In this document: positions 1 through 64,000 of the stretch, piece by piece
Position numbering within the stretch: position 1 is the first letter of the stretch
How the letters are laid out: every line of letters starts with the position of its first letter
Sequence record: OR805292.1
Length of the DNA: 64,000 nucleotides
Direction: 5' to 3' (one strand)
Made by a program: the position numbers and the translations under genes
Notes under the pieces: generated by a model
What the model was told of the DNA's origin: nothing
What the model saw: only the letters and a program-made list of their open reading frames with translations
Database searches by the model: none

Positions 1-33
1 ATAGATATAACAGAAGTAATTAAATGGAAACAA

Positions 34-1361
34 ATGATACTGCATTGCTTAAATAAAGGATTTTGGTGTACTTTAGATTTTGATATATGCAATTCTTCTG
101 TAATTTTAGAAATGGATTTATCTAAGTATGATAAATTTATTCCTATTATAAGTGCAAAAATACCAAATATATCCGAATACAATAAAAACACTATAATAAA
201 GATAGATGATATAGGTTTTGATGAAACTAACGAAGGAGTATGGTGTCATAAGTTAAACGATTTAAAAGATAATACCGTACATACTAGCTGGGACAAATAT
301 ACAGGAGATATTTCAATTGACGAATAAAATTAATTATAGCAAAGTATATGAACCAAAAGGCGCACTATATAGAATTCGTCGCATTTCTGACGGTGCATTT
401 AGCACAGGGTCTTCTAGTCCGGTGTTTGTAACTTCTGGTCCAGGAAAAGTATTCAATACTTTAGGTAAACTTAGATCTCATCTTACTACTATTCGTAATA
501 ACCCGGTTTTACAAGACATATACAACGAATGTGAAATTGTTCAATATGTAGAAGCTGACCAGCCAACATACACTCTAGCTGAACACACAGAATTACTTAT
601 ACTTAAAAAGTTAACACAATAACGCGCTTTACTGCGCGTTAATTTGCGCGTATGCTGCAAAAACATGTAACACTAGAGCTTATATACGCTTATGCTTAAA
701 AAGCTGTATAACGCAATTTATGCGTTCCTTAACGAACTTGCTTATATAAAATATATAAGATTCTATGTCTTCTTTAAATGTGTTAATAAGCATCATCTAT
801 CGGAAATACTTCTGTTAAGTAATTTAGCAGGTACAACTATAGGAGCATATAGATTTGAACGTCTCTTAAGCATGGATTATTGCACTATATCGATTGACAT
901 GCCACTCGACGACGATTATTTTATTGCCTGTAATACAAAAGGAATTATTTCTGTAGCAAAATGTAATCTCATATCAATGAATTTTTATGATTTTAGTACA
1001 CAATTGTCAAGCTATTACTTTTTTAAATACGACAATACACCGAATGGTTCGTTTTTTGTGTATCCATCCAAAAATTATTTAGTACATCCAGAAGTAATAT
1101 CTTATATAAAGAAATATAATAATGAGAGTTTATATAAAAGAACAACGTATTTGCCGGGGTAATGCCGAAATATATGATATTGTTATCAGACAGGAAGGTT
1201 ATTTAGAATTTCTAGAAGAAACAGAAACAGAATACACAGGATTTCTAAATGTTGTTAAAATATACAAATGCTCTGATGGGTATCAAAAACGAATTCATAC
1301 AACAAAACAGAAGTTTTCTTTTCCGAAAGATTCTGACGAAATACTTATAATAGAATTATAG
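34..1361 (+). other. Run of four hypothetical ORFs (34-327, 317-622, 692-1162, 1122-1361)
   Basis: Co-oriented, abutting or overlapping ORFs in the track; no recognisable motifs. Confidence 0.6.
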
Positions 1362-1371
1362 GAATTTCTGC

Positions 1372-1938
1372 ATGACTACAACTGAGGCAACTCTACTTAG
1401 TCTCGCTATCGCTGCAAGTTGTATGGTAGCAGACAAAATGTATTCTAAAGAATTTGAATACATTACTAACCTTAAACTAAAAGAAGAAAAACTAAAAGAA
1501 GAATTTGCTATAAATGATGAAGATAAAATAAAATCATATATAGCGTTGTGTAAAAGAAGAAAGAATTGCAGGGCAGTAGCAGAAGCAATATATTATGAAG
1601 CGCGTAGTGAATCTAGGATCGGAATGCAAGGTGTAGCATTTACGATATTAAATAGAGCCATGAATCCTACTAGATGGCCCAACACCCCGTACAGTGTGGT
1701 TTACTATAAATGCCAATTTAGTTATACTTGCGACGGCAGTAGAAAACAAGGTTTTAAAGAAAAAGATAAATGGGATTTAGCTAATATAGTAGCATATAGG
1801 GCTATAAATAGACTATCTAGCGATCCCACCAACGGCGCAGATCATTATTATGCACCGCACAGAGTAAGCAAACCGTATTGGGCAAAGAAAATGAGAAAAA
1901 CTGCCAAATTAGGTAATCATGTGTTTTATAAATCGTAA
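1372..1938 (+). CDS. SleB/Hydrolase_2-family cell wall hydrolase
   Basis: AEAIYYEARSE (catalytic Glu), VAFTILNR, CQFSY, DPTNGADHYYA and LGNHVFY motifs. Confidence 0.92.
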   Translation: MTTTEATLLSLAIAASCMVADKMYSKEFEYITNLKLKEEKLKEEFAINDEDKIKSYIALCKRRKNCRAVAEAIYYEARSESRIGMQGVAFTILNRAMNPTRWPNTPYSVVYYKCQFSYTCDGSRKQGFKEKDKWDLANIVAYRAINRLSSDPTNGADHYYAPHRVSKPYWAKKMRKTAKLGNHVFYKS

Positions 1939-2536
1939 TGAGGATTATACTATGGTATGTAAAACAATAACAAAAGAAATGTTTGAAATGCAATATAATA
2001 TAAGAAACTATTCTACCGTTGCTCATATATATATTAGCACAAGAGCAAATATAATAGAAATATATTATAAAACCCCGTTTAACCAGGGAATAGTATTGCA
2101 AAATTATTACGTTAACGAAGAATGCGACCAATATATACAGTCTTGTAGATTATATAGGGAATATGAAAAAAATAGAATATAAAATAAATCTTTTAATCGA
2201 AGAAATAAAAGAGTTTAAAAGAACAAAAAAAGAACTTAATGAAGACCTAATGCAACATTATACAAAGTTCTATTCAGAACAAGTTAAAGATGTTTATTTT
2301 AGATCTTTAAATTTTAGACGAAATTCTGTAAAACAACTTATTAAACAATTGCATACCGTATGTAAACAAGCTAAAATAAAATTACTTTATATTAAAGCTA
2401 AGTCTTCAACTAAACAGCAGAGGCAAAAATGTAATAAAGTAAACGTAACTAGACGAACATAATATTTTGCGCTATACTGTATATCAAGCTAAGAAGCTTA
2501 ACAAACAACATTAATACAACCGAGAGGTAATTTGCA

Positions 2537-2896
2537 ATGGCAAAAAGCTACGAAGAAGCATGGGCACTGGCAGAATTTCCCGAGCACTCGAAGGTCGTCG
2601 ATGGTCAAGTCGGCGGCGTGACCGAATACGTTCTCCAGGAAATCGACTCCTACTGCATCGTCGACAAGGACGGCAACAAGGTGTGGCTGAACATTCAGGG
2701 CAACATGCACCGCTTGCTCGGTCCGGCCACCCACATCAACGGGAAAAAGAAAAACGCATGGGCAGTGGACGGTGACATCATCCGCACCTGGGATGAATAC
2801 GAAAAAGCCGTCGGCGACCGGGTGCCGAAAGAGCACATTATGATGCTCAAGCTTCAACACGGCGACGATCAGTTCGAGTTCGACACCGACGACTAA
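2537..2896 (+). CDS. Hypothetical protein with GC-rich codon usage and one HRxxGPA motif
   Basis: GAGAGGT SD, abrupt switch to C/G-ending codons, MHRLLGPA motif, own downstream terminator. Confidence 0.85.
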   Translation: MAKSYEEAWALAEFPEHSKVVDGQVGGVTEYVLQEIDSYCIVDKDGNKVWLNIQGNMHRLLGPATHINGKKKNAWAVDGDIIRTWDEYEKAVGDRVPKEHIMMLKLQHGDDQFEFDTDD

Positions 2897-2919
2897 ACCG
2901 GCGGCGAGTGCGCTCGGTT

Positions 2920-2958
2920 TATATAAAATAAGGGACATAAAGTCCCTTATTTTATATA
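2920..2958 (+). terminator. Intrinsic terminator hairpin
   Basis: TATATAAAATAAGGGAC-ataaa-GTCCCTTATTTTATATA. Confidence 0.85.
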
Positions 2959-3082
2959 AGAAATAAACAATAAATGACATTTTTAGTTGAATGTTGCCTG
3001 CAATCATGTATTTTTGAATATAATAATTAATGTAAAATATTAGTCGTTTCTGTAATTATATTTTCATAATAGGATATATAGT

Positions 3083-6000
3083 GTGTTCAAAAATGAATGT
3101 TTATTAGTAGGTGTGACTGAAGTTATTGCTAATATATTTTTATTTTCTAAATGTGTTTCTGAATGCAAACCAGCTGGCACATATGTAAGTAATCAATCTA
3201 TAATCTTACGATGGTACTCAACTGGTATAGTAAGTGAAGTTATATATAATATCAAAATAGTGCCTTCTGTAAATAATAAATTATTTTTAAATACGATAAC
3301 ATGGTCTGATGGTCATTATGCCTATCAAGACATTAAAAAACAGACCAAAGTATCAGATATATTACATACTAACAAATATGAAACTTCGTTTGCTATCCAT
3401 TTTAAAAACATATCGTTTGATATGTTTATTCCTTTTATAGTAAAAGAAGTAAGAGAATGTCAATTTACAACACACAATCTACAGTATATAACGACGACTC
3501 CCACAGGATCACGAAATAATATCAATTATAAAATAATATCGCATGTAAATGATACAGATTTATGTAATGTACATTTTAGTTCCAGGAGTTTCCTGTACTT
3601 TTCATTGACCGTGTATAATTATAATACTATATATAAACACACATTCAAAATATCAAAACAGTTTAGTATATGGGATATTGATGAAATATGTTAAATTTAA
3701 AAGAAATAGGAAAGTCTGAATACGGGAATATATTTGGAGTTAGCTATCTTATATATAACTGCAGACTTTCTAGTTTCGATGTAGTTCGAAATTCATGCAT
3801 AATATGTTTTGAGAGCAATTTTTATAATTGTATAATTCATTCGTGCGAATTAGATTTATTTTATTATAAATATGGATCTTTAAATGACGATCCAGAAAAT
3901 AATATCTATCCTACTGAAATTAAATTATTAAATTCAAACAAATTAAAGAAGAATAGAATTTTTTATTCTTATATATCTATAATATCCAAAGCAAATGAGT
4001 TATACAAATATATTCCCTATATACTATCTAGGATTGCATCCAATTCTATCGTACTTCATAATTACAAAAACTTGAATATAGGTGATTACGGCGGTTTTAT
4101 ACGTGTGTGGACATACTGGACTAATTCACACATACTCGGAGGACCTAATGTAAGTGTAAATAATTCGGCTATAACTGTTATATTTCCTAAGATCAATAAA
4201 ACAGAATACAGCATGCCTGTAATAGAATCCTATAATTTGGTATTAGAAATAGATAAAAACTCTAATATAATTTTTCCGGTATTAATAAATGAATGAAACC
4301 ATACAATCTCTCCGAAGAGAAATAGAATTATTAAAAGATCAAGGTCTAAAATTAAGACATATAAAAAATCCTTGTAAAAAATGTATGGGCTACGGAATTA
4401 TTTGTTATGGATCTACTGCTATGTGGAACAGAAGTGCAGTCGGAGGGAATGCAATAACACCCGGCCGGTGCGATGCTTGCTGGGGTTCTGGTGATGAAGA
4501 TAACCCGTGGGAAAATTTATTAGAATTAACAATTCAAAAAAGAACAATAGATACAATTTACAACTCTCTTAAATTGGACGGTTGGATAGAAGTAAAGTCC
4601 GATACTGTGTTTTTTAAAGGAAGTAACAGAGTTGTTACTAAATCTGGAAATATTTTGTATGGATATAGGAGTTATTATAATGACAAACAATTAATCTGCT
4701 ACATCGAAGAACCTAATACTTCAATTAATTTAAAAATAACTAGTTGTGTTTTTATACAAAAGTGTTAAAATGTAATATATTTAAAAACTTTTGAGATTAC
4801 CAATGTATAATTTCGAAAAGTTTATAACCGAGTATCTGTATAATAAAAAAGAGACAGAGCATTACGGGTATTTCTCTATATATAATTCTATTATTTTAAA
4901 GTGTATTTCCGGATGTTCAGCTGAGCACTACGAATTTATTTCTAATTCTTTTATATCATATAAATGTAAAAAGAAATTAATAATAGAATTTTCTGTTAAA
5001 TCGAAAGATAACATATACCATTCCATTAAACTTGCAGCAAAATATCACTCTAAAACAAAAGAAAAGTTAGACACTATTACTAATGTGGATAATTTGTTTT
5101 TGTTTGAAACAAAAATAGGAATTATAGGTAATAATTTGTCTGTATATGTAGATTTAGGCGAAGTGGAATATATTGTATGATATACAGTTCGCATGCAAAC
5201 ACATTTAGGTCTGTTGCAAATTCTCTTATTTTAGAAATTTATAAAATAAACATCTCTTTAGAAAAAATGATAGACGATGGACACGGTGACATATTAGATA
5301 GACAAGTAGTTTGCAGGAAAGGAACTTGGTTTTCTAAAAATTATTATATAATTTCTTCTTCTGCAAAAGAATTAGTTTCTCTTTCACCTGCATTTGTAGA
5401 AATATCAAACATTACTGTATCTGCATATACTTCTGGCGCATTAAAAAATAACCCTTTATCTAAAATGAAGGGATTCGACAAATATATGCATAATGTAGGT
5501 GATGCGCTAACTGCAATTAATTCGTCTAAGCTTGCAAACAAACTATTTAAATCTATAGAAGAACAAAATATAATTGTTGCTAAAGGCAGGGAAGAATATG
5601 CTTTATCGCAAAGTTTAATAAAAGAAAATTGTCATACAAACAAAGGAATACAATATAAACAATTAGAAGAAATAATTAATACCTATATACGTCAATTGCC
5701 AGAACACTTACAACACGAAGCAAGAAACAGAATAAGAAAATCCGATAAGAAACTTAAATCTTTAATTAGTTACGCACAAGAACACAACATAACTTTTATA
5801 TAGGGGAAATATAATGAAAAATATAATTAAACATATTTTAGATTTTTATAACGGATTTTCCTATATAGTTCTATCAAATGTTATATTTCTTTTCAGTTGT
5901 ATAGTAACTACAGTATTTCTGTGTTATGTGTCTAAATTAAATAATGTACAAAATTTGGTATCCGACTCGGTTTATACAACTATAGTAGTTTTGTATTGTA

Positions 6001-6143
6001 TTATAGGTCTTCTATGTGGATTAAAAAGTTGTAAAATAATAGAATTGATAAAACCAGAGAAAAATATTGCAACTACTGTAGGTGTTATAACCGGCATCGC
6101 TGTAGTGTTAGTTGCTATGTTGGGATGGATATATGCGGCGTAA
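3083..6143 (+). other. Run of hypothetical ORFs (3083-3694, 3688-4296, 4791-5180, 5177-5803, 5814-6143 membrane protein)
   Basis: Chained ORFs with overlapping stop/start codons; 5814-6143 has three hydrophobic segments. Confidence 0.65.
4289..4768 (+). CDS. Hypothetical protein with DnaJ-type CxxCxGxG zinc-finger motifs
   Basis: CKKCMGYG and CDACWGSG. Confidence 0.65.
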   Translation: MNETIQSLRREIELLKDQGLKLRHIKNPCKKCMGYGIICYGSTAMWNRSAVGGNAITPGRCDACWGSGDEDNPWENLLELTIQKRTIDTIYNSLKLDGWIEVKSDTVFFKGSNRVVTKSGNILYGYRSYYNDKQLICYIEEPNTSINLKITSCVFIQKC

Positions 6144-7560
6144 TATAAATCTTTCACCTTCTCATAGATTGATATCAAAAGTAGCAGTTAAGATTAAAAT
6201 TCCCCATATGATGAGCGGGAAATTAAATGGAGCATTTGATCACTATTTTAGTAAGAATATAATAGCAGAGGATGCTGCTATCTGTAGTTGGGCAGGAGAT
6301 AGCAAATATGTAGGAAGATCGTCGATATATTCCGACGATATACCCTGTCAATTAATACGCAACACTGCAGGAAACGTTTCAGGTTGCACATCTTACACTA
6401 ACAAAGTTATTATGAATTATAGAGAGGATGCCGGAATGACTCAAGTTAACAGAACCTACACACGTAATAGCAACGATATTGAGTTTTCTCTGGAAGAAGA
6501 ATTCTCTAATGTCTTTAATGAATCGCCTATAAGAAAAACGTGGGTAGCATTTATAGATTGTAACACAAAGGCAGTAGAAGAAGCATTTAAAACTTGCCTA
6601 AGTAAAGAATCGTTTGATATAATCTCCAAAAAATATACAAATATAACATCTTATTCGTCATCTGATGCAGAGCGAGATGCAGACGTTGCATCTGAAGAAA
6701 TTTGGGTAATAGGAAACGAAAAAGCAGCTATTTCTAGAATTACAGATATTTACGATAGTGTACGGTTTATGGTAATTTCTGCAAATGATAGTTGTAATGT
6801 AGCTAGGTTTGTAGAAGAATTTGGAAAAGTATATGCAAATGCATATCCTAAAGTAAAAGAAGAAAAACCGGAAATTAATATTATTGTGGCCGATTCCCAC
6901 GGTTATGATTTAGAGTCGTTTGACATGACTCCTCTGCAAAACATAGATGCCTTTATTGAAGAAAATTATAACGATGATTTTAAAGACACATCTGAATATA
7001 TAGTAGAAAAAATTATTAGTTCTAGTAAAGGTATAACACTTCTTCATGGCGAACGAGGAACTGGTAAAACTAATTTCATCCGATACATTGCAAATAAAGC
7101 TAAAAAGAAGAAACTCATATATGTTCCTTCTGATATGGCTCCAGAGTTAGCCAGACCTCAGTTTGTCTCGTTTGTTATGAACCACAAAGATAGTGTGTTT
7201 ATAGTAGAAGACGCAGAAAATATTCTCCGTCCTCGGGAAGGCGGCGGCAGTTCGGCAGTGTCTAACCTTCTTAACATGAGTGACGGTATCCTAGGTGATG
7301 CTGTTCGGTGTCAGTTTATTTGTACGTTTAACTGTAAAATTTCAGAAATTGACAGTGCATTGACTCGTAAAGGTCGGTTAAATGCAGAGTATGAATTTAA
7401 CAAATTAACAAAAGAAAAATCCCAAAATCTTTTAGACAAAAAATACGGAACAGGAACATATGTAGCAAAAGGCGAAATGACGCTAGCAGACATTTACAAT
7501 ATGGATAATCCTGACTTTAAAGTCCAACTTAAGAAACAAAAAATTGGTTTCGGGAACTAA
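6112..7560 (+). CDS. AAA+ ATPase
   Basis: Walker A GERGTGKT, Walker B FIVEDAE, LLNMSDG and arginine-finger region ALTRKGRL; start codon uncertain. Confidence 0.92.
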   Translation: MLCWDGYMRRNINLSPSHRLISKVAVKIKIPHMMSGKLNGAFDHYFSKNIIAEDAAICSWAGDSKYVGRSSIYSDDIPCQLIRNTAGNVSGCTSYTNKVIMNYREDAGMTQVNRTYTRNSNDIEFSLEEEFSNVFNESPIRKTWVAFIDCNTKAVEEAFKTCLSKESFDIISKKYTNITSYSSSDAERDADVASEEIWVIGNEKAAISRITDIYDSVRFMVISANDSCNVARFVEEFGKVYANAYPKVKEEKPEINIIVADSHGYDLESFDMTPLQNIDAFIEENYNDDFKDTSEYIVEKIISSSKGITLLHGERGTGKTNFIRYIANKAKKKKLIYVPSDMAPELARPQFVSFVMNHKDSVFIVEDAENILRPREGGGSSAVSNLLNMSDGILGDAVRCQFICTFNCKISEIDSALTRKGRLNAEYEFNKLTKEKSQNLLDKKYGTGTYVAKGEMTLADIYNMDNPDFKVQLKKQKIGFGN

Positions 7561-7565
7561 ACAAT

Positions 7566-7829
7566 ATGCGTAGATATTTCATTGCATATTTTTCACTGGT
7601 ATTCATATTAGCTATATCCGGAATTATATATGCGTTGACATATGGATTTATGTTTGCCGGAAAAGAAAACTCTCCAGGGTATTCTAATAGTAGGGATAAT
7701 CTTATTAAAAATATGAATGAATTATTGGAACAACAAAAAGCACTAAATTTGGAAATAAAGGAATTAAATAAAGAAATTAATTCTACTAAAACTGAAATAT
7801 CAACAAAATTACAAAATGTAGACACCTAA
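7566..7829 (+). CDS. Small membrane-anchored coiled-coil protein
   Basis: N-terminal hydrophobic helix followed by a heptad-like Leu/Glu/Lys tail. Confidence 0.6.
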   Translation: MRRYFIAYFSLVFILAISGIIYALTYGFMFAGKENSPGYSNSRDNLIKNMNELLEQQKALNLEIKELNKEINSTKTEISTKLQNVDT

Positions 7830-7846
7830 CAGTAGTTTCTATATAA

Positions 7847-7875
7847 TAAAACAGGAGCATTAGGCTCCTGTTTTA
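7847..7875. terminator. Bidirectional terminator between convergent genes
   Basis: TAAAACAGGAGC-loop-GCTCCTGTTTTA between stops at 7829 (+) and 7860 (-). Confidence 0.85.
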
Positions 7876-8612
7876 TTTTTTGAAATTTTAGTCATTATAG
7901 TATTATATAAATCATAAGCACGTTTGATTATACGTTTATATGCTCTGGGGTTTTCATTTTTAAGAAACATAATATAATTTATGTGTGCATTTTCTATAAA
8001 TGCATTTATAAATTCTTCTTTTGTTAAGACAGTTCCTTTTTTGTATAAAAAACTAAATTGATCTACAGTTTGTTCTAAAGCTTGACTTATTCTTGCATTT
8101 ATTTCGTATGATTGTCTATAATATGTATCTGAAGATGCCGGATCGTATCTTTTTATTTTTTCATTCTTAAACGGTTGTCCTTTATTTTTATCTAGTGCAT
8201 GCCTTAACTCATGTACTATAGTTGAAACTACACTCTTGTTATTACTAAAAGAATTACCATAATAATGGGTATAAACATATATCGTATTAGATACTAAGTT
8301 GTATTCTCCTTTCTTTGCACTGTGTTGTCCGGAAATGTCAAACACTACCTGAATATCTTTAAATTCATTGTATAAATCATCGAATATATCATCAGGAATT
8401 ATATTTTTTAAAACAACACTATAGGTATTTAACATTATTTCTATAGTAGGCCAATCGTAGTTTTTCAACAACAATTGATCTTCTATTTCTTCTCTGTGTT
8501 GTTTCAAATTGTTGAAATATGATACGGCGTTTGCTACACACATTTTCGCAATATTTTGAATAATCAGTTCTTCGTCTGAAGTTTCGATTAAATTAATTTC
8601 GTTTAGTCGCAC
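7860..8612 (-). CDS. HExxH zinc-peptidase-like protein, probable virion internal protein; paralogue of 8593-9282
   Basis: VHELRHALD...YEINARI; N-terminus MRLNEINLIE. Confidence 0.75.
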   Translation of the reverse strand: MRLNEINLIETSDEELIIQNIAKMCVANAVSYFNNLKQHREEIEDQLLLKNYDWPTIEIMLNTYSVVLKNIIPDDIFDDLYNEFKDIQVVFDISGQHSAKKGEYNLVSNTIYVYTHYYGNSFSNNKSVVSTIVHELRHALDKNKGQPFKNEKIKRYDPASSDTYYRQSYEINARISQALEQTVDQFSFLYKKGTVLTKEEFINAFIENAHINYIMFLKNENPRAYKRIIKRAYDLYNTIMTKISKNKTGA

Positions 8613-9282
8613 GATTTTCTGCCCTTTTCTTTAATGTAACATACAATTCGTAACATCTAGATACTATTCGTTTCCATACTTTTGGATTTTCTTTCTTTAA
8701 GTATGTAAGCTGATGACCTTTTGCGAATTTTTCTATATTATCTAGAAACCATTCTTTGGATGGTATTTCTTTTGAAGATCCCCAATACTGCAAAAATATA
8801 ACCTTAAGATCATTTAATAATTCGGCTATTCTTGCATTTATTTCGTATTTTTGATTTAAATATTCTTTATGTTTATCTGAATTGTTTGTATGTTTATATA
8901 ATAATGGATTACCCTTAGAACTATCTAATGCATGTTGTAATTCATGAACTAAGGTATTTGTGTATGTTATATCATTTTTATATGAATCCGGACCTATATC
9001 AAAAAGTGCTATGAGATTTTTGCCATCAGTTCTTTGAATAAAAGCACCGTTGTATTGTTCTGGATGCTCACTTGCATACGGACGTATTATTAAATCGGAA
9101 ATATTATTTAAAATAGGATACTTATCGAAATATTCTTGTTTTATTAAATCTTTTAGTTTGTATGAATTGTATATTTTATTTTCTGCATTCTTTTCTATAA
9201 CAAACCATATTATTTTTGCAATAGTAGATAATATTATACTTTCGCTTGCCTTTTCTGTTAGATTAAATTCTAAAATTTTCAT
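8593..9282 (-). CDS. HExxH zinc-peptidase-like protein, probable virion internal protein
   Basis: VHELQHALD...YEINARI; N-terminus MKILEFNLTE. Confidence 0.75.
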   Translation of the reverse strand: MKILEFNLTEKASESIILSTIAKIIWFVIEKNAENKIYNSYKLKDLIKQEYFDKYPILNNISDLIIRPYASEHPEQYNGAFIQRTDGKNLIALFDIGPDSYKNDITYTNTLVHELQHALDSSKGNPLLYKHTNNSDKHKEYLNQKYEINARIAELLNDLKVIFLQYWGSSKEIPSKEWFLDNIEKFAKGHQLTYLKKENPKVWKRIVSRCYELYVTLKKRAENRATKRN

Positions 9283-9288
9283 TATATC

Positions 9289-9483
9289 CTATCCGTTATG
9301 TTTCCAATACTGGATAGATTTTTCTTGTTTAGAAACCCAGTCTTTAGAAGGTTTTCCTTTACCCTCGTAATACCTAAGGGGCTTCCCTGTCTTTTTAGAA
9401 ACAAGTGCCCATTTTCCATTTATATGTTTTAGTTCTTCGTCTAATTCCGACGATTCTAGTATGCATATTTCGGAAAGTTTCAT
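9289..9483 (-). CDS. Small basic protein, probable head internal protein
   Basis: N-terminus MKLSEICILE, Lys-rich body, first gene of the minus-strand trio. Confidence 0.7.
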   Translation of the reverse strand: MKLSEICILESSELDEELKHINGKWALVSKKTGKPLRYYEGKGKPSKDWVSKQEKSIQYWKHNG

Positions 9484-9514
9484 AATCTTTAATCCTGTAT
9501 TATATGTATATGCT

Positions 9515-9540
9515 TATTTATCGCATTATATAACTAAATA
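9515..9540. promoter_or_regulatory. Divergent T4-late-like TAAATA promoter elements
   Basis: GATAAATA on - (9515-9522) upstream of 9483 and CTAAATA on + (9534-9540) upstream of 9569. Confidence 0.5.
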
Positions 9541-9568
9541 GTGTTATCTTGTAAAGGAGGAGTTTTCC

Positions 9569-10549
9569 ATGGGAAGACCTATTAAAAGCGATTGGTTTGG
9601 TGAAAGCGAAACGGGCCAACCTAAGTTAAGCATATATGCTAAGTTACCCGGTATGACTAATGCTGCCGAGGGTTTTATAGTAGCACAAAAAGGTACTCGT
9701 AAATATAAAGTAAACGTTAACGACACTATAGGCGATGTCTTTCTAGTTAATTCTAAATTAGCTGATTTAAACGAAGGCGAAGGGGTTATATTCGTAGGCG
9801 AAGTAGATAGTGACATAACTGTTTCTAAAATACAACAATACGGATTAGTAGCAGTTAATTCCACTGGCGAAATTCAATTCGGTGGACAAACACAATGGGT
9901 AGTAGACGAAGAAACAGGATTACAACCCGATACTAGTTCTGTCCCGCAACCAAGTAATCAAACGTTGCTTGCAAATGCCAGTACTGCATTTAAGAAAGAA
10001 AATGGAACATTATGGACTGGTTCGGGAATACCGGCATCAGGAATGTTAGTATCTAAAAATAATATAATCGAACTTGCATTGTCTGCACACTTGCGCGGTT
10101 CTGTTATTAACAGAAAAATAAACGACGACGGATCGTATGATATATCTCTAACTTCTTCAACACAAGATTGGGCGTTTGACTATTGTGTAGGTATTGTATC
10201 GCCGGCAGTAACAGATATAACTACAGAGTACGACGTTGTTCTTACTGCATATTGCAATTCAGAAGGTAAAGAACAAAACCCGGCTGTATTTACTTTAGCA
10301 AAAGAAGATACATATGTATGGAAAAATACAGTTCTAGATGGAGATATTACTGACAGTGCATCCGATCCTGATAATCGGTGTGTTCAAAATACTCTTAGAT
10401 ACACGTTCTTTAAAGATAATGTTGTGCCTCCCGTAGGTGAAGAAGATCCTATAGTAGGTACATTTATTATCAAATTAGAAGCAACCCATAAAACTAACTT
10501 TAATACTGTTAGTGCAAAAATGATAGTTCGTGTAACAAAAGATTTTTAA
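9569..10549 (+). CDS. Probable virion structural protein
   Basis: AAGGAGG SD, late-type TAAATA element, beta-rich acidic composition, own terminator; no catalytic motif. Confidence 0.6.
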   Translation: MGRPIKSDWFGESETGQPKLSIYAKLPGMTNAAEGFIVAQKGTRKYKVNVNDTIGDVFLVNSKLADLNEGEGVIFVGEVDSDITVSKIQQYGLVAVNSTGEIQFGGQTQWVVDEETGLQPDTSSVPQPSNQTLLANASTAFKKENGTLWTGSGIPASGMLVSKNNIIELALSAHLRGSVINRKINDDGSYDISLTSSTQDWAFDYCVGIVSPAVTDITTEYDVVLTAYCNSEGKEQNPAVFTLAKEDTYVWKNTVLDGDITDSASDPDNRCVQNTLRYTFFKDNVVPPVGEEDPIVGTFIIKLEATHKTNFNTVSAKMIVRVTKDF

Positions 10550-10562
10550 TAAAATCTAAACA

Positions 10563-10592
10563 AAGAAAAGCGCTTTTATATGCGCTTTTCTT
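10563..10592 (+). terminator. Intrinsic terminator
   Basis: AAGAAAAGCGC-loop-GCGCTTTTCTT. Confidence 0.8.
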
Positions 10593-10621
10593 TTGACACA
10601 GTTACTGTTTAATTGTATTAT
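10593..10621 (+). promoter_or_regulatory. sigma70-type promoter
   Basis: TTGACA-17-TATTAT. Confidence 0.8.
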
Positions 10622-10652
10622 GCAACAACAAACCGCACAGTAGGATACTATC

Positions 10653-10895
10653 ATGCAAGAAATTATAGTGTACAGAAATCCGGTAGAAGCAGCGCTTTGG
10701 TCGAGCATGCAAGACGGAAATATTGTACTTTTTCTTGTGACATTTATGATTATGGCAGTATCATTAGTGGCAATGTTAGTAGCTCTGTATAACACAGTTG
10801 TTGTTAATAAACGGGTCCGCAATAAATGGATTTATGTTCCCATTGTGTTAGGAATTTTAATTTCTATGATAACATGCTACAATCTATTTTTGTAG
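10653..10895 (+). CDS. Small two-helix membrane protein
   Basis: Two hydrophobic segments; bracketed by a promoter and a terminator. Confidence 0.75.
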   Translation: MQEIIVYRNPVEAALWSSMQDGNIVLFLVTFMIMAVSLVAMLVALYNTVVVNKRVRNKWIYVPIVLGILISMITCYNLFL

Positions 10896-10908
10896 AACGA
10901 AAATCAAT

Positions 10909-10931
10909 AAAAAGGGCTTAAAGCCCTTTTT
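10909..10931 (+). terminator. Intrinsic terminator
   Basis: AAAAAGGGCT-taa-AGCCCTTTTT. Confidence 0.8.
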
Positions 10932-11011
10932 ATTTGTCTACGCATACCTTTAGCACAAAAATATTGTTTTATGCTATAATGTCCTTACTATAATGTATTG
11001 AGAATATATCT

Positions 11012-12097
11012 ATGAATATTAATATATGGTATACTAACGTAGAACTACAAACAAAAACAAAGAAACAAGTACAGATTTGGCCTAAAAAAATTACTAGTCC
11101 CGAACCTTCCTACAGTTTTACCAATTGTGTAAGAAATGTACAAAACGTATTTGACGAAATACATATTTTAAAGGATATATCTACTAGACACGGAAGTGCG
11201 AAAGTAATGCAAGCAGCAATATATATAAAAGAGATAGATATGTATGGCAGATTTGATCTGAGGGCAGAATCTCTTGTAGAACTTTTACATACAAAAAACA
11301 TTTCTGTTTCGGAAGGTGTAATTAAAGGTAAGTTTTCATTTGATTTTAGTTCTAGTAGTTATAGAATTATTCCGGCAGATAATGTAATTTCTGCCAGTGC
11401 AAAGAAAACTGCAAAAGAACTAATTCCATTTAGGGCATATAAAGATAAAGTAGGAAATTCCGTTATATACCTGGGGAAGGCATCAACTGAATGTGGCAAA
11501 CAATTATTTTTGACAATCGACTTGCCTAATCATCAAGAAGAAAAAGGTCTAGCAAAAATGGCAGTAGATCTTGTAGGCGGAAGATATGCATGGTATATAA
11601 ATTCTGATCATAATGTGTATAAGAACGAATTTGAAAAATTAAAATCATATGACGAAGACATGTACAATGTTATACTAAAATTAAAACAATTAGATGTAGG
11701 TGATCTATCGAGTATATATGAAAAGTATTTCTTAAAGGCGTATTATTATTGCACAAAAGAAGGACATCGTGTATTTGACCGCAGATTTGATGTAGCAACC
11801 GGGCGGACGCTGGGCACCGGAAGTTATCTATACGGACTGCAATATACAGTAGGTGTTCCTTCGTTGTATCAAGAGATTGACGATATTAGTGAAATGTTTG
11901 TCAGTAACGGAATTCCTGGAACATATGTAGCTATTCCCAAGAAATGGCTATCTTACAAATATATCAGTGCTAGCAACGCATTACCCTTATACGTAGACTT
12001 TAAAAATAAAATCGTCCGTAACACAACTGTAACTGATGAAATTAACCCGTATGAATATGATGATAGTTTTATAAATGAAGTATTAAATCATATATAA
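11012..12097 (+). CDS. Hypothetical protein (361 aa)
   Basis: Long ORF preceded by an extended -10 (TGCTATAAT at 10972-10980). Confidence 0.8.
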   Translation: MNINIWYTNVELQTKTKKQVQIWPKKITSPEPSYSFTNCVRNVQNVFDEIHILKDISTRHGSAKVMQAAIYIKEIDMYGRFDLRAESLVELLHTKNISVSEGVIKGKFSFDFSSSSYRIIPADNVISASAKKTAKELIPFRAYKDKVGNSVIYLGKASTECGKQLFLTIDLPNHQEEKGLAKMAVDLVGGRYAWYINSDHNVYKNEFEKLKSYDEDMYNVILKLKQLDVGDLSSIYEKYFLKAYYYCTKEGHRVFDRRFDVATGRTLGTGSYLYGLQYTVGVPSLYQEIDDISEMFVSNGIPGTYVAIPKKWLSYKYISASNALPLYVDFKNKIVRNTTVTDEINPYEYDDSFINEVLNHI

Positions 12098-13189
12098 TTT
12101 ACTAGACTATATATGGTATTCTTTTGTATGATATACAACGACAGTTGGGAATTTAAATGCTTTTTACAGTTGCTGCAAAGCATGCAAAATAACGCATACG
12201 TAAACAGCACAAAACACGCGCATAATGCGTTGTTTGTGTGCTTTGTGTATACTGCACTACTATGCAAACTAGCATGCAAAATAACGCATTTTTGCAGCTA
12301 TAACGCTAGGGGTACGTATTCTTACAAATATAATAATTCGCTAGAATAATGTATATTTTTAAATTCTAAATTTAACCTATCTTATAATATACATTACGGA
12401 AATGTTACAATTAAAAATTTATTATCTCAGACTTTATGCACATTCAATCTTATAATACTATATTAAATACAAGTAAAAATATATTTATTGATTTGCAAGT
12501 AACATTTAACAAACGGAGTATATTTTAATGGTCTCTGTTAATATACCGTTAATTGTATCTAATAAAATATATAAAATGGAATTTGAATATAGCAAGGATG
12601 ATGTGTTATATTTGTGTATGTATAGTGACAATAATACATATCTACATAATATAATAGTCAATACAGAATTCTCTATGCTTTTTGTTCAATGTATGGGTAA
12701 AACTATACCACTAGAATCAATATTATATATCCAGTCAAATATAAAAACAATAAGTGTGACTGATGACTATGGCTGTATAATCCTACAAAACGATACATTT
12801 TGTTTATGTACTGGATATTTTCAGGAAAAAGTTAAATTTTTTGCAGATTAAATATGAATGAACAAATTATATTATGTTTCCAAGCATGCGTTAATAAATT
12901 TGCCTACTTAGGAAACCCAAAAATAAGATTATTTGGAATCGGTAAAAGTGTCAAGATATCTGCACGGAATTATAACAATATGGATATAGGTTCGTTTAGC
13001 AGTAATTTGAAATTTTTATTATATATCGATAGTATCCAAGATATTGGAATATATGATGAAAATTTTATATTTTATATATCAATAAATTCAGACGAAATAT
13101 CATTTTTGGGTTCTACAGGTACAGCACAAGTAGATACTGAACTTGGAATTACTATATTCTTTACCCGCCCTAAAACATAATCTTAAATT

Positions 13190-13447
13190 ATGATATTCAT
13201 TGCACAGCGACTGTTACATAAAATAACATATAATAAAAATGCAATACTGTTCGGTTGTTTTAACAGTGGATATTTTTTAATTAATAGAAGAAGTGGTATT
13301 GGATTCTTATTTACAGATATATGTATGAAACGAATAAAATGCATTTATTTCATATTATATATTTCGCGTAATACCAATACTATAGGCAAAGATGCAATCT
13401 ATATTAAAGATTTAGAACTATTAAGAGCAATGCACATACTTCGATGA
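13190..13447 (+). CDS. LQ two-repeat family member
   Basis: IFIAQRLLHKI ... ILYISRNTNTI. Confidence 0.55.
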   Translation: MIFIAQRLLHKITYNKNAILFGCFNSGYFLINRRSGIGFLFTDICMKRIKCIYFILYISRNTNTIGKDAIYIKDLELLRAMHILR

Positions 13448-13752
13448 ATATAAATTTAATACTGATACTTCAACGATGTACGTCTGTAATAGGAGGATTC
13501 CAACGCGGCGGCGCAACACTTATTCATATTTATAGTGATTTTAATTTATCTGCTATAATGACGTTATACAAAAGAAGATGCAAATGCATTGTATTTACTG
13601 ACATTTTGTTTAACGACATTAAAGACGGTTCTATAGATATCATTATCTATATAAGTAAGAATGCAAACCTAATACACGATAAATTTGCCTACATAGACAC
13701 ATCTGTTACAGATGAATCTTCTGTTCCTTTACACGATATGACAGGAATATGA
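13444..13752 (+). CDS. LQ two-repeat family member
   Basis: LILILQRCTSVI ... IIYISKNANLI. Confidence 0.6.
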   Translation: MNINLILILQRCTSVIGGFQRGGATLIHIYSDFNLSAIMTLYKRRCKCIVFTDILFNDIKDGSIDIIIYISKNANLIHDKFAYIDTSVTDESSVPLHDMTGI

Positions 13753-14234
13753 ATAATCCTATATATAATTTTATACTTGCAAGACGAATATGCAAACGGT
13801 ATAGAATAAAATTCAATCCATTTGTAAAATTAGATACAGGAAGTTTACAAATAGATAACGCAGATAAAATAACAGTTAGCGTAAATGTATTTAATAGTAA
13901 TTTTATACCTATATTTTGGCACGAAATAGGGCATTATATTCATCATACATTAGTTAATTATAAAATTTATTTAGATTACTATACTCCTATTTGTCCTACA
14001 CACGGGTATCTTTTATATAATAAGACACAAGATTTTTATAAATGTCTTTATTCTGAAATGTTTGCTAGTAGATTTGCACTAAAGGTGTGCGGAGCAAAAC
14101 ATAAGAAATACCTCATAAAATGTTTTCACACATACACTTCTGCTGCATTTAAAACCAACATCGCCAGCCAATCTAAATTTACAAGATTTGTAGATTTTGT
14201 AGAAAAACTTTCTAGAAAATTAGATAGATATTAA
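13749..14234 (+). CDS. HExxH metallopeptidase-like protein (ImmA/IrrE-like)
   Basis: FWHEIGHYIH followed by a downstream E (SEMFASRFA). Confidence 0.55.
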   Translation: MNNPIYNFILARRICKRYRIKFNPFVKLDTGSLQIDNADKITVSVNVFNSNFIPIFWHEIGHYIHHTLVNYKIYLDYYTPICPTHGYLLYNKTQDFYKCLYSEMFASRFALKVCGAKHKKYLIKCFHTYTSAAFKTNIASQSKFTRFVDFVEKLSRKLDRY

Positions 14235-14570
14235 TATATGAACACTTATGATTATATAAGACAGAATAACGACAAAATAGTTACATTTGAAACTATATTA
14301 CATATAAGCAGTAGAAGTAGAGTAATAAGACTGCATTACAATTTTAGTTATATTTTACAACGAATGTCTCTAATTCTACCAGATAAACGTGGGAACCTGG
14401 TAATTAAATACTTTTATTACCGAAGTGTATGAAATATATTTCGTGTATATTATATAACTTTCTGTTCACTACTTATATAAAAGTACATTCCAAAAATATT
14501 GTAAATATAGTATAGTTTTCATATAAAAGTATGCGTATAATTTGCACATATAACGCAATAACGCAGCAAC

Positions 14571-14704
14571 AAACAAAACGTAATAAAAAATGTTGCAATA
14601 GCTTAAAAGTTTTAGTATAATAAGCACATAACAACGCAATACAGTTTACAAACAAAACGTAATAAAAAATGTTGCAATAGCTTAAAAGTTTTAGTATAAT
14701 AAGC
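14571..14704 (+). promoter_or_regulatory. Tandem duplicated sigma70 promoters driving the tRNA cluster
   Basis: Two identical ~55-bp units, period 79, each with TTGCAA-17-TATAAT (14593-14621 and 14672-14700). Confidence 0.9.
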
Positions 14705-14735
14705 GTATAATGCAGCATAGATAACAAGTTAAAAC

Positions 14736-14812
14736 CCCTCGGTAGCTCAGTTGGTTAGAGCGCGCGACTCATAATCGCTAGGTCACTGGTTCGAATCCAG
14801 TTCGAGGGACCA
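14736..14812 (+). tRNA. tRNA-CAT, Ile2 (lysidine) type, copy 1
   Basis: Full cloverleaf, GCGA-CTCATAA-TCGC arm typical of Ile2, acceptor CCCTCGG/TCGAGGG, encoded CCA. Confidence 0.88.
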
Positions 14813-14834
14813 ATTTTAAGATGTTGTGCTTTTA

Positions 14835-14919
14835 GCCCGAGTGGTGAAATTGGTAGACACAGGAGACTTAAAATCTCCCGCTTCGCAGCGTACCGGTTCG
14901 AGTCCGGTCTCGGGTACCA
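14835..14919 (+). tRNA. tRNA-Leu(TAA), copy 1
   Basis: GGAGA-CTTAAAA-TCTCC arm, long variable arm, CCA. Confidence 0.96.
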
Positions 14920-14969
14920 AACAAAAGATATAAATACTTAACAAGATAGGAAACTATTCTAAAATTAAA

Positions 14970-15045
14970 TGGCTAGTAGCTCAGTTGGTAGAGCAAATGA
15001 CTGTTAATCATTGGGTCGTAGGTTCGAGTCCTACCTAGCCAGCCA
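14970..15045 (+). tRNA. tRNA-Asn(GTT)
   Basis: AATGA-CTGTTAA-TCATT arm, CCA. Confidence 0.96.
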
Positions 15046-15071
15046 ATTACACTTTGTTGTATATTCAATAT

Positions 15072-15147
<76 letters not shown>

Positions 15148-15216
15148 ATTTTAAATAACAGTTGTATCTAAAGAGATACAATAGTCTAAATAAAATATTC
15201 ATATAATGTTTCAAAC

Positions 15217-15293
15217 GGGACTTTAGCTCAGTTGGTTAGAGCGCGCGACTCATAATCGCTAGGTCACTGGTTCGAATCCAGTAAGTCCCACCA
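15217..15293 (+). tRNA. tRNA-CAT, Ile2 (lysidine) type, copy 2
   Basis: 59-nt core identical to copy 1; acceptor GGGACTT/AAGTCCC, CCA. Confidence 0.88.
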
Positions 15294-15343
15294 ATTTTTA
15301 TATACAAATCAAACTATACTTAAACTATATAATGAATGAATAT

Positions 15344-15428
15344 GCCCGGTTGGTGAAATCGGTAGACACAGGAGACTTAAAATCTCCCGACGAAAGTCGT
15401 GCCAGTTCGAGTCTGGCACCGGGCACCA
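15344..15428 (+). tRNA. tRNA-Leu(TAA), copy 2
   Basis: Same anticodon arm as copy 1; acceptor, variable and T arms diverged with pairing retained; CCA. Confidence 0.96.
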
Positions 15429-16307
15429 AACTCCTACAAAAGGAACATATTATAGTATGTTCCTTTTTTATTATGATATTTTTATTATGAATGAAATAAT
15501 GCATATATCTGCCAACACATACGTAATAGAATATCGCGTATTAAACAAGTTAGTAGTCACTATAAAAAATAATAGATCTTTTACATTATGGGTACATTTT
15601 GATATCGGTACATTTTCTATGGCATGGAAATACAATGCAATATAGAATTAAAAAATGAAATACATTATTAATTTACAATACTCAACAGAAGTAATATATA
15701 TGCCGTGTTTCAACATAATATCGTTATGCGATAATAGATCTGTTACTATCCTTTCTATTACTATGATATTTAAGATAAGATACTATTTGCATCCGATGTT
15801 CCGTTATATTCTATAATACATAATATTTTTATTGTAACAAATACCAGAAGTGCTTAGATAATATATAGCAATTCTGTTTATTATCGATATTGCGGTATAC
15901 TTAGTATTTCTTATTAACCGTATTACATAGAATAAAGAATGGAAAAAATTTTAACTATTTCACATAAAACATTAATATGTGAATTGTCGTTATTAAAATT
16001 GTCGAAATCCATAGTTTGTGTTTATTCTGGCGAAATAGTATGGTATGCTCGGCTAGATAAGAATTGTTATGTTGTACGGATAAGATGATGATAATAATGA
16101 ACTGTATTTTTTCCTATTCGTACTATTTAGAACGCATCGTATGTCATGCAAAAATCTACAAAGGGTTTGTAGTCAGTAAAAATACTTTTTGTGAGAAATC
16201 CGTAATAGCTTTATACTTAATAAATAGTGGTAGTTATTTTCATAAATGTTATGTCGATCATTACTTAATTGTATAGATATATATATATATATATTTTAAT
16301 AAAATAG

Positions 16308-16336
16308 TTGACCGAACAAACAAAACAGTATATAAT
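16308..16336 (+). promoter_or_regulatory. sigma70-type promoter for tRNA-Arg
   Basis: TTGACC-17-TATAAT. Confidence 0.8.
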
Positions 16337-16387
16337 GTTACGCATATAAAGCATTATTACAAAGCTATTATTAGTTGTACAAGATAT

Positions 16388-16464
16388 GCGCTCGTAGCTC
16401 AGCTGGATAGAGCATCCGCCTTCTAAGCGGATGGTCGGGGGTTCGAATCCCTCCGGGCGCGCCA
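16388..16464 (+). tRNA. tRNA-Arg(TCT)
   Basis: TCCGC-CTTCTAA-GCGGA arm, CCA. Confidence 0.96.
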
Positions 16465-17003
16465 ATTTTAAAGAGTGTTGTGTTATGCAAACAATAAGAT
16501 TTGACATAAGACTTCTTCGTTATAGTATGAAACAAGGTTTCTGTTGTATAGGTAAAGATATATTTGAAGTGTGCAGAAAAACTCGGATCAGTCCAGGTCA
16601 GCTAAACTTACGAAAAAATTATATAGGACGAGTATTAATCGGAATTGATTCGAACTATAATCTGCACAATACCTGTTTAGTAGGCTGGACTCGGTATAAA
16701 AATATTATAGTATAAAAATTTATATTAATAATATGAATAGATGCAAAGAACATCTACAATACAGAACAATCAAAAAGCATACATCGACTTGTAGGAAATG
16801 CAAAGAGTTATCGTTACAAATAAAATTATTTTGGCTTCAACAACAAGCATTCAGTATTAGAACTGATACTAGCGGAATATACATATTCGATATTAAATAT
16901 AATTCTATTTACTTATACTCTGTAGCTTGGTATAATACAGAATTATACGGTAAAGGGAAAATAATTTTAGAATAAACATGTATATATAAGAGTACCTCAA
17001 ATA

Positions 17004-17336
17004 ATGAATAATTATTCTAATGATACAGATGTTCTAAAATGGATAAAGCGTAACAATAGAAAAAATGCACGTCTAATTTCATATATAGACGGAATATATA
17101 ATATTGTTTATTTCGATGCCGGAAAAGCAAGAGTTGGCATAGTAAAAGACAATATGCACTGTAGATACGGAATACATAGTCGTGGATCTATGTATTCGAA
17201 AGATATAATGAGCCTGTGGCAATCTAGTACAGGTTCGTGTTCGCCTGATGATGTAAAGATTATGCAAGATTATCTAGACGATAAATGCATACTTCCGGAA
17301 TTTGATTTTTCTCAGATTAAAAATTTAAAATGGTAA
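17004..17336 (+). CDS. Hypothetical protein within the tRNA cluster
   Basis: 110-aa ORF with protein-like composition directly upstream of a tRNA trio. Confidence 0.7.
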   Translation: MNNYSNDTDVLKWIKRNNRKNARLISYIDGIYNIVYFDAGKARVGIVKDNMHCRYGIHSRGSMYSKDIMSLWQSSTGSCSPDDVKIMQDYLDDKCILPEFDFSQIKNLKW

Positions 17337-17359
17337 ATAATATAACAATATAGTTTTAT

Positions 17360-17436
17360 CGCAGGGTATGCAAGAGGTCTAAGCAGAAAGGCTCATAACC
17401 TTTTTATCGTGGGTTCGAATCCCACCCCTGCAACCA
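17360..17436 (+). tRNA. tRNA-Met(CAT), initiator-like
   Basis: C1:A72 mismatch, CGCAGGG/CCCTGCA acceptor, AAAGG-CTCATAA-CCTTT arm, CCA. Confidence 0.82.
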
Positions 17437-17445
17437 GTTTTATAT

Positions 17446-17522
17446 CTAGGCATAGCTCAAGTAGGTAGAGCACTTGCTTTGGGAGCAAGAGGTTGGGGAT
17501 TCGAGGTCTCCTGCCTAGACCA
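17446..17522 (+). tRNA. tRNA-Pro(TGG)
   Basis: CTTGC-TTTGGGA-GCAAG arm, CCA. Confidence 0.93.
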
Positions 17523-17531
17523 ATTTACTAT

Positions 17532-17604
17532 GCAGTCCTAGCTCAATTGGTAGAGCACTGTCCTTCCAAGTCAGATGTTACGGGTTCGAGTCCCGTGGGC
17601 TGCT
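17532..17604 (+). tRNA. tRNA-Gly(TCC), no encoded CCA
   Basis: CTTCCAA loop, T:T mismatch in anticodon stem, ends T-CAA rather than T-CCA. Confidence 0.85.
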
Positions 17605-18349
17605 CAATATTCTAATATAATTGATTGGTATATCTAATCGATGATTCATGTAGTGGATAAATATGGAAGTATAGTTATACCATCTAATATAACGGTGCTG
17701 GAAATACAGGCATACACAACAGAGTTATTGTATGTAAGAAAATCTCATTGTTTATGTTTATACATTCCTAATATAGGAAATTATGCTTTATGGTTTTTAG
17801 ACAGATAGGATAAAAATATAAATTGTTCTGTTTAAGGAACCAACATTAAATGGCAGGTTGCATATTTAGGCTCGATTTGTCTATTTTTCGTGAAAATGTA
17901 TATAGTATTTCTAGGTTGTCTTATACAAAATCTATATGTGTTTCAATAAAAACTAAACCGACAAGCAATAGAAGACAATTAGAAATATATGTTGTAGATA
18001 AAACAACTGATTTTTTAATTGCATGCAAATATTTTTAGCTTATCTATTATTTTATAAATTGACTTACCTTTAAATAACCATTATATATCTGTTATAATAA
18101 CTATTCTAAATAGAAATAAAACCATAAATACACATAATAACGGTGTGGATTTATGGAAAACATATTTAGGATATCTATTAATGCTAACGAAGGTATTATA
18201 CGAATATCCCCTACTTACTTTTTTAATGGTGTTTTTTATTCAAAGCATTTGAATATTTTTATAATAGATCCCGACGGATATTTAATAAGAAAAATATATA
18301 CTTGTAGTACATTCTTATGATGATTTCTTTTAAATATACAAAATAGCAT

Positions 18350-18378
18350 TTGACACAAGTATAATTATTTCGTATAAT
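18350..18378 (+). promoter_or_regulatory. Consensus sigma70 promoter
   Basis: TTGACA-17-TATAAT upstream of ORF 18410-18769 and two tRNA-Ser genes. Confidence 0.9.
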
Positions 18379-18409
18379 AAGTGTATAAAATAACAAAAGA
18401 GAATTTTAA

Positions 18410-18769
18410 ATGATTTCCAAAATTCAAATTGTATACGGAATATATCTTCCTACTGCCGATGCAAAAATTATATACGAAGACTTGGAATACGAATCTAATA
18501 AAATAAATAAAAATATTAGATTATTTGCAAATGATGCATATTTAGAAGATAAGATTTTAGAAAATAAGGAATTCGAAGATAATCCCTATGTTCCGCACTT
18601 TTATGGTATCTTTTGTAAAGAATTCGATAATGACCAAAGTGCATACTTATATAATGTTCCTAAATCTTTTATAGATGAATATAATAATGTAGCTCCAGCT
18701 ATTTTAGCTAGACTTGGTTATTTAGATAGAGTTGCAGGAAAACAACATTGTAGAATAATTTACGAATAG
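18410..18769 (+). CDS. Hypothetical protein
   Basis: ORF directly behind the consensus promoter. Confidence 0.75.
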   Translation: MISKIQIVYGIYLPTADAKIIYEDLEYESNKINKNIRLFANDAYLEDKILENKEFEDNPYVPHFYGIFCKEFDNDQSAYLYNVPKSFIDEYNNVAPAILARLGYLDRVAGKQHCRIIYE

Positions 18770-18783
18770 AATTAACTAGTTTT

Positions 18784-18873
18784 GGAGAGGTGATAGAGTC
18801 TGGTTTATTATACTAGTCTTGAAAACTAGCGGATCGAAAGGTCCCGTGGGTTCGAATCCCACCCTCTCCGCCA
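18784..18873 (+). tRNA. tRNA-Ser(TGA)
   Basis: CTAGT-CTTGAAA-ACTAG arm, long variable arm, CCA. Confidence 0.96.
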
Positions 18874-18878
18874 AATAT

Positions 18879-18968
18879 AGATACTTGACCGAGTGGCTTA
18901 AGGTGCTTCCCTGCTAAGGAAGTGAGTTTGAAAAAGCTCCGTAGGTTCGAATCCTACAGTATCTGCCA
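18879..18968 (+). tRNA. tRNA-Ser(GCT)
   Basis: CTTCC-CTGCTAA-GGAAG arm, long variable arm, CCA. Confidence 0.96.
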
Positions 18969-18972
18969 ACAC

Positions 18973-18999
18973 AAAAGCGGAACAATTGTTCCGCTTTTT
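18973..18999 (+). terminator. Terminator after the tRNA-Ser pair
   Basis: AAAAGCGGAAC-aatt-GTTCCGCTTTT. Confidence 0.88.
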
Positions 19000-20522
19000 A
19001 TTAACCTAATAAATGTTATTTTATAATGTTACTCATTATAAAACATATCTTATAATACTAGTTTTGAAATTTCTAAAATAATTTGTAATAATATTAGTTT
19101 AGGTATTATATAGAAAAAGATTACTAGACAAAGTATTATTGCAGATGTCAAATGCAATCAACTATTATTATCTAATTTAGCAAAATCAGAAAATACTCAT
19201 TTAAATCAGTATAGTATTACATTCTGGTATTTTCCATTAAAACAATAAATTTACAATTTTATTAATACACAGAGTATAGTATATTAAATATAAATCACAC
19301 GAGGTCACAGTTATGAACAAACATTTCGATATAATTGCCGAACTCGAATATCCTACTTATACTGTACAAGTAAGGAAATATCGCGACGATGGTAGATATG
19401 AGGTTGGCCAACAACCTAACGAGGGCGAGTATGTTGCACGCCACGAAAATTGCACTGCCGATGACGCCATCCGCGTACTATCTCACTACTGCACAGCAGC
19501 CCTTTATAAAATAAAGAAACAATACTAATTAAATGAGAATATTTGTTATGTGTACAGATGCCGGTCCTTCGCCGGCATTTTGGCAAGAACCAAACTGTGG
19601 AATAACCTATGACACTAAAGATGCGTATGGCGATTTCAGTGTTAATGACATATTCAAAGTATTAGTAAAAAAAGTAAACATAGTGTTATGTGCGAATGTA
19701 TCCAACTACGAGATATTAAGCTATTCTAGGTTCTTAAAATCATGCACATAACTAAACTATGTAAACTATGTTCCATGTATCAATATCTCGAAATCATCAT
19801 GGAAAATCTGCAGGACAAAACATCATCGATTATAATTAGATTCGAAGTACCGACAGAGTATGGTAATATTTCATCTTTCATATTTCATTTTAAAGTACAT
19901 AAGGAAACAACTAAAATAACTAATAATCTAAGTGATTATTCTAATAGAATAAATCATTTACATAACAGTTATATCAGATGGATTAATAACCCAAGAATGA
20001 AACTTTATAAATGATAAACATATTTAAAATACAGATGCACTTAGCACATATGATATATTATCATTTATCTATATATACTATAGATTCATCATCATCACCT
20101 ATAGTTTTTATTAATTTAAATAATCCTAAACCCATATGGAACAGTCATTATGAAATTAAAGAGTATAATGAATGAACTTTGAGTATGTATTTAAATTAAT
20201 CAATCTACTAAAAGTTTCTAGTTCGATAGAACGTATTTCGTTATCTAAATTTTATAACGACTACGGCGTATATATAGAATACAAAAATAATAAAAAACTG
20301 CATCGCTTGTTAGACCATAATATTACTAGCCCAATCAACATCATAGAAGAAGAATTAGAACGCATAATTAGAATTTCTGCATCTAATGTGAAAATATCAC
20401 CAGTGTACAATCGTGCTACCCAGGCAGAAATATTAAATATGTGGATAAATTATACATTAATTTGGCGAAGAACATTTTATTCCAGTGCATATACAATGCA
20501 ACCGTATTTGAAGGTAAAGTAA

Positions 20523-20702
20523 ATGACAATAGACGAATTTCTAGAACAATTAGATTGTGCATGTACTGACGGCAATTGTATATTTCGCCCATCGAATCGG
20601 AAAGGAATGGTAACTAACGGCGGTTGTAAGTGTCTGTCAGACAGAAATAAACACACTAATGTACTGAGGTATATTAATTTCTTAAAATCTAAAATAAAAT
20701 GA
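20523..20702 (+). CDS. Small Cys-rich protein (59 aa), below the track cutoff
   Basis: Translated by hand: MTIDEFLEQLDCACTDGNCIFRPSNRKGMVTNGGCKCLSDR...; fills the gap between two chained ORFs. Confidence 0.7.
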   Translation: MTIDEFLEQLDCACTDGNCIFRPSNRKGMVTNGGCKCLSDRNKHTNVLRYINFLKSKIK

Positions 20703-20913
20703 TAGATTACATCTTTAAATTGAGTTCCTATTGTTTAATTTTTATAGATTCATCACGCCATTATGGTGTACACTACGATCTGGCAGAATATTTTTCAGAC
20801 GGTTCTATATGGTATAAATGGTCTTACGAGACTACTTCGCACAACGATACTCAGTATAATAAAGGAAAATACACAAAAAGTTTTATATACTTAATGGAAG
20901 GAAAATATTCAGC

Positions 20914-21432
20914 ATGAAAGGGTATGATTTAATTAAAGAATATTATGGTACCCGGGTTGCTAAACGTTCCGGGATTCCGTTAATGAACCATATAGATGAA
21001 GGTCTAAAAATTTTAGATACAATAAATTCTTCATACGAAGTAAAAGAAGCATTTTGTTTACATCCTTTGCTTCAAAATAACGAAGAATTTGAAAATAACT
21101 ATGATTTAGTAGTAAGCACCGGCGGTCTGGTAACAAAAAGTATTCTTCTTGCAATGGAATATAGACATAAAGCAAATACATATTTGTGTAAAAAAGAAAC
21201 AGATCATTGGACAGTTGAATATGCATCTAAAAAAATAGGTCATATTATTCATCCTGTAAAAGAAATGCTAATAGCAGATAAGGTTCAAAATTTCAAAGAT
21301 TTTAAAATATATCATAAAGACACCCACAAAAGATCTCATCAGTTATCTAAATATTTTAAAAATTGGCTAACAATCTTAGAAATATCTGACGTCGACGCTA
21401 AAGATTTAGAACAAGTGTGTTATAAAGATTAA
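20914..21432 (+). CDS. Hypothetical protein, possible HD-like metal-dependent hydrolase
   Basis: NHIDEG, CLHP and LIADKVQN resemble the spaced H/D ligands of HD folds; not canonical. Confidence 0.45.
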   Translation: MKGYDLIKEYYGTRVAKRSGIPLMNHIDEGLKILDTINSSYEVKEAFCLHPLLQNNEEFENNYDLVVSTGGLVTKSILLAMEYRHKANTYLCKKETDHWTVEYASKKIGHIIHPVKEMLIADKVQNFKDFKIYHKDTHKRSHQLSKYFKNWLTILEISDVDAKDLEQVCYKD

Positions 21433-21493
21433 CACACATTAGATTTATAAATGCAATGCCACTAAATATCTTTAATTATGTAGGAGATATATT

Positions 21494-22132
21494 ATGTGGC
21501 AACAGCGTTGGGCATTAGTTGGAGACTCTATCCAGGCATGGGTATTAGAAAATAGTAATAGTGGTATTATTCCGAGGGCAGATAAACTCACTGCATCTAT
21601 GATACCGTTTAAAGTAAACGCATCTATACAGAACGTGTCTGTCCCGGGCATGCGTTTAGCAAAAGGAACTGATCCTAGTGATCCGTTTGATATTTCTTCA
21701 TTAAGCAAATTACATGGATTTTTCGGTTTAAACGGGGTTGTGTGTACATTAGGTACAAACGATTACGGAAGTCCATACGTAACTACAGTCGATTATTTTC
21801 ATGCTTTAACTGATTTTTTGAATGCAGCAATATCGTTAACCATACCTGTTGTAATTGTTTCGCCTATATGGCGACAAGATAAGGATACATCTGTATTAAA
21901 ATACGACGGAACGACTAATGTACTTGCAGATTTTCAAAATACAGCACAATGGGTTACTTCACTTGTTTCTGCTAATAATAGTAATGTCTATTTTATAGAT
22001 GGGAAACAAGCACCTGTTCAAAATGCAACATATTTTGGCGATGGATTGCATTTAAATGCTGCCGGACATGCTAAATTTTGCACATGGTTAGTAAATGAAA
22101 TGAAATCCAAAAATCTTTGGCAACAATATTAA
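21494..22132 (+). CDS. SGNH/GDSL hydrolase (esterase/deacetylase)
   Basis: Block I VGDSI, block III LGTND, block V DGLHLNAAGH; AGGAG SD; ACTAAATA at 21461. Confidence 0.9.
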   Translation: MWQQRWALVGDSIQAWVLENSNSGIIPRADKLTASMIPFKVNASIQNVSVPGMRLAKGTDPSDPFDISSLSKLHGFFGLNGVVCTLGTNDYGSPYVTTVDYFHALTDFLNAAISLTIPVVIVSPIWRQDKDTSVLKYDGTTNVLADFQNTAQWVTSLVSANNSNVYFIDGKQAPVQNATYFGDGLHLNAAGHAKFCTWLVNEMKSKNLWQQY

Positions 22133-22168
22133 TAAAACATTGCCCGCTAATGCGGGCAATGTTTTATT
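22131..22168 (+). terminator. Intrinsic terminator
   Basis: AATAAAACATTGCCCGC-taat-GCGGGCAATGTTTTATT. Confidence 0.88.
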
Positions 22169-22238
22169 GTATTTTTATTTTTCTTATGCTATTATACAAA
22201 TAATAAATAATGGACGTTTAATAACAAGGAAATGTTTT

Positions 22239-22469
22239 ATGAGTTCAGAATTTGATATAGATGACAGCGGACTTGCTGAAACCCACGAACAAATTGTAGA
22301 AAAAGCTGTAAGTAAAATACGAAAAGAAATGGCAAGAAATTCTGGCTATACCGAATGTATAGATTGCGGAGAAGAAATAGGAGAAGAAAGAAAACGTATA
22401 CTACCAAGTGCAACAAAATGTGTGGAATGCCAGTCGTTGTTTGATCTGAGAAATAAGTTATACAAATGA
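22239..22469 (+). CDS. TraR/DksA C4 zinc-finger protein
   Basis: CIDCGEEIGEERKRILPSATKCVECQ, acidic N-terminus; start moved to the ATG after an AAGGA SD. Confidence 0.9.
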   Translation: MSSEFDIDDSGLAETHEQIVEKAVSKIRKEMARNSGYTECIDCGEEIGEERKRILPSATKCVECQSLFDLRNKLYK

Positions 22470-23290
22470 ATCTATCATTATTATGTAAATTATCTAGAGT
22501 AGTTAGAAATAGTACAATCGTTATTTCTACTAAATATTCTAATTTTTTTATTTCCATTTTTAATAAAATATATAGTTTAATAAGAATTGACATTGCTTCT
22601 AATTTATCTACATGTTGCTTACTACCAACTGTTATAAACCTATTATTGTTTTGTATAGAAGAAAGAAATGAAAATAAATCTAAAAAAGATAATAACACTA
22701 AACAAACTTAGTGGAACATTATAAGATTATATTTAGAAAACAAATATAACCTGAATGTCTCTAAATTACATTATAACGTATTAATAGATATAATATATTA
22801 AGAATCTAAGCAATAAATATTTGCATATAAGAAGGATTCTAATATGTCATATAATCCAAATTTCAATACCTCTATTATAGGATTATCGTATAATTCTATA
22901 AAATTACATATAGTAGAACATGTACAAAAAGACATAAAAGGTAATACAGTTTACATTATATCATTTGTAAATGATTTTGGATTTATTTTTGCTAAAGTAA
23001 AAACTAAATATGATCCTAAAACTGTCTTATAATGCACGCCAAATATGCATAGAACCAAGTACCATATATACATGTATATGGGTCCGGGGAGAAAAAGGGA
23101 TAGTTTTGTATAGACATATGATTTATGATACAAGATCGATGAGTATAGGTAATTATGATTATACAACTTATATTTCGCATGAAATAGGGGGCTTAGGCTG
23201 GACCAGTTATAAGAATTTAAAAAAATGCTAGATTTCGTTGTTATAAAACAGTATACTAAACACTCAACACATTAACTAGCAGAGGTAAAC

Positions 23291-23440
23291 GTGGATAATA
23301 TCAAATCGTGCAAATGCGCACATGATTTCCAGGATAGTGTGTACGGCAAAGGTAATCGTGTGCATAACGTGTTTACTAAGGGCTATCGTTGCACTGTTTG
23401 CGGTAAAGAAATTATTACTTCTTCCACTGGCAAGAAGTAA
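23291..23440 (+). CDS. Small zinc-ribbon protein (49 aa), below the track cutoff
   Basis: GAGGT SD, GTG start, CKCAH...CTVCG, followed by a terminator. Confidence 0.8.
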   Translation: MDNIKSCKCAHDFQDSVYGKGNRVHNVFTKGYRCTVCGKEIITSSTGKK

Positions 23441-23445
23441 AATAT

Positions 23446-23472
23446 AAAAAAGGGCACATTGTGCCCTTTTTT
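23446..23472 (+). terminator. Intrinsic terminator
   Basis: AAAAAGGGCAC-att-GTGCCCTTTTTT. Confidence 0.85.
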
Positions 23473-23562
23473 AATAGTAAGAAACAAAGTAAGTCATGCA
23501 TTCAACTATCTATAATATACACTGTGCATTCTAATACACAGTGTATTGTTGCGAGTAATTAA

Positions 23563-23784
23563 ATGTCAACAACGCCTAGGGGAAAGAAAACTAAAATAAC
23601 ATGCAATAATATAGAATGTAATAATGTATTCGAAGTAAGAATTGCCGATGTTAAAAGAGGTTGGGGACTATATTGTTCTAAGTCTTGTAAACAAACTGCA
23701 CAAGAGCAGCAACGGCAAATGATAAAAAAATTATCCGGAGAACATTTGTTACCGAAGAATAAACGAAGAAAAAAGTATTGGTAA
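23563..23784 (+). CDS. Small basic zinc-binding protein
   Basis: CNNIEC ... YCSKSC. Confidence 0.65.
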   Translation: MSTTPRGKKTKITCNNIECNNVFEVRIADVKRGWGLYCSKSCKQTAQEQQRQMIKKLSGEHLLPKNKRRKKYW

Positions 23785-24553
23785 GAGGTATAGTATGAGT
23801 TTAATACTAAACTATTCAAATTGTGCAAATACTACAACCATAACTTTTTATATTTTCGGATTAAACATTAAAAAGGCATGGGTATACGTTACAAAGTCAG
23901 ATAAGTATGGTAGGTATTTGTACGTATCTCAAGACGGATGTATGGGTGTCTTTCCTGAATGGCAAATATAATTAAAATGAAACCGGTATTGTACTATGTA
24001 GGTGATAATCCCAAAGGGGCATTTTTGTGCGAAATTTATGGCAAGGAATACCCATTTATCAATAAGGAAACTAGATTTATTAAAGTTAATTCTATTTTTT
24101 ATATATCTTTTATATCTGCCAAGTATACATATATAAAATTTCTAGTTAGATATAGATTTGTTACATGGAGGTTATACGACACTGACATTTATATTTCTTT
24201 TAGTAGAGCTATGACATCCGTTGAGCGGGAAATTAATAAAATAAGAGGAGTTTAAAAAATGCGTTATTTTGCACGTTTGCATTATGCTATACGCAAGTTT
24301 GCAATAACGTGCAAACGCATGTATAACGCTAATACAGCTAACAATACAGTGCATAAAAACATGTACAGCATACTAGCGTTACAACGCATATCGTTGAACC
24401 ATAAATGTATATACATCTGGAGCAATATAGTATTCTTGACAGTCACTATTGATACCTTAATTACATATCACATATATAGAAAAAGTTTGAGAACTGGTTT
24501 AGAGTCGTGTAATTTTTCTTATGTGCATGAATTAGTTTAGAAGGATATTAGGT

Positions 24554-25165
24554 TTGATTAAGTTAGTAAAACCCATTGCATATTATGGACAAAAATTTGG
24601 TATCGCTGTTTCGGGCGGTATTGATTCTATGGTTGCATTGTCCTTCTTAAAGAAATATCCACAAAATAACTTCGATGTCTTTCATGTAAACCACGGATCG
24701 GAGTATGATATTAAAGCAGAGCAATTTGTGAGAGATTATTGTAGCGACAATAAAATAAATTGCCATGTATATTGCATTAACACAAAAAAACCAAAAGGTT
24801 GCAGTTGGGAAGAACATTGGCGAAACGAACGATATAAATTTCTGCACTCTCATGAATTAGAAATCATGACTGCACATACACTAGACGACAACGTAGAGAC
24901 GTGGTTGTTTTATAGTATGCACGGTTCGCCTCGTATCATTCCGTATCGGAAAAAAAATGTCATTCGACCGTTTATGCTTACTACAAAAAACGAATTTAAA
25001 AAATATGCGAAAAGTAATGGTGTACAATGGTTAGAAGATCCTAGTAACCGAGACACTAATTTTAATAGAAATCAAATTCGACATAATATAATTCCTCAAG
25101 CACTTAAAGTAAATCCGGGATTGTTTAAAGTGATTGCAAAAAAAGTAAGAGAAGAGAATGAATAA
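24554..25165 (+). CDS. tilS: tRNA(Ile)-lysidine synthetase, catalytic domain only
   Basis: PP-loop SGGIDS, HVNHG, ERY, TAHTLDDNVET, IRPF, WLEDPSN and RNQIRH. Confidence 0.95.
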   Translation: MIKLVKPIAYYGQKFGIAVSGGIDSMVALSFLKKYPQNNFDVFHVNHGSEYDIKAEQFVRDYCSDNKINCHVYCINTKKPKGCSWEEHWRNERYKFLHSHELEIMTAHTLDDNVETWLFYSMHGSPRIIPYRKKNVIRPFMLTTKNEFKKYAKSNGVQWLEDPSNRDTNFNRNQIRHNIIPQALKVNPGLFKVIAKKVREENE

Positions 25166-25833
25166 ACGTTTACTTCTAACAACGTTTGTTATTTCTATTC
25201 AAGCAAGGAATTATCATATAATACCATATGTCGGTATTAAAAATAAACTTGTGTTTATTTTATCTAGTAGCAAATGAATACTATAATAACGCTAAGTGCT
25301 TTGCAGGAAACAATACAAAGAGACGAATGGTCAGACCGCTATCATTTTGTTATTAAAGATAGGTATGGTAGTGATATATTGTATTGTATAGAATACGAAA
25401 ATTCATTACAGTCGTGGTTTATAGACTATACATATAACAATAGTTTGATATACTTAGATATATTTAAAATTCAGCTATTAACACAAAAAATATCATCTTA
25501 TACTAGTAACAGAACAGTAGTATTATTATCGGACAGTATCTCGAATATAATTTTATATTACGAAATAGCAAATGATAGTATTAGTAGTAAAAATTATTCA
25601 TCTGAAATAGTATTAGCATAAATGAATGTATTTTAGTATAAGACTATAACACATCATTTGCATTTAAATTCCAAACTAAAACTGTAACTTCTTTATGTAT
25701 ATTCTTATTATTGCAATTCTAGTAAAATCTGTACAACTATTACTGATTTAGATGTACAGGACAAAGAACAGCAAAATGCTTGACTATCCATTCGTGTTAG
25801 GTTAATTTAACAAAATTACATAAGGTATTTCAA

Positions 25834-26166
25834 GTGTTTATCATTAAATTACAAAGCAATTGTGACAAAATAGAAATAGATAACTCAAAATACAATTACG
25901 GGTTTTTTATTGTTAACTCAGAAAACATGAAAGTATTCCATTATAGTAACAAAGAATCGTCTTTGTATTCTATGTTTGCAAAAAATCTACATATCAATGT
26001 ATTTTTGGTGTCTACCTTGTGTTGTATTATATGTTTCGACTATCCTACTTTATACTTAGAAATGGAATCAAACCGTGCAGTAGCATTAGGTATAAATCCA
26101 TGTTTCTTAAATATAGATGTACAAGGTTCTCGGTTCCATAATTGGGATCCGGTGTGTTTTGTATAA
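25834..26166 (+). CDS. LQ family-like protein
   Basis: FIIKLQSNCDKI N-terminus. Confidence 0.5.
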   Translation: MFIIKLQSNCDKIEIDNSKYNYGFFIVNSENMKVFHYSNKESSLYSMFAKNLHINVFLVSTLCCIICFDYPTLYLEMESNRAVALGINPCFLNIDVQGSRFHNWDPVCFV

Positions 26167-27312
26167 ACATGTGATATAATTTGTGTTTAGTTATTTCTTA
26201 AATAAGGTATTGAAATGAAGGAAAACAATATACTAGAAATGCAAGCAGGATGCTCAAACGTAACTGTTATAGGTAACTGTGTTATAAGTATAGAAGGATT
26301 ATATGACAAACCGACAAAAACATTAAACTTTTTTGTAAGATATAATTTAAACCATGATTCGGAATACTTATCATACATTTACACATTTAAAAATGATATA
26401 TGTGTACTGTCTTTATCTAGTAAATGTTTTATGATTAAAATGGCCTCAGAGATGTATTATAAAACTAGATCTGTATGTATTATTAATAATAAAGGAAACG
26501 GATTGTTATATAGTTACAAAAATCACACATGGGCTCGGACATGTATTCTAATATAGAAAAAATTTATTATATTTCTAAAAATACACGAAGTATAAAGGTA
26601 ATGGACCATACAATCACTATATGGTCGTTATATATTTCACCTAATATTACTATAATTTTATGGGCAACTAATTTAACTACAGGATTATGTACCTTAAAAT
26701 ATAAAAATGAATTCAAAATAGATTTATTTAAATTAGTCAATGCAGTGTATTATATAGAAAACAAATATAGAAACAGCACATATGTATTAAATGATGTATT
26801 GCACAATACTATATGCTCTGTGGGTATATTAAGACCCCGTATTGCAGATGAAGTATATTGCAGATATAGAATATCGTATGTCAGCTAACATTACATATAT
26901 TGTATCAATTACTGCTAGATGCACATCTATATCTGAAGATGCGTATAGTGATTTCGTTACATTTTGTATAGCAGATGTATTTGGTAATTATATAATTCAA
27001 TATATAACAGAACGCAACAATAGGTTTATAGCTGTATATGAATATACATTTTCTACAATATGATATGTCTGATTCAAGTATAGTATGCAATATAACAAGA
27101 TATTCGTATACAATAAGACTGAGTAATTATACATCGTTTCATTTTGTTATATCCGGAATGGGTAGGCCTATAACAAAAGTTGTATCCAAGATACTGTGTA
27201 ATCCTATTCATATAATAGATGTGTGTAATGTTTCGCATCATGCAAAAGATACGATTTTTTCGTACAATGACACTCAATTACACAGTTCTTTGCATTTGTT
27301 TACTATATCATT

Positions 27313-27852
27313 TTGGAAGTTAAAAGCATATACTATGATAAACGTATCCTACATAATATGATATTTCAAAAACCATTTATAGAATTGAATAGTATCCCAG
27401 ATTACACTCATCCGGGCGGATTTGCATACCAACGAAAAAATCATATACACGAAGGCGTAGACCTTTATTGTAAAAATAAAGAACCTGTGTTTACAATGTT
27501 AACGGGTAAAGTAGTTAATATAATAAAAGATTTTACAGGTCCGGGTTGTGGAACACCTTGGTGGAATAAAACAAGTGCAATAGTAATAGAAGACGTATTT
27601 GGTGTATGGGTATACGGCGAAATATTAGTAGGAAATTGGATTAACATAGGAGATACTGTACCAGCTGGAACATGTATCGGCAGAGTAGAACAAGTGTTAA
27701 AAAAGAACAAAGGACGTCCTATGTCTATGCTTCACGTAGAACGATATACAAAAGGAACTACAAATTCTATTGGATTATGGCAATTAAACACCAGTAGACC
27801 CGAAAATTTATTAGATCCAACACCTTTGTTACGGCGTATCATAAATGAATAA
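27313..27852 (+). CDS. M23-family metallopeptidase
   Basis: HEGVD (HxxxD), VYGEI, IGDTVPAGTCIGRV, MLHVE; the HxH motif appears as LH. Confidence 0.8.
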   Translation: MEVKSIYYDKRILHNMIFQKPFIELNSIPDYTHPGGFAYQRKNHIHEGVDLYCKNKEPVFTMLTGKVVNIIKDFTGPGCGTPWWNKTSAIVIEDVFGVWVYGEILVGNWINIGDTVPAGTCIGRVEQVLKKNKGRPMSMLHVERYTKGTTNSIGLWQLNTSRPENLLDPTPLLRRIINE

Positions 27853-28623
27853 TATATTATATATTCAGAATTTTATAAGAAGTAGAAAATTAGTAGCAGA
27901 ATACGGATGTATAGTTACCATTAATGATATTACAGGAGCTAGAGAATTTACAGCATATCATCTCAATAACTGGCATAATTGTTCATTTATATCATATAAT
28001 AATTGCAGTATAGATATTATTGCATTATGTAACTATACACACACGATAGTATGTGGATCAGATAATGCAGGTTTTATAATAAAAAATAATAACAGAAATA
28101 TTCTACTGTCAGTAGTTTCTAACAAGACGTCATATTCGTCTTGTTATTCATCTTCTGTAATTATAAATATTTCTGTTTTATTATAAAATGAATTTAATAT
28201 TTTGTATAGCTAGCATTGATAATATGCAAATAGGTATAGGCCGGTCAATCGGAGATATAAACAATATAATATATATTCGAATTAGCCCCTATAATGATAT
28301 AATCAAATATATAACAGAAGTAAAATATGGTAAAACAGTATCACTTATGTTAAATCTCGATATATCAGTATTTAAAGAATTATTTATTTTTATTTTGTCA
28401 TGTAAATGTAAACACATCACTGAACTAAGAATATACAATAAAGTAGTATTTTATTTTTATTCTGATACCAGAAGATCTTTAACAGATTTGTTATATTACA
28501 TAGGTCGGTGACAGTACATTTACAGAAAAATATAATATCTTATGTATTATTCATTATAAAAACTCTGTTGTGTTATTAAGTGTTGTATGTTAGTGTGCAA
28601 GTTAATTAAATGCGGAACACCAA

Positions 28624-28917
28624 ATGGATATTATTCTTTTTATATCAAATAATACATACTATATAATATCAACGAGTAATAGCACATTCTTATTATACAG
28701 ATTTGATCAAAAATGTATCTATGTTGTAACAAAAAATCTTAATTCACACCCGGTAGTGATAGACGACGGAAGTAATGGCTGGGGGACAATATATGAGATT
28801 CCAGCACTAGTTCAGTTTTACACAGATATTTTTAAATTTTCTGTGCATCACGAATTAATTCAAATATATGTGCTTACAAAAGTAGGTCAATTTTTCTCTA
28901 AGATTGTTACTTACTAA
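28624..28917 (+). CDS. LQ family-like protein
   Basis: MDIILFISNNTYYI ... LVQFYTDIF. Confidence 0.55.
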   Translation: MDIILFISNNTYYIISTSNSTFLLYRFDQKCIYVVTKNLNSHPVVIDDGSNGWGTIYEIPALVQFYTDIFKFSVHHELIQIYVLTKVGQFFSKIVTY

Positions 28918-29459
28918 TTAATTGTACAATACATAGGCAATTTAATGGACAATATATTTTATATTTCGTACGAGATAGCTGTCCAGTGTTCTAATATAAC
29001 TACATTTTATTTAATTAATAAACACAATAGAGTATTTTATGCAATACGTTCAGCCACGGGATACCCAATCGACATTTTCGATTTTGATTGGAAACAAAAA
29101 ATCTTATTAACGTCTAAATATTGTAATAAGCTTTTATTTATTATTAGTAGAGAAAAGATACAGGTAACTACTACTAAGTTAAAGATATTTTATTGTCTTA
29201 GTAACGTATCTACTAAATCGGATCAAGTTACACTATGAATATCATACCATTAATTTTAATTAGTGTATACTAGTTATTGTGACACTATTAAATATGTCAA
29301 TTAGATAAAATAAATTATTAATGAAAAATCTATTTCCTACAGGATGCATATTTAATATATTGGTATTATCTTATCACACAGATACAATATATACTGTATG
29401 TTACTCAGATTGTCGTGTTATTGCACTAAACAGTTATTATACATACTATATACCTTTAA

Positions 29460-29726
29460 ATGACTAAATTAATACTTACAATTTCTATTAATACCAAACA
29501 GATAGCATTATTAAACGATGTTGTGCGTTTTCAAAATTATAATAAAGTGGTATACTTTATAAATTTTTTATCTAAAACTAAGTCATTAATTGTTGTAGAC
29601 GAATTAATAACAGATATTTTTATTATCATTTATATAAGTAAAAATTGTTCCGAAATTTATGTCACCCCCAGATATGCTTTTATACGCAATTGCAATGGCG
29701 TTATCATGACTAGTTGTGTTAATTAG
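29460..29726 (+). CDS. LQ two-repeat family member
   Basis: LILTISINTKQI ... IIYISKNCSEI. Confidence 0.6.
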   Translation: MTKLILTISINTKQIALLNDVVRFQNYNKVVYFINFLSKTKSLIVVDELITDIFIIIYISKNCSEIYVTPRYAFIRNCNGVIMTSCVN

Positions 29727-29740
29727 GATAACTATACTTA

Positions 29741-30034
29741 ATGAAATATGATTTTATATTACATATAAGTAATAACACAAATTGTATTATATTCGACACA
29801 AGTATTACCTTTGTTGGCAATAAAGGTATATTCTTTTATAAAATAATACCAATACACTTGCATGGTATGTGTAATTTTCCTTATATAGATAACAGTTGGT
29901 CAAACTATATTTCATTACCTATAATTATACAATATTATACAAATAAACTGGTATATTTACCGTCTATTATACTTTTTCGTCAAAATAAATCTAATATATC
30001 AGCAGATACTGTATTTCGTACAAATATGTTATGA
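29741..30034 (+). CDS. LQ two-repeat family member
   Basis: DFILHISNNTNCI ... IIIQYYTNKL. Confidence 0.6.
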   Translation: MKYDFILHISNNTNCIIFDTSITFVGNKGIFFYKIIPIHLHGMCNFPYIDNSWSNYISLPIIIQYYTNKLVYLPSIILFRQNKSNISADTVFRTNML

Positions 30035-30312
30035 ACGATGAATTAATACTATTGTTAAGTAAAGAGACTTATATAACTTCATTTTCTCATAACTGTGTAG
30101 ACTTGTTCAGCGCTGCTGGAATCATATTTTATAGCATATCTATACCATACATGGGTTCCCGTGCTGCTAGCAGAATACATCATTTATATTTGTGTGTGTT
30201 TACACTATCTCCTTTTATAATACAATCATTTTGCCGTGTAATATTCGATAATAAGTATACAATTTGCATATCATATAACGGTACACTTATATGGAAAGGT
30301 CTTTACCAATAA
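30031..30312 (+). CDS. LQ two-repeat family member
   Basis: LILLLSKETYI ... FIIQSFCRVI. Confidence 0.55.
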   Translation: MNDELILLLSKETYITSFSHNCVDLFSAAGIIFYSISIPYMGSRAASRIHHLYLCVFTLSPFIIQSFCRVIFDNKYTICISYNGTLIWKGLYQ

Positions 30313-30381
30313 CTTTTTCAGTTGCTATAACATACACAATGTGCAATAATAAAAAACAATGTGCAATTGTGAATAAAATAC

Positions 30382-30687
30382 ATGAATATTATCATTAACA
30401 TTCAAGCATCAACATCCGAAATCTTCTTTGACACAGACTGTATCTCGTTAATGACTAGCTTAAGCGGTTATGTTCTTTCGATAAACCGAAGAACAGGAAA
30501 AGGCGCAGTTGTACTTCATAACATAAAGTTAGATCCCATCTATCGTATCCTACTATTACAGCACACAACTGCATCACTTGTTGTATGGGGTGCTATAGAC
30601 ATTAAAGTATCATTTAAAGATATAGACGATGAATACATTTTCCTTGCTATAGGAAGAAGATATTATCACGGCGAATGGTTAAAATAA
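30382..30687 (+). CDS. LQ two-repeat family member
   Basis: IIINIQASTSEI ... ILLLQHTTASL. Confidence 0.6.
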   Translation: MNIIINIQASTSEIFFDTDCISLMTSLSGYVLSINRRTGKGAVVLHNIKLDPIYRILLLQHTTASLVVWGAIDIKVSFKDIDDEYIFLAIGRRYYHGEWLK

Positions 30688-31299
30688 TTCTGACTATGCA
30701 TAAAATTTATTATGACGAAATTTTAGAAATATCTAATAAAGCTAGATTAATTGTAATTTACTCTGGCATATGTTCTATATACACAAAACCTTCTGTTTAT
30801 TATAATGTAAATTATAATTTTTATAGTAATCCATTTAGTTGTTGGGATAGGGCAGTATTTATAGCATCTAAACAATGCGGACGCATAATATTCACTAATA
30901 ACCGGGTGCGTATATTAACTGATAAAAAAATAATGTGGTATTATCATTATCTATAGGTATAGATCGAAAAATGGTATATAAAATACCGAATGACAAGTGT
31001 ATGTTGTTAATATTTCTGAGTAGTATCACTGATACTATATCCATAGAAATCAGTTTTAGAAAAAGAATTAGAAAATGTTTGTACACACTAAAAATATACA
31101 AAGGTGATAACATTTGCATATTTATAAATGGCGTACTATTATTTAAAAAAGTTATATGTAACGATATGATAATTCCTATTTTGATACAATCAGTTACACG
31201 TTCAATATCAATGCATAACGACTTCTTAGAAGTATTTTCTAACAAATATTATTTGACGTTATTTAGAAAACTGACATAGTCTTAAATGGGCAAAAATGC

Positions 31300-31551
31300 A
31301 TGATTGTTATACTTCTTTCACACTTTACACATGAACTAAATGCAGAGTTTAATGAATTAGAACTTACTGTGTATGGTAATAGATTAGCGCAAATATATCC
31401 AACAGCATTTATAGATACTAACATTCTATGGCATTATATGAGTGAATCTGATTTCTTACTATTTTATATTTCTAATAATGCAAAAACGATAAAATTAAAC
31501 CATTCACACCGAATATTATTATATAACTCTCCCATACCTCACTATATTTAA
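31300..31551 (+). CDS. LQ two-repeat family member
   Basis: VILLSHFTHEL ... LFYISNNAKTI. Confidence 0.55.
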   Translation: MIVILLSHFTHELNAEFNELELTVYGNRLAQIYPTAFIDTNILWHYMSESDFLLFYISNNAKTIKLNHSHRILLYNSPIPHYI

Positions 31552-31936
31552 AAAGACAAGTATGTGAACTATCATTTAAATAGTTGTTGTACAGAAACTA
31601 CATTATTAAACTCTTTTAATGAGCAGGTTAATGTCCATCTAAACCCTATGTGCAACCTACCATTTATTATATCAAGTAATTCCCACAAACTAATCTACGG
31701 ACAGTATTTTAACAATACAAGAGGTCCAGGCATATACATTGCTAATATAAATGGATTTGTGTTTCTATGCTCAGTTGCTACTATTTCTAATTTTCGAATG
31801 TGTTTTAGTATGCTTAACGAAATAGATCCTTTGTATATACAATACAAATGCGATTCGATAAAAACAATAATCACACTTACGTATTATGGACTAAATGTCA
31901 ATTCATTACTTAATACAATGTTATGTAAAGAATATT

Positions 31937-32221
31937 ATGAATTTAATACTTGAATTAGTAAGAAACACAAGTAAAATCATACCGCATGATGGTCTAAATG
32001 CTGTTAGATTTATTCTTGTAAATGCCCATTATATAAAAATAGCATCTTTTTGTTTATCATTTTCTACATGGACCTGCCAGACATTTTTAAGAATAAACCA
32101 GTTTCAAATGTCAGAATCCACGTTAGTTATTATATCTAATAAAATAAAGAAGATTAAAAGAATGGAAAAATCATACGCTTTAGTTTTTGACGAATCATAT
32201 ATCCGGTTGAAAATCGAATGA
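31937..32221 (+). CDS. LQ two-repeat family member
   Basis: MNLILELVRNTSKI ... LVIISNKIKKI; start moved to the internal ATG. Confidence 0.55.
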   Translation: MNLILELVRNTSKIIPHDGLNAVRFILVNAHYIKIASFCLSFSTWTCQTFLRINQFQMSESTLVIISNKIKKIKRMEKSYALVFDESYIRLKIE

Positions 32222-32472
32222 TAATACATATCTCACATTTAACAGATAAAATAAATGCATATTCTAAATATATAATCGTCACTAATAAAACTAACGAAAT
32301 TATACTTTGCCATTACATATATAACCAAACTAAAATTTACATTAACAAAATATTACCAAGTATCGATGTAATCTGTTACATTCAACATAACACAAAAACT
32401 ATTAGTTATCCCATTGTAAATAGCCATTTTCTATCGTATCCATACCTTTGCAATAATGCCTTGGTTATATAA
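32218..32472 (+). CDS. LQ two-repeat family member
   Basis: IIHISHLTDKI ... ICYIQHNTKTI. Confidence 0.65.
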   Translation: MIIHISHLTDKINAYSKYIIVTNKTNEIILCHYIYNQTKIYINKILPSIDVICYIQHNTKTISYPIVNSHFLSYPYLCNNALVI

Positions 32473-32474
32473 TT

Positions 32475-32756
32475 ATGGATTTTATTTTCCTACTACAACA
32501 TAACACTTTTATTATATTATATCGTAATAGTATTATAGAATTATACACAGAAGACGAAAGTCCAGTAGTAGACATAGAAATATCAAATTCTATGTTCATA
32601 TATTATAGTATTTTTAATGACAAAACTACAATACTCTATCTACAACAAAATACACACACTATATATCAAGAATCATCAAATTCTTATTATATGATAAGAA
32701 TGAGAAATATGTACCATAGAGACGTTTATTATATTATAACACATGGACTATATTAA
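32475..32756 (+). CDS. LQ two-repeat family member
   Basis: MDFIFLLQHNTFII ... ILYLQQNTHTI. Confidence 0.7.
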   Translation: MDFIFLLQHNTFIILYRNSIIELYTEDESPVVDIEISNSMFIYYSIFNDKTTILYLQQNTHTIYQESSNSYYMIRMRNMYHRDVYYIITHGLY

Positions 32757-33027
32757 CCTTATCTCCGCAGAAGTAACTCAAATTAAAAAATCCACCCACG
32801 CTGGTTGGACCCGTCACGGCTTAACACTATATAACATACACAACCAACCTATAATAGAAATAAAGATCCAAAAAATAATATCCCGTGTATATGTGCGTGC
32901 AAACTACGATAAGTTGTGTAATGAAATCTGTATTCTTCATATACAAAGTCAAACAACTTTAATATCTACCACACGGAACTCACTAGTAATATTTACTTCC
33001 CACTATATAGTTCACTCTATCATATGA
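32743..33027 (+). CDS. LQ two-repeat family member
   Basis: MDYINLISAEVTQI ... ILHIQSQTTLI. Confidence 0.7.
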   Translation: MDYINLISAEVTQIKKSTHAGWTRHGLTLYNIHNQPIIEIKIQKIISRVYVRANYDKLCNEICILHIQSQTTLISTTRNSLVIFTSHYIVHSII

Positions 33028-33320
33028 ACCTAATATATACACTACAACATAAAACTAGATATATATCCCAATTTGATACTAATTTTGATACTACTTATCG
33101 TTTAATTAACTCAGATAGAAAATGCTTTTATCTTATAACACGCAAGAACAAAAAGACCATAGTAGACATAGACTATAATGTCTTTAATGATATTTTCGGT
33201 ATATTACATTTACAGTCTAAAACACATATACTACAACGTTCATACTACCTAATAAAAATATATGATGTATGTACGGATTTAATATTTTTTATATACATCC
33301 ATAACCATAACCATAAATGA
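33024..33320 (+). CDS. LQ two-repeat family member
   Basis: MNLIYTLQHKTRYI ... FGILHLQSKTHIL. Confidence 0.7.
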   Translation: MNLIYTLQHKTRYISQFDTNFDTTYRLINSDRKCFYLITRKNKKTIVDIDYNVFNDIFGILHLQSKTHILQRSYYLIKIYDVCTDLIFFIYIHNHNHK

Positions 33321-33598
33321 AATTTATTATAACATTACAATCATACACAACTAGAATACAGTTTCTAACTAATGATTTTATATTGTATTCTGATAGAAAT
33401 AAATTATTAGAATTAGGTATATACAATAACAAATTCAACTGTTACATACATATCAATAATTTTAATAATAACAATATAATCATGTGTTATCTTCAGCATA
33501 TAATTTATACAATACACATTCATCCCTTTGTTTTATCTATGTGTAATAGTAATTGGTTATCAGTTAATACAAAATGTTATTCAAGAAGACTTTATTAA
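33317..33598 (+). CDS. LQ two-repeat family member
   Basis: MKFIITLQSYTTRI ... MCYLQHIIYTI. Confidence 0.7.
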   Translation: MKFIITLQSYTTRIQFLTNDFILYSDRNKLLELGIYNNKFNCYIHINNFNNNNIIMCYLQHIIYTIHIHPFVLSMCNSNWLSVNTKCYSRRLY

Positions 33599-33639
33599 AG
33601 TAATGAAGATGAATGATAGAAATCACTACACTATAACTA

Positions 33640-34106
33640 ATGAATAATAATACTGATAGATAGTGATACTGATAATACTGATAGACAGAAACTATAGTAT
33701 ACAAATAATGAGTGATAATACCAATAGATATCGATACTGATAGATAGTGATAGTGTACAAATAATGAGTGAATTATATAGTACATATTTCGGTGAATAGT
33801 AATAATACCATTAGATAGTGATATTGATAGATAGAAACTATAGTGTACAAATAATAAGTGAATTATATAGTACATTCTTCGGTGAATACTGATATAATAC
33901 CAATAGATAGCTATAGTGTAACAAATAATGAATAATGTTGAATGATAATACTGATAGATAGCTATAGTGTACAAATAATGAGTGATACTGAGTGATACTA
34001 ATAAGATAGTGATAGTGTACAAATAATGAGTGATACTGAGTGATACTAATAAGATAGTGATAGTGTACAAATAATGAGTGAATTATATAGTACATATTTC
34101 GGTGAA
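33640..34106. repeat. Irregular tandem, iteron-like repeat array
   Basis: About 7 copies of TAGTGTACAAATAATGAGTGA; three extend into ATTATATAGTACAT(A/T)(T/C)TTCGGTGAA; GATAG-rich linkers. Confidence 0.92.
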
Positions 34107-34491
34107 CCCTAACATCACCGAAGAAAGAAGGACCAAAATTTTGGAAATCTTGCTCTATAGGTCCCATTCATTTTCTTCCCAGTTACATTTATATTCTTTC
34201 CATTTCTAACCATTTTTATAGATTTTTTTTGGAAAAATCCGGTTTCTGCTATATAGGGACCTTCTTATAAAATATAAGTTCTCTTTCAATAAAAAATATT
34301 TTTTTTGAAAATTTCCAATTCTTGCTATATAGGCCGGTTTCATTATATATTCCCGTTTGCATAACATATACGGAATATAGTATGCTATACGTATATAAAC
34401 CGTGACTCTAGTCAACTCACTTACTGTACGCTTGTTAGCTATTAGATATAATTCCATTTCGTAGTATAACGTATATACAGGAAAACTATTT

Positions 34492-34761
34492 ATGGATCTG
34501 ATACTATTTCTTCAACATAATACTGTAGAGATGGACTATAGTGAATGGTACGTTCGTCTTAACAACAAGAATGAAAAGCATATAGCTATGATTACAGGTA
34601 ACGGTCTTAGACTGTATTATAGAAATATCAATTGCTTACTTGGTATTCTTCATTTACAATACTGTAATTATAAATTTTTCATGCATACGGACAATTATAT
34701 TTCTTTTACTTTTGCTAATAATAATAGGTTTGTACATGAAATACATGTTGATTTGAAATAA
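34492..34761 (+). CDS. LQ two-repeat family member
   Basis: MDLILFLQHNTVEM ... LGILHLQYCNYKF. Confidence 0.7.
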   Translation: MDLILFLQHNTVEMDYSEWYVRLNNKNEKHIAMITGNGLRLYYRNINCLLGILHLQYCNYKFFMHTDNYISFTFANNNRFVHEIHVDLK

Positions 34762-34764
34762 TAT

Positions 34765-35070
34765 ATGGATTTCATACTATTACTTCAATCTCATTGCAAT
34801 GAGATTGTATATACCAATCAAATCATTGATATGCTTAATGCGCATAATAGGCAGTTCGTATATGGAATTACGTTGCCTATGGGAAGAAAACATGTGTCAT
34901 ATAATGTATATTGTTTGTATAATAATTTATGTGATGAGATAGGATTATTGCATATGCAATCTGTTCTATCATTAATAGAAGTTAAACATTTAAAATCATT
35001 TTCTGGTAAAACAGATACCATTGTTAATATGGTGTTTGTTAACGGTTATCTTCAACATGCTATATACTAA
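34765..35070 (+). CDS. LQ two-repeat family member
   Basis: MDFILLLQSHCNEI ... IGLLHMQSVLSLI. Confidence 0.7.
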   Translation: MDFILLLQSHCNEIVYTNQIIDMLNAHNRQFVYGITLPMGRKHVSYNVYCLYNNLCDEIGLLHMQSVLSLIEVKHLKSFSGKTDTIVNMVFVNGYLQHAIY

Positions 35071-35086
35071 TAGTTGTGTCTAATAT

Positions 35087-35371
35087 ATGGACTTAATATT
35101 ATTATTTCAGTCTCGTTGTTGTAAGATTTGGTATTCAGATTATATTATAGATATGATCGACTATAGTGATTATACTATAGTATCGTTATTACGCCCGCCG
35201 AATGGGCGTATGTATGCCTATTGTTCGTGTAATAATATAAACAACGAAATTAGTATAATGCATTTGCAGAATAGCATACATTCATTACAAATAAGTTATA
35301 GTACCCGTTCTATAATGTGTCGTATGACTAATGTGTATGAAGATCTAATTCAATATATTTGTATACTTTAG
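35087..35371 (+). CDS. LQ two-repeat family member
   Basis: MDLILLFQSRCCKI ... ISIMHLQNSIHSL. Confidence 0.7.
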   Translation: MDLILLFQSRCCKIWYSDYIIDMIDYSDYTIVSLLRPPNGRMYAYCSCNNINNEISIMHLQNSIHSLQISYSTRSIMCRMTNVYEDLIQYICIL

Positions 35372-35373
35372 TA

Positions 35374-35649
35374 ATGTATTTTATCTTGTTTATACAGAAA
35401 TTGTGTTGTTCGATTAGAAGGGCTTCGCACGGATTTGATATTTTTAATACAAATGAAGTAGCATATTCATTAATAGATCATAATGGTTTCAGTATGAAAC
35501 ATTTCGTTTCATACTCTGTTATAAATGATGTAATAGGAATTATACATCTACAAGTGCATACAAATAAGTTTTATTTTCTTCATGAAAAACATCAAATGGA
35601 TATGATTTGTTTTCTAGATAGTAAAGGCGGTCATTTTTTTAGTTTATAG
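35374..35649 (+). CDS. LQ two-repeat family member
   Basis: MYFILFIQKLCCSI ... IGIIHLQVHTNKF. Confidence 0.7.
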   Translation: MYFILFIQKLCCSIRRASHGFDIFNTNEVAYSLIDHNGFSMKHFVSYSVINDVIGIIHLQVHTNKFYFLHEKHQMDMICFLDSKGGHFFSL

Positions 35650-35661
35650 AGGACGGAATTT

Positions 35662-35925
35662 GTGCTATTAATATTAATGCTTCAATGTAATACCGAATGG
35701 ATTCTTTATACTGATTGTGAAATTCGACTTGTTCTGCCAGATTATAATACGTTATATCGTTTTCTAATTCAGAAACAGAAAATTAATGGGTATCTAAATT
35801 GCCATGCTAGTAATGACATTGTAGGTATGTTTTATTTACAGTACAATTGCGATACTATATCATTTGCTAGATTTGATGAATTTATGATACTAAACCACAA
35901 TGGCATAATAATTTTTGGCTGGTGA
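35662..35925 (+). CDS. LQ two-repeat family member
   Basis: MLLILMLQCNTEWI ... VGMFYLQYNCDTI. Confidence 0.7.
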   Translation: MLLILMLQCNTEWILYTDCEIRLVLPDYNTLYRFLIQKQKINGYLNCHASNDIVGMFYLQYNCDTISFARFDEFMILNHNGIIIFGW

Positions 35926-36224
35926 CTAGCATGGATATTATATTAATCCTTAGCAGTGAAGTTATAAGAATACAAGGTTGTTTTTATGATATAGAAACTT
36001 TACAAATAAGGTTCTTCAATAAATACGACTCAATATATTTTTGTAATAAAATGGGAGGATTTGTTAACTATAAAACATTTCCTAATGAACTACTAAGTAT
36101 AATTCATTTGCAGCAGAACACACACAGGTTTGTAACACACGGTAAATGTATATTTTTTGATAGTGTGGATTTTATTTCTATTCACTGGGAGACTTTGTTT
36201 GACACAGAAGAATACGTATATTGA
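35922..36224 (+). CDS. LQ two-repeat family member
   Basis: MDIILILSSEVIRI ... LSIIHLQQNTHRF. Confidence 0.7.
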   Translation: MTSMDIILILSSEVIRIQGCFYDIETLQIRFFNKYDSIYFCNKMGGFVNYKTFPNELLSIIHLQQNTHRFVTHGKCIFFDSVDFISIHWETLFDTEEYVY

Positions 36225-36465
36225 TATGAATTATATATTACTAATTAGTAACCAGTCTAAATATATTTCGCTGAAGGCGCTTGGATTAACTGTAAAAACA
36301 CGTGATTCAAGGTTAACTCATTATATTATATTTTAAATATGAACGAAGAATATGATATATTGTATTTGTCTATCAATACTATGCAAATAACATTTCATTT
36401 TTCAGTATATTGTTTTTATGATAAAACTCGTAGTATTATATATTGTCAATAAGACAGAAATATAA

Positions 36466-36780
36466 ATGGATTTAATATTAACACTTCAACATAAAACTGT
36501 GCTAATATCGAAGTTTGGTGCATTATTTGTATTTCAAAATATAAACAGTGATACTATATTTTGTTTGGATATAGGTAGACATGTATATTATTTTGAAATA
36601 ATATTCAGGTTATATAATAATAAGAATGGCATGGTGTATTTGCAACATGCCATTAATTCTATTAAGTTTACCTTTAGTTTACAATATCATACAATTCGTG
36701 GATATTCTAGTATACCATCTATATATATGTATGATAAAAAATATGCTATTGTACACGTACCATATGTTAGGAATACTTAA
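36466..36780 (+). CDS. LQ two-repeat family member
   Basis: MDLILTLQHKTVLI ... GMVYLQHAINSI. Confidence 0.7.
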   Translation: MDLILTLQHKTVLISKFGALFVFQNINSDTIFCLDIGRHVYYFEIIFRLYNNKNGMVYLQHAINSIKFTFSLQYHTIRGYSSIPSIYMYDKKYAIVHVPYVRNT

Positions 36781-37076
36781 TGGATCTTATATTATACATT
36801 CAGTACAGTGCTCATAGAATAGAAACTGTTTATAAATCATATCTATTATATAATAAACATTCGCTTTATTACAGACTGTCTGTATATAAGAGATTATTGA
36901 TACCATCAGGTAGTAAATCATATGCAAGGGCTTCGGCTGAATATTCTGCTATTGCTGACAGAATAGGAATGATACACCTACAATCGAAAACACACGTAAT
37001 ATTATTTGTTATAGACAGTATGTGCATTCACGACAAATCGTATCAAACACTCCATTATATTATATCAAGGTCATAA
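36780..37076 (+). CDS. LQ two-repeat family member
   Basis: MDLILYIQYSAHRI ... IGMIHLQSKTHVI. Confidence 0.7.
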   Translation: MDLILYIQYSAHRIETVYKSYLLYNKHSLYYRLSVYKRLLIPSGSKSYARASAEYSAIADRIGMIHLQSKTHVILFVIDSMCIHDKSYQTLHYIISRS

Positions 37077-37231
37077 TGTCCATAAGTTTTATATTGAAAA
37101 TTCAACGATATACTTCTATTATAGAAATAGTTTCATATAGTAATATAAGATTTTGTAGTTTTCGTCAGTATCCTTTTTATAATGTAACAAATGTAATATA
37201 TGAAATAATTCCACCATGCAGCAAATGTTGA
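37076..37231 (+). CDS. LQ family member, short or truncated
   Basis: MSISFILKIQRYTSII; only the first repeat precedes the stop. Confidence 0.5.
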   Translation: MSISFILKIQRYTSIIEIVSYSNIRFCSFRQYPFYNVTNVIYEIIPPCSKC

Positions 37232-40200
37232 TACGACTACAATCAAATCTACACATTATCTGTTTTGATTCTATTTATAATAGTATAGTGTTTTGTGATA
37301 AAGACGGCGACGAAATACATTGCTGCTTATGGTAGCGTGTTTGCATTTAACGCAAAAACATGTTATACAGTATTGTTTGTTGAGTATTTTGACATTGTTG
37401 TTTCTAAAAATCTTTTATATAAAGGATTAATATGCATAATATATTTAAATTATCATATTGTACAAATATGTTTAAATTTAAAATATTATGGGATCAAAAA
37501 GTATACCTATGCTCGTTTATGTCATTGCGGTATACTACCCTATATATTTCTGCAGGTCGTATCAGATAAATGGTAACAAATATATTAGAATTAATGTATG
37601 TATGTCACCATACATATAATATAACAACTAACGGCTACTATAACATTATCTTCTTAAACAAAGATAATAATATTATATTTGTTTTGTATTAAAACAAATG
37701 GGAATATTTCTCTTATCACGCAATACTTGCTACATTTGTGTTATACATGTCAGACGTATTGTATACAAGATTAAAATGTATGACAGACATGGCAATTATG
37801 TGCTTACAATTAATGTTATCTAAGAACATATCAAATTATATAGAATTTTGTTGTATGTAATACTGTTTAATAATGGCATTAGATATTGATAAAATAACAT
37901 ACATTTCATTTAACTCATGCTATATATCAGTTAATTGTTTTAGTGTTATTATATATTATGAGTACGGTAGATTAATTTTATATGATGATACCCCCGGGCT
38001 TATATAAGAACGTATTCTACATACAGTATAATGTGCGTCATATCAGCATATATTATTTTGATGCATGCGAATGTAATATATTACAGGTAGAATGCAATAA
38101 TTTTCTTACTCTAACATATAAATTAAATGAAAAAACCAATAAGTAATATAGTTGAATTATCACTTAATACGCACCGGTTTAATACCAATTATGTAACTAG
38201 TGCTCATTGTTTAGTATTTTATAATGCGTCGTCATATCCTATACATTATGTTCGTTTACACACAAACAAGCGTTAACACTTATGTCGCCGGTATCAATTC
38301 ATAATATAGTTTGTATTCAACACTATCTTAATAGATGGTATACTAGAATATCCCCAACAGGTATTAATGTGTATTCAGATTCATATGTTAGAATTAGAAT
38401 AAATGTTCATAAATAAAAATATTATAAATCACGATATACATTATGATATGTTGCAGGTATCCTCATGCGCACATAGAATAGATTCATCGCTATGTAGCAC
38501 GTATCTATTAGCATGCATTTATAATAGTAATGAAAAAATTATTATAATTAGTGTTGCATATCTAAGATGAATGGTATAAAAGATATAATAGAATTTTCAT
38601 CGAATACATACGAAATATGTGCCAATACAGCAAGACTTAGAGATATAGTATACTACTCGATACTCATGAAGACAAAAGACGGTCTTGCATTTTATATGGT
38701 AGACTCATTTGCATATATAACATGACCAGTATCATTGAATGTTCTTACAATACTTCTAATATTGTGTTTCGTTTTTGTAAAAACAGTGACATTTTAGTTG
38801 TGAACTTTCTAAACAAAAATGATGACATACATTTCATTGTAATAATTAGATACAAATATACATATCGTTAATTACTAATACATAGGAGAGTAATAAATGA
38901 ATAGAGCAGCAAAGAAAAATGTTTCTATATTTGTTATTCAGAATCATACTTTTAGAGTTCATGTTGTACGATATGATCCTGCGAGAATTTCAATATATCT
39001 CTCACTTGTACATAATTGTGTTGCATCTTAAGAACTATATCTGTATAATGCAGGTTACATTTGCATGTATAGGGTTATCTTTCATATAATACATGCTTAT
39101 TAACTATACGACATGTATTGAATTACTTTATAGTATTGTATGATTCGTAAAAATATAGTTCTAATATCACATAACACGTCAAAAATAATATTAGAAAGAA
39201 GAACAAGTAAAGTATTACGTGTTTCTATGTTTAAATCAATTGGAAAATACTACTACCATTATTATACGGCGTGTGGAAATATATAATGCAAGATCATCAT
39301 TTCACTACACTGTTGTATATGTCTAATCGTGCAGATAGAATAAAGATTTTTCGACAGCCTTCCTGTCTTATTGTATATATTAAGTCAGGTATGTTATATA
39401 TTAATAAACAATTCTTAAAATGTTAGAATATATAGATACTCTCAAATATAATTACATTTTAACTGTATGCAGCGGTGTAGAGTCCATATCATTTGAATCA
39501 TTTACTAGATCAGTGATATCAGTTTCCATAATATATAATAATATTACTATCTTTCCGTGTCAAACTACACGAACTATACTGTATGGTGTATGATCTTATT
39601 TTTATTTCTTGTAATGCTTCTTTAATTAGTTTTTCTATTTTTAATAAAACATTTGAAGTTTATATTTATGGAAAAATGTTAGTGGTAATTTATTGTACAG
39701 GACTACATATATGTTAGATATATTGTTACGGTTCCAACGCAGAGTGGATACAATTAAGGTGGAGTTAATATGGCGTCACTTGCATTTTTATGAAAAAGCC
39801 GGCGAGGAGTTAGAGTTATTTCATATTATATTTCTGCCGCCCGATCACCGAAGTATTAATTAATAAAATTCTATAACAAAAACAAGTTGTATTTTTCGGC
39901 ATAAAAATTTATGAATAAAGATACAAACAAAGAATCACCTATTATTAAAGAATTATATTTTGTAAAATAAAATACTTTTAGAATCTAAAACTAAAATGAT
40001 CGATTGGGTATTTAAATTGTCTGCTAGTTGCTACAAAATAGACAGACAACATAGTGATTCAATAGAAATATATAATTCATATTGTCTTTTAGGAACTATA
40101 CAATATTATTGTGCTCAGTTGAAAATAAATTTATATAAATTTTAATAGTGTGGGAAGAATTCTTTTGAATAGGAATACTATATGAATGATCTATTACAAT

Positions 40201-41189
40201 ACCAACTCACACTATGTTCCATATCTTTACAGAAAGCTCGTTTTAAGTCAGGCAATGTGTATTACATTCTAATTGAACGTAACGACAGCGGTAGGTATTC
40301 CCGAGATATAAAAATACTTAAATGATATGCGTATATTTGTAATATCACAAAATTGTATGACTATTAGACTTTTTTATCATACATATTTCATTAAAGATGT
40401 AAATTATGATTCAATTTGTATATTATATAAAACGAATAGCAGAATTGTAATACATCCGAGTTTTACAGTAGATGAATATATTCGATCTGTCTTATAATTC
40501 TTCATTTATTTTGATGAAATCGAATAGATTATACATTAGTAATTATAATTATTCTGTAGGGGCTACATATGTATTACCTGCAATAACAAAATATATACAT
40601 CAAACATTCTATGTAAAAGCTGCAATATATAGATTTTTAGATACAGGCATACTAGTATGAAATTCAATATATTTAAATTGCAAAGAGGATGTCATATTAT
40701 AGATTGTTATTTTTATGATATTCTTAGATTTTCAAAACCTACATATTTTCGAGATGCTGATAGAATAACTATATTTTCATTAATAGGTACTAATAGTATC
40801 AGAATTTATGAGGATATGTATAAAGGATATGCACAAACCATATGATTGAAATATTAATATTTTCGAGTGCCAGTGATTATATTAGTATAAGACATGATAT
40901 GGCACGGCTATATAATCTTAATGGTATTAGTGAATTAATATTTGTATCAAAACCATACAAATATATTATATTAACTAATTTAAAAAATCATATAGGTATA
41001 TTCTGTATTTCAAATATAATAAGTGAAAGGGTGATGGGAGATATTACTAGTAATGAATGTTGGGCTTATCCTTGGCCTCCAGAGACTGGCATAGATGTAT
41101 ATATTGATTTCCTGTATAAAAATGATGAGCTTTCTACTAAACACACAATATAACCATAGACAAATAAGTGCATTATGCTAATATATACA

Positions 41190-41590
41190 TGCTTACTAAA
41201 CAGTTACTTGTTAAGTAAGTTAAAAAGTCTGTAACAGTGATGTTACAGGATACACAGGCAAATACGGTTGGAAGATGCTGTGTAAAGAACAAATGTCCGG
41301 CTCATTCCTAGGCATTATAGCCTACACATTATATTTGAATGGGCATAAAAACTTCCAAAGAACCTTCGAAATTTTCTCATAGGATAGTGTATTAGAAGGA
41401 ATGCACTATCAGGAAGCTGTAGGTGATGGTTGCTATCCCAGACAGTCCTTTCTAAAATACTTTAATATGACATAAAGTTCTATGCAACCGTATACATGCT
41501 GTAAGATATTAGATTACACCATGTATTAAACGTAAAAGCAAAACCTTCGGTTAGTAATCTCGCAGTGAAGGGGGTAGGTGAGTGCTACCC
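41190..41590 (+). ncRNA. Candidate structured RNA or long structured 5' leader
   Basis: ORF-free; CTGTAACA-gtga-TGTTACAG (GNRA loop), AACC-ttcg-GTT, GATAGTGTATT/AATGCACTATC, long-range TACGGTTG/CAACCGTA. Confidence 0.55.
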
Positions 41591-41633
41591 AAACTCAACA
41601 AACAACTAATGGTCTAGAAAAGGTATAGTATAC

Positions 41634-42041
41634 ATGCAACATACTCACATTCGTTTCTACAACGAAGAAACTCAACAGATCGATAACCGCCGTGGCGCTA
41701 CTGTAGCCTGGGAAACCAACGGCAACAAGATCCGTATTTCCGTAGCAGCATGTTCGGAAATGGATAACTTCAACCGCAAGACCGGACGTGAACATGCTGC
41801 TAGCCGACTCGAAAGTGGCGACTACATCGAGTTTAACGGCACCGAACTTCTTAATGCACAGATGTCTTCTGTAAGTCATGTGCAGTCTGAAGGTCTCGTT
41901 CGTGCTATGTGCTTCTTGCTAGCACAAGGCAAAGGCGATCTATATTACCCGGCAAGCGAAGGTCAGCTTCGCAGCGAAGCCGAGTGCAATAGCTACAACG
42001 CCCTCGAGTACCTGAAACACCAGATGGGCATTCATCAGTAA
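41634..42041 (+). CDS. Phage hypothetical protein with GC-rich codons
   Basis: ISVAACSEMDNFNRKTGREHAASRL resembles the common phage A-x-CS-x-x-D-x-F-x-R/K-x-x-GR motif; function unknown. Confidence 0.8.
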   Translation: MQHTHIRFYNEETQQIDNRRGATVAWETNGNKIRISVAACSEMDNFNRKTGREHAASRLESGDYIEFNGTELLNAQMSSVSHVQSEGLVRAMCFLLAQGKGDLYYPASEGQLRSEAECNSYNALEYLKHQMGIHQ

Positions 42042-42054
42042 GTATTCGGCCATT

Positions 42055-42097
42055 CGGAATTGCGATTTAGAATTCCAAAACCTAAATCGCAATTCCG
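42055..42097. repeat. Perfect 16-bp inverted repeat
   Basis: CGGAATTGCGATTTAG-N11-CTAAATCGCAATTCCG. Confidence 0.9.
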
Positions 42098-42282
42098 GTT
42101 TCCAAATTCAATTTTAGGCACAAACTCGGATCCGCATTTGCATTTTGCATTTACATTTTGTGTTCTGAGTGTATATGCAAAATGCAATCGCGCATGTTGT
42201 CGATGCATTGGCTAATCTTTTATTTTTGATAGTTTAGAAAAGATTAAGAACAGAAACTATCTGTAAATTAATAAAAATAACA

Positions 42283-42596
42283 TTTACATTACATACACAT
42301 ATGCATATACTATATACAAGTTATGCGCTGTTGCATACGTAAATACCTCCTATGTTGTTTAGATATGTCGATTCTGGTATAACCAGATAGACCTAAGGAT
42401 GATGCTAGTGATTCCTTAGTATTGTATATTCTAGCTGAGTATAAAGAGTAAGGGGCTTTATACAAATAACAATTCCTTAGGCAAGATATACCGCTCCGTT
42501 GTGCTGACGAGCATAATTTGCCCAGATACAGAGCACGTGACTGGTCTGAGGAGCATTTATATCAGAAAGGCAGACTTATGTTTGCCTTTCTTTTTG
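42283..42596 (+). ncRNA. Candidate ~280-nt sRNA including its promoter and terminator
   Basis: TTTACA-17-TATACT (42283-42311), internal hairpins, AGAAAGGCAGAC-ttat-GTTTGCCTTTCT plus T-run; no ORF inside. Confidence 0.55.
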
Positions 42597-42606
42597 AGCA
42601 GATATT

Positions 42607-42705
42607 CTCTTATTCACTTTCTTATTCACTTCTATTTCGTTTATCATTTCCTTATTCATCTCTATTTCATTTATCATTTCCTTATTCATCTCTATTTCAT
42701 TTATT
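42607..42705 (+). repeat. Pyrimidine-rich tandem repeat
   Basis: About 2.5 copies of a 30-mer TCTATTTC(A/G)TTTATCATTTCCTTATTCATC plus CTTATTCACT x2. Confidence 0.88.
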
Positions 42706-42708
42706 ATT

Positions 42709-42826
42709 GCAAATAAGACTAATTCTTATTTGCGTTTGTAATTTCATTTATTATTGCAAATAAGACTAATTCTTATTTGCGTTTGCAACGAAAAAGAATA
42801 TGCAAATAATAACTAATCTTATTTGC
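42709..42826. promoter_or_regulatory. Cluster of three 25-bp GCAAAT-N13-ATTTGC palindromes (Fur-box-like)
   Basis: 42709-42733 and 42756-42780 identical (GCAAATAAGACTAATTCTTATTTGC); 42802-42826 is a variant. Confidence 0.8.
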
Positions 42827-42998
42827 ATTTGCACTGCCTAGTATATGGATTGGTAGCATACTTGGAAATGGATAGTAAATAAGTAGTTGATTTGTTTATA
42901 AATTTTAATTCTACATCGTACTGATTGACCTTGCTATATATAGCTCGCGCGCGTATACAAGATGGTAAAAAATAATTTAAAAATATTTTAAAAAATGC

Positions 42999-43122
42999 TT
43001 GACTTTCCATTACTACGACCTTAAAGTGCGAACTGTAGACGCAGTGTGTAGAGCGCTACATAGTAAGCAACGCAGAAAGTAAACAAAAAATGCTTGACGC
43101 AACGCAAACTAGGCTCTACACT
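42999..43122 (+). promoter_or_regulatory. Tandem sigma70 promoters with A-tract UP elements
   Basis: AAAAAATGC-TTGACT-17-TAAAGT and AAAAAATGC-TTGACG-17-TACACT. Confidence 0.8.
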
Positions 43123-43205
43123 GTATACAAGCTTAAGGGGTAAGTGCCCCGAAAGTGTAGTAAGTAAACAACATAATCCTTCCATCAGCTACAGAGGTAT
43201 ACAAC

Positions 43206-43910
43206 ATGTCCGTACATATCACTCGTCAACGTACCGACAAACAGCACGTCCTGGCACTGGCAATCAACGGCGTGGTCATCGGCCAGACTATGGCTACCTA
43301 CACCACCCCGAGCAAGCGCACCTGGTCAGCGACCGCCGAAGTCGAACTGGCAGACGGCACCGTCGTACAGTTCGAGCAGAAAGAAGTGTTCAGCGCGATC
43401 CGCATCACCCGCGAGATCGAGCAGGCGCTCGACGGCAAGGAACTGGCGGCCAAGTACACCCCGGAACCGAAAGTTCCCGGGCAGAAGGGTCCGAAACCGC
43501 TCACCGACGAAAGCCGACTCAGCAACGCGATCGCGATCGTCAAGGCGGCCATCACCCACACCGGCTTCGACGAAGCTACCCTGGTGTTCGACGGGGTCGA
43601 CAAGGCCAACTTCGAGCAGAACAGCACTTCCGTCGGCAACAAGCTGCGTCGCCTGGGCTTCGTCTTCGAACTCGGCGCCGGCAAGGCGAACAGCGGCAAG
43701 GGCTTCCTGATCAACCGCAAAGCGCAGGCCGAGGCAGAAGCTGCCGAACGCAAGGCCAAGCGCGACGCCGAGAAGAAGGAGCGCGAAGAAAAAGCGGCGG
43801 CTGCCAAGCGCGAAGCTGACGAACGCAAGGCCAAGCGCGACGCCGAACGCGCCGAAAAGGTCGCTGAAAAGAACGCAGCGATCGCCGGGGCGGCGCAGGA
43901 AAGCAAGTAA
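43206..43910 (+). CDS. GC-codon protein with charged Ala/Lys/Glu-rich tail, possible DNA-binding protein; paralogue of 61898-62380
   Basis: GAGGT SD; shared N-domain (NGVVIGQ...VFSAIRI); duplicated ERKAKRDAE. Confidence 0.85.
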   Translation: MSVHITRQRTDKQHVLALAINGVVIGQTMATYTTPSKRTWSATAEVELADGTVVQFEQKEVFSAIRITREIEQALDGKELAAKYTPEPKVPGQKGPKPLTDESRLSNAIAIVKAAITHTGFDEATLVFDGVDKANFEQNSTSVGNKLRRLGFVFELGAGKANSGKGFLINRKAQAEAEAAERKAKRDAEKKEREEKAAAAKREADERKAKRDAERAEKVAEKNAAIAGAAQESK

Positions 43911-43925
43911 TTGCCCAACTGCGCC

Positions 43926-43952
43926 GAAAGGGGAGCAAATTGCTCCCCTTTC
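43926..43952 (+). terminator. GAAAGGGG-type terminator
   Basis: GAAAGGGGAGCAA-a-TTGCTCCCCTTTC. Confidence 0.88.
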
Positions 43953-46869
43953 TTCATGACCATATAATCTATATACTACTGTGTCTTTAACTATATTTTC
44001 TATATCAGCTAGTTTGTATTCAATAACTTGGTATTCTATGCCAGCGACACAATGCTGTTATATAGACATAATAACACGCGACGCTGATATTTTTATAACC
44101 TATCCATTTTATAATAACATACTTGTATCTAAAATTATTTCTAATACAATACCTGTAGGAAGTTATGAACACTATATTAGAGATATGTCGTGGAATAAGA
44201 AATGATTATATAACAGTCAATAATTTTACATATGACTACTATCTAGAGGTAAACACACCTGCGTTTTCTTTAATGATAATTATTCCGACAGTTCCTATAT
44301 TAGACAATACTTGCATTACTTTTATAAAAAAGTATTAATATGAATATATTCTTTATATCAAACGGTCTATCTAATATAATATATCACAAAGATAATTTGA
44401 TACAACATAATATACATATGATAGATATTGAGATTAATAATTCTACTGTTATTTGGCTTACATATTCTTTCAATATTACTAAAGTATCATTTAAATATAT
44501 TATCTAATTCATTTTCTTATTGTACGAATTGCAATTGCAAATTACTCTTATTTGTAATTGCATATAAACAATCAGTTGCTATTAAAAGTATTTGCTGTTA
44601 ATATATTATATAACAGTGCAATTGATATTTTAAAATACAGTGTGCAATGCATCTTACATGTATTAAAATTTGTGTGTTACTTGGTTTGCATTAATGATTA
44701 ATATACCTCTCTTACAGTACAAAACTAATACTATAGACAATTTGTTCGGGGGATCGTTCTCGAAAAGTATACAAGTGAGAGATAACAGTCTAATTATACT
44801 TGTTAGTTTTTATATAGAAGGTTCTAAATATAGAAAATTTGTATACAACAAAGAATACCTCGAAGGGATTTCAGCATATGCAAACAACAATCGTTAATGC
44901 CCTAAAATCTATTAATGTAAAGTATTCGGATATATTTTACACAAATGGTAATTTGTGTAATACTGTTACAATACGAAATATTCGCAAAAACGGTAAATTA
45001 GATTCGGCAGAACAAATTAATGTTGAATCAGTTGTGAGCAATTATTTGATTCAAAAAGATTTAAATTTGCCCTTTTCTATTCAATGGGCAAATAATGCTT
45101 GCTGTGAAGAGTATACTACACTTATTCTCTTCTTCAGAAAATAGTGTATGATTAGATTAAAAAGATATGTTCAATTGCATAGCATATACAGATTGTCTTA
45201 CTATGCGCACGGCATACATTTTAGCAAAACAAAGAAGATAATGCTTTACGTAGGAAACGCAGGTCCCGTACCCGTAACATGACAGTATATAGCGTTAAAA
45301 TGTGCATTTTTTGCACGATTTTGCGGGGTATGCGTTACAAGCAATACACACATACTGCTTTTAAAATGCATGCTTACATGCGCTTTGTAGGGGGTTTAAA
45401 ACATGCTTAAATTAGTTACCACTGTGCTATACAACGTCTGTGTAGCTTCGTTGATAATGATTGTGTTTGTATGTGGTATAAATTTAGTAATGTATATAGA
45501 TAACAATACTGACAATAATCCAGTTGTTATCTTTATTTCCCTTCTATCGGTTATTTGGGGCGTTGCGCGGATAAGCTATATGTTTGTTACTATCCAATTT
45601 CAGTCCAAGAAATAAAAGTATTGGTAACATATGATAGATAAAAACGGAAATACAGAAGACTTTGATTTTGATAAGGCATGCACTATAACTGATCTGTCTG
45701 TTCCTCTTCAGCAAAAAATACAATCATATAAATTAAATAAAATATTGGTTATGGTTGCAATCCTTAAATATTCGAATATAAAACAAGAAATTGGATGTTT
45801 CGCTATCATATGGGATCATATAATAAAAATAACAGTTGAAGTAAAATGCAATCCGTATGCAGAAACACACATACTCATGCATGCGCATGTATTTTCTAAT
45901 TCCGATTCATGTACTCATAGTGTATTGCTGAATTACAGAAACAAATATTTACCCACTAATTATTATAATTAATATGGAAGATATTCTTAAAATTGCTAAA
46001 CTAATCGGGTACGTAAACATACATGCAAATAAACATTTTCAGTATGTTTTTAACAAAGATATGGAACATGTATGTGTTAGTGCCAAGACTAGGACAAGTA
46101 TGAACGGAATAAAATACCTTTATGTAGTAATGAATATATATTATATATATTGCCATCAAGAAAGTGTTGCCGTTATATTAAACGAAGTAAACACTGATGA
46201 AATGCCTGTATTAGATAATCTTTATGCTAAACTTAATGATTTAGTTACACATAAATCTGTTATAAAATTTAAATATACAGAAATAACACAAGAACAAATA
46301 GATTTGTTGAATAATAGTGAAAGATATATAGTATATTTTGACTCTAATTTAGAATACGGAATAGCTTCGTTTTATTAATTTTGAGGAATATATGAAAAAA
46401 CAAACAGGTTTTACAGATTGGCCATTGATTAGTTTAGGTACAATTATTATCTTGTGTGTATGGGTATTAATTCTACAATATACAGAAATAAATGTACTAG
46501 AAGAAAAATGTAACAAAGTAGGTGGTATTTTTAATAACACCGTTTGCATACGGTCAGATGCAGTTATTAATTTAGATAAGGTAAAATAAAATGCCAAAAC
46601 TTTACGTTAACAAAAAACATGATACCATTTATCTTCAGTTAGATCATTTCTCATCTAATACTGTATCTCCAATTAATTACAACGAAGATGTAGAATATGT
46701 AATTGATAGGATCCGTAGTCTGCACAAATCCGGCTTCGGATTTAGTCATATGAATACTCTACAAGAATATCTTACGGCAAGAACAGAACAGGATAAGAAG
46801 TTTAAGCTTAAAGTAGAAGACTTCGAAGTAGTATCATTTAAGATTTAAAATTATACATAATCAAAGTAT

Positions 46870-46898
46870 TTGACATTTGATGTGTATACTAGTATAAT
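46870..46898 (+). promoter_or_regulatory. Perfect sigma70 promoter with no downstream ORF
   Basis: TTGACA-17-TATAAT. Confidence 0.92.
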
Positions 46899-46904
46899 TT
46901 GCTC

Positions 46905-47520
46905 ATGCTGTCGTAACAGCTACTTTGTTCCATTCACAAGCAGCTCTGTTCCATTATTGGATATTGGTAGTAGAAACTATCCCCATCGTGCCCACAGTAT
47001 TGTTCTGTTAGAGACAGGTTAAAGCATACAAAAGTGGGTTATTTAAATTATGATTTTGGGTGCTGAAGTATAGTCGTTAGACAAGGATATGTCTAATGTT
47101 GCAAAGGACTATGCGAAACGTATTATATATCTTATCCGATATTAGATATGTAATAAAAGGATGAAGCTCTGGTAGAAACAGAGTGTAATTCTTGCTTGTA
47201 TTTCACACGGATATACAAAAGAATATACACACCAACTTCAGCATTGATGTGAATTTTCTAGCATAGGTATATAACATCGATGTTCCGGGATTCATTGGAA
47301 ACAATGAGAGAATGATGTAATCTGAGGAAAAAGGTCCCCGCCTCGTCCATATTACGAAATGGTTTTGAGTACTTATGCCCTCGTCCTATATTGGCATATG
47401 GGTTTTATATTCTCCCGTAATTACGGGAGAATATAATTTCCTGAACCTACTTGGAAATGGACGCTTCTGCTGTGCTTCGCACAGCATCTAAGGGCCTTCA
47501 CCCTTACCGCTAAGAGCAAG
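46905..47520 (+). ncRNA. Candidate ~620-nt structured RNA
   Basis: Nested long-range helices (TGCTGAAGT/ACTTCAGCA, ATAGTC/GACTAT, GTCCAT/ATGGAC) and many hairpins; no ORF of 60 aa or more. Confidence 0.65.
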
Positions 47521-47763
47521 AGCAAAAGCAATATAATTACAAATAAGAATTAATTATTGTTTAGTTTTATCGTAATGAATATGAAGATAAAAACTAAACA
47601 ATAATTCACATGTAGCGTTAGCTACTGTGAATATCTACTATAGTATTAACCATATATGTATACAAGGGCATAATATGACTGTTACTTGTTGACAATTTGA
47701 TATATGTGTTACACTTCGTATATTAAATATACATTACAATGTTTTGATTATTAGGAACATACT

Positions 47764-48900
47764 ATGTCATTATCTCTGACTGCTGCTATTAATCGATATA
47801 CTAGTCTAATAGAAGAAAATTTCAAAATAAATTATCTGAAGAATTTTGAGTCAGGATATATCTCATATAAATTACTAAGAAATAAAACATTCCTACATAC
47901 TGAAATATCACATAGTCTTGATTATATAAAGGTAATTATTTCTTATACATATGTAGAAAATGATGTCAAACTAGATGAAAAAACACCTGTTGTACATTCG
48001 TATATTTCTATTACTGATTGCTCTAAATTTAGAGTAGGAGATATAAGAATGTTTTACGATTCAGTTCCTCGTGGAAATGTTTTTAATATTAAAGAGAATA
48101 CTCAAGTTAGTTGGGCAACAGCTAATATTGGAATTCACGAGAATCCGTTTAATCTTAATTATATTTCGAACAATAAGTATATTCGATTAGAAACAGGAGA
48201 TATATTTGTCTGTATTAATGATAGTATGGTAAATGAACTACAAGAACATATGCATGTTCATTCTATATGTACTGACAAAACAAAGAAGTTTTATGTAAGA
48301 GAAATTGATTTGAATATGCTACATTACAAAAAACACATTATGGAATAAAGAATGAACTACAAAGCATTAGAAGTATTTTATTTCTTTCTAGAACATTACA
48401 AGGTAAATCCAGTTGCCGACTTGGAATTTAAATTCGAACCCTCAGGTAGTGATGATCAATCTAAGCGCAAGTCATCACTGTCGTTTGTTAAACGTATTGG
48501 TGTTCTTACCCTTCCATTCAACGAATTATACGAAGTTCAGAATCGATTCATGTCAGATCTTCGAGAAATGAATGTAGTATATAAGATAGGATTTAATTAT
48601 AATGCATTCAACGTATTAGCACCTTTGTATGCAAGATATGAAAAGAATGTAAAAGAATTTCGTCGACTTTTAAAGAAATACTCAAGTTTCAACGAAGTAA
48701 CAGAATATTACAAAAAAGCTAACAACATGTTACCGGACAATGTATACGAAACAATGAAGGAAGATTTTTCATTGTTTAACGACGTTACTACAAAGAGGTT
48801 ATCTGAAATAAAACTTTGTTATCCTAATTGGCAAGTATGGGATTCTGAACATCCCAACTGGGAAACAATAAATCAACGTTATAAGAATGCAAAGAAATAA
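47764..48900 (+). other. Two hypothetical ORFs (47764-48348, 48352-48900)
   Basis: AGGA SD, chained ORFs, terminator at 48911. Confidence 0.75.
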
Positions 48901-48910
48901 TGCATATTTA

Positions 48911-48976
48911 GAAAGGGAATTATAATTCCCTTTCTTTTTGGATCTATATTAGCAAATGCTAATTAATCTTATTTGC
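48911..48976 (+). promoter_or_regulatory. Terminator plus 25-bp palindrome junction
   Basis: GAAAGGGAATT-ata-ATTCCCTTTC then GCAAATGCTAATTAATCTTATTTGC (48952-48976). Confidence 0.8.
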
Positions 48977-49612
48977 ACAAATTTAATCCTATTGTGTTTT
49001 CTATTTTGAAGTGCTACATTACATGTAGTTGCATAAAACTATACACAGGAGAAATGATATGTGGGATATCAAAGACGGGGATGATATCGAAGTCGAAGCA
49101 GTTATGGATGAACGAAGCTATGAGTGGACCGGCAAGTTACGTATCATCCAATATCGGACCCTTCAATCAGCTCAGTGGCGTGTTATTATCAATATAGTAG
49201 AATTTTGGAGTCATTCTACTGAAAGTATACTGAACGAACTTGGTATAGAAGCTAAACACATCACTAAAGGATATGCCACACTTAGCATGGTTCGTTTCCC
49301 GGAGGTTGATTACCTATTTAGTGTAACACCCGATAATGCAGATTATGTAACTGTTAACCACAGTGCAGTAGACATTACTGACAGTTGGTTTGTTGCAAAA
49401 AACATAAAAGCAGTTATGTATCATATGGGATCTGAAATCCAGATCACTCCGTGGTTTGTGCGTAAAGATAGTGGCGAGTCAAATTTCAATTGTATTGATC
49501 GATTAGTAGCTCTAGTGAAAGAGAATACTGATGTCGACACGTATCAGTACATCAAGATAGGTTGTCCTGAGGACAAGTCATTTTACTTTGCGTGGATAGA
49601 CAAATAATTCGT

Positions 49613-49649
49613 TTGCTATACGTACTAATACGTTGTATACTGTTAGTAC
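49613..49649 (+). promoter_or_regulatory. sigma70 promoter of the GC island, overlapped by an inverted repeat
   Basis: TTGCTA-17-TATACT with CGTACTAA-N-TTAGTACG spanning the spacer and -10. Confidence 0.7.
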
Positions 49650-51734
49650 GCATAGTAGAAGTAACACATAACGTTTTGATTTAATGGAGTTCTAACATGA
49701 AAAAAGAATTTGAATCGTGGATTCGGACTCGTTCTCCGGCGCCGCTTGCATATAATGCAGCCGACGACTTGTACCTCAACCCGCATGTTCAGGCACGCTA
49801 CGAAGCCTGGAAAGCCAGTCGTATGGCACTAAGGGTAGTGTTGCCGAAATCTCACATGGCGTCGGAATACGCGCCCAAAACAAAAGTTTTCAATACAACC
49901 GATATGGAACTGGCCCTCCAAGAAGCCGGCATCGAAGTGTCGCTATGAAGACGTTTTTGAAGATGCTCGCATATTGCGTGCTTGGGACATCAATTGGCAT
50001 TGCCATAAGCCAATGGTTCGTCTTCGTCCTAGAGATGAGGCTTGGCACCGCGCTCTGGTACATCGTTGGCCTTGGTCCTGTGCTGCTTGTGTTTTGCATT
50101 TTGGGCAGCTTCCTTCACTGGCTGATTCATAAGCACTTAGAGAAAAAGTAATGACCGGAATTGAGGTAGTGAAATGAGCAGACTAACAGCCGAGCAAGCC
50201 CGTGACATAGCGCGAGCGAAAGACGATGTCGATGCCATCCTTAACGACATCGCCAAAGCAGCAGCAGAAGGAAAGTACGTGTACACTACCCGCGCCTATG
50301 GGTTCGGCATCGGCACCTCGCGGCGCAGCGAAGCGATCCTCAAAGTGTTGCGTAGCCTCGGCTACGACTGTGCGGTGCATGCTGAGGGACGCCAGTCTGT
50401 TGACCTGTGGCTTGAAGTGAAATGGGGAGACAAGCCATGACTAACAACCCCGGAGATTCAAAAATGATCGTAGAAAACACCAAGCAAGCCGCCGAAGACT
50501 TCAAAACTTCCATGGCTAAGATTTTTCCGAATTACATCGCCGCCGCGTCGGTTTCCGATAACCTTGGTCCGTCGATGACAATTTCGTTTGCGAATGTCGG
50601 TTGCGCTTCCGAAGCCCCGAACAGCATTCTGATGAATGCGAGCGGTTACATGCGCTTTATGATGCATTTGTGTGACAATCGCGGGAATGTATTGCCGGAA
50701 GGTTCGCCGGTCGAAATTGAGCTGCTAACGTGGTCTATCCCCTATCGTTCGGAAGTGATCAAGTTCCGCAAGATCAAGGGCAAGACACCAGCCGAAGCTA
50801 TGCAAAAGCTAGTCAAGTGGTTTGAAAAAAACGCCGAAGCTATCCGGGGTCTGTAATGGTCTCCACGTAGGACACGCAGAATGAACATTGTGTTGGACAA
50901 ATTGCTGTTTGGCGGTTTCATCGACCAGCACCGCAATGAACTTGCCCAGCAACAACTGAATCGGTTGTTTGCCAAGTACGGTGAGCCGAAGATTGGTATC
51001 ACACGGGCATGCTTTCTATCTAAGCATTACGTCCTGAAGTTCCCGATTAATGACAGGGGTGAGCGGTGCAACGATTGGGAAGGTAGCTGTTCTGGCAGCT
51101 ACTTGGCACGCGGACGCTGGCTAGAAATCGGAGGCTTCATTTGCGTCATGCAAGAGCGTTTGGTTGAAGTGGATTGGAAGAACAACACCTGTGCAAACTT
51201 TCCTGATTGGGTAGGCAGCATAGATTGTGGTCAAGTCGGCTACGATAAACATGGCGTTCTGAAAGCGTATGACTTTGGGTGAAGCATGACCATCAATTTG
51301 TTTGTTGTCAACACAAAGAACGAACCTATCCCAACCGACCACAGGTCGATACTCCGCTATCTTGGCCTTAGCCTGCACACGCAAGGCTGTCGCGTATCTG
51401 CCAAATTCAGCAGCGGTAAGTTGAAGCTGAACAACTACAACATCGAATTTTTTCACATGGCGGACGAGAACGATGAACTTCGCCGCCTTTGCTCCTGCGC
51501 TAAGCAATATAACCTCAGCATGACACTGCAAGCGAAGGAGGAGATCACATGATCTGTGTAATCGCTCTAGTCCTTGCCTTCTCTGGTCATCCCGGGCTGG
51601 CCATTTACGCCTGCCTAATCGCTTACATTTTGGGTGACTAACATGCGCATCGTCAGCACTCCACTTCGCAAAAGCGCCCGTAATTGTGAACACGCCCTTG
51701 CAAAGGCTATTACCGAAATGGCGGAGATGATTCC

Positions 51735-52049
51735 ATGACCGACACCAACAAAATAAAAAAGCTAGCAAAACTGGCTACGCCGGGTCCGTGGTATGCGACC
51801 TGGGAGGAAGGCGATGACATTGCATGGTCGAATCTGTTTCCTGTAATCCAAGCGGACAATGGCGAAGTCGTGATCGGTAACGAAGGCTTTTACAGCGATT
51901 TGGAGCAGGACAAGGCTAACGCCACTTTCTGTGCTGCCGCCAACCCCCGAGCCGTCCTCGACTTGCTAGACGAGATCGACAAACTCAAGGCAGAGAACGA
52001 GTCGCTGCGCGAGTCTGTCGATCGACTTGCCGAGATGCTGCGATCTTAA
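51735..52049 (+). CDS. Ead/Ea22-like protein
   Basis: KLAKLATPGPW ... NATFCAAANPRAVLDLLDEI. Confidence 0.75.
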   Translation: MTDTNKIKKLAKLATPGPWYATWEEGDDIAWSNLFPVIQADNGEVVIGNEGFYSDLEQDKANATFCAAANPRAVLDLLDEIDKLKAENESLRESVDRLAEMLRS

Positions 52050-52073
52050 CGAAATCCTCAAAGGAGCTACCAA

Positions 52074-52301
52074 ATGATCGACATCAACAAAATGAAGAAG
52101 CTAGCGGAACAGGCTCTCGATTGTAAATTTGATAGCTATGTGGCGTTAATAGCATCAGCAAAACCACAAGAAATTCTCAGTCTTATAGCTGAGCTGGAAC
52201 AGCTAAAGGCAGAGAATGCCAGAATGCGAGCAGCACTACAGGCTGTTGAATCGGAGCTCACCCATATGACATCTACGAACAACCCGACTGGGAAACAATA
52301 A
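52074..52301 (+). CDS. Ead/Ea22-like short paralogue
   Basis: MIDINKMKKLAEQA ... ASAKPQEILSLIAELEQLKAEN. Confidence 0.6.
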   Translation: MIDINKMKKLAEQALDCKFDSYVALIASAKPQEILSLIAELEQLKAENARMRAALQAVESELTHMTSTNNPTGKQ

Positions 52302-52826
52302 ATCAGCTTTATAAGAATGCAAAGAAATAATTGAAGTAAAGCGAGAGAATTATCATTATGATCCTACCAGAAGGAGCAGCATAAATGAGCCTCAAATATA
52401 ACGGATATGTCTTTAACATCGGTATCCATGGTCAAAACGAAGCTATTAGTGAATACGCCTATCCCACTGATGATCCCGAAAGTGATAAAAAGAAAGCTTT
52501 TTTGGCTGCAATGACAAAATTCGTCGAATCAGATGATTTCGAGAAATTTACTAATCAAATGTATAACAATTTCTCGATTAATGTTCAAGCACTAGTTTCT
52601 ACGTCTACAGAGTAAATTTTCAGTATTGATGCCGATATAGACTATTTCAGTTTCTTGTATCAGCATCAATATTGCAGAAAATAAAGAATAATTAATTCCA
52701 GTTCTTTGTTCCTGCATTAAATGATAATAAAGAAGGCATGACTACTTTGTCTTTGATGCTAAGTAGTAATTATCTTATGATAACTACAAGCATATCGACT
52801 AGCTATTATAATAAAGGCAAAAATAA

Positions 52827-53003
52827 ATGAACATTTTAAAACATATATATTGGGCTGTGCGTTATGGTGATTGGAATATAGGATGGGATCCGACTTGGGG
52901 TAGCAAACCCAATGAACCTTTTATTTGGTGTAAGCCGATATATTATGACGGACATCATTGCTACCTACGTGTCGGCTACTTCTGGATAGGAGTAACATAC
53001 TAA
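52827..53003 (+). CDS. Small Trp-rich protein (58 aa), below the track cutoff
   Basis: Translated by hand: MNILKHIYWAVRYGDWNIGWDPTWGSKPNEPFIW... Confidence 0.65.
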   Translation: MNILKHIYWAVRYGDWNIGWDPTWGSKPNEPFIWCKPIYYDGHHCYLRVGYFWIGVTY

Positions 53004-53054
53004 CATTTACAATATATCTATAAAAGAATATATTAGTAACACAGTTGTTAAATT

Positions 53055-53079
53055 GCAAACACTAATTAATCTTATTTGC
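53055..53079. promoter_or_regulatory. 25-bp palindrome (Fur-box-like)
   Basis: GCAAACACTAATTAATCTTATTTGC. Confidence 0.75.
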
Positions 53080-53244
53080 ATTTGCTATCTTGTATAATAG
53101 AAACGACTTCTAAACATGGATATGGGACAGAAAACTTAGATAAGATCTCTGTTACAAATTTTTGAGTTACAATGCATAGTAGTTTTGCTATTATGTGTTT
53201 ATAGAAATGTAATAACAGAACTAAAACATAAAGGATTGTCCGTC

Positions 53245-54896
53245 ATGAAAAGTTACGCAAAGTTTTATGTAGGGACAAACATTTATGATGCCGAAGTACC
53301 GGATTTAGACATAAACATGCCAGATGCAGAACTTTTCGAAGTAGCATTGCATCAAATGGCAGTACAGTGGTCTAGCACTGCCGGGCATCCGCATCACAAG
53401 GATGCAATGCGTAAAGACGGAAAAGTAGCCCGGAGTAAAGAACGGGTGTATATTCGCGGCAACGGCTGGTCAATTTCGTTGCATAGTCCCGAATTTGTAG
53501 AAAAACATTCGGCATACCTTGCCGCAGCAGAATGGAAACTACTAACAGATTTGCTTGTATTTGACACCTGCTGGAACGCTAGTTAGTAATTCTCTCTACA
53601 CAGGAGAACGGTAATGAATGATATCAGTGTAAGAAATATGCGTTATATTGTACGTGGTTTTGTTACTCATGCAATTGCCCAGGGTTATTCAGTTTCCGTT
53701 TATGAAGGGGGCGATTGGGCGATCGAGAAGAGTACTTCTGTAAAAGATATTATGAATTCTATCATGTCCACCGACAGCGATACATTCTGTATCTATAATG
53801 CAGAGAAGGTGAAGGTAGGTCATGTGTATTGCATTTATTGCAATAGTGATTACGAAGTTATTGCAGATTATACCGATTCACCTCTTATGCAATCGATTCT
53901 CGTTGAAGCTCTACGCAGAGCAAATCGAATAGAAGAACTGAGCTGAGAAAAAGAAGCAGGAATTATTCCTGCTTCTTTTGTATGTTACAAGTTAAACAAG
54001 ATTATTTTGCATTTGCTATGTAATAATATTTTCTATTGAATTAAATATTATATGTGTTACTATATGCACAGTGCTGTTAAACAAAGCGATAAATTAATAG
54101 CTATGGCAAATAAATTACATATCATCTGTGCAAAATGTGGTAGCACTCTTATAAACATAAAAATACCAAAAGTATGTGCAGATGATCCATTAAATGTAGT
54201 ATATTTTTCGTGCGAAAACTGTAAGGAACTTACAGGCATATACGAATGGGCAGAAACAAATAATCGCAAAGTAGTTGACGATAGGTAAGAAGTAAATGGA
54301 AGCATATACAGATTGCCCTATCCTACTGATCGGTGATGCTCCGCACGAAGAAGCACCTATAAGAAAAATAATTATAAAAGGTTATGATTTTAAATATATC
54401 TGGGCAGTATACTATTATATGGATTTAATTCCTATACGGGTTCAGATAAAACGCTGTTATGTGTACGAAACTCCAGGTAGAGTAGGTCATGTAAAATCTA
54501 TTAGAGAAGAAGTATTAAGAAAACGCAAAAAGAAACAACGTGACATATGTGAATACGATACATATCAAGATGAAGACGATTTTTGGAAAGGAATGTATTA
54601 AAATGCATAATACTCGTATTGTTGTTCGACTCAATGTTATCACTCCTATTTCAACTGCCAATGGCGTTGTAGTTGATTCAGTAGTCCGCGGGCATCGAGC
54701 AGGCATTAAGCAAGGCAAACAAATGTATCATGTTTATTCTATTCAAACAGGCGAGTATCTCGGTTTGAAATCAGAAGACGACGTAAGCGAAATTAAACCG
54801 TCTTCGTATGAAGAATTTCTTACTCCGAGAACAATTACTTCAACCGAAGTAGAACAAATTAAATCTTCTTTCGAATGGTACGAAGCTAACGTTTGA
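53245..54896 (+). other. Hypothetical cassette ORFs (53245-53586, 53614-53946, 54052-54288 Zn ribbon, 54296-54601, about 54603-54896)
   Basis: SD-preceded ORFs; terminators at about 53947-53978 and 54900-54925. Confidence 0.7.
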
Positions 54897-55131
54897 TATA
54901 AAGGGGGAATAATTCCCCCTTTATTTTTCTTTTATAAACATAAATAATTCGCATTTGCACCGAAGATGCTTTATAACGCATAAATTTACATAGCTAATAC
55001 ATACATATTGCTAACGTTAAAAAGCGCGTTATATAGCTTATAATTGCATATTGTGCAATGCATTTGTTGGTGTTATATTAAACATGCGCAACAATCAACT
55101 ATACAAAAACATTTATTATGGAGATACAACA

Positions 55132-55422
55132 ATGAAAAATACACTGTGTCTCGTTGCATTTTTGGGTCTCACAGTAATAGCTCACACTTATGCAGCAGAT
55201 TCTGCAAATAAAGACGTGAGTACCCTCACTATGGAACAGGATCTAGAAACATATCTAAACGAAGAGTTTGGATTAACAGGGAAAGTTAATTGCAATAATG
55301 CTGTTAACGGAATGTTCGAATGTGTCATGCACGACGGACAAAAGAAATACATGTTTGCATGCAATGCAGAAGACAGTGTATGCATAGTAGTATCTGTCCC
55401 AATTAAAGGAATTCGGTTATGA
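55132..55422 (+). CDS. Exported Cys-containing protein
   Basis: GGAG SD; signal-peptide-like MKNTLCLVAFLGLTVIAHTYA; four Cys in the mature part. Confidence 0.65.
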   Translation: MKNTLCLVAFLGLTVIAHTYAADSANKDVSTLTMEQDLETYLNEEFGLTGKVNCNNAVNGMFECVMHDGQKKYMFACNAEDSVCIVVSVPIKGIRL

Positions 55423-55829
55423 AAAAAGCTCTTTCATGTGTAATAGGTATTATTGTTCTGTTACTAGGCGTATTTATGGTAGATAATCCTGCAATAGGAT
55501 TAATGCTAGGAGGGTTAGTAGGCAGTTATATTTTCAGCATAGGCGGAGTAATTCTATGTGTTATATCGTTTATGATATTTGCACTTGCCTTTGTTGAGAT
55601 GAAATGAATGATTTATTTAAGTATTTGGACATTTGTATCTATAATAGTATCGATATATCATAATATTTTAACTATAAAAATGCATAAACAGGTACTGTTG
55701 TATAAAGATTATACTTTTTATAAGGAAAGATTAGATTTTGTCTGTAATAGTTATATATTTTTCAATGTAATATTCTTCATTTTCATTGCATGCGTTACAA
55801 AATAGATCACAAAAAGTTTTAAAATTCAG

Positions 55830-56349
55830 TTTACAGCATGCATAGTTTTACGTATTATAAACACACAAAGCAATACAGCATAACGCATTGTAAGCAACAC
55901 TAAACGGGAGACACCGTCCCGCAAGCAGCCCGCCCGCGATGTTCGCGGGCTGCGGCAAACAGGTGTACAAGGTCTAGTAACGTGGAAGGCGCAGCATACC
56001 TTTCCCTAAATCGGAAATTGGTCAATGACGTACCTGCCCCTGGACACTGCTAGACCTTGCTGCTACAAGCGGGACAGCTACAAAGGTACACTGTATGTAT
56101 CTATGCTTTACCCCGCTTTGTAGCAGGTCTTAAAAACGGTCTACTGGCATATGCTTTAGTGCTAGTAGGAATCATTAACCTACAACTATTATATGCTTCC
56201 TGGAGGTGAAGAGTATGCCGCCGCAGCATTAAATATACATTATGATGATGATAATTATGAATGCCGAAACACCGCTTCGATTCGTTTAAAAGACAGATGT
56301 CTGAATCGAATGTTTTTGGGCAAAAAGGTCCCTTAGATGGGATTTTTTT
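55830..56349 (+). ncRNA. Candidate ~485-nt structured RNA including its promoter and terminator
   Basis: TTTACA-17-TATTAT (55830-55858); helices GTCCCGC/GCGGGAC, GCAGCCCGC/GCGGGCTGC, CAAGGTCTAG/CTAGACCTTG, GCTACAAAG/CTTTGTAGC; hairpin plus T7 at 56328-56349. Confidence 0.65.
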
Positions 56350-56363
56350 GCGGCTGCTAACTA

Positions 56364-56436
56364 GCAAACGCGAATTAATCTTATTTGCAATTTAAGAAAA
56401 ATACCAGTTGACTGTAGCTTGCTAACATAGTACATT
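56364..56436 (+). promoter_or_regulatory. 25-bp palindrome followed by a sigma70 promoter
   Basis: GCAAACGCGAATTAATCTTATTTGC (56364-56388), then TTGACT-17-TACATT (56408-56436). Confidence 0.8.
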
Positions 56437-56465
56437 TAACTCATAAATCCGCAGGAGTAGCAGTT

Positions 56466-58924
56466 ATGTCGCTGAAAAAGAAACTTTTAAATTCTGTGCA
56501 GATTAAATATTTCGGCAACATTTATACTTACATTTATGATGCCGTTTATGACGTTATTTATTTTGATAACCAGCAAATGTCTTATGCCGAATTTGAAGAG
56601 GCAGTAGACTGTAAGCTAGGAGAAGTTCTGTGAATGAATATGTTGATACACACAGAGCTAAAAGAATATTAATAATTTCTTCTATATGTTTTTTTGTAAC
56701 TGGCATTCTGATAGGATACAGCCTGGCGTCTAACTCTGAGTCTGCTTCGTTATATATGCAGTATAAAGAACTTGTAAAGTCTTGCGAAGCAGAATTGCCA
56801 AGAAATGAAAATTGCCAAGTAATCGTATATGCTATACCAACACCTGAAGTAGAAGAAGAGAAACTAGAAATACAAACAATTCTCAGAGGGGTCGAAATAA
56901 AATGAGCGTATACTGTAATTGCATAGCATGCGGTGGAGATGATCCGTATGCTGTATGTGAAAATGTGTTAATGGATATCCAAAAGCACAAATATAATACT
57001 GGTCCCAGCTGGGGGCTGGTAGTTGCGGCAGTATTGTGTTTGGTAGGAATGGGATTAGCAGGTAACGCAGCACTATCTGATAAAAAAGAAACACCATGCG
57101 AAACTACACAACAAAAATAAGAGGTGTATAATGACTGACAAAACAACAGACATGTTGGTAGATGAATTTCTGTGCGAGCGTGCATCTTTTTCTCCGTTTA
57201 GCGAAGGTGTTCATGCAGCTAAACTAGGGCAGAAATATACAGACTGCCCGTATACCAAAAATGAGCCGTATGAACGTAACGAATGGATTCGAGGACATCA
57301 AATGTGGCATGATTATTCTGTTCAACAATACAAATAATATTCAGAGGATATTATGAAGAAACTATCTATGTGCGATTTTGCCAAATGGAAGGCAAACTAT
57401 TACAGCACCAATAAATCCGGTCAGCCACTCCGTCTAGGACAAGCATTTATTAACGAATTTTCCGAACAGGGTGATATGCCTCAGCCAAATCTATATTATG
57501 AAGAAGACAATGCAACTGCTGAGCTTATCATTCTAGAAAAATACATTATATACTAAGGAAGTAGTAATGTATCTTGCACACCTATTCGCTTTGGTCCCGT
57601 CTATGTTTGCAGTATTAATTAATGCTGTCTTTATCAAATACGGTTTGGGACCTGCTGCTATAATAGTATTTATGGCATTAGTTGTAACTGTAACAGGAAT
57701 TGGGTCTGTAATAGATATGATGCGTGCATTGTCTGAAGTAGACAATATTATTGATAGATAGTATTTATGTATGCATAAGAGAACTTATGAAACTCAATGA
57801 AGTTACTACAATTTCTGATCTAGACAATATTCCTGTCACTGACAAATTTATAGTTGTCGGCGAAGATATGGTAGGTCTTGCTTTTATCGATAACGATGGA
57901 AAGCTAAATGATGGATTCTTTTTTGAGTGTACTTATACTCAGAATAAGGAACAAATATTTAAAGCTGTTCAACATTTAAAAAAACAAGTAGATGAATTAA
58001 ATAATTGTAATAAAGAGAAAGTTATAGCACATGTCATGCGAGCTCCCGAGTTTGCATATGTTTGGGTATATTTTGAACAAAAACAATAGTTCTATATTTT
58101 TGATATATGCAAACGCAAATAATTAGAATTTGCAGAATCTGTTACAAACTTTCTGTTTATATCAAATACAATCATGCTATAATAGTTTATAATAAAAATG
58201 TAAGCATACTATCATTGACAGAACTGCTGTTCCAATTAGTAAAGGGTTTCATTGAGCAGCATGACATCCGTGCCTACAGCAAGCACCAAAAGAACAAAAA
58301 TGAAGTTCATTCTTTGTCTAAAGATTAAGTTTGCTGAGAAATTTGATAAGAAACTTCAACTGCTTGATTATATCAATAGTGCATTTATCATGCATTGAAC
58401 AGAAACGAAGTACTCTTTTATCTACGAGGAAAAGCAAATGAAATACAAAATCATTCTTCAAAACCGTAGCAATGGTGTTGTCGCTGAATTTTCGGTAGAT
58501 AACGAAATCAATCCCGAGATCATGGATACTTCTATTATCGTTCATGAAGGGACGTCGTATATGTATACCGGCTCGGGTGGTTCTTACTACGATACCATTT
58601 ATTTTAGTGAAATATATAAGACCATTAACACGACAGACTTGTCGTTGCTATAACAGAAAACGCTTTACAATAGCTCTAAATGTGCTATTATGTAGTTGTA
58701 CATAAAACAACGCAGGAGATTATATCATGCGTAGCACACTCGGAGTAGAACATGCATCGAGAGAAATTCTTTCTGCATGGGTTGATGTAATGCAGCAACT
58801 CAACTGTGAGCATTTCTATAGCGAACTGAAAGACAATGCAGTTCGCTTAGATTTACAGGAATATATGTATACTGAACGTCTTGTTCAGTATTATACAGAT
58901 CTTCCAGTCACTAATGCTGTTTGA
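56466..58924 (+). other. Operon of small hypothetical ORFs, several membrane-associated; includes untracked 56466-56633
   Basis: AGGAG/GAGGT SDs, chained ORFs, terminator at 58956. Confidence 0.7.
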
Positions 58925-58955
58925 CAGCCACGCTGGGCGTGAACTACATTTATTA

Positions 58956-59020
58956 GGAAAGGGGTTTTAAGCCCCTTTCCTTTTGAATGTTAAGTGTAAG
59001 TGCAAATTAATCTTATTTGC
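58956..59020 (+). promoter_or_regulatory. Terminator plus 25-bp palindrome junction
   Basis: GGAAAGGGG-ttttaag-CCCCTTTCC then GTAAGTGCAAATTAATCTTATTTGC. Confidence 0.8.
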
Positions 59021-59103
59021 TTGTTACAATTTAGTTCTTGAATTCACACATAATAGTATGTATAGTTTTAATATATAAGATACCAACATGCGAGGTTGTA
59101 AAA

Positions 59104-60525
59104 ATGAAACTTCATAATATGAATGGTAATATTTTTATTCGGTTTGAAGTAGATACTTCGTCGGATAATTTTGTAGAAAAAGTTTACGAAGAAATTATGC
59201 AGCTTCCTGCAAAATTGTATTTCGAAAAGATAGAACGTAGAACTTGGTTCTGTAGCTTTTACACAGGCTACGACGAATTGGTGGAATTCGTCAATGAAAT
59301 AAAAGACAGAGTTAGTTCAGAAGGTGTTTTCTTTGACAGGCCATTGCAGCTAACTCTTATCAATTCGGGCGGGGTAGAAGTAAATATTTCCGATATAGAA
59401 CCGGATCTTCACTATCTCTTTGATAACGATATTACAACTACAAAACTTATCTCTATGGAAGGATCCTGCAATATGGTAGATTTGCTCATGTGCGAATGGG
59501 TACCTATTAGCATTCGAACTTCTATTGCTAAGGCATTTACTGACAAATTTTTATAATAAAATACCTGTTGACGCATATAGCAATATGCGCAATAATATGC
59601 ACGAAAGCAAGAACAGATCCAAATAACCTTTTTATAAGAGATTATATTATGTCTAAGTATCTTTCTTTTAGCGTAAACGTAGACATGGACAACACTGGTT
59701 TGTTGAAATGGTTGCGTCCTACCACCGGTCGGCTGGATGGTTTTGAAGAGAGTGTTAAAAACTTCGTTTCTTCTTTCCGCTCAGTCGAGTCGAGCCCTAC
59801 GGTGTTTCAAGTTTACGATGATGATAACCAGCCGTTGCAAGTAAGCAACATGAGCTGCTTCTTCCGGTACTTTCCGGTGTATGGTATGTGCCTTGCACCG
59901 GGTTCGATGGTCAGGGAACAATATCGTCGGGAGATCCTCGACTATACTACTGACGAGTTCTGTTCATTCAGTAACTACTTCAGTGACGGCAAGGCCATCC
60001 GCGGCGGGGCAGTATTGTGGTGGGATGTAGAGAAAGACTTGGTATGGTCTGTTAGTCCCGAATTGATTCGCCTCGTATATGCCCGCTTGCAAAGCGATCT
60101 GGACATCGGGTGGTATCATCTCGGGCAAGAAGTTATGGCTGTAGTTCCTCTTCGTTCGTATCCCAACGATGTTGCCAGATGGAAATATGTACAAGGTAAT
60201 ATCTGCGGCATCGACGATCAAGTGAGCATTCGCAGCAACGTCGACGGTCGAGTCACCCGGCTTAATTGGGAATACATCGTGACCCAAGGGGGATAATATG
60301 GGCGGTCTTGCTAATATAGTTGCATGCATAGCTTCTATTGTTGCAATTGTTACTGGAAATATCTGGTATTTTATCGCACTGTTGCTATGCACAGCATTTA
60401 TGTCGCCCGAACGAAAAGGATCATTAATTGATGTATTTTCGGTCATTGTCGGGATTGGTGCTATATTTAACGGAGACATTGCATGGGGCATAGTGTTCAT
60501 AGCATTAGTGATAATAGTTAAATAG
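59104..60525 (+). other. Hypothetical ORFs (59104-59556, 59649-60296, 60298-60525 membrane protein)
   Basis: Starts moved to SD-preceded ATGs; terminator at about 60526-60555. Confidence 0.7.
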
Positions 60526-61310
60526 AAAGGAAGGGGGTTAAACCCCTTCCTTTTATTGTAGGTGTTAAATGTCATCAATTTTTTATCTTAGCAAATGGAC
60601 AGAATACATAGTAATTTTAAACAATAAGAGAATAAGGTTAAGTACAGCGAAATATTCTATAGGATATGTATCACTAGAAACACCTCGTCGCACATTTTAC
60701 TGGACACTTTTTAAATGAAATACAATAATCATATCTAAGTAGATACCTACCTTTATATCAAAAACCATTTTATGAAATATATTTCCTAAATCATATTACA
60801 AAAGTTATATTTGAATTTTGGATTCTTATCTCAACCTTGCATTGCAATATAAAATGCGAATATGAGTGTGCTATATGTATTTGCATATGCATGTACATAC
60901 GTATAAACGTATTAAGAAATACAATTTATTTTATCCTATACAATTATCTTTAATACCTATATGTTGTTTGATAATAAAAGTATAATAAGTAAAAGATATT
61001 ATCCATTATATAATGGTTTTAATATATTTCGCTGTAGTGTTGGATTTATATATTTTTCATATGATAAAATGTCATTTATTCACGACATATTCATGCAAAC
61101 CGTTTCGTTGTTCCTTACGACGTTATTATTGTTTTTACTTATAACTCCGTTATATTATATAGGATTGAAAAATCCAGTCAATATAACTACATTTGTTTCG
61201 TGTTTAATAATAACCATTCTTATAACAAGTTATTATTTTATGTCAGTTTTGACTTATATATTCTGTATTACTGTTCAGTCAAAAATTTATAAAAGAAAGA
61301 AATAATTTAG

Positions 61311-61418
61311 TTTCAATATCTTTTTCTTTTTCAATATCTTTTTCTTTTTCAATATCTTTTTCTTTTTCAATATCTTTTTCTTTTTCAATATCTTTTTCTT
61401 TTTCAATATCTTTTTCTT
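61311..61418 (+). repeat. Six perfect copies of an 18-bp pyrimidine-rich unit
   Basis: (TTTCAATATCTTTTTCTT)6. Confidence 0.95.
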
Positions 61419-61438
61419 TATCTTTTATCATTGCAAAT

Positions 61439-61549
61439 ACAAATAATAATTATTCTTATTTGCATTTAGTGATGTAAATAATTCTTATTTGTAATTGCGA
61501 TTAATTCTTATTTGCTACAATAGATAGAATAAGAATAATTCACATTTGC
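61439..61549. promoter_or_regulatory. Cluster of three to four Fur-box-like palindromes
   Basis: ACAAATAATAATTATTCTTATTTGC (61439-61463), GTAATTGCGATTAATTCTTATTTGC (61491-61515), TAGAATAAGAATAATTCACATTTGC (61525-61549). Confidence 0.75.
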
Positions 61550-61897
61550 AATGCCGCTAAAAGCGCTGTAAGCGCTGTATGCTGTGTAGTAGTGCTAAGC
61601 AATGCATTAGTACAGCTACGCGCACAAACGCTGTTATAAGCGCTTGTAGCGCGTTTTAGGGCCCATGCGCATGCGTATACCTGTAGCTTTACATAGTAAA
61701 ATGCAGAAAAGACGTCGTCTATTAACGTGCCTGTCTTAATAGAAATATACAATTGTACAATACCAGCGAAATCCTACACACTACAGACATGCAAACAAGC
61801 AACGCGCTTGCAAGCATAAAAGTTTTTAAAAAGTAGTAGACACAGTGTAGCATCCCTAGTAAGCTACACACATAAACAACACAACGGAGTACAAGCT

Positions 61898-62380
61898 ATG
61901 TCTAATGTAAGCATCCCTGCTGTAACGGTAGAGAACATCGGCACCCTGCGCATCGTGCGCACCGCTAACAAAGAGGTCGGAAGTGTGCTCGACCTAAAAG
62001 TTAACGGGGTAGTAGTAGGGCAAGCTTTCCCGCTCTACAGCACAAAAACCCAGCGTAGCTGGAACGCGAGCATGCACGCTACCGTTAACGGCGTAGAGGT
62101 GCAGTTTGCACAGGAAGGCGTGTTCAGTGCAATCCGCATTGCACGGGCGTTCGAGGATGCAGTAAAGCATGCCGTTAGCAACGGCGAACAAGGGCAACCC
62201 CTCCCCGCGCCGGCGGCGGCAGAAGCGCAAGCAGAAGCGCAAGCAGAAGCGCAAGCAGAAGCCCCGGTAGCGCAGACCGAGGATGCGCCGGAGACCCCGG
62301 CAGCCGAAGCTAAGCCCGCCCGCAAAGGCGGCAGCAAAGGCGGCAGCAAAGGCGGCAGCAAAGGCGGCAGCAAAAAGTAA
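61898..62380 (+). CDS. GC-codon protein with (AEAQ)n and (KGGS)4 tail; paralogue of 43206-43910
   Basis: GGAG SD; NGVVVGQ...VFSAIRI shared domain. Confidence 0.85.
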   Translation: MSNVSIPAVTVENIGTLRIVRTANKEVGSVLDLKVNGVVVGQAFPLYSTKTQRSWNASMHATVNGVEVQFAQEGVFSAIRIARAFEDAVKHAVSNGEQGQPLPAPAAAEAQAEAQAEAQAEAPVAQTEDAPETPAAEAKPARKGGSKGGSKGGSKGGSKK

Positions 62381-62395
62381 GCGCTGCTAACACAG

Positions 62396-63385
62396 GAAAG
62401 GGGCAACTGCCCCTTTCCTTTTATGTCCTAGTTGTAAACGCAAATTAATCTTATTTGCATTTGCACAAGTCAATCTCCGGTTGCATTACTGCGGTAAGAT
62501 GTTAGTATATATGTAGCTATACGGAGTAATTGCTATGAAGCGCAAGTACCTAAAGGCACAGTTCGAGCATGTCAGTGCCGGGCGAGTTGCAAAAGAACTC
62601 GACGAGAAGTTCAATTTCGTTGTAGGCGATAATGTACACTACTGGGCCATCTTCGAAACTAATGTCAAACCCGAAGTTCTACAAAAGGCAATTCATGACA
62701 TGAACGGTGGTGCTTACTGCCATGCATATTCTATTCCGTATGAGGATGTAGAGGAGTATCTCTAATGCTCTACTATCGCGATGTTTATGCAGGTGTTTGC
62801 TGTTAAACTTGTATAGCCGGCACCAGGTCGCATATAACACGCCTAGCCCCATGCAAACTGCGGACATGATCCATTCACGCCTGCAGCGTATGTTCGAAGA
62901 ATTCGGTTGCAAGCCCGATGGTTGCTCTGCTAGCATGTACGAGGATAAGACGCACATTACACTAGCCTGGAGCAAGTAAATGGATATGTCGATTGTGAAC
63001 AAGCGCTTCGAGAAAGAACTAGCGCTGTTTAATGTCGAAGTTCTCAGTAAGCGCACAGTGAATCATATAACGAAACCGAACATCGAAGTTTCGTTCAAAC
63101 TAAAGGGTCATACTACTGAAGAAGAGATGACCACTGTTACTCAGCTCGCACGTCCCATTATGGAGTATGTAAGCGGACGTAGGGTGGTCTGGGCACATAC
63201 CGGTCTTTGGCGCTCAATGAAAGACGACCTCGAAGTAGCAGTGCTGACAATGAAGTTATCCAAACAATAAGAGAAAGGGGCAACTGCCCCTTTCCTTTTA
63301 TGTCCTAGTTGTAAACGCAAATTAATCTTATTTGCATTTGCACAAGTCAATCTCCTGTTGCATTACTGCGATAAGATGTTAGTAT
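62396..63385 (+). repeat. 113-bp direct repeat (62396-62508 and 63273-63385): terminator, palindrome, promoter
   Basis: 111/113 identical by manual alignment; period 877 bp. Confidence 0.95.
62535..63270 (+). other. Gene cassette between the 113-bp repeats (62535-62765, about 62765-62979, 62980-63270)
   Basis: GGAG SD and chained short ORFs. Confidence 0.7.
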
Positions 63386-63425
63386 GTGCTTGGCAGTAAC
63401 ACATAACTAGCAGGAGCAACAGACA

Positions 63426-63674
63426 ATGGCTAAAGTATTGCACGTTAACAGCATCGGCAACGTCGCCGAAGTGTTTACATCTGTAGACCTCGACAGCGCC
63501 TTGTTGCACGCAATCAAGCGCTGTGCAATGATGGGCAAGGTTAAGGTTGTCGGTCCCAACGCTCCCGTGTTTGCTAGCCACTACTACGCACTGAGAGCGT
63601 ACGACGTGCAGTGGCGCCTCGTTCCACCGGGCTGCGACGTTACTTTGTACGTCATCGCCGAGGACAACAACTAA
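63426..63674 (+). CDS. Hypothetical protein
   Basis: AGGAG SD behind the repeat-borne promoter. Confidence 0.75.
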   Translation: MAKVLHVNSIGNVAEVFTSVDLDSALLHAIKRCAMMGKVKVVGPNAPVFASHYYALRAYDVQWRLVPPGCDVTLYVIAEDNN

Positions 63675-63685
63675 GGAGAGACACC

Positions 63686-63988
63686 ATGAATCTCGTTCAT
63701 CTGTGGATCAACGGGCGTGTTGTGACTGCCCGCAAGGTTGTCAGTAAGCATACTGTCCGCAATCCGAACAGTCCGATCGATATCGAGACTATCGACGTTG
63801 TTCGACTGCGTCTGCCCCGCGGTGTGCGTGCTAGCAGTTGGGCACTCCGTAAGGCAGTGTACCAGCTCATGGAGCAAAGCTGTAGCTGCTCGAGAGACTG
63901 TTGTGGACACTGGTTCGGCGGCGCACGCAAGATCTACATTAAAGGCAGAGACGTCAGTGTAGTTGCCGGGTACCAGCGCAATTACTAA
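63686..63988 (+). CDS. Hypothetical protein with CSCSRDCCGH metal-binding motif
   Basis: AAGGAG SD; start moved to MNLVHLW; GAAAGGGG terminator begins at the window end. Confidence 0.75.
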   Translation: MNLVHLWINGRVVTARKVVSKHTVRNPNSPIDIETIDVVRLRLPRGVRASSWALRKAVYQLMEQSCSCSRDCCGHWFGGARKIYIKGRDVSVVAGYQRNY

Positions 63989-64000
63989 AGGAAAGGGGGC

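Follow-up and report, generated by a model that had tools for sequence, protein, structure and literature searches.

A head-to-tail array of small one- and two-unit proteins specific to PA5oct-like jumbo phages

Pseudomonas phage Cassandra, a PA5oct-like jumbo phage of the genus Wroclawvirus, carries a tandem series of about 50 genes whose very small products contain one or two copies of a unit of about 50 residues. Analysis confirms that this LQ-type small-protein family is genuine; it is so far undescribed and is specific to the PA5oct-like lineage. The window, the whole stretch of 64,000 nucleotides that was analysed, corresponds to bases 124001-188000 of record OR805292.1 (100% identity). 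Every CDS from 12.5 to 41 kb of the window is annotated as 'hypothetical protein'. The genes follow one another in the same orientation on the strand transcribed early, in DNA of 25-29% G+C; the array adjoins the terminal-repeat boundary and extends across the start of the terminal repeat (~39 kb). The preferred explanation, of middling confidence, is that tandem duplication long ago, confined to this lineage, expanded a set of small modular cytoplasmic accessory proteins.

The motif pattern proposed in an earlier, sequence-only reading matches 26 times on the + strand (17 times within 28-36 kb), versus 2.8 +/- 1.7 times in residue-shuffled frames and twice on the - strand. When 9 clear members were used to build an HMM, 10 further ORFs scored above every one of 7,665 decoys, shuffled or reversed. 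In leave-one-out analysis, 20 of 20 members (84-107 aa) beat all 300 of their own shuffles, with z from 5.4 to 26.5; members therefore score better than shuffled AT-biased ORFs, the comparison on which the sequence-only reading had staked the family. These members are as follows, with leave-one-out HMM scores in bits and motif positions in residues.

12528..12851, + strand: family member, 107 aa; 18.2 bits, z 9.0; unit motif at 64
13190..13447, + strand: family member, 85 aa; 21.2 bits; motif at 52
13444..13752, + strand: family member, 102 aa; 22.4 bits; motif at 64; N-terminal pattern match
28624..28917, + strand: family member, 97 aa; 14.7 bits; motif at 1; omega 0.16
29460..29726, + strand: family member, 88 aa, two units; 26.4 bits; motifs at 3 and 53
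30382..30687, + strand: family member, 101 aa, orthologue of PA5oct gp450 (EST35_0450); 23.4 bits; motifs at 1 and 56
30971..31279, + strand: family member, 102 aa, the weakest; 10.9 bits, z 5.4; internal motif
32218..32472, + strand: core member, 84 aa, two units; 25.5 bits; motifs at 1 and 49
32475..32756, + strand: core member, 93 aa, two units; 47.4 bits; motifs at 1 and 52; variants 21 nonsynonymous versus 1 synonymous
32743..33027, + strand: core member, 94 aa, two units; 30.2 bits; motifs at 1 and 62
33024..33320, + strand: core member, 98 aa, two units, structure model 1; 46.6 bits; motifs at 1 and 57
33317..33598, + strand: core member, 93 aa; 49.4 bits; motif at 1
34492..34761, + strand: core member, 89 aa, orthologue of PA5oct EST35_0002, the first + strand gene of the terminal repeat; 39.9 bits
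34765..35070, + strand: core member, 101 aa; 45.3 bits
35087..35371, + strand: core member, 94 aa, structure model 2; 44.8 bits
35374..35649, + strand: core member, 91 aa, two units; 47.3 bits; motifs at 6 and 59 (ORF from 35359); omega 0.10
35662..35925, + strand: core member, 87 aa, two units; 41.0 bits; motifs at 1 and 55
35931..36224, + strand: core member, 97 aa, two units; 36.8 bits; motifs at 4 and 59 (ORF from 35922)
36466..36780, + strand: core member, 104 aa; 30.5 bits
36780..37076, + strand: core member, 98 aa, two units; 29.6 bits; motifs at 1 and 62

Taken together, a further 16 ORFs of about 100 aa align with the family profile over 71 columns that cover both motifs (hhalign probability 91%, E 1e-6). 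With 20 ORFs from the leave-one-out HMM and these 16 from the group profile, the original estimate of about 24 was a fair count.

12854..13180, + strand: probable diverged two-unit member, 108 aa; unit motif at 70; group profile match
25274..25621, + strand: possible diverged member, 115 aa; group profile match only
25834..26166, + strand: probable diverged member, 110 aa; unit motif at 1; group profile match
26215..26556, + strand: possible diverged member, 113 aa; group profile match only
26541..26888, + strand: probable diverged member, 115 aa; unit motif near the N-terminus; group profile match
27038..27361, + strand: possible diverged member, 107 aa; group profile match only
27845..28186, + strand: probable diverged member, 113 aa; unit motif at 1; group profile match
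28188..28511, + strand: probable diverged member, 107 aa; unit motif at 66; group profile match
28945..29238, + strand: probable diverged member, 97 aa; unit motif at 1; group profile match
29741..30034, + strand: probable diverged member, 97 aa; unit motif at 3; group profile match
30031..30312, + strand: probable diverged member, 93 aa; unit motif at 4; group profile match
30675..30956, + strand: probable diverged member, 93 aa; unit motif at 13; group profile match
31300..31551, + strand: probable diverged member, 83 aa; unit motif at 52; group profile match
31648..31953, + strand: probable diverged member, 101 aa as annotated; internal unit motif; group profile match
31937..32221, + strand: possible diverged member, 94 aa; group profile match only
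40842..41153, + strand: possible two-unit member, 103 aa, closing the mini-gene array; N-terminal motif by eye; group profile match

Could the family be a composition artefact of AT-rich DNA, made of chance Ile/Leu/Asn/Ser-rich ORFs? The low G+C content and an isoleucine share of 14% of residues invite the idea, which has next to no probability: it is refuted by controls, since neither motif nor family reappears in shuffles that preserve composition, in ORFs of the - strand, or in the remaining 224 kb of this AT-rich genome.

The proposed unit spans roughly 45-55 residues, with a short conserved motif at its start. An 18-residue unit HMM, trained on 13 N-termini only, re-finds the motif at residue 49-65 in 9 of the 13 training proteins, where a second copy near residue 55-65 had been proposed. 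Its hits beyond the training set number 34 on + strand ORFs and 1 on - strand ORFs, with about 2 expected, and the N-unit profile matches the C-half profile at P 7e-5. Among 60 units, position 4 is Ile in 88%; position 5 is Leu, Ile, or Phe in 87%; position 7 is Ile or Leu in 96%; position 8 is Ser (52%) or Gln (48%); position 11 is Thr (55%) or Cys (18%); and position 14 is Ile in 85%. The two-unit architecture holds for most members. The sequence-only reading had every member begin with the motif, but the genes starting at 12528, 13190, 30971, 31300, and 31648 have an internal motif only.

T4 internal proteins have in common a short N-terminal capsid-targeting sequence, and are packaged and ejected with the DNA. 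The array proteins, diverse and small and sharing mainly a short N-terminal motif, might by the same logic carry a targeting signal, a very unlikely reading: the motif recurs at residue 50-65, unlike a terminal signal. Prohead proteases of T4-type phages cleave at Glu, whereas the motif has Ser or Gln after its hydrophobic run. PA5oct-like phages are indeed distantly related to T4-type phages (PMC7318152), but none of the array's orthologues is annotated as structural, and mass spectrometry of the PA5oct virion found 93 proteins (PMC7318152).

The extent originally given, to 37231, proved too short: the motif-bearing set continues to 41153. About 24 mini-genes at 37.1-40.8 kb were absent from the original list. 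These and other small ORFs with one motif are listed here; those of the array are read as putative single-unit family members.

14238..14432, + strand: small ORF, 64 aa, one unit motif; unit HMM
15457..15645, + strand: small ORF, 62 aa, one unit motif; unit HMM
15655..15816, + strand: small ORF, 53 aa, one unit motif; unit HMM and pattern match
15939..16088, + strand: small ORF, 49 aa, one unit motif; unit HMM
20699..20917, + strand: small ORF, 72 aa, one unit motif; pattern match, unit HMM weak at 9.7 bits
23010..23231, + strand: small ORF, 73 aa, one unit motif; unit HMM
29321..29467, + strand: single-unit mini-gene, 48 aa; unit motif, leave-one-out 19.7 bits among minis
36226..36336, + strand: mini-ORF between two core members; unit motif in the ORF from 36157
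36339..36452, + strand: single-unit mini-gene, 37 aa; unit motif, leave-one-out 21.5 bits among minis
37076..40845, + strand: mini-gene array, 23 annotated genes of 36-79 aa, most starting with the family motif

Within the array, the unit HMM hits the ORFs ending at 37231, 37823, 38007, 38146, 38725, 39286, 39717, 40497, and 40845. Leave-one-out analysis among the minis found 15 of 26 beating 300 shuffles. The link to the family consists of a motif of 16-25 columns only, at P about 1e-3 to 1e-4 (profile against profile, P 0.0016 over 16 motif columns). For the mini-genes, dN/dS is 0.35 in frame and, off frame, 0.79 and 0.94; ORFs are kept in 68 of 72 orthologues; and 3 nonsense changes were observed versus 11.3 expected.

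Old tandem duplications gave rise to the genes, which are now about 25% identical in amino acids. Pairwise identity between paralogues is 25% at the median and 37% at most, and self-blastn of their DNA returns a single 75-nt match at 73% identity, agreeing with the original remark that extended DNA identity is absent. Evidence supports conservation of the protein, with the DNA not conserved. Information at codon positions 1, 2, and 3 is 0.58, 0.82, and 0.23 bit, versus 0.25 upstream, and codon choice at conserved residues tracks family-wide usage. Nonsense differences number 6, versus 29.4 +/- 5.1 expected (5-fold depletion; 0 of 2000 simulations as low), and 54 of 60 orthologue ORFs keep their length. 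Across 7 genomes, omega (dN/dS) between orthologues is 0.55 for the family, below neutral at P 2e-9. When orthologues are compared, six conserved motif positions differ in 3.3% of cases, versus 7.2% elsewhere in the protein (P 3e-4); out-of-class changes at the six amount to 1.3% (P 4e-9 against the rest). The variable motif positions change in 10.3%. The proposal of old duplications under protein-level selection is thus upheld.

The constraint is real, yet weak, and far from strict. Single-gene omega ranges from 0.10 to about 5; it is significantly below 1 in 8 of 17 members (lowest 0.10) and near 1 in several others, so some copies may be drifting. Neighbouring enzyme genes have a dN/dS of 0.063 at similar dS, an M23 peptidase control gives 0.08, and nonsynonymous divergence of the family is about 10 times that of the enzyme genes. 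Such figures would suit near-functionless proteins, whose translation protects long host-RNA-polymerase transcripts or whose DNA is dispensable filler, the motif being a relic. So would the loss of single genes, and the lack of a consensus sigma-70 promoter inside 19-46 kb. Coupled polycistron translation would likewise fit the Shine-Dalgarno-like core found before 12 of 60 genes only, and the overlap of nearly half the junctions. (At 25.3-41.2 kb, 27 of 59 junctions overlap and 17 more have gaps of 0-20 nt; overlaps are frequent, but just 9 are ATGA, and therefore the initial label of ATGA-type chaining was partly accurate.) Nevertheless, the near-functionless explanation is improbable: drift alone would erase a motif kept in about 60 units at such low identity, and both the stronger purifying selection on the six motif positions and the members with significantly low omega argue against it. 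Selection holds the ORFs open and the motif scaffold intact, with the remainder of the protein evolving about 10 times faster than the neighbouring enzyme genes.

Searched against 1.84 billion representative proteins, the family returns 18 hits, every one an orthologue in this phage group, and no relatives outside the genus; Cassandra's virus family contains a single genus. IMG/VR and the rest of the Cassandra genome (1,096 ORFs) yield no family hits. No member matches any Pfam family at E <= 0.001; PHROG gives no match; the family profile has no PDB sequence match at E <= 10; and no known anti-defence or host-takeover protein is matched. The suspicion that no recognised family applies is borne out. 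Each phage carries 20-21 members. Callisto and Paride have an extra, diverged second copy of the gene at 32475..32756, and one metagenome relative has a deletion of about 0.6 kb within the array; gain and loss of copies are still going on.

What might these proteins do? Early transcription in PA5oct comes almost exclusively from the array's strand, and early genes are plentiful in the terminal repeat (PMC7318152). The list of highly transcribed early genes comprises gp34-gp105 and gp450, the last a family member; gp2-gp33, the core members and mini-genes in the repeat, go unnamed there (PMC7318152). The most likely role is inferred to lie in host takeover or counter-defence, with the proteins acting as binders or otherwise interacting with the host. 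It fits the early strand, the terminal-repeat position, and early transcription of gp450, together with the roughly 10-fold dN, the copy-number change between isolates, and isoelectric points from 4.6 to 10. Diversified accessory proteins would be made in infection, a conserved scaffold showing variable surfaces to host or competitor targets. The first interpretation stands in part, as to an old, diverged family with two units in most members, protein-level conservation, and no known family. Mini-genes (36-62 aa) would contain one unit and genes of 84-115 aa two; therefore the two-unit proteins may be pseudo-dimers of the fold made by paired mini-proteins. The family is unusually hydrophobic (GRAVY +0.17, with the high isoleucine share), so solubility and independent folding are uncertain. 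A membrane-type hydrophobic segment occurs in few members (2 of 20).

Two independent AF2 models, both of low confidence (pLDDT 57.5 and 63.7 for models 1 and 2; pTM 0.40 and 0.47), place a helix on each motif and strands after it, a (helix plus strands) x 2 arrangement. The motif is accordingly drawn in these predictions as a short helix running into a small beta-meander, and the shared two-repeat fold suggested earlier agrees with both, at that low confidence. In a Foldseek search with model 2, the leading PDB hit is the C-terminal domain of T4 MotA (1kaf, 5jlt; E 0.022, probability 0.97; TM 0.46, alignment over 97 of 104 residues). The BFVD ranking is likewise headed by MotA-type proteins, the best a 215-aa protein (E 0.008); they include the 'Activator of middle period transcription' from phage Bp7 (E 0.13). 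The two-unit proteins could, then, be stand-alone MotA-like 'double wing' DNA-binding domains of varied specificities, e.g., modulators of phage or host transcription, and PA5oct infection does rely on host RNA polymerase (PMC7318152). This is doubtful. No fold match reaches E 1e-3; model 1 gives different weak hits (VOC/FosX-type, TM about 0.3); sequence support is absent, the family profile scoring P 0.39 when compared with the MotA domain; the empty Pfam search means that no member hits the MotA C-terminal family PF09158; and no MotA or AsiA homologue is detectable in Cassandra. Basic residues are also scarce, with K+R at 9% in family members versus 15% in the MotA domain. The MotA C-terminal domain consists of three helices interspersed with six strands (PMC2988021), and the helix and strand count of model 2 equals it; the T4 'double wing' is the best, sub-threshold lead to a candidate fold.

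A set of small ORFs in Pseudomonas phage Cassandra had been proposed, from the sequence alone, to form one expanded protein family, and the proposal is both confirmed and enlarged here. The suggested N-terminal motif pattern, coded as written, matches 26 times on the + strand, against 2.8 +/- 1.7 matches in residue-shuffled frames and 2 on the - strand; the + strand matches cluster at 28-36 kb. With an HMM built from nine obvious members, ten more ORFs outscored every one of 7,665 decoys, shuffled or reversed. Each of the resulting 20 members (84-107 aa, + strand, named by their start positions) beats all 300 of its composition-matched shuffles in leave-one-out tests, with z from 5.4 to 26.5. 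Neither the - strand ORFs nor the 1,096 ORFs in the other 224 kb of this AT-rich genome gave a family match. Amino-acid identity between paralogues has a median of 25% and peaks at 37%, and extended DNA identity is lacking, as originally stated: self-comparison of the DNA detects only one 75-nt match, 73% identical. Together, the HMM and shuffle controls and the paralogue divergence establish that the family is real and old, and that base composition does not explain it; the idea that AT-rich DNA merely gives the appearance of a family is refuted.

The members are modular. An 18-residue HMM made from 13 N-termini rediscovers the motif at residue 49-65 in nine of the 13, in register, which bears out the internal repeat claimed by the sequence-only reading. 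The same HMM made 34 non-training matches on + strand ORFs and one on the - strand, with about two expected. Iterated, with decoy thresholds recalculated every round, an HMM for the unit (a module of ~50 residues opening with the motif) converged on 60 units in 51 + strand ORFs; 58 of these, in 49 ORFs, fall between 12 and 41.2 kb.

Residues at the conserved columns of the unit
Column 4: Ile 88%
Column 5: Leu/Ile/Phe 87%
Column 7: Ile/Leu 96%
Column 8: Ser 52%, Gln 48%
Column 10: Asn 47%
Column 11: Thr 55%, Cys 18%
Column 14: Ile 85%

Outside the window, at Cassandra 199144-199519 (L006 11144-11519), two adjacent small + strand genes match the unit motif weakly at their N-termini (9.0 and 11.4 bits); elsewhere in the genome there are no other plausible candidates for single-unit outliers.

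Two further sets of genes join the list. Sixteen more ORFs of ~100 aa (12.8-32.2 kb, and 40.8 kb) each score below threshold individually; compared as a group with the family profile, they reach an hhalign probability of 91% (E 1e-6) over 71 columns spanning both motifs. Then there are the annotated mini-genes, 23 of them at 37.1-40.8 kb (36-79 aa), the majority of which open with the unit motif. With three similar genes elsewhere they form a looser family, in which 15 of 26 beat all shuffles (leave-one-out). The mini-gene profile matches the family profile over the motif only (P 0.0016, 16 columns), and the mini-genes match either half of the family profile at P 1e-4. Gene lengths in the array are about one unit or about two. 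We read the mini-genes as putative single-unit members because the motif is there and is strongly enriched locally; homology along the full length is not part of the argument. That they could be two-unit genes decayed to halves was considered and rejected: mini-gene omega (dN/dS) is 0.35, below that of the family, and 68 of 72 orthologue ORFs are intact.

Conservation of the motif lies in the protein, as had been claimed. Information at N-terminal motif sites is 0.58 bit for the first codon position and 0.82 bit for the second; the third, with 0.23 bit, is at the level of the upstream background (0.25 bit). Synonymous codons at the conserved Ile, Gln and Thr match family-wide usage. Codon-position information and self-comparison of the DNA both argue against a DNA-level repeat or promoter motif as the source of the conservation.

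Comparisons with the relatives PAC2, Callisto and PA5oct point the same way. Pooled dN/dS for the family is 0.47-0.49 in frame versus 0.66 and 0.83 in the two wrong frames; for the mini-genes it is 0.35 versus 0.79 and 0.94. Variant counts from seven genomes give an omega of 0.55, below neutral at P 2e-9. Nonsense differences number 6 in the family, where simulation gives 29.4 +/- 5.1 (0 of 2000 simulations were as low as 6), and 3 in the mini-genes, where 11.3 are expected (P 0.002). Length is kept in 54 of 60 orthologue ORFs of the family. Nevertheless, eight neighbouring genes with recognisable or longer products have a dN/dS of 0.063; since dS is similar (0.054-0.076), the gap reflects a tenfold higher dN in the family. 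Single-gene omega ranges from 0.10 and 0.16 to about 1 in three members. Gene 32475 carries 21 nonsynonymous variants versus 1 synonymous (P 0.057), and omega above 1 for this gene and its duplicate in relatives is suggestive, not significant (P 0.06-0.18).

Across the 11-residue motif window as a whole, dN/dS does not differ significantly from that of the rest of the protein (0.41 vs 0.48). Splitting the motif into conserved and variable columns resolved the comparison. Among close orthologues, the six conserved columns changed in 3.3% of comparisons (1.3% out of class) and the rest of the protein in 7.2% (P 3e-4; out-of-class changes, P 4e-9); the variable motif columns changed in 10.3%. One might suppose that the ORFs stay open only to let translation-coupled transcription proceed, or that they serve as filler, but this is contradicted by the ongoing selection on the motif columns and by omega values that descend to 0.10 in some members. 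Taken together, the information, dN/dS, nonsense and motif-column data indicate genes maintained as coding sequence, with a conserved scaffold and other positions that change fast.

The paralogues, with one or two units each, form a large group that is limited to a single genus. The region 29.0-37.5 kb is 100% identical to the Cassandra record OR805292.1, which places the window at bases 124001-188000 of that sequence. Ten further PA5oct-like jumbo phages, including PAC2, MIJ3, Paride, Deifobo, Ettore, Callisto, PA5oct, 30-2 and 30-3, match this region at 92-96% identity; all belong to Wroclawvirus, the sole genus of Arenbergviridae. A profile search of 1.84 billion representative proteins yielded 18 matches, all of them orthologues from PA5oct-like phages. 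Word-indexed protein searches likewise returned same-clade orthologues only, and an IMG/VR scan with a single member as query returned no relative. Full texts of papers on PA5oct-like phages were searched, and no mention of paralogues, duplications or gene families was found.

Within the genus, copies are turning over while the genes are kept open. PAC2 and PA5oct have 20 members each and Callisto 21, in conserved order. Callisto and Paride carry a second copy adjoining the 32475 orthologue, 90% identical in DNA and only 70% in protein; its omega is about 2, an excess not significant alone (P 0.11-0.18). Contig L011, from a public sequencing run (95% identical), has one ~0.6-kb deletion within the array that removes one member and affects two neighbours. 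Save for one younger pair, the paralogues are ancient (~25% identity), with no recent amplification. In phage 30-2 an extra annotated 90-aa gene (L008 4113-4385) lies beside the orthologue of member 34492, and the stretch at the repeat region is much longer and unannotated; this hints that copy number and repeat length vary further at the terminal-repeat boundary.

The array sits on the early strand at that boundary. The 39,080-bp direct terminal repeat of PA5oct starts at position 1 of its record, which aligns with window 34116, the approximate start inferred for the Cassandra repeat, and the array straddles this point. Genes EST35_0444-0460 (PA5oct locus tags; window 28.6-33.6 kb) close the unique part of the PA5oct genome; core members (EST35_0002-0010, 34.5-37.1 kb) and mini-genes (EST35_0011-0033) sit at the start of the terminal repeat. 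A 12-tRNA cluster is preceded by three further members, at 12.5-13.8 kb. The interval 25.3-41.2 kb holds 60 + strand genes, with 88% of the DNA coding. The claim that the genes are chained by ATGA-type overlaps stands in part: 27 of 59 junctions overlap, just 9 of them as ATGA. A Shine-Dalgarno-like core precedes only 12 of these 60 genes. No strict sigma-70 consensus promoter was found within 19-46 kb, and none lies inside the array; a looser scan was uninformative in this AT-rich DNA (196 matches vs 167 expected). An Rfam search matched only the 12 tRNAs. PA5oct infection requires host RNA polymerase, and its early transcription comes almost exclusively from the strand of the array (PMC7318152). 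Among the highly transcribed early genes, gp34-gp105 and gp450 are named and the remaining array members are unmentioned (PMC7318152). The gp numbers correspond to PA5oct locus tags, as the M23 peptidase gp441 shows, and member 30382-30687 is the orthologue of gp450.

Every CDS at 12.5-41 kb was deposited as 'hypothetical protein'. Annotation of the relatives adds few names: TilS, M23 peptidase, DksA/TraR, and some that are obviously spurious. In PA5oct and PAC2, the 48-aa mini-gene 39140-39286 (EST35_0023) was deposited as 'phosphoglucomutase', and the ~100-aa array gene 31937-32221 (EST35_0455) as 'CLIP-associating protein 1'; both names are implausible for products of such sizes and look like annotation carry-over.

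Several other features of the region deserve mention. The one large break in the + strand array (33650-34081) is occupied by tandem repeats whose periods are 90, 48, 22 and 16 nt. These repeats stop ~35 nt before the position matching PA5oct base 1 (34116) and may be related to genome-end formation. Their annotation as 'CRISPR' in Paride and Deifobo is probably a repeat-finder false positive, and the - strand ORFs at 33564-34167 consist of these repeats. The 12 tRNA genes (14736-18968) include a duplicated Met-Leu pair (a 210-nt DNA repeat, 14743-14922 vs 15224-15431); a 79-nt tandem repeat (14524-14704) adjoins the cluster, and the TilS gene (24554-25165) is nearby. Following the three members near the tRNAs, a 161-aa ORF (13749-14234) contains an HExxH motif and has a sub-threshold match to PF07737 (20.2 bits, cut-off 27.4); judged by sequence, it is likely a small zinc metallopeptidase. 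After the tRNA cluster and before the array come genes for a GDSL-type lipase/acylhydrolase (21494-22132; Pfam E 1e-7) and a DksA/TraR-type zinc-finger protein (22140-22469); purifying selection on both is strong, in contrast to the small genes around them. Finally, G+C-rich islands (0.44-0.51, in a phage of ~30% G+C) occur at 42000-44000, 50000-52000 and 62000-64000. ORFs 43206-43910 and 61898-62380 look paralogous, with similar N-terminal ~90 aa and Ala/Lys/Glu-rich tails, and ORF 51735-52049, in one of the islands, encodes an Ead/Ea22-like protein (Pfam E 5e-10). The island genes, inside the terminal repeat, were probably acquired horizontally.

What fold do the members adopt? Pfam and PHROGs hmmscan searches of 10 and then 50 members found nothing significant, in keeping with the original statement that no family was recognised; the same profiles gave the 50 members no significant match to described anti-defence or defence families. 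AF2 was run on two targets, members 33024-33320 (model 1) and 35087-35371 (model 2), with alignments of 20 and 50 sequences. Confidence is low (pLDDT 57.5 and 63.7; pTM 0.40 and 0.47, respectively). In both models each motif forms a short helix and strands come after it, so the proposed shared two-repeat fold is supported in outline, by models of low confidence. Foldseek gave no match at E <= 1e-3 in PDB (both models) or BFVD. In PDB, the top match of model 2, which has three helices and six strands, is the C-terminal domain of T4 MotA (1kaf, 5jlt; E 0.022, probability 0.97, TM 0.46); in BFVD, MotA-type proteins stand at or near the top (E 0.008 and 0.13), none reaching 1e-3. The MotA C-terminal domain comprises three helices interspersed with six strands (PMC2988021). 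This 'double wing' domain is likewise ~100 residues long, with the element count of model 2, and its source is, like Cassandra, a large virulent phage that uses host RNA polymerase.

The modelled fold thus offers a tentative lead to MotA-like DNA-binding proteins, rather than membership among them. Sequence gives it no backing: the family profile shows no similarity to the C-terminal domain of T4 MotA (P 0.39), the MotA C-terminal family PF09158 has no match among 50 members, the family profile has 0 matches at E <= 10 among PDB sequences, and tblastn against Cassandra returned neither a MotA nor an AsiA homologue. Moreover, MotA occurs in one copy and is an activator of two domains, of which the N-terminal one binds sigma; it partners with AsiA. 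The array, by contrast, comprises 20-36 stand-alone paralogues plus half-size genes, its members being single-domain proteins of 84-107 aa without these features. Composition neither favours nor counts against sequence-specific DNA binding: K+R is 9% and pI runs from 4.6 to 10 in the members, and the MotA domain itself has pI 7.0. Model 1 disagrees with model 2, giving weak VOC/FosX-type matches (E >= 0.03, TM about 0.3) that model 2 does not reproduce. The VOC superfamily (glyoxalase, FosX, bleomycin-resistance; paired beta-alpha-beta-beta-beta modules) resembles the members in two-module architecture and size; the members lack its metal-binding signature and any sequence or Pfam match to it. 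Membrane peptides were also considered and rejected: a hydrophobic 19-residue window exceeds 1.6 in only 2 of 20 members.

We envisage the array products as accessory proteins whose variable surfaces would engage diverse host or competitor targets, with single-unit proteins pairing so as to imitate the two-unit fold. An extended version, which we consider improbable, is a combinatorial repertoire in which the unit comes both as ~25 free half-proteins and as ~20-36 fused proteins, the halves pairing with their own kind or with one another to yield many pseudo-symmetric binders of host proteins or DNA, possibly 'double wing'-like. If true, a recognition system that is modular and diversifying would account for about a tenth of the phage genes. 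Dimer mimicry, should it underlie the one-unit and two-unit architecture, would make the array a clear natural case of a small symmetric domain undergoing gene fusion or fission.

Among candidates for phage therapy are the PA5oct-like phages; replication on dormant, antibiotic-tolerant Pseudomonas aeruginosa was the reason for isolating Paride and Cassandra (PMC10761892). More than 80% of their genes have no assigned function. About 50 'hypothetical' genes, roughly a tenth of the complement, now prove to be one modular family that occupies only a 29-kb block at the boundary of the terminal repeat, which converts dozens of orphan genes into a single question of fold and function and makes a family profile available to annotators. 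No other protein-coding part of these genomes evolves as fast as this block, a pattern usual for host-interaction genes.

The family is new, a lineage-specific multigene expansion in an accessory region of a large phage. Such expansions are already known; this one is notable for its size and its one-unit/two-unit modularity. The T4-type internal-protein locus encodes diverse small proteins with a common short N-terminal capsid-targeting sequence, and in at least one case a counter-defence role. Both it and the array are clusters of fast-evolving small proteins whose main common feature is an N-terminal motif of ~10 residues, which raises the possibility that array products are capsid-targeted internal proteins. 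This is contradicted on two counts: the array motif also occurs internally (residue 49-65), unlike the T4-type sequence, and the published virion proteome speaks indirectly against it, in that the 'structural protein' mark given in the PA5oct record to proteins detected by mass spectrometry (one published data set) is on none of the array's orthologues. The array motif also lacks the prohead-protease-site residue, column 8 being Ser or Gln in 100% of units, and the array is far larger than the T4-type locus.

Large eukaryotic DNA viruses carry terminal multigene families, or 'gene accordions'. The likeness is one of concept only: tandem paralogues near genome ends, copy-number turnover, and rapid protein evolution. 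Those viruses and their hosts are unrelated to Cassandra and its host, there is no sequence relation, and the array paralogues are ancient. Some large virulent phages, among them T5 with its pre-early region and SPO1 with its terminal-redundancy module, keep small early host-takeover genes clustered in long terminal repeats. The array resembles these clusters in lying in or beside a long direct terminal repeat, in its small, tightly packed genes on one strand, and in the early expression of the surrounding region. The genes of the T5 and SPO1 modules are not mutual paralogues, however, whereas the array is one unit multiplied about 60 times.

Follow-up and report, generated by a model that had tools for sequence, protein, structure and literature searches.

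The window analysed here, the whole 64,000-nt stretch of OR805292.1, contains two similarly built loci about 19 kb apart, which raise the question of what such an arrangement is for; the earlier note had taken them for autoregulated master loci or replication origins whose adjacent gene encodes the binding protein. The window originates from the Pseudomonas jumbo phage Cassandra, a relative of PA5oct, and both loci sit in a stretch that aligns with the early-transcribed 39-kb direct terminal repeat of PA5oct. The gp34-gp105 stretch of PA5oct, described as 'highly transcribed' early (PMC7318152), is the same block as the region that carries the palindromic sites described below.

Anatomy of the two loci

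Both loci were observed to run from a pyrimidine-rich tandem array through palindromic units and a 200-400 bp leader to a GC-rich paralog gene and an GAAAGGGG hairpin terminator, and every element of the architecture proposed earlier was recovered, including the three to four palindromes per module and the terminators after both genes. The features of module 1 are as follows.

42338-42591, + strand, unit upstream of the module, corresponding to ncRNA001 of PA5oct (annotation transferred by alignment)
42564-42591, + strand, hairpin terminator closing that unit (inverted repeat I6)
42599-42708, + strand, G-poor pyrimidine-rich tandem array, 12-mer YCTTATTCAYTT nested in a 30-mer
42708-42828, no strand, site array: three palindromic units of 25-26 bp at distances of 47 and 46 bp (inverted-repeat and weight-matrix scans)
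42946-42959, no strand, GC-rich run of alternating purines and pyrimidines, CGCGCGCGTATACA, in the leader (the 288-kb genome has 9 of this kind)
42999-43122, + strand, promoter zone (promoter scan), with an A-tract ahead of each scanned element
43206-43910, + strand, paralog p1, 234 aa, equivalent of PA5oct EST35_0038, GC 0.62, GC3 0.79
43926-43952, + strand, p1 hairpin terminator GAAAGGGGAGC-loop-GCTCCCCTTTC (sequence; RNA depth drops here)

Those of module 2 are:

61297-61428, + strand, G-free pyrimidine-rich array, 18-mer tandem repeat
61432-61551, no strand, site array of four units, right arms at 61454, 61483 and 61506, fourth unit (61524-61551) inverted
61664-61680, no strand, alternating purine-pyrimidine run CATGCGCATGCGTATAC in the leader (purine-pyrimidine run scan)
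61753-61865, + strand, weak promoter-like elements TTGTAC-16-TACACA (61753-61780) and TAGACA-17-TAAGCT (61837-61865), read by eye and under the scan threshold
61898-62380, + strand, paralog p2, 160 aa, equivalent of PA5oct EST35_0086, GC 0.60
62394-62419, + strand, p2 hairpin terminator

The 18-mer repeat of module 2 was confirmed by TRF (61311-61419, period 18, 6.1 copies, 100 %), as was the 30-mer of module 1 (42614-42708, 90 % matches), but with 3.2 copies rather than the 2.5 claimed; the 12-mer occurs twice at 42608-42631. These arrays are the only two G-poor pyrimidine-rich tracts in the 288-kb genome, and they are 110-130 nt long, co-directional with transcription, 84 % A+T and mostly T, with C at 16-21 %, C:G of 27:4 and 23:3 and many YC dinucleotides. 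That of module 2 begins 6 nt past the stop codon of the ORF at 60961-61305, with no hairpin terminator between the two. In module 1, two units are perfect GCAAATAAGA-N5-TCTTATTTGC palindromes (42709-42733 and 42756-42780) and the third (42800-42828) is imperfect, the stretch folding as single-stranded DNA with z = -6.1. Module 2 has an imperfect palindrome with 16-nt arms (61432-61464), the other three units keeping mainly the right arm, at spacings of 29, 29 and 23. A TT(A/C)ATTGCAAATA junction, which had been described for both loci, gave zero matches as written; the form T(T/C)ATTGCAAATA was found three times (42704, 42751, 61428) and simply corresponds to the left arm of the site units.

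Both leaders carry sigma70-like promoters, those of module 2 being only the weak matches listed above, and the proposal that clear promoters exist only at the first locus was borne out. The scan recognized TTGACT-17-TAAAGT (42999-43027) and TTGACG-17-TACACT (43094-43122) there, with TAGACG-17-CATAGT (43040-43068) read by eye between them, and it found no + strand promoter-like site within ~350 nt of the module 2 start codon, the nearest call (TTGCTA-16-AATAAT, 61512-61539) falling within the site array. The motifs CAATTGTACA and AAAAAGTAGTAGACA of the module 2 promoter region are conserved at the third paralog, p3, and in L020, L021 and L026. In both modules the site arrays lie 190-400 bp from the promoters, a distance that is unusual for simple operators and that speaks against an operator regulon. 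When the upstream regions of the two modules were compared, no significant similarity was detected outside the site units, and the modules are therefore not a recent copy, in agreement with the earlier view of a conserved layout.

The RNA evidence consists of assembled contigs from PA5oct runs identified by SNPs, PA5oct being 96 % identical and repeats being able to escape assembly, and the depth profile covers one locus, module 1. Contig depth is very high over 42272-42575 in the ncRNA unit, then collapses, and is 0 over 42674-42940, including the module 1 sites. The p1 contigs start at 43047 and 43075, depth rises from 43076 and the unit ends at ~43900. The p1 transcript is monocistronic and depends on the sample, with word depths of 265-575k in run X15 against 2.7-7.8k in run X16; the two PA5oct samples lie more than 100-fold apart in p1 RNA, with the neighbouring ncRNA at ~1M in both. 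Words of the module 2 leader were present in X15 and three other runs of that study, X16 not being among those listed.

A palindromic site restricted to one block

The palindrome common to the modules is 25-26 bp long and has the form GCAAA-N15-TTTGC, with the core TCTTATTTGC and the consensus TGCAAAyGCGAATTAwTCTTATTTGCA. The 10-mer core occurs 24 times in 288 kb, with 23 of the 24 copies inside 28 kb. A weight-matrix scan gave 36 matches (~25 sites), all at 166.7-194.7 kb of the genome, against 0-1 in shuffles; as the matrix was trained on the sites it then recovers, the independent part of this result is only its silence elsewhere in the genome. About 18 copies lie outside the two modules and the paralog loci number three rather than two, so the term 'master loci' lacks support in the form proposed; the twin modules are both real and are the densest nodes, within a wider set that also includes a paralog outside the window. 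Most copies are single and are placed 3' of a terminator, 75-90 nt ahead of an SD-ATG start codon, and 17-22 nt upstream of the -35 hexamer where hexamers are clear; some lack a convincing sigma70 match nearby. The motif is over-represented, conserved, dyad-symmetric, and intergenic and promoter-proximal only. The following single sites were detected in the window by weight matrix.

44530-44557, + strand, single site, score 26.3
48951-48978, + strand, single site, 3' of a terminator, 84 nt ahead of SD-ATG
53054-53081, + strand, single site
56363-56390, + strand, single site, 19 nt ahead of TTGACT-17-TACATT and 77 nt ahead of an SD-ATG
58995-59022, + strand, single site, 3' of a terminator, 17 nt before TTGAAT-17-TATAGT
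62433-62460, + strand, single site inside the terminator-site-promoter unit 62380-62530
63310-63337, + strand, single site, duplicate of the preceding one

Terminator, site and promoter occur together at 48.9, 59.0, 62.4, 63.3, 64.0 and 65.3 kb, and the unit 62380-62530 is duplicated at 63260-63400. Duplication of whole cassettes of this kind, rather than selection, could explain part of the positional regularity, a point to be set against a regulon. These recurrent units combine a stem-loop terminator with a sigma70-like early promoter downstream, and a further explanation is that they are mobile, PeSL-like recombination cassettes with no dedicated binder, spread by duplication and shuffling genes, with the arrays as slippage products. 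The duplicated 150-bp unit surrounds a cassette that is missing from PA5oct, Paride and MIJ3, gene content among phages diverges right after the 62433-62460 site, array copy numbers vary among relatives, and 6 of the 14 collinearity breakpoints against PA5oct are 100 nt or less away from a site (P = 0.0016). However, only 3 of 14 do so against Paride (P = 0.16), and many sites have only the 26-bp unit in common, with differing flanks. We consider this explanation very improbable, and it is compatible with a regulon rather than an alternative to it.

Among related genomes, 7 close relatives keep the sites, and three uncultured distant relatives show the same succession, from a terminator through a CT tract and four sites to the leader, the promoter and the gene. 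In the close relatives, the arms of the module 1 sites are invariant with the 5-bp spacer inverted in some, which fits symmetric recognition; the module 1 promoter zone is invariant, its array varies between 74 and 146 nt (3-7 copies of CTTATTCA) with G-poverty kept, and the module 2 site array is conserved, its tandem array having G = 0 in 7/7 phages at lengths of 68-116 nt. The metagenomic contigs L020 and L027, with a protein of only 34-45 % identity, also have a near-identical site. It stands alone ahead of genes, facing either way, and forms a group of four units ahead of the p2-like gene, with a spacing similar to module 2 (roughly 30 in L027). Such near base-for-base conservation of the unit in distant relatives with diverged flanks points to selection on the site, and stands against mobile cassettes.

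A regulatory role, which had been claimed for both loci, is well supported for the palindromes, because they are conserved, confined to the early block, held at fixed distances upstream of both promoters and start codons, untranscribed and next to a gene whose RNA differs more than 100-fold between two samples; that the adjacent gene encodes the binder is suggested only by adjacency and co-occurrence. With moderate confidence, we favour the reading that both loci belong to an operator regulon of early phage genes, as its most elaborately equipped members. A dimeric sequence-specific DNA-binding protein, probably phage-encoded, would recognise the 25-26-bp dyad-symmetric site ~60-80 bp upstream of the transcription start at host-RNA-polymerase (sigma70-type) early promoters across the 28-kb terminal-repeat block, and may either activate or repress them. 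Most promoters would have one site, between the preceding terminator and the -35 element, and p1, p2 and p3 would have clusters much further upstream, of three or four units (p1, p2) or site-like repeats (p3), whose occupancy may be cooperative and may sharpen the temporal switching of the three paralogs. In this reading, the G-poor pyrimidine arrays would set the site arrays apart from transcription arriving from upstream, and two roles lead among the candidates: an insulator that loads Rho (rut-like), or a series of weak half-sites. Rut sites are C>G, unstructured transcript tracts of ~80 nt or longer, downstream of a translated region. The arrays resemble them in being G-poor, rich in YC, 110-130 nt long and co-directional, with one starting 6 nt past a stop codon without a hairpin, but differ in a C content of only 16-21 %, in being mostly T and in their exact tandem units.

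The paralogs as candidate binders or initiators

The adjacent genes proved to be paralogous, as had been supposed, p1 and p2 being 48 % identical over 61 aa (E = 4e-16). The third paralog, p3, lies 7 kb outside the window, with a GAAAG terminator and a site-like repeat cluster upstream but no upstream tandem array. By sequence, the proteins are a small orphan family without functional assignment, as they matched no DNA-binding or initiator family in Pfam, PHROG, NCBIfam or PDB sequences. A scan of 22 early proteins for known DNA-binding families also gave no significant match, with one Ead/Ea22-like match and only sub-threshold matches to MerR_2 and bZIP.

It is possible, though rather doubtful, that the paralogs themselves bind the sites and repress or activate their own genes and other early promoters, p1 being the best candidate. 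All three paralog genes and their distant homologues have clustered sites or site-like repeats upstream, and the L018 lineage, with a diverged p1-like protein (42 % identity), has palindromes of a different, TTGCAAAT type, as co-evolution of site and binder would predict. Lys-rich tails are found in all family members, one of which ends in the AT-hook-like KRGPGRPR, and p1 has an extra middle domain. The PA5oct equivalent EST35_0038, annotated 'structural protein', was detected by ESI-MS/MS and is virion-associated, so p1 could enter the cell with the DNA. Residues 100-170 of p1 have a predicted helix-strand-helix-helix-strand-strand order that is kept in P0009, and weak Atlas leads include winged-helix families. 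Against this, those leads score 0.64-0.70, under the useful range, the full p1 model has low confidence (pLDDT 52), the family lacks a DNA-binding match, one site would have to be recognised by three paralogs ~45 % identical, and gene adjacency is by itself weak evidence. A bolder version, which we regard as unlikely, makes the paralogs a new class of phage DNA-binding proteins that would read both the palindromes of 26 bp and the G-free 12-/18-mer arrays, set the timing of the entire early programme of the terminal repeat and perhaps also start replication or make DNA entry pause at these loci. The common N-domain, modelled as five strands plus a helix (pLDDT 93.5), would then be a fold without sequence relatives in solved structures or Pfam, joined to a basic tail, and p1 would be brought in with the virion, or the paralogs made at once from host-like codons.

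The replication-origin part of the earlier proposal fared less well: the parts list is origin-like, but neither DnaA boxes nor a skew inflection were found at the loci. If these were iteron-type origins, unwinding would begin in the AT-rich array, an initiator encoded by the adjacent gene would bind the three or four phased dyad units, and the single sites elsewhere would be transcriptional by-products. Phased repeats do lie next to an AT-rich region, module 2 having its four phased units (29, 29, 23 bp) beside strand-asymmetric tandem repeats of 84 % A+T, and a small gene, promoters and a GC-rich run are near. Lambda ori and iteron plasmids have a comparable parts list, and several origins are used by T4-like phages. 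However, no DnaA box TTATCCACA (<=1 mismatch) was found in 42.0-44.5 or 60.8-62.5 kb, the window count being under chance; cumulative GC skew has its sole inflection at 33.6 kb and none at either locus; and p3 has a site-like cluster without a tandem array. The ~18 promoter-proximal copies are not explained by an origin, and the adjacent proteins match no initiator family. We judge origins improbable, and retain the operator regulon as the preferred reading.

Known systems and significance

Compared with known systems, the loci resemble the OR/OL arrays of lambda in having dyad-symmetric sites in a row by a small gene, early promoters for host RNA polymerase and possible cooperativity. Unlike lambda, where the sites overlap the promoters, units here are 25-26 bp long and 23-47 bp apart in modules 190-400 bp upstream, ~18 extra copies lie at other promoters, the phage is virulent and no repressor was recognised. 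Iteron origins (lambda ori, plasmid oriV/RepA) also have AT-rich tandem repeats by phased dyad repeats and a small gene, but initiator homology, DnaA boxes and a skew signal are missing here, and many single copies are promoter-proximal. The PeSLs of T4-like phages (PMC2839356, PMC4122927) likewise repeat a stem-loop terminator and a sigma70 early promoter ahead of small orphan genes in variable regions, with some indels between relatives bounded by units; a PeSL is, however, stem-loop and promoter only, whereas here a 26-bp palindrome stands between terminator and promoter and also occurs in arrays without the cassette, and the breakpoint association is partial. In T5, the left terminal repeat contains an injection-stop (iss) region (bioRxiv 10.1101/866236) that is similarly untranslated, crowded with palindromes and with direct and inverted repeats, and set among early genes, but it has eight ordered DnaA boxes, none of which were found here, where the sites are dispersed and promoter-associated, with no hint of two-step DNA entry.

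Jumbo phages of the PA5oct type, among them Paride, which kills dormant cells, rely on the RNA polymerase of the host, and their 39-kb terminal repeat carries ~100 early orphan genes. If one conserved site marks essentially every early unit, it would provide a handle for finding the regulator. Concrete experimental targets are also offered by the small family of orphan proteins and by the two G-poor tracts, the only ones in the genome. Should the regulon prove true, the early regulon would become definable, and early genes might be made switchable in engineered therapeutic phages.

Setting and layout of the two modules

With reference to the public records, the window is identical (100 %) to nucleotides 124001-188000 of Pseudomonas phage Cassandra (OR805292.1), and ten further Wroclawvirus records, PA5oct, MIJ3, Paride and Callisto among them, match it at 95-98 % identity. 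Since nucleotide 1 of PA5oct aligns with window position ~34116, both modules fall inside the equivalent of the 39,080-bp direct terminal repeat of PA5oct, which holds 105 genes, with gp34-gp105 early, 'highly transcribed' and served by host RNA polymerase (PMC7318152). The main elements are as follows.

42607-43952, module 1
43206-43910, gene p1, PA5oct EST35_0038, annotated 'structural protein' and detected by ESI-MS/MS
61311-62420, module 2
61898-62380, gene p2, PA5oct EST35_0086, annotated hypothetical protein
Genome 193188-193646, gene p3, PA5oct EST35_0098, GC-rich, 152 aa, 7 kb past the window end

Every element that the earlier note had described was present where it placed it: tandem arrays, palindromes and promoter-like sites, the paralogous genes and the GAAAGGGG hairpins. 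It was also correct that layout rather than sequence is shared, as the upstream regions have no significant similarity outside the palindromic units. Its junction motif, as typed, gave zero matches, and the corrected form is merely the left arm of a unit.

The site arms are unchanged across the seven close relatives compared, the module leaders and promoters are nearly invariant, and the arrays vary in length, module 1 from 74 to 146 nt and module 2 from 68 to 116 nt. The 5-bp spacer at 42719-42723 and 42766-42770 is flipped (CTAAT/ATTAG) between identical arms in PA5oct, MIJ3 and Deifobo, a change that would be tolerated under symmetric recognition and that bears the signature of hairpin-mediated inversion. 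The note had named loss of the layout in relatives among the results that would refute its proposal, and terminator, CT tract, site units, leader and gene do recur in distant contigs. In two of these, L020 and L027, the p2-like gene lies behind a terminator and a short tract rich in CT, then four units carrying TTCTTATTTGC (spaced by 29, 29 and 23 in L020 and by roughly 30 in L027), a leader of 200-450 nt and promoters. L020 has three further single sites, GCAAATGCGAATTAATCTTATTTGC, lying 80-105 nt 5' of other genes in either orientation, and another contig, L021, starts within such a site array. The L018 contig, whose p1-like protein shows 42 % identity, keeps the ncRNA-like unit, terminator, CT-rich tract and tandem A-tract/TTGAC promoters, and its palindromes differ, being of the TTGCAAAT type. 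Judged from this shared architecture, the layout is conserved well beyond recent common descent.

Elsewhere in the window, a tandem-array complex at 33650-34116 (periods 10, 16, 22, 48 and 90) ends where the PA5oct record and its terminal repeat start, coincides with a switch in GC skew sign, and has a homologous array labelled 'CRISPR' in the Paride record; it may mark the physical end of the genome or have to do with packaging. A 12-tRNA cluster (Met x3, Leu x2, Ser x2, Asn, Thr, Arg, Pro and Gly), also reported for PA5oct, occupies 14736-18968.

A palindromic site confined to the early region

The palindrome, a 25-26-bp dyad-symmetric element with GCAAA/TTTGC arms, is shared with many places outside the two modules. 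When the whole 288-kb public record was scanned, 24 copies of the 10-mer core TCTTATTTGC were detected, 23 within 166.7-194.7 kb, and a weight matrix built on the 28-nt unit gave 36 matches (~25 sites), all in this same block, against 0-1 in shuffled genomes. The early gp34-gp105 stretch occupies the same block. Single sites typically lie ~15 nt 3' of a hairpin terminator, 17-22 nt 5' of the -35 hexamer where that hexamer is clear, and typically 75-90 nt 5' of the SD-ATG, and these spacings put the site near -60 to -80. The consensus sequences of Fur, Fis, IHF, the GacA box, sigma54 and the MotA box were compared by eye with the site; none fits the conserved outer TTTGC with the TCTTAT core, and these leads were dropped.

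Because the sites are dispersed, promoter-proximal, orientation-independent and conserved in sequence, we lean, at slightly better than even confidence, towards a transcription-factor regulon in which the module arrays would be high-cooperativity counterparts of the single sites. An iteron-type replication origin, whose parts list the modules do fit, is improbable in our estimate, as DnaA boxes, a GC-skew signal and initiator homology are absent and the single sites would be left unexplained. A PeSL-like recombination role, compatible with the regulon, is partly supported. A terminator-site-promoter unit of ~150 bp forms a direct repeat (62380-62530 and 63260-63400) bracketing a small gene cassette, which is found in Cassandra, Callisto and PAC2 and missing from PA5oct, Paride and MIJ3, and sites lie close to 6 of the 14 breakpoints against PA5oct; against Paride, however, to only 3 of 14.

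For the tandem arrays, scanning for 80-nt windows with <=2 G, >=72 % pyrimidines and >=10 C disclosed just two G-poor pyrimidine tracts genome-wide, namely the two module arrays, both on the transcribed strand, and this G-poverty persists in all relatives despite shifts in copy number. The module 2 array starts 6 nt past a stop codon with no hairpin terminator between. In module 1 the conserved array element is the 12-mer YCTTATTCAYTT, in 3-7 copies, agreeing with 7-8 of 10 positions in the right arm of the site; of the six genomic + strand copies of CTTATTCA, four also fall in this array. The arrays are candidate Rho-loading insulators that would keep strong transcription from upstream out of the site arrays and the regulated promoters, or candidate runs of weak half-sites.

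The ORFs over the arrays, 42518-42763 (+) and 61279-61431 (-), carry the PA5oct labels 'extensin-like protein' and 'cell division protein FtsH'. Their translations are repeat peptides (LSFPYSSLFH... and EKEKDI x6) of differing length among relatives, RNA contig depth is 0 across part of the former, and the published FtsH of MIJ3 is another, large gene; these CDSs are probably repeat translations and were rejected as genes.

Transcription and leaders of the modules

Two RNA runs, X15 and X16, bear PA5oct SNPs, and their contigs were mapped over window 41200-45200, that is, the module 1 locus. The equivalent of PA5oct ncRNA001 (42272-42575) reaches a word depth of ~1M in both runs, depth is 0 over 42674-42940 (array end, sites and distal leader), and contigs together with one adapter-tagged end start at 43047 and 43075. 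From there through to the terminator, the p1 unit stands at 265-575k in X15 versus 2.7-7.8k in X16; with these boundaries and this gap, the p1 transcript is monocistronic and strongly sample-dependent. X15 has more contig records (82,098 versus 51,736), presumably more host RNA, and represents the neighbouring early ORF better, which hints that it may be the earlier sample; if so, p1 would be an early gene that is shut off later. For module 2, a word-share comparison matched ~30 % of the 592 nt upstream with X15 and three more runs of the same study, X16 being unlisted.

The ncRNA001 equivalent, for which Rfam gave no match, is among the deepest-covered stretches in both runs. Distant L018 seems to carry a counterpart (2560-3015) whose terminator is similar, and the ncRNA002 equivalent lies at about 56026-56476. 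Across 33-64 kb, Rfam at E <= 1 returned nothing credible, and a consensus fold of five p2/p3-type leaders predicted no pairs, the underlying alignment being poor. Both modules place an alternating purine-pyrimidine GC-rich run between sites and promoters, CGCGCGCGTATACA (42946-42959) and CATGCGCATGCGTATAC (61664-61680); such runs number nine in all 288 kb, and the leaders of distant L021, L026 and L027 contain similar tracts. Again, both leaders (43040-43075 and 61834-61872) share TAGAC(G/A)CAGTGT ... TAGTAAGC, directly after which one module 1 RNA contig begins at 43075, and AAAAAGTAGTAGACA is kept in L020 too.

The paralogous protein family

Like the two modules, p3 is associated with sites, having a site-like cluster ~170 nt upstream and a GAAAG hairpin with one more site downstream; no tandem array was found at p3. 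Just past it, an ORF annotated 'DNA binding protein' (L006 5803-6291, genome 193803-194291; starting MNIFVTDTNP...CDIHL) resembles, as judged by eye, proteins of pyrimidine-dimer glycosylase type more than a regulator. Against a genome average of 33 % GC, the three paralogous genes stand at 60-62 %, with GC3 of 0.61-0.79, and since distant orthologues are likewise GC-rich, this host-like composition is old and maintained. Other GC-rich ORF islands (47-58 % GC) occur at 41634-42041, 49697-52049, 59649-60296 and 63426-63988, and PA5oct and Paride carry different DNA in place of 49715-52246.

The family shares an N-domain of ~95 aa with the motifs T-x-T-Q-R-x-W and G-V-F-S-A-I-R-I, modelled from a 16-sequence alignment as five strands and a C-terminal helix (pLDDT 93.5, pTM 0.80); single-sequence AF2 of full-length p1 gave a poor model (pLDDT 52). 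Beyond this, p1 and its distant orthologue P0009 have a middle domain, conserved between the two, and a long charged helix. The tails are acidic/Ala/Pro-rich with Lys-rich ends (KGGSKGGSKK, KKGKKGSKK), and one member ends in the AT-hook-like KRGPGRPR. Their association with the sites and weak structural hints make it conceivable, though rather doubtful, that the paralogs themselves bind the sites, which would be a special case of the regulon.

When 1.84 billion representative proteins were searched exhaustively with a profile, ~14 true members were recovered, P0012 and P0017 being rejected as RTX or low-complexity false positives, and among 50,697 phage records the family is confined to 11 Wroclawvirus genomes. 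Searches with the paralogs gave no match above noise in Pfam, PHROGs, NCBIfam, PADLOC and PDB sequences, close relatives only in word-based protein searches, nothing in IMG/VR scans and sub-threshold leads only in the ESM Atlas. Earlier publications cover the genomes, the terminal repeat and generic sigma70 promoters and terminators; in a literature search of partial coverage, we found neither the site and its confinement to one region nor the family of three paralogs nor the G-free arrays described. We rate the finding as belonging with phage early-promoter operator networks and composite regulatory cassettes, together with an orphan protein family.

Follow-up and report, generated by a model that had tools for sequence, protein, structure and literature searches.

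Binding sites of the ferric uptake regulator (Fur) in proteobacteria have been described by the consensus GATAATGATAATCATTATC, in 7-1-7 and 9-1-9 forms and as arrays of NAT(A/T)AT hexamers. The same hexamer architecture was found here in palindromic boxes of the Pseudomonas phage Cassandra, and near-identical 25-mers were located at bfd, TonB-receptor, hemP, feoA, tonB, fur and ECF sigma promoters of bacteria, one Pseudomonas included. Iron-regulated genes are also carried by phages, stx1 being one of them. In temperate phages, Fur-controlled genes such as sitABCD of the lambdoid coliphages (PMC6969025) resemble the present case in that a phage-borne gene is placed under a host iron regulator through a Fur box.

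Two further systems are close to the Cassandra locus. The PeSL elements of T4-like phages (Arbiol 2010, PMC2839356; Comeau 2014, PMC4122927), or promoter-early stem-loops, are intergenic and, like the Cassandra modules, combine a G-run/C-run terminator hairpin and a sigma70-type early promoter with AT-rich DNA; both border small, functionally uncharacterised genes of a variable region, and indels between close relatives end there. The left terminal repeat of phage T5, with its injection stop signal region (Davison, bioRxiv 10.1101/866236), holds arrays of repeats and palindromes matching sites of host proteins, and in both phage types the arrays are part of a long terminal repeat whose genes are the first to be expressed. 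Fur is unmentioned in the T5 paper; in the T5-like phage DT57C, Fur boxes matching the consensus at 16-17 of 18 positions were found in the untranslated part of the terminal repeat. We found no report in the literature of a Cassandra-type or T5-type array as Fur sites.

The window, a stretch of 64,000 nucleotides from record OR805292.1, was identified at 100% identity as Cassandra, a PA5oct-like jumbo phage with a 288-kb genome (288167 bp). The box-bearing region is early and consists mostly of accessory gene cassettes, whose proteins are nearly all without known function. It maps at about 8.6-36.6 kb inside the 39-kb terminal repeat of PA5oct, which is an annotation of the PA5oct record (1-39080) based on doubled read coverage. 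The GC content was 33% for the phage and 66% for its host, P. aeruginosa. Cassandra encodes a ribonucleotide reductase (RNR), the radical-SAM protein QueE and the T4-like recombination proteins UvsX, an SbcCD-like nuclease and SSB. The DNA of PA5oct is probably modified at G in GA or GG contexts, and such a modification could affect the inner hexamers of the boxes.

An earlier note on this DNA had claimed a recurrent 25-bp palindrome, and its existence was confirmed: GCAAAT-N13-ATTTGC with at most one mismatch occurred 11 times in the window against 0.50 expected, with a maximum of 2 in any of 100 shuffles. A position weight matrix (PWM) was then built from the sites, and copies scoring at least 29 bits were taken as strong. 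The strong motif, GCAAAy-N3-AATTAWTCTTATTTGC, was present in 12 copies in the window, at 42709, 42756, 42802, 44531, 48952, 53055, 56364, 58996, 61439, 61491, 62434 and 63311, and in five more just past its end (64031, 65727, 67304, 68996 and 70655 in extended coordinates; the array past the window spans OR805292.1 188031-194655). Of the sites listed in that note, the one at 61525 was weak (19 bits) and inverted. Among its degenerate copies, those near 54000 (53992, minus strand) and 54942 (54934) were weak copies, 44537 was better read as 44531, and 47540 was a half-site only. The statement that the left 42 kb holds no copies was borne out, the top PWM score in window 1-42000 being 8.6. The genome-wide PWM scan proposed in the note confined the strong boxes to one 28-kb stretch (record 166709-194655), and no score above 17.7 was recorded in the rest of the 288-kb genome. 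Between 160 and 210 kb of the record the exact 10-mer TCTTATTTGC was found 23 times, as against a single copy in the remaining 238 kb. In total, each repeat contains about 17 strong and 10 weak boxes.

The information content was 1.17 bit per position within the 25-mer and 0.12-0.20 in the flanks. The ideal box, GCAAAT-AAGAAT-x-ATTCTT-ATTTGC, has two hexamers on each side of a central base, all four in phase, and a fifth hexamer is often added. The left half was degenerate and 16 of the 17 boxes pointed the same way, which was unexpected for a symmetric dimer site.

Table 1. Boxes, repeats, terminators, promoters and adjoining genes in the window (coordinates from its first nucleotide)
Feature	Position	Strand	Score or basis
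30-bp tandem repeat, 3.2 copies, immediately 5' of cluster 1	42614..42708	+	
Fur-like box 1, cluster 1, GCAAATAAGACTAATTCTTATTTGC	42709..42733	+	PWM 35.6 bits; 13/18 to Fur 9-1-9 consensus
Fur-like box 2, cluster 1; duplicates box 1 within 47-bp tandem unit	42756..42780	+	motif count, PWM
Fur-like box 3, cluster 1; then extra in-phase ATTTGC hexamer	42802..42826	+	PWM 37.1 bits
Degenerate Fur-like box GCAATTGCAAATTACTCTTATTTGT	44531..44555	+	PWM 29.1 bits
Intrinsic terminator, 16 nt 5' of box 48952	48910..48935	+	
Fur-like box GCAAATGCTAATTAATCTTATTTGC	48952..48976	+	PWM 38.2 bits; 14/18
First gene 3' of box 48952	49059..49607	+	
Fur-like box, top PWM score; then ATTTGC, TATAAT 13 nt downstream	53055..53079	+	42.8 bits
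Weak inverted copy	53992..54016	-	PWM 16.0 bits
Intrinsic terminator, 9 nt 5' of weak box 54934	54898..54924	+	
Weak copy	54934..54958	+	PWM 15.5 bits
Terminator-like hairpin and T run, 14 nt 5' of box 56364	56327..56349	+	3' end of PA5oct-annotated ncRNA002
Fur-like box GCAAACGCGAATTAATCTTATTTGC	56364..56388	+	PWM 40.3 bits
Predicted sigma70 promoter TTGACT-17-TACATT, 19 nt 3' of box 56364	56408..56436	+	sequence reading
Weak copy	58109..58133	+	PWM 16.3 bits
Intrinsic terminator GGAAAGGGG..CCCCTTTCCTTTT, 11 nt 5' of box 58996	about 58956..58984	+	
Fur-like box GTAAGTGCAAATTAATCTTATTTGC	58996..59020	+	PWM 35.0 bits
Predicted sigma70 promoter TTGAAT-17-TATAGT, 17 nt 3' of box 58996	59038..59066	+	
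18-bp tandem repeat, 6.1 copies, immediately 5' of cluster 2	61311..61419	+	
Fur-like box 1, cluster 2; phage's best Fur consensus match, 15/18	61439..61463	+	PWM 34.8 bits
Fur-like box 2, cluster 2	61491..61515	+	PWM 30.7 bits
Weak inverted copy at end of cluster 2	61525..61549	-	PWM 19.2 bits
Intrinsic terminator, opens first copy of duplicated junction module	62394..62419	+	
Fur-like box GTAAACGCAAATTAATCTTATTTGC and ATTTGC	62434..62458	+	PWM 40.2 bits
Predicted sigma70 promoter TTGCAT-16-TAGTAT, 22 nt 3' of box 62434	62481..62508	+	
GC-rich cassette, in Cassandra, not PA5oct; two 113-bp junction modules at ends	62509..63272	+	
Intrinsic terminator, second junction-module copy	63273..63294	+	
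Fur-like box, second junction-module copy	63311..63335	+	PWM 40.2 bits
Predicted sigma70 promoter TTGCAT-16-TAGTAT, second junction-module copy	63358..63385	+	

The resemblance to bacterial Fur boxes was assessed against the 9-1-9 consensus AATGATAAT-N-ATTATCATT. The counts given in the earlier note for 61442 (15/18) and 48955 (14/18) were correct on recount. All 17 phage boxes matched at 12-15 of 18 positions (mean 12.8), and GC-matched controls from the same phage had a mean of 9.5, with 4.5% reaching 12. The bacterial sites, which were matches to the phage pattern and of which the nearest to P. aeruginosa came from Pseudomonas sp. SID14000, averaged 14.7, so the phage boxes were weaker by about two matches. 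When the consensus was scored in a wrong register, separation was weak (11.7 for the phage boxes and 10.0 for the controls).

The pattern GYAAAYNNNAATTAWTCTTATTTGC, derived from phage sites alone, matched 32 metagenome contigs, one copy apiece. The match lay just 5' of bfd, apparently over the promoter, in about 18 of them, and others adjoined a TonB-receptor Plug domain, DUF4198 or hemP. A slightly relaxed pattern was found in at least 120 proteobacterial genomes, GC-rich ones among them. The 150 ORFs flanking those genome matches included 28 Plug and 5 SBP-type solute-binding domains, the latter occurring in iron ABC-transporter binding proteins, together with 4 Bfd, 3 FUR, 3 TonB_C, 3 FeoA and 1 FeoB. 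In Pseudomonas sp. SID14000 a phage-type box was situated about 20 nt 5' of an ECF sigma gene. The unconstrained flanks agreed as well (aatGCAAATga.AATcATTCTCATTTGCAttt in bacteria, AatTGCAAATgCgAATTAtTCTTATTTGCAtttgca in the phage), and the likeness extends over the whole 25-mer, the flanks on either side and the extra hexamers in phase with it. Most phage boxes have CTT where bacteria usually have CTC, so that the central 7-1-7 unit loses its conserved C. Almost every phage box has the CTT and central-T variants, which are in the minority among bacterial boxes; bacterial boxes with the exact phage variants do occur, next to genes for a TonB receptor (L164) and an ECF sigma factor (L219). Since a pattern built from the phage alone retrieved Fur-regulon promoters and the 9-1-9 match exceeded the controls, the Fur-box reading put forward in the earlier note was supported at the level of sequence.

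The usual order within a module was terminator, box, sigma70-like promoter and gene, and most early gene cassettes opened with a box. The order claimed in the note held for part of the array: terminators were located 8-22 nt 5' of at least six copies, and sigma70-like promoters 15-22 nt 3' of four boxes in the window and one beyond it, these promoters being predicted from sequence, with a generic promoter scan close to chance in AT-rich phage DNA (86 found, 82.6 expected). The distances from box to predicted -35 hexamer were 15, 17, 19, 22, 22, 53 and 84 nt, and no overlap of a box with a predicted core promoter was found. The next predicted promoter was about 170-270 bp from cluster 1 and about 290 bp from cluster 2. 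The claim that all copies are intergenic was correct under plus-strand gene models; in the Cassandra record, ORFs overlap the boxes at 42802, 56364 and 63311, these being short ones and minus-strand calls across GC-rich cassettes. The gene at 49059..49607 is probably the counterpart of PA5oct gp52, an anti-END1 nuclease inhibitor (the mapping of gp52 to EST35_0052 was inferred), and about 230 Pbunavirus genomes encode homologues of its first 80 residues.

The modules also agreed with PeSLs in two features. Intergenic composites of a terminator (48910, 54898, about 58956, 62394, 63273 and others past the window) and a predicted sigma70-type promoter were repeated along a variable region, and four indels ended in modules. 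Those four cassette gains or losses among five sister genomes (62509-63272, 64057-64754, 65279-65739 and 70692-71058) had junctions in a box or at most 12 bp from one, as the description of the palindrome as a marker of cassette junctions had implied. In Callisto the crossover of a deletion lay inside TTCTTATTTG. The modules 62394-62508 and 63273-63385 are direct repeats, 98% identical, on either side of an 877-bp cassette unit. Seven other indel junctions in the region were away from boxes and modules, and the 18-bp tandem repeat at 61311..61419 differed in copy number between relatives. The boxes are crossover points for cassette gain and loss, and the shared box is the homology used for cassette exchange, as the PeSL is in T4-like phages. 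All 11 genomes of Wroclawvirus contained 7-9 BLAST-detectable copies. Across five genomes, 22 of 412 box columns and 125 of 1497 flanking intergenic columns were variable (odds ratio 0.62, p = 0.047), a marginal constraint within the genus.

We proposed that the 25-bp palindromes are probably Fur boxes for the host regulator, set in repeated junction modules that separate early cassettes. Judged from the sequence, P. aeruginosa Fur is likely to bind most of them. Iron-loaded Fur would occupy the boxes once the phage DNA enters the cell and would act from upstream, either as a boundary or anti-silencing factor on AT-rich DNA or by mild damping of promoters; with rising genome copies, the boxes would soak up Fur. 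The main text of the PA5oct paper describes two ncRNAs in the terminal-repeat region as highly transcribed throughout infection. Because of this transcription and the 15-84 bp between the boxes and the -35 hexamers, action from upstream is likelier than classical promoter occlusion. If Fur binds, a positive or insulating action from upstream would be a plausible but uncertain outcome, titration as the chief effect could be put forward tentatively, and classical repression would be rather doubtful. P. aeruginosa has the H-NS-like proteins MvaT and MvaU. At E. coli ftnA, Fur sites well 5' of the promoter in AT-rich DNA counter H-NS silencing (Nandal 2010, as cited in PMC6922518), and purely by analogy the Cassandra boxes might do the same. 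The array suggests that the virus reads or manipulates the iron status of its host, and the interpretation of the earlier note was, overall, partly supported; from sequence we infer that Fur may bind and that the cassettes may respond to iron.

It is also conceivable, though unlikely, that boxes predicted to bind Fur serve mainly for its titration and not for phage gene control. Thousands of boxes per cell after replication would then activate iron uptake and the PrrF response in the host and supply iron to phage enzymes such as the encoded RNR and QueE. Multicopy Fur boxes derepress Fur-controlled genes, as exploited in the Fur titration assay. Such a role would suit the number of boxes in a repeat that occurs twice in packaged DNA (PA5oct annotation), their position off the core promoters, the two clusters of 3-4 boxes with tandem repeats far from promoters, and the strong Fur boxes that T5-like phages retain in untranslated DNA, where they have no gene to control. 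Siderophore and haem uptake genes of the host were strongly induced during infection by PAK_P4, another phage of P. aeruginosa (PMC5563952). However, boxes kept for titration would not need to face one way or to stand at almost all operon boundaries, and only about 7% of the transcripts late in infection came from the host. In the PA5oct host transcriptome, 698 host genes changed at 25 min of infection relative to uninfected cells, and the main text of that paper lists NAD, psl, nap and Pf1 genes and mentions no iron genes.

An operator of a phage protein, which the earlier note had allowed for, is possible as well, and the reader could be a phage-encoded or another host protein, with an early or virion protein timing the shut-off or activation of early cassettes; the Fur-box likeness would be coincidence, or mimicry letting the protein sit on host Fur boxes. 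Like phage operators, the motif is genus-specific and limited to one temporal region; a separate specificity could lie behind the CTT and central-T variants, the asymmetric conservation and shared orientation suit a transcription-linked element, and a candidate may lie among the early proteins, almost all of which lack a known function. Such a reading is nevertheless improbable given the extent of the Fur-box similarity and the iron-related neighbours of bacterial boxes with the exact phage variants; in addition, no DNA-binding domain (Pfam, PHROG) was found in 17 distinct early proteins of roughly 100 small ones, most of them with no known fold, the sole early protein annotated as DNA-binding being a DenV-like endonuclease V. 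Very unlikely, finally, is that the boxes are the core of a PeSL-like module, duplicated and kept for cassette exchange and read by no protein. The four box-associated junctions, the Callisto crossover, the direct-repeat modules, the encoded recombination proteins and the like behaviour of PeSLs (PMC2839356, PMC4122927) all accord with it, but homology alone gives no reason for a discrete 25-mer to persist unchanged amid terminators, spacers and promoters that differ wholly, it leaves the Fur-box look-alike sequence unaccounted for, and the seven other junctions were not at boxes.

The proposed Fur boxes differ from their bacterial counterparts in several ways: a virulent phage has about 17-27 of them, they stand 5' of predicted promoters and not over them, the central T and the CTT hardly vary, and the left half is degenerate. 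PeSLs conserve the promoter and the hairpin, whereas the Cassandra modules conserve most a separate operator-like palindrome between the two, in a phage only distantly related to T4. The T5 sites are crowded into about 0.7 kb of non-coding DNA that also holds DnaA boxes and a LexA-like box, whereas the Cassandra boxes are spread over 28 kb at operon boundaries; the region searched there, 13.5% of the genome, had 6 of the 35 DnaA-like boxes, none of them perfect, which is no enrichment, and LexA-like boxes were not enriched either. In the temperate phages, a single box covers the promoter of one prophage gene, either iron-related or coding for a toxin, while Cassandra, a strictly lytic phage, carries an array in front of many unrelated early genes.

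The stretch 42000-64000 of the window matched Pseudomonas phage Cassandra at 100% identity (OR805292.1, 166000-188000; record position minus 124000 gives window position) and, at 96-97%, PA5oct together with nine further Wroclawvirus jumbo phages that infect P. aeruginosa. The homologous stretch of PA5oct fell within a long terminal repeat of 39,080 bp, as annotated in that genome, which contained small early genes, mostly of unassigned function, and two ncRNAs defined by RNA-seq. According to the PA5oct paper, the phage needs the host RNA polymerase and carries 32 sigma70-like promoters and 36 terminators; the 25-bp palindrome was absent from the text of that paper. Elsewhere in the window, 12 tRNA genes were clustered at 14736-18968 (Met x3, Leu x2, Ser x2, Asn, Thr, Arg, Pro and Gly), which is the set reported for PA5oct.

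The array of 25-bp palindromes (boxes) described in the earlier note was found to be real: GCAAAT-N13-ATTTGC with at most one mismatch occurred 11 times, when 0.5 occurrences were expected. A matrix made from the box sites was scanned over the whole 288-kb Cassandra genome, yielding the strong boxes collected in the table and about 10 more weak copies within the array stretch. The boxes were confined to the right-hand stretch, as had also been claimed, with a top matrix score elsewhere in the 288 kb of 17.7. The exact 10-mer TCTTATTTGC occurred 23 times within 160-210 kb of the record and once elsewhere. Within the 25-mer, the information content was 1.17 bit per position, compared with 0.12-0.20 in the 40-nt flanks, and because of this sharp drop the box was regarded as a discrete unit rather than a leftover from some longer repeat. 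A near-invariant right half (AATTAWTCTTATTTGC) was paired with a looser left half (GCAAAy and three variable bases); the strong boxes shared the gene direction with one exception. Among five genomes, 22 of 412 box columns varied, compared with 125 of 1497 flanking intergenic columns (odds ratio 0.62, p = 0.047), which is weak support for constraint because these genomes are only 3-4% apart. All 11 sequenced relatives retained 7-9 BLAST-detectable copies. The phage family comprises a single genus, and in the search for distant phage relatives the full pattern gave no matches in viral_contigs, while a 16-mer gave single chance matches only.

The proposed order of terminator, box and sigma70-like promoter was borne out as the typical layout of a junction, the promoters being predicted. 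Such a junction opened with an intrinsic terminator, in many cases GGAAAGGGG-loop-CCCCTTTCC and then a T run. The box came 8-22 nt later and the predicted promoter after a further 15-22 nt (up to 53 and 84 nt beyond the window), followed by a ribosome-binding site and a gene. The promoters were sequence predictions, and a generic scan gave 86 promoter-like sites against 82.6 in shuffled sequence, which is no excess. Two clusters were present, one of three boxes (42709-42826) and one of about four (61433-61549). A tandem repeat stood ahead of each (30 bp x 3.2 for the first and 18 bp x 6.1 for the second), and the promoters of the GC-rich cassettes lay about 170-270 bp past the first and about 290 bp past the second.

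Boxes, predicted promoters and exchanged cassettes of the array (window coordinates; positions past 64000 continue the window numbering)
Feature	Position	Sequence or score	Remarks
Boxes in the window	42709, 42756, 42802, 44531, 48952, 53055, 56364, 58996, 61439, 61491, 62434, 63311	at least 29 bits	matrix scan
Boxes past the window	64031, 67304, 70655	at least 29 bits	matrix scan
Weaker boxes past the window	65727, 68996		matrix scan
Predicted sigma70-like promoter	56408	TTGACT-17-TACATT	
Predicted sigma70-like promoter	59038	TTGAAT-17-TATAGT	
Predicted sigma70-like promoters	62481 and 63358	TTGCAT-16-TAGTAT	
Cassette	62509-63272		missing from PA5oct; flanked by two 113-bp terminator-box-promoter modules of 98% identity
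Cassette	64057-64754	TTCTTATTTG	missing from Callisto; crossover within this sequence, common to box 64031 and a copy near 64750
Cassette	65279-65739		missing from three relatives; flanked by box copies 65302 and 65727
Cassette	70692-71058		Cassandra only; starts 12 bp past box 70655

Several further features were recorded around these junctions. The PA5oct ncRNA001 and ncRNA002, each accounting for 1-5% of phage reads, mapped to window 42338-42573 and about 55900-56350 and terminated at terminator-like hairpins just upstream of the first cluster and of box 56364. A near-identical promoter-like pair (42999-43027 and 43094-43122), each member following AAAAAATGC (aaaaaatgcTTGAC...), was located within a long GC-rich leader upstream of the virion-protein gene 43206-43910. 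The Cassandra record places minus-strand ORFs over the GC-rich cassettes (window 43298-43963 and 61540-63581), and because of these calls some boxes seem to fall in coding sequence. PA5oct annotates plus-strand genes over the same cassettes, with 43206-43910 backed by virion mass spectrometry, and the minus-strand calls look like artefacts.

The claim that the boxes mark cassette junctions was examined by aligning Cassandra with PA5oct, Ettore, Callisto and PAC2 and reading the indel junctions from the alignments. It was upheld by four indels among the five genomes with end points in or beside boxes; seven other junction areas (49.7-52.8 kb, 55.6, 58.2 and 64.6 kb) lay away from boxes. T4-like recombination proteins are encoded by Cassandra. 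The boxes offer an explanation for cassette swapping in this fast-evolving region.

The gene at 49059-49607, just downstream of box 48952, corresponded by position to PA5oct EST35_0052, and its first 80 residues were common to small proteins of about 230 Pbunavirus genomes. This resemblance fits a preprint in which PA5oct gp52 (anti-END1) is identified as homologous to 14-1 gp88, which inhibits END defence nucleases. With gp52 taken to be EST35_0052, this homology makes anti-defence the probable role of at least one cassette headed by a box. From the same preprint, G in GA or GG contexts of PA5oct DNA is probably modified; such a modification spares the outer GC of the boxes and may affect the inner hexamers. 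Cassettes of 44-51% GC in this phage of about 30% GC were observed at 42830-44000, 49700-52300 and 61540-64000, the last continuing to about 66000. Window 49913-50157 was 84-92% identical to temperate P. aeruginosa phages, e.g., vB_Pae_BR153a, and the composition and matches suggest gene capture from other phages of the host. ORF 61898-62380 contained perfect 12-bp tandem repeats, GCAGAAGCGCAA x 3.7 (62219-62262) and GCAAAGGCGGCA x 4.4 (62322-62374), which would encode short repeated peptides.

The likeness of the boxes to the Fur operator depended on the register of comparison. Matches to GATAATGATAATCATTATC, counted at first in any register, averaged 11.7/19 for the boxes and 10.0 for AT-matched controls. 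The resulting view that Fur was unsupported was overturned, since the register was wrong and both the metagenome matches and the re-scoring contradicted it. The pattern GYAAAYNNNAATTAWTCTTATTTGC, derived from the phage copies only, matched 32 metagenome contigs (one copy per contig, contig GC 25-52%) and nothing in the viral collection. On about 18 of the 32, the palindrome was located just upstream of an ORF beginning MYVCLCHG, apparently over its promoter, and this ORF was a BFD-like [2Fe-2S] ferredoxin (Pfam E = 3e-16). On other contigs, it adjoined a TonB-dependent receptor Plug domain, a DUF4198 protein or HemP. A slightly relaxed pattern gave at least 120 loci across alpha-, beta- and gammaproteobacterial reference genomes, and the matches in genomes of 62-74% GC cannot be due to chance because the 25-mer is so AT-rich. 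Among the matches listed, the 150 ORFs flanking such sites included 28 with Plug, 5 with SBP-type solute-binding domains, which are of the kind present in iron ABC transporters, 4 Bfd, 3 FUR (read as autoregulation), 3 TonB_C, 3 FeoA and 1 FeoB. An ECF sigma factor gene of Pseudomonas sp. SID14000 had the site GTAAATTAGAATAAATCTTATTTGC about 20 nt upstream, and genes of this type are classic direct Fur targets in pseudomonads.

The commonest bacterial form among the matches listed, GCAAATGATAATCATTCTCATTTGC, reads as the textbook Fur box with an extra hexamer on each side. The agreement extended to positions outside the pattern (bacterial consensus aatGCAAATga.AATcATTCTCATTTGCAttt; phage consensus AatTGCAAATgCgAATTAtTCTTATTTGCAtttgca), and extra in-phase hexamers (ATTTGC-ATTTGC, ATTTGC-GTTTGC and GTAAAC-GCAAAT), frequent in the phage boxes, were present in bacterial sites too. 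In the register of the earlier note, AATGATAAT-N-ATTATCATT, the Fur likeness was confirmed: the 17 phage boxes matched at 12-15 of 18 positions (mean 12.8), the bacterial sites averaged 14.7/18, and GC-matched 41-mers from the rest of the phage averaged 9.5/18, with 4.5% reaching 12 and 0.9% reaching 13. Judged by sequence, the phage boxes are members of the Fur-box class at the weak end of its range. Their chief departures were the central T, CTT for CTC, and GCr or AAG for GAT in the left inner hexamer; the very same variants were present in bacterial sites next to a TonB receptor gene (bacterial locus L164) and the Pseudomonas ECF sigma gene (locus L219). A literature search by sequence string for published P. 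aeruginosa Fur boxes gave primers only.

Other readings of the box were weighed against these results. As a middle-promoter activator site of the T4 MotA type, it should stand at a fixed distance from a -10 element, and TAnnnT at +13 was present in only 2 of about 15 boxes, approximately as expected by chance, and this reading was rejected. So was that of a sigma70 or sigma54 promoter, for which no suitable partner element was found at the correct spacing. An RNA hairpin, terminator or cruciform was rejected, as the pairing is not conserved when the left arm varies and the right arm stays fixed, and the boxes come after terminators. The IHF, Fis, PsrA and GacA consensus sequences did not fit, and DnaA or LexA boxes were ruled out, such boxes showing no enrichment in Cassandra. 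Searches of 17 distinct early proteins against Pfam and PHROG gave no phage-encoded regulator. The region's only protein annotated as DNA-binding was Cassandra_0403 (phrog_624; 33875-34291 of the Cassandra locus L002, or 69875-70291 in extended window coordinates). It is preceded by two weak box copies; it resembles endonuclease V, as its counterpart in phage PAC2 is annotated (putative), and it is not likely to be a regulator.

The analysis established the sequence class of the boxes, their distribution, the layout of the modules and the crossovers. It was proposed that iron-loaded host Fur binds the boxes, which we consider fairly probable from the sequence comparisons. Classical promoter occlusion would be the least likely mode of action, because the boxes are upstream of the predicted promoters and, according to the PA5oct paper, the two terminal-repeat ncRNAs are highly transcribed throughout infection. 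Upstream action would suit the geometry better, whether as a boundary after each terminator, as relief of silencing or as mild damping of promoters. E. coli ftnA offers an analogy for Fur-relieved silencing (cited in PMC6922518). In Cassandra, such relief would act on phage DNA of 33% GC in a host of 66% GC.

After genome replication, tens of boxes per genome would have to compete for Fur, a kind of competition exploited by the laboratory Fur titration assay. A strong decoy effect would be in line with phage PAK_P4, whose infection raises the expression of host genes for siderophores and haem uptake by an unexplained route; however, iron genes are never named in the text of the host-response section on PA5oct. 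We give only a low probability to the broader proposal that PA5oct-like and, independently, T5-like virulent phages carry Fur-operator arrays in their first-entering DNA as both a Fur sponge and a sensor. With a single genome copy, the boxes would tie the early cassettes for anti-defence and takeover to cellular iron status; with hundreds of copies, they would draw Fur off the chromosome and compel the host to take up iron in support of phage DNA synthesis.

The T5-like parallel came from the canonical Fur box used as a BLAST query, which matched 1015 phage records, many of them T5-like, at no more than 12 places each. In Escherichia phage DT57C, the matches fell within untranslated DNA of the left terminal repeat (KM979354.1 6946-7596; 2890-3540 of locus L284). 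Four Fur boxes of 16-17/18 were present there amid a run of AAATGAGAATCATT half-sites, adjoining DnaA boxes and a perfect LexA-type CTGT-N8-ACAG palindrome (TACTGTATATTTATACAGTA). Davison's analysis of the T5 region covers the repeats and DnaA boxes and mentions neither Fur nor LexA.

If Fur binds, a strictly lytic phage would wire about 20 early transcription units to the master iron regulator of its host, a new viral route to sense host physiology or reprogram host metal uptake. Binding would also offer a mechanism for the unexplained iron-uptake induction by another P. aeruginosa phage and a function for the long-puzzling T5 terminal-repeat palindromes, and, infection sites being poor in iron, it would be relevant to phage therapy. 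Single prophage genes under a Fur box are already known, e.g., sitABCD in lambdoid phages (PMC6969025); full-text searches on Fur boxes in combination with lytic phages, phage genomes or T5 gave no report of such arrays.

The array unites two known kinds of element, a Fur operator by sequence and a PeSL-like junction by behaviour. The PeSL (promoter-early stem-loop) modules of T4-like phages, in which a terminator and a promoter form one composite cassette, border orphan genes and mediate indels (PMC2839356, PMC4122927), and the Cassandra junctions behave alike. In contrast to PeSL, the piece conserved most strongly in Cassandra is the operator-like box, rather than the hairpin or the promoter on either side of it.

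Follow-up and report, generated by a model that had tools for sequence, protein, structure and literature searches.

A large structured RNA with two paralogues in the genome of the PA5oct-like jumbo phage Cassandra

An ORF-free gap in the genome of Pseudomonas phage Cassandra (OR805292.1), hereafter called locus A, very probably encodes a functional structured RNA. The large structured phage ncRNA which an earlier note had proposed at this position is strongly supported by covariation between paralogues, compensatory changes between strains, selection, promoters, RNA-seq coverage and the lack of a conserved reading frame. The locus is one of three paralogous RNA loci (A, B and C) within one genome and is a new, unannotated member of a family of which the sole previously noted member is ncRNA004 of phage PA5oct. 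No description of the RNA family or of its structure was found in the literature, and the family, its structure and its three-copy organisation appear to have been undescribed before.

Cassandra is a 288-kb PA5oct-like jumbo phage of the genus Wroclawvirus, the sole genus of the Arenbergviridae. The window, i.e. the whole stretch of DNA that was analysed, is 64 kb in length (window position = OR805292.1 record position - 124,000). Locus A corresponds to the gap at 46849-47763 (915 nt), which has no ORF of 55 amino acids or more, in agreement with the ORF-free stretch behind a promoter described earlier, and which exceeds every other such gap in the 64-kb window. It is flanked by small + strand ORFs corresponding to PA5oct gp049 and gp050, and its counterpart in PA5oct is found at 12.8-13.7 kb, within the 39-kb terminal repeat. 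The tRNA cluster is 28 kb from locus A, and the RNA loci are not adjacent to tRNAs. A homologue of ribosomal protein S21 is also encoded by this phage. Pfam searches with nine neighbouring proteins of loci A, B and C gave nothing useful, and no relatives of the proteins flanking locus A were found in IMG/VR. Homologues of the gp050 protein beside locus A were found among 5.8 billion proteins in the same clade only, within which its identity goes down to 79-92 %.

A perfect sigma70-type promoter, as claimed in the earlier note, is present at the start of the gap, and a second promoter-like site precedes the downstream gene. The transcriptional elements of the locus are:

46870..46898, + strand, consensus sigma70-type promoter, TTGACA-17-TATAAT, 12/12 matches
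46905..47445, + strand, main structured RNA (best estimate), from the predicted start site to the GC-rich hairpin; may reach ~47520-47630
47690..47724, + strand, promoter-like site before the downstream gene 47764-48348, TTGATA-16-TATATT, 10/12 matches; TTGACA at 47690

The predicted start site of the RNA is at ~46905. Perfect TTGACA-17-TATAAT sites occur 11 times in the 288-kb genome, and two of them drive loci A and C. Transcription of PA5oct depends on the host RNA polymerase, with promoters of the form TTGAC/TATAATA (Lood et al. 2020, PMC7318152).

Locus B is located at 117.3 kb of the record (L007 ~17283-18030) and locus C at 235.2 kb (L008 ~48160-49360). Both contain blocks nearly identical to A at 46939-46992 and 47037-47065 (blastn). 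R1, a covariance model of the 5' core that the loci have in common, identifies these three copies in the genome and no others (A 147.5, B 152.9 and C 154.8 bits), the next best genomic match having 18 bits. The additional megablast "places per record" were in part palindromes that matched the minus strand. Homology between the three loci does not begin at the promoters but ~35-155 nt into the predicted transcripts. Each copy has a strong + strand sigma70-type promoter before it and a long co-directional gene array after it; the promoter of B is TTGACA-17-TAAACT and that of C is a perfect TTGACA-17-TATAAT with an extended -10 TG, both on the + strand. Loci B and C are placed at divergent strand-switch junctions.

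Locus B is the PA5oct feature annotated as "ncRNA004, putative lncRNA" (MK797984.1, 246116-246734, + strand, 619 nt), an annotation which rests on RNA-Seq data and is given without structure, family relationship or promoter (Lood et al. 2020, PMC7318152). The feature begins 12 nt into the predicted transcript and stops 22 nt beyond the equivalent GC hairpin. The length of ~620 nt suggested for the locus A RNA in the earlier note agrees with this RNA-seq-defined paralogue. Four ncRNAs were listed in the PA5oct study, locus A not being among them (PMC7318152); five had been given in the 2018 preprint. Locus C is annotated in PA5oct as tiny hypothetical ORFs only. Locus A has the 5' core and the helix topology of this Wroclawvirus three-paralogue family (type ncRNA004): core blocks of 35 and 26 nt are identical in A and ncRNA004, and the two share a + strand sigma70-type promoter and a similar length, whereas ncRNA004 is at a strand-switch junction outside the terminal repeat and has diverged peripheral hairpins.

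The elements of the RNA, derived from comparison of the three paralogues, are the following, in order from the 5' end:

46940..47066, + strand, 5' core domain closed by helix P1, with hairpins P2 and P3, helix P4 and hairpin V1 (RNAalifold, covariance model R1)
46957..46991, + strand, invariant block 1, 35 nt, identical in A, B and C (sequence comparison)
46991..47038, + strand, V1, a hairpin of three tiers (outer, middle and inner stem); 7/15 pairs covary between paralogues
47038..47063, + strand, invariant block 2, 26 nt (sequence comparison)
47069..47113, + strand, hairpin IIa (outer stem 47069-75/47107-13, inner stem 47077-83/47090-96); 13/14 pairs covary
47121..47155, + strand, hairpin IIb; 6/7 basal pairs covary
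47156..47184, + strand, conserved block 3, AAAGGAUG, followed by a short hairpin whose loop is of the GGUAGAAA type (paralogue comparison)
47183..47230, + strand, hairpin IV; equivalent hairpins in the independent folds of A, B and C
47230..47236, + strand, conserved block 4, CACCAAC
47242..47282, + strand, hairpin V; 6/6 basal pairs covary, equivalent in the A, B and C folds
47287..47338, + strand, helix P(b5/b6) (47287-90/47335-38); GGGA/UCCC in A and C, GGCA/UGCC in B
47405..47436, + strand, GC-cored hairpin, a 32-nt perfect palindrome in Cassandra; equivalents in B and C, 4 covarying pairs
47468..47486, + strand, A-specific hairpin UGCUGUGC-uuc-GCACAGCA; compensatory change in Deifobo, 3/3 loop bases vary among strains
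47552..47606, + strand, 3' module, 17-bp AT-rich hairpin with a 21-nt loop; equivalents in B and C, 8/12 pairs covary
47609..47631, + strand, 3' module, short hairpin; equivalents in B and C, 3/5 pairs covary

Helix P1 (46940-44/47062-66) covaries, being CAGC/GCUG in A and C and UGGC/GCCA in B. Block 2 holds an 8-nt palindrome, AUUUAAAU, at 47041-47048, which is conserved and predicted to be unpaired. The segment enclosed by P(b5/b6) is 47 nt in A, 99 nt in B and 197 nt in C, and the loop of the 3' module is common to B and C. A 1-nt T indel gives a bulge in the GC-cored hairpin in 8/10 strains.

The structure was derived by cutting A, B and C at six shared sequence anchors and folding the intervening segments independently, which gave the same topology from different sequences. 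Twelve hand-aligned helices were then scored by script (P1, the three tiers of V1, the outer and inner stems of IIa, IIb, V, P(b5/b6), the GC hairpin, the AT hairpin and the short hairpin); for V1 the scripted helix table was used since the covariance model alignment shifts its 3' half out of register between paralogues. In these curated helices 72/76 pairs are canonical in A, B and C alike; 50 of the 72 change on both sides, i.e. covary, 2 change on one side and 20 are invariant, which bears out the large structured RNA. All sequences belong to one genus with at least 98 % identity, so that this covariation is drawn from the three paralogues only and the invariant core is without covariation signal.

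An unsupervised pipeline, in which the segments were folded and aligned by structure and sequence and the A pairs staying canonical in B and C were counted, kept 56/123 A pairs, 36 of them compensatory. When B and C were dinucleotide-shuffled, 19.3 ± 5.8 pairs were kept and 13.8 ± 4.8 were compensatory (maxima 36 and 29, 200 trials), and with random real genomic segments in place of B and C the values were 17.8 ± 5.1 and 12.4 ± 4.2 (maxima 33 and 24, 240 trials). The observed counts were never reached by either null.

The individual helices quoted in the earlier note all exist in the sequence. Two of them, ATAGTC/GACTAT and TTAGACA-aggata-TGTCTAA, are backed by covariation in the two paralogues, and the hairpin TGCTGTGC-ttc-GCACAGCA is backed by the compensatory double change in Deifobo and by its freely varying triloop. 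The helix thought to enclose the first two, TGCTGAAGT(47061)/ACTTCAGCA(47235), exists in A, but B has nothing equivalent. It competes with P1 for 47062-47065, its proposed partner being 47235-47243, and P1 is preferred because it covaries while the long-range helix is missing in B. The GTCCAT/ATGGAC helix is seen in A only.

Folding energy on its own is suggestive, being moderately unusual and not exceptional in this AT-rich genome. For a 616-nt stretch of the locus the z-scores of the + and - strands were -5.1 and -4.7, respectively, and the locus in 400-nt windows gave z = -3.0 and -4.5 against a background of -1.34 ± 1.85 in the 64-kb window, with a minimum of -6.9.

Variation was assessed by aligning locus A, together with its 3-kb flanks, across 10 sequenced strains. 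Of the 737 nt of the RNA (46905-47640), 17 columns are variable (2.3 %), compared with 4.5-16 % in the flanking ORFs, and pi is 0.0097 in the RNA core compared with 0.0125-0.054 in those ORFs. The last 120 nt (47521-47640) have no variable sites (pi = 0). The RNA is thus the most conserved segment within its 6-kb surroundings, and the comparison shows that it is under purifying selection stronger than that on the neighbouring protein genes. Changes that do occur respect the helices. In strain 30-3, 46993 C>U is accompanied by 47036 G>A, which keeps the pair in the outer stem of V1, and in Deifobo 47470 C>A is accompanied by 47484 G>U in the A-specific hairpin, whereas the SNPs at 47202, 47205 and 47251 sit in a bulge or loops of the hairpin IV/V region. 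Over A, B and C, 56 substitution events comprised 32 unpaired, 18 pair-keeping and 6 pair-breaking changes, while 20.7, 12.3 and 22.9, respectively, would be expected from random placement (deficit of broken pairs p < 0.0002).

Neutral decay would not give this pattern, and the reading of the gap as a non-functional or selfish repeat, as decayed genes, or as the small protein genes of the Cassandra record is the most improbable of those considered. In its favour, the family is missing outside one genus, and 3-4 ORFs of 30-55 amino acids are called in the gap in four records (Cassandra, Paride, Ettore and PAC2). Against it, no ORF is called there in 5/10 records. The 50-amino-acid ORF of Cassandra begins inside the -35 hexamer and its conserved peptide is translated block 1, beside which locus C has a stop codon. 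ORF boundaries are unrelated between paralogues and no reading frame common to A, B and C was found, so the ncRNA reading of the earlier note stands in this respect and locus A is non-coding.

The dispersal of the copies over three sites, of which two are divergent junctions, and the AT-rich tracts and direct repeats downstream of B could also suggest a DNA-level element connected with replication origin, recombination or packaging, which would be transcribed incidentally and whose hairpins would form as cruciform or single-stranded DNA. Consistent with this, both strands fold well and the helix-sparing SNP pattern is significant for the - strand fold too. However, changes that keep a pair, mostly by way of G.U, are in excess for the + strand fold (p = 0.026) and not for the - strand fold (p = 0.71), the homology begins inside the transcript and not at the promoter, and a promoter in the matching orientation is found at every copy. 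GC skew has no origin signature, a result that is uninformative as an origin test. A DNA-level element is very improbable. The pair-preserving pattern, the promoters and the stranded annotation of B point to an RNA read from the + strand.

RNA-seq data from a 2020 study of a PA5oct-like strain (four runs) consisted of unstranded assembled contigs, the depth of which is a poor measure of expression. The whole of locus A was covered by contigs from 4/4 runs. Depth was 2928 in an A-specific contig of run X1 (46964-47268) and 7783 in one of run X2 (47105-47164), compared with ~1000-1700 upstream, and in A-specific sequence it was 2-8 fold over that of the flanking genes in these unstranded assembled contigs; in the shared blocks it is inflated by loci B and C. 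The contig depth peaked at ~46957-47300, was down 6-10 fold by ~47360-47440 and was 240-590 over 47300/47360-47750 in all runs. These data show abundant RNA from locus A in infection transcriptomes, mostly from the 5' 400-450 nt. In contrast to this deep coverage, ncRNA004 is reported to be weakly expressed, at 0.02-0.08 % of phage reads (PMC7318152).

Breaks at 46962/3 were found in RNA-seq and DNA contigs of six independent data sets, and one contig had foreign sequence ahead of 46936. The breaks were rejected as a molecular end, as they are due to 31-mer repeats that locus A shares with B and C. The main 3' end of the locus A RNA is probably just past 47436, a placement made by homology with B, in which the RNA-seq end and the GC-cored hairpin are 22 nt apart. 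The position near 47520 given in the earlier note is also possible, because A has ~75 extra nt ahead of the motif that it has in common with the end of locus B. The GC-cored hairpin at 47405..47436 is possibly a leaky terminator or a 3'-end element.

The main rival explanation, which is unlikely, is that the RNA is a cis-acting leader that modifies the transcribing polymerase or ends in a regulated terminator, thereby controlling the downstream arrays by processive antitermination or attenuation, as does put of phage HK022. All three copies are directly behind strong promoters and before long co-directional arrays, B and C being at the strand-switch junctions, and each has at its end a GC-cored hairpin with a U-containing tail after it. 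Between locus B and the next genes there is a strong intrinsic terminator (L007 18262-18289), a terminator is also found at 48910-48935 after the second gene downstream of A, and RNA-seq contigs run from locus A on into gp050. The resemblance to put comprises paralogous structured RNAs just after strong early phage promoters, an unmodified host polymerase and a promoter-proximal position upstream of terminators. The put RNAs, however, are compact, ~70 nt with two stem-loops, and known antitermination RNAs are ~70-120 nt, far below the 0.55-1.0 kb and at least 12 helices of the locus A family, which has no evident sequence or structure similarity to put. The gene downstream of A (47764-48348) need not rely on read-through from the RNA, because it has its own promoter-like site at 47690..47724, a stretch that is strain-variable (pi = 0.052). 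Furthermore, ncRNA004 was observed as a discrete transcribed region, and the 5' part of the locus A RNA accumulates well over the downstream sequence, as a stable stand-alone RNA would.

The earlier note had also pointed out many GGA triplets, one of them in a hairpin loop, and had suggested a protein sponge. The loop GGA is real: the loop of hairpin IIa, AGGAUA (47084-47089), keeps its GGA in A, B and C. The number of triplets is not above chance, with 11 in A vs 8.2 ± 2.1 in dinucleotide shuffles (p = 0.14), 10 vs 7.7 in B and 14 vs 11.4 in C; neither GGA nor A-N-GGA is enriched in A, B or C (p = 0.10-0.26). A sponge for RsmA/RsmN (CsrA family), in which loop or single-stranded GGA would, as in RsmY and RsmZ, titrate the translational regulator of the host, could draw on the loop of IIa, on the conserved AAGGAUG of block 3, which we take to resemble the RsmA/CsrA consensus, and on the three GGAUG motifs of B (0.53 expected, p = 0.016). 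RsmY, RsmZ and CsrB likewise occur as multiple paralogues. Yet GGA occurs about once per 55 nt in the locus A family and once per ~15-18 nt in RsmY and RsmZ, only 3 GGA sites are positionally conserved, 1 of them in a hairpin loop, and GGA is not at the centre of the largest invariant blocks. The locus A family is also 5-8 times longer than these RNAs, and transcription of RsmY and RsmZ is GacA-dependent, in contrast to the phage early promoter of the locus A RNA. The sponge reading, whose basis in GGA enrichment was not upheld, is quite improbable.

Searches for known RNA families with Rfam cmscan found only tRNAs in the whole window at the gathering threshold, and only chance-level matches in A, B and C at E <= 10, with no ROOL, GOLLD, OLE, HEARO or raiA. 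The size class of ROOL or GOLLD assigned in the earlier note is shared, but locus A is not a member of either. ROOL and GOLLD RNAs are ~0.5-1 kb, phage-associated and have many conserved helices around conserved junctions, in all of which the locus A family is alike; the host clade, the lack of tRNA adjacency and the three paralogues per genome set the latter apart. We know of no established biochemical function of ROOL or GOLLD.

A distant-mode blastn search of 50,697 phage records matched only 11 Wroclawvirus genomes, with at least 98.8 % identity. Scanning viral, metagenome and genome collections for exact copies of the blocks gave no matches, and ten metagenome matches to a 19-mer were dismissed as chance with the covariance model. 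No relatives beyond the 11 Wroclawvirus genomes were found in GenBank phages, IMG/VR, JGI metagenomes or GTDB genomes.

The best explanation overall, with about an even chance of being correct, is that locus A is a host-transcribed gene for a structured + strand ncRNA with three paralogues, acting as a scaffold or decoy in trans. The trans-acting role in itself is tentative, with slightly less than an even chance, and is suggested by the conservation pattern and the paralogy. It is favoured because very long invariant blocks are at junctions and loops amid covarying helices, a pattern that would be expected of an RNA whose core contacts a partner and whose helices give it shape, and because several paralogues with one core in common are typical of scaffold or decoy RNAs. 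Host sigma70 RNA polymerase would read the locus from the consensus promoter on the + strand. The invariant junction and loop nucleotides may then bind a host or phage partner, either protein or RNA, the peripheral hairpins, kept by compensatory evolution, supplying the architecture. The 3' end would probably be set by leaky termination at the GC-cored hairpin and/or by processing at the downstream AT-rich hairpin. Because its counterpart is inside the long terminal repeat of PA5oct, each virion DNA probably carries locus A twice, and its expression probably begins as soon as infection does.

To our knowledge, large structured ncRNAs beyond rRNA, RNase P and introns are rare. The family described here is a new one with unusually clean internal evidence, in which covarying paralogues are combined with compensatory changes at the population level. 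It also corrects existing annotation: spurious mini-ORFs were placed inside the RNA in four GenBank records, and the PA5oct record marks only 1/3 copies as RNA, the family relationship having been overlooked. The PA5oct-like phages which carry the RNA are cultivable, genetically tractable and relevant for phage therapy, and they infect the well-studied strain PAO1, so that its function is directly testable.

A further reading, distinctly unlikely, is that the RNA belongs to an undescribed class of large "ornate" RNAs, in which either the core docks onto a host machine or the paralogues co-assemble into an RNA-only or RNA-protein particle; the invariant 125-nt core with its exposed palindrome AUUUAAAU would in that case be a candidate assembly element. 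If this were true, the core may dock on RNA polymerase or the ribosome, and a jumbo phage without an RNA polymerase of its own would take over the cell by means of this RNA from the first minutes of infection.

The window's structured RNA gene (locus A) has two paralogues elsewhere in the Cassandra genome, in the stretches L007 and L008 of the same record:

L007 17248-18030 (OR805292.1 about 117.25-118.03 kb), outside the window: paralogue B, the equivalent of PA5oct ncRNA004
L008 48125-49360 (about 235.1-236.4 kb), outside the window: paralogue C, the third copy

Both B and C are preceded by a sigma70-type promoter, and each of the two is located at a divergent strand-switch junction. Paralogue C is about 1 kb long, its size being accounted for by large insertions, and across all records it is annotated with tiny ORFs only or left blank. 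The region 3' of paralogue B (L007 18040-18290) contains an AT-rich tract with a 23-nt direct repeat (starts at 18125 and 18189), beyond which a strong bidirectional intrinsic terminator is found (L007 18262-18289).

Contigs from Logan were broken at window 46962-46991 in six independent data sets. Interpretation of this position as a molecular end was rejected, since the breaks are an assembly artefact of 31-mer repeats which also occur in paralogues B and C. One RNA-seq contig was chimeric, the upstream flank of B being fused to the body of A.

The Cassandra record annotates four hypothetical proteins of 30-50 amino acids within the locus A RNA:

46870-47022: mini-ORF
47132-47230: mini-ORF
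47258-47350: mini-ORF
47421-47531: mini-ORF

Five other records of the same sequence call no ORF here, and the four are almost certainly spurious.

Two other non-coding RNAs of PA5oct, reported to contribute 1-5 % of phage reads each (PMC7318152), have equivalents in the window, placed by coordinate offset, and the window also carries a tRNA cluster:

about 42300-42540: ncRNA001 equivalent
about 55990-56440: ncRNA002 equivalent
14736-18965, + strand: cluster of 12 tRNA genes

Gaps without an ORF at 42209-42500 and 55806-56100 agree with the two RNA equivalents. The covariance model of the 5' core common to A, B and C had no match at either, and they are therefore unrelated to this RNA family. 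The number of tRNA genes is the same as that reported for PA5oct (PMC7318152).

Fold z-scores of other 400-nt windows, away from locus A, reach -6.9. A run of ORF-poor gaps (826, 348, 330 and 463 nt) at 37577-40326 is very AT-rich, with a GC content of 0.25-0.28. Between the locus A RNA body and the 3' hairpins lies an AT-rich motif (47531-47555). Reverse-complement copies of it, 15-21 nt in length, occur in the window (61479-61514) and in L008 (1755-1773 and 3573-3593); the motif may represent a regulatory site that recurs in the genome, or a chance occurrence in AT-rich DNA.

Immediately 3' of the locus A RNA is a gp050-like gene (47764-48348), whose 194 amino acid product had no match in a Pfam search. 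Among the neighbouring genes that are conserved in position it varies the most, with a pi of 0.054 in the alignment of ten strains and a protein identity among strains of 79-92 %, in sharp contrast to the adjoining RNA. Further along, just downstream of the gp052-like ORF, the strain alignment breaks down at 49650-52000 (pi about 0.45), and the GC content of the 2-kb bin 50001-52000 is about 0.51, compared with 0.33 genome-wide. This region is a strain-variable GC-rich island, possibly of acquired DNA.

Follow-up and report, generated by a model that had tools for sequence, protein, structure and literature searches.

The bar minigenes of phage lambda and the pentapeptide (E-peptide) minigene of Escherichia coli 23S rRNA consist of a strong Shine-Dalgarno (SD) sequence, a start codon and two to five codons within an otherwise non-coding RNA, and they act via the ribosome or peptidyl-tRNA and not via a folded protein. 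Staphylococcus aureus RNAIII, an RNA of ~500 nt with many stable hairpins, codes for a peptide of 26 aa and base-pairs with defined targets. The Wroclawviruses (PA5oct, Paride and relatives) are phages under development against Pseudomonas aeruginosa; one of them, Paride, stands out by its ability to kill dormant cells. In PA5oct, which is transcribed by host RNA polymerase, ncRNA002 was annotated on the basis of stranded RNA-seq, being one of four regions that are transcribed yet have no plausible ORF; it accounts for 4.65% of phage reads early, 5.04% in the middle and 1.23% late in infection, and its GenBank similarity was to phage MIJ3 only (Lood 2020, PMC7318152).

We analyzed a stretch of 64,000 nucleotides of DNA (record OR805292.1; hereafter the window, numbered from its first letter) and found that it carries an ortholog of this RNA. 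A blastn search of a phage collection with the 531 nt examined identified Pseudomonas jumbo phage Cassandra (Wroclawvirus) as a 100% match and located the locus in ten further records, all of the genus Wroclawvirus, at 93.8-99.1% identity. Across the 11 records (93.8-100% identity over 531/531 nt), the locus is syntenic, lies on the same strand and has the same neighbour genes. The PA5oct ortholog is 93.8% identical over the full length, with the same locus, flanking genes and strand. Beneath the match, the PA5oct record (MK797984) is annotated with EST35_0068 ("ncRNA002, putative lncRNA", 21951..22401, + strand), which is positioned in the long terminal repeat amid small early genes and whose annotated ends map to ~55877 and ~56332 of the window. 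The 12 tRNA genes described for PA5oct are also present in the window.

The Cassandra RNA is thus PA5oct ncRNA002 and the transcript is real; its detection here is a re-discovery, because the RNA as an object is already published. An earlier reading of the window, made from the letters alone (the sequence-only reading), had called the locus a novel structured ncRNA. Its structured unit is borne out by folding statistics and RNA-seq, and its novelty is lost to the published PA5oct ncRNA002. The contributions that are new here are a domain map, the rejection of automatic CDS calls and of a toxin reading, a set of negative searches, and an SD-AUG mini-frame as an experimental handle.

The transcription unit and its fold

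The promoter, the GC-rich stretch, and the hairpin and T7 ahead of a palindrome box, all of which the sequence-only reading had put forward, are present (Table 1). The promoter is the best promoter-like site within 55300-56900 and the sole exact match to its pattern in the window, and transcription probably starts at ~55865-55867. On the - strand, a promoter scan revealed weak promoter-like sites only. GC content is 0.53-0.57 over 55850-56074 vs ~0.2-0.35 in the flanks. The palindrome box is a repeated element that is part of the cassette frame and lies outside the RNA.

Table 1. Features of the Cassandra locus, in window coordinates.
Feature	Position	Strand	Basis or remark
Sigma-70-type early promoter, TTTACA-17-TATTAT	55830..55858	+	10/12 consensus matches; invariant in 10 phages
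Transcript of ~485 nt, ortholog of PA5oct ncRNA002	55866..56350	+	RNA contigs; annotation of ortholog
A/C-rich 5' leader	55866..55904	+	z -0.4, without significant folding
Hairpin HP1, 5-bp GC stem, 7-nt loop	55905..55921	+	Invariant in 10 phages
GC-rich hairpin HP2, 9-bp or alternative 8-bp stem	55925..55953	+	HP1+HP2 z -2.9
Arm A, 92-nt irregular long hairpin with closing 12-bp stem	55968..56059	+	z -4.2; 0/300 shuffles as stable
Arm B, 67-nt long hairpin directly adjoining arm A	56060..56126	+	z -5.1; 0/300 shuffles as stable
A/U-rich middle, weakly folded	56129..56265	+	z -1.4; contains the candidate ribosome-binding module and the variable AT-rich patch
Perfect 8-nt Shine-Dalgarno GGAGGTGA	56202..56209	+	Complementary to 16S rRNA 3' end
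Predicted 5-codon mini-frame ATG CCG CCG CAG CAT + stop (MPPQH)	56215..56232	+	8 nt after GGAGG core
AT-rich patch, strongly diverged, with 1-nt deletion in PA5oct	56231..56259	+	Alignment
3' hairpin, 8-bp outer and inner 4-bp stem	56276..56310	+	Consensus and minimum-energy (MFE) fold
Intrinsic terminator: A-tract, hairpin GGTCCC/GGGATT, T7 (56343-56349)	56320..56351	+	Sequence, fold
Palindrome box, between terminator and next promoter	56364..56388	+	7 copies in window vs 0.02 expected
Promoter-like site of downstream gene block, TTGACT-17-TACATT	56408..56436	+	9/12 matches

To follow the RNA itself, we compared assembled contigs from four public RNA-seq runs with 55400-56800; these contigs carry no strand information, and depth derived from them is a rough, poor measure of expression. 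In two of the runs, summed word depth was 2.6e5-1.0e6 over ~55917-56292 vs 2.5e2-1.4e3 in both flanks (i.e., a contrast of two to three orders of magnitude on this measure), and error-variant contigs were stacked on the RNA region by the thousands. The other two runs yielded a single contig each (55877-56273 and 55924-56331), consistent with the ends annotated in PA5oct. Depth dropped ~100- to 500-fold across the terminator, and there is therefore little read-through. For this locus the PA5oct record, whose annotation is based on directional RNA-seq, has the + strand only and no antisense RNA. A discrete RNA (~55877-56331) thus accumulates at a contig depth hundreds-fold over the flanks, as the sequence-only reading had anticipated, and the data support a structured RNA that is transcribed as its own unit.

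Compared with dinucleotide shuffles, the whole RNA folds with z = -6.5 on the + strand and z = -5.1 on the - strand, and its 3' domain (hairpin and terminator) reaches z -5.0, with 0/300 shuffles as stable. Four perfect helices of 7-10 bp had been picked out from the letters, and on direct reading all are exact complements. Helices 55925-55933/55945-55953 (9 bp) and 55968-55977/56050-56059 (10 bp) are in the minimum-energy fold; helices 56077-56085/56116-56124 (9 bp) and 55916-55922/56069-56075 (7 bp) do not belong to it and compete, as alternatives, with pairings of higher stability. A long-range pairing between HP2 and the mini-frame spans 8 bp in Cassandra and, with a bulge, 12 bp in PA5oct; it was discarded as a signal, since by a rough count it falls within the chance level for GC-rich sequence.

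Variation among Wroclawviruses and the search for relatives

Ten distinct Wroclawvirus copies are ~99% identical. RNAalifold assigned them 158 pairs, and a compensatory double change was found in 0/158; because the ten copies hold no such change, the predicted fold is a purely thermodynamic one. The sparse variation that is present leans towards structure. Only 9 of 20 variable columns are paired, vs 66% expected (one-sided P 0.047, on the Cassandra MFE fold with the PA5oct patches left out). All three variable positions of arm A (56006, 56019 and 56042) lie in loops or bulges, and each of the four point changes in robust helices (56068, 56307, 56326 and 56328) keeps its pair via G-U or A-U. 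Thus, pairing with U is retained at the single variable position of arm B (56068, A/G), and a C-to-T change at 56307 in PA5oct retains a G-U pair in the 3' hairpin.

Over 6.5 kb, Cassandra and PA5oct diverge by 4.6%, with the differences spread in patches. In the RNA core (55960-56229), 3 of 270 nt differ between these two phages, a level similar to that of the better-conserved coding bins, and the core thus shows no sign of exceptional constraint. In the PA5oct record, HP2 is replaced by an unrelated GC-rich sequence. At the diverged patches, the sequence in the RNA-seq data was of the majority type in 4/4 runs and of the PA5oct-record type in none, so the diverged patches rest on one record. 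The promoter, arms, SD module and terminator are intact in all ten isolates, which come from Europe and Asia.

We then asked whether the RNA has relatives elsewhere. The covariance-model search proposed in the sequence-only reading retrieved no ribozyme or other family from Rfam: nothing reached its gathering score, and the best matches at E up to 10 scored 12-20 bits vs thresholds of 34-76. The kinds without a match include ribozymes, riboswitches, 6S, tmRNA, SRP, RNase P, GOLLD/ROOL and group I/II introns, and ARAGORN detected no tRNA or tmRNA in the region. In the phage collection, blastn returned the 11 records of one genus and no diverged homolog, and tblastn with both flanking proteins returned the genus only, plus one marginal partial match. 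This match, of a flanking protein, was to P. fluorescens phage vB_PF_Y1-MI (36% identity, partial, E 1e-3). No relative outside the genus was found in IMG/VR (two exact stretches and two flanking proteins), no relative in JGI metagenomes (two exact stretches) and no match among plasmids (PLSDB). In 401 sampled Pseudomonadaceae genomes, blastn gave chance matches of 20-35 nt only, and almost all of these fell in the GC-rich 5' region surrounding HP1/HP2.

Searches by structure gave a similar picture. In the Cassandra genome, a covariance model of arms A and B recovered no locus other than its own (E 3.5e-50), it gave no match in 151 sampled host-family genomes, and a 19-nt hairpin pattern matched only in random GC-rich genomes. 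Neither blastn nor the covariance model revealed a paralog within the phage, and the other non-coding early RNAs in the window (~42318-42596 and ~46905-47520) have no sequence in common with the RNA. An origin as a host-derived RNA or mobile element gained no support, as no similar sequence or structure was found in the sampled Pseudomonadaceae genomes or plasmids. The RNA is an apparent orphan that belongs to no described RNA family. A search for antisense targets in the phage genome gave only chance-level opposite-strand matches of at most 17 nt. Of the sponge motifs, GGA occurs 8 times vs 5.9 expected (90/500 shuffles reach 8), and ANGGA, AAnAAnAA and ARNx4 each occur 0 times.

Coding frames and the Shine-Dalgarno mini-frame

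Automated gene calling puts three or four tiny CDSs, spread over the two strands, at this locus in Cassandra and its sister phages, and four records with careful manual annotation leave the region without CDSs. The two short frames pointed out in the sequence-only reading, a 47-aa ATG frame (56193-56336) and a 51-codon TTG frame (56057-56210), do exist; read directly, the sequence provides neither with a ribosome-binding site of its own. In 9/10 copies the TTG frame has 33 codons and then a stop; Cassandra alone carries a one-base insertion (an extra A) at 56132, and this gives it a hydrophobic C-terminal tail that no other copy has. In PA5oct a frameshift breaks the 47-codon frame, whose ATG precedes the only SD. 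A 44-codon ATG frame (56261), a CDS in the Cassandra annotation, lacks an SD and extends across the terminator as far as 56395, past the 3' end of the RNA; our own count from the alignment gave ~7 non-synonymous and ~4 synonymous substitutions in this frame, as expected without selection. No longer predicted frame is conserved in this alignment, which removes the automatic CDS calls as credible genes.

It had also been suggested that the locus is a folded mRNA hiding a small membrane peptide, in the manner of type I toxins. We reject this reading, because the small hydrophobic peptide frame is not conserved, with its tail in Cassandra alone, and the 47-codon frame is broken in PA5oct. More generally, it is very unlikely that the RNA serves as the mRNA of a small protein, be it from the 47-codon ATG (56193), the 44-codon ATG (56261) or the hydrophobic TTG frame. 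The frames exist, automatic annotation calls CDSs at the locus, and a paired insertion and deletion keeps the length of the 44-codon frame in PA5oct; these points are opposed by the Cassandra-only tail, by the PA5oct frameshift and upstream ATG of the 47-codon frame, by the missing SD, overrun of the RNA 3' end and selection-free substitution pattern of the 44-codon frame, by our count, and by the four manually annotated records.

We think that the SD-AUG mini-frame predicted in the weakly folded middle is the most telling feature of the RNA. The 16S 3' ends of sampled Pseudomonadaceae genomes read ...GGATCACCTCCTTA, and GGAGGTGA is the exact complement of UCACCUCC at this end. It occurs once in the window with both strands counted, and GGAGG occurs 12 times on the + strand. 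The layout is that of a minigene (i.e., a strong SD, a start codon within 5-9 nt, few codons and a stop). Both the SD and the MPPQH mini-frame are kept in 10/10 copies, which is uninformative because the whole RNA is ~99% identical in the genus. The stop, TAA in Cassandra, reads TGA in PA5oct, though the diverged patch starts at the second base of the stop. By the partition function, the SD is predicted to be only ~30-40% unpaired, since its GGAGG can form pairs with CCGCC in the mini-frame, and the "minigene" could therefore be merely the two sides of a weak hairpin. We also considered whether the mini-frame has host-only codon usage and dropped this idea, as CCG makes up 32% of phage Pro codons and is not unusual.

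On balance, we favor the view that this copy of Wroclawvirus ncRNA002 is a self-contained early unit, with a host sigma-70-type promoter and an efficient terminator, whose abundant ~485-nt RNA probably acts as RNA without a conventional protein. How it might do so is a more tentative matter. The mechanism that we favor, as a possibility suggested by sequence and predicted fold, is a long-lived helical RNA that frames a ribosome-docking module and engages host 30S subunits or ribosomes. In this mechanism, stable helical domains would make the RNA long-lived and would flank a candidate functional site in a loosely folded segment, made up of the SD, an AUG at ideal spacing, a Pro-Pro 5-codon frame and a stop. 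During host take-over, such an RNA would dock 30S subunits or ribosomes of the host, and it could do so by being translated as a pentapeptide minigene or by serving as a decoy or stabilizer that binds ribosomes. A stronger version, which we consider unlikely, would make the abundant early RNA a ribosome-directed device, in which a nuclease-resistant body displays the SD and Pro-Pro minigene and captures 30S subunits or drives futile short translation. If this were true, host translation would be bent towards the phage (through EF-P demand and peptidyl-tRNA drop-off). To our knowledge, ribosome-directed RNA take-over of this kind has been described for no phage.

Titration of another host protein by the helical core is nearly as likely as ribosome docking. 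In such a protein sponge or decoy, HP1/HP2 and arms A and B would titrate a host protein during take-over and the SD-like sequence would be incidental; candidates include an RNA-binding regulator, a nuclease, RNA polymerase or a defence sensor. The great abundance of the RNA, its expression in early and mid infection and its unusually stable, invariant long hairpins all suit a sponge, as do the lack of a convincing antisense target in the phage genome and of a protein-coding frame. However, the known Pseudomonas sponge signatures (GGA, ANGGA, AAnAAnAA and ARN) are absent or at chance, and there is no 6S, RsmY/Z, CrcZ or other Rfam match at E up to 10. It is doubtful that the RNA is instead a functionless stable by-product, in which a strong early promoter and a terminator surround a decayed gene or acquired GC-rich DNA and the hairpins resist RNases. 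Confinement to one genus, the lack of compensatory changes among ten copies, a core that is no better conserved than its surroundings (3 differences/270 nt vs 2-5 per 200 nt in many flanking bins) and the free replacement of two internal patches in PA5oct are what such a by-product would lead one to expect. Yet ~5% of phage reads spent on a useless RNA would be costly, the promoter, arms, SD module and terminator have been kept in ten isolates from Europe and Asia, a GC content of 50-57% amid flanks of ~20-35% argues for selection for structure, and neither 401 host-family genomes nor plasmids yielded a source for acquired DNA.

We regard as unlikely a base-pairing regulator (sRNA-like or RNAIII-like) that is aimed at host or phage mRNAs via the 5' leader, a loop or the A/U-rich middle. 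The leader and middle segment are unstructured, and the RNA ends in a terminator hairpin followed by a run of U, as is typical of the 3' ends to which Hfq binds in Hfq-dependent sRNAs; but no long complementary stretch was found elsewhere in the phage genome, the 401 Pseudomonadaceae genomes give 20-35-nt chance matches only, ARN or A-rich Hfq motifs are absent, and 485 nt is long for the class. The least probable of the readings is a role at the DNA level, in which the RNA would form an R-loop or prime replication at an origin in the terminal repeat, like ColE1 RNA II or T4 origin transcripts. Early and middle timing, the succession of a GC-rich structured RNA and an AT-rich stretch, and the RNase H-like protein encoded by PA5oct (Lood 2020, PMC7318152) would fit such a primer, but the efficient terminator releases a discrete, free and abundant RNA, GC skew does not shift at the locus, and no origin-like repeats were found there.

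Whichever of these readings applies, an RNA without relatives is among the most abundant early products of the Wroclawviruses. Knowledge of its binding partner, be it the ribosome, a host regulator or a defence sensor, could bring to light a take-over or anti-defence mechanism based on RNA, and the SD-AUG mini-frame offers one concrete, testable site in the RNA.

Comparison with described RNAs

The closest described object is PA5oct ncRNA002 itself, with which the Cassandra RNA shares high transcription in early and mid infection, the lack of an ORF and the lack of database similarity. The two differ in two short, strongly diverged patches in the PA5oct record (HP2 and the AT-rich stretch after the mini-frame) and in the extra A at 56132 that is private to Cassandra. 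Unlike the present analysis, the PA5oct paper gives no structure, SD/mini-frame or function for the RNA (PMC7318152).

Among RNAs of other kinds, GOLLD and ROOL are likewise large or abundant, highly structured, non-coding and phage-carried, a likeness in architecture alone, whereas the Cassandra RNA has no Rfam match at E 10 and is known from one phage genus only. The 6S, RsmY/RsmZ and CrcZ RNAs are also abundant structured non-coding RNAs, and they work as sponges that titrate a protein; the Cassandra RNA differs in having no GGA, CA or ARN enrichment and no Rfam match. Type I toxin-antitoxin loci (hok/sok-like) resemble it in their highly folded RNA, small frames and long-range alternative pairings, but the hydrophobic frame of Cassandra is not conserved and an antisense partner is not evident. 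RNAIII is similar, again in architecture alone, as an abundant multi-hairpin RNA of ~500 nt with a short translated frame in a less structured part, and differs in that the Cassandra RNA has a predicted frame of 5 codons, no target found and no homology to it. The lambda bar and E-peptide minigenes have no sequence relation to the locus; MPPQH is a predicted frame whose SD can pair with its own codons, and its carrier is a 485-nt structured phage transcript. What the Cassandra RNA may share with these minigenes is architecture only, namely an SD, a start codon and a tiny frame inside an otherwise non-coding RNA.

Sequence differences within the ncRNA002 ortholog, and the frames upstream of it

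The 50-codon "hydrophobic" frame that the sequence-only reading had picked out in the ncRNA002 ortholog (TTG start, 56057-56210) is created by a single extra A at 56132. This base lies in the linker 3' of arm B, a long hairpin of the RNA, and is found only in Cassandra (A5 versus A4). Also inside this RNA, differences cluster densely in two short patches where the PA5oct GenBank record departs from each of the nine other Wroclawviruses. The majority-type sequence was present at both patches in 4/4 RNA-seq runs compared, and the type of the PA5oct record in 0/4. These patches are either genuine local replacements or mistakes confined to the PA5oct record. Directly upstream of the ncRNA002 ortholog lie two small frames, of which the second carries an annotation in some, but not all, of the sister phages; RNA contigs revealed that expression of these frames is hundreds of times below that of the ncRNA002 ortholog.

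Positions of features in the window, with counterparts in L001, a stretch of the PA5oct record with its own numbering
Feature	Window position	Details
ncRNA001-like unit	about 42282-42596	TTTACA-type promoter, transcript about 280 nt
Terminator of ncRNA001-like unit	about 42566-42596	hairpin + T-run
Near-consensus promoter of ORF-less stretch	about 46870-46898	TTGACA...TATAAT
Palindrome box copies	42709-42826, 48952, 53055, 56364, 61439	
Two small very hydrophobic frames	55419-55805	62 and 65 codons; same strand as ncRNA002 ortholog, directly upstream
Diverged patch 1	55934-55958	L001 about 3105-3126
Diverged patch 2	56231-56259	L001 about 3398-3425

GC-rich islands and a further ORF-less stretch

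In an otherwise AT-rich genome, two islands (43200-44000 and 62000-62400) stand out by a strikingly high GC content (0.57-0.67) and an A-over-T skew. A 234-codon frame coincides with the first island; in position and length it matches the virion structural protein gene of PA5oct at 9167-9871 of the record. A further long ORF-less stretch (46870-47520) contains several hairpins behind a near-consensus promoter, and no sequence is shared between this stretch and the ncRNA002 ortholog.

Palindrome boxes and the ncRNA001-like unit

A 25-nt palindrome box (GCAAATAAGA-N5-TCTTATTTGC and variants) occurs in seven copies in the window, usually after a terminator and before the next promoter. Three copies in tandem follow a promoter-terminator unit that contains ACCTCCT. 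This motif exactly matches the anti-Shine-Dalgarno end of 16S rRNA and is the complement of GGAGGT, part of the Shine-Dalgarno sequence of the ncRNA002 ortholog; the + strand of the window has only 6 occurrences of CCTCC. The unit appears to be orthologous to ncRNA001 of PA5oct, the early RNA that, besides ncRNA002, is very abundant in that phage.
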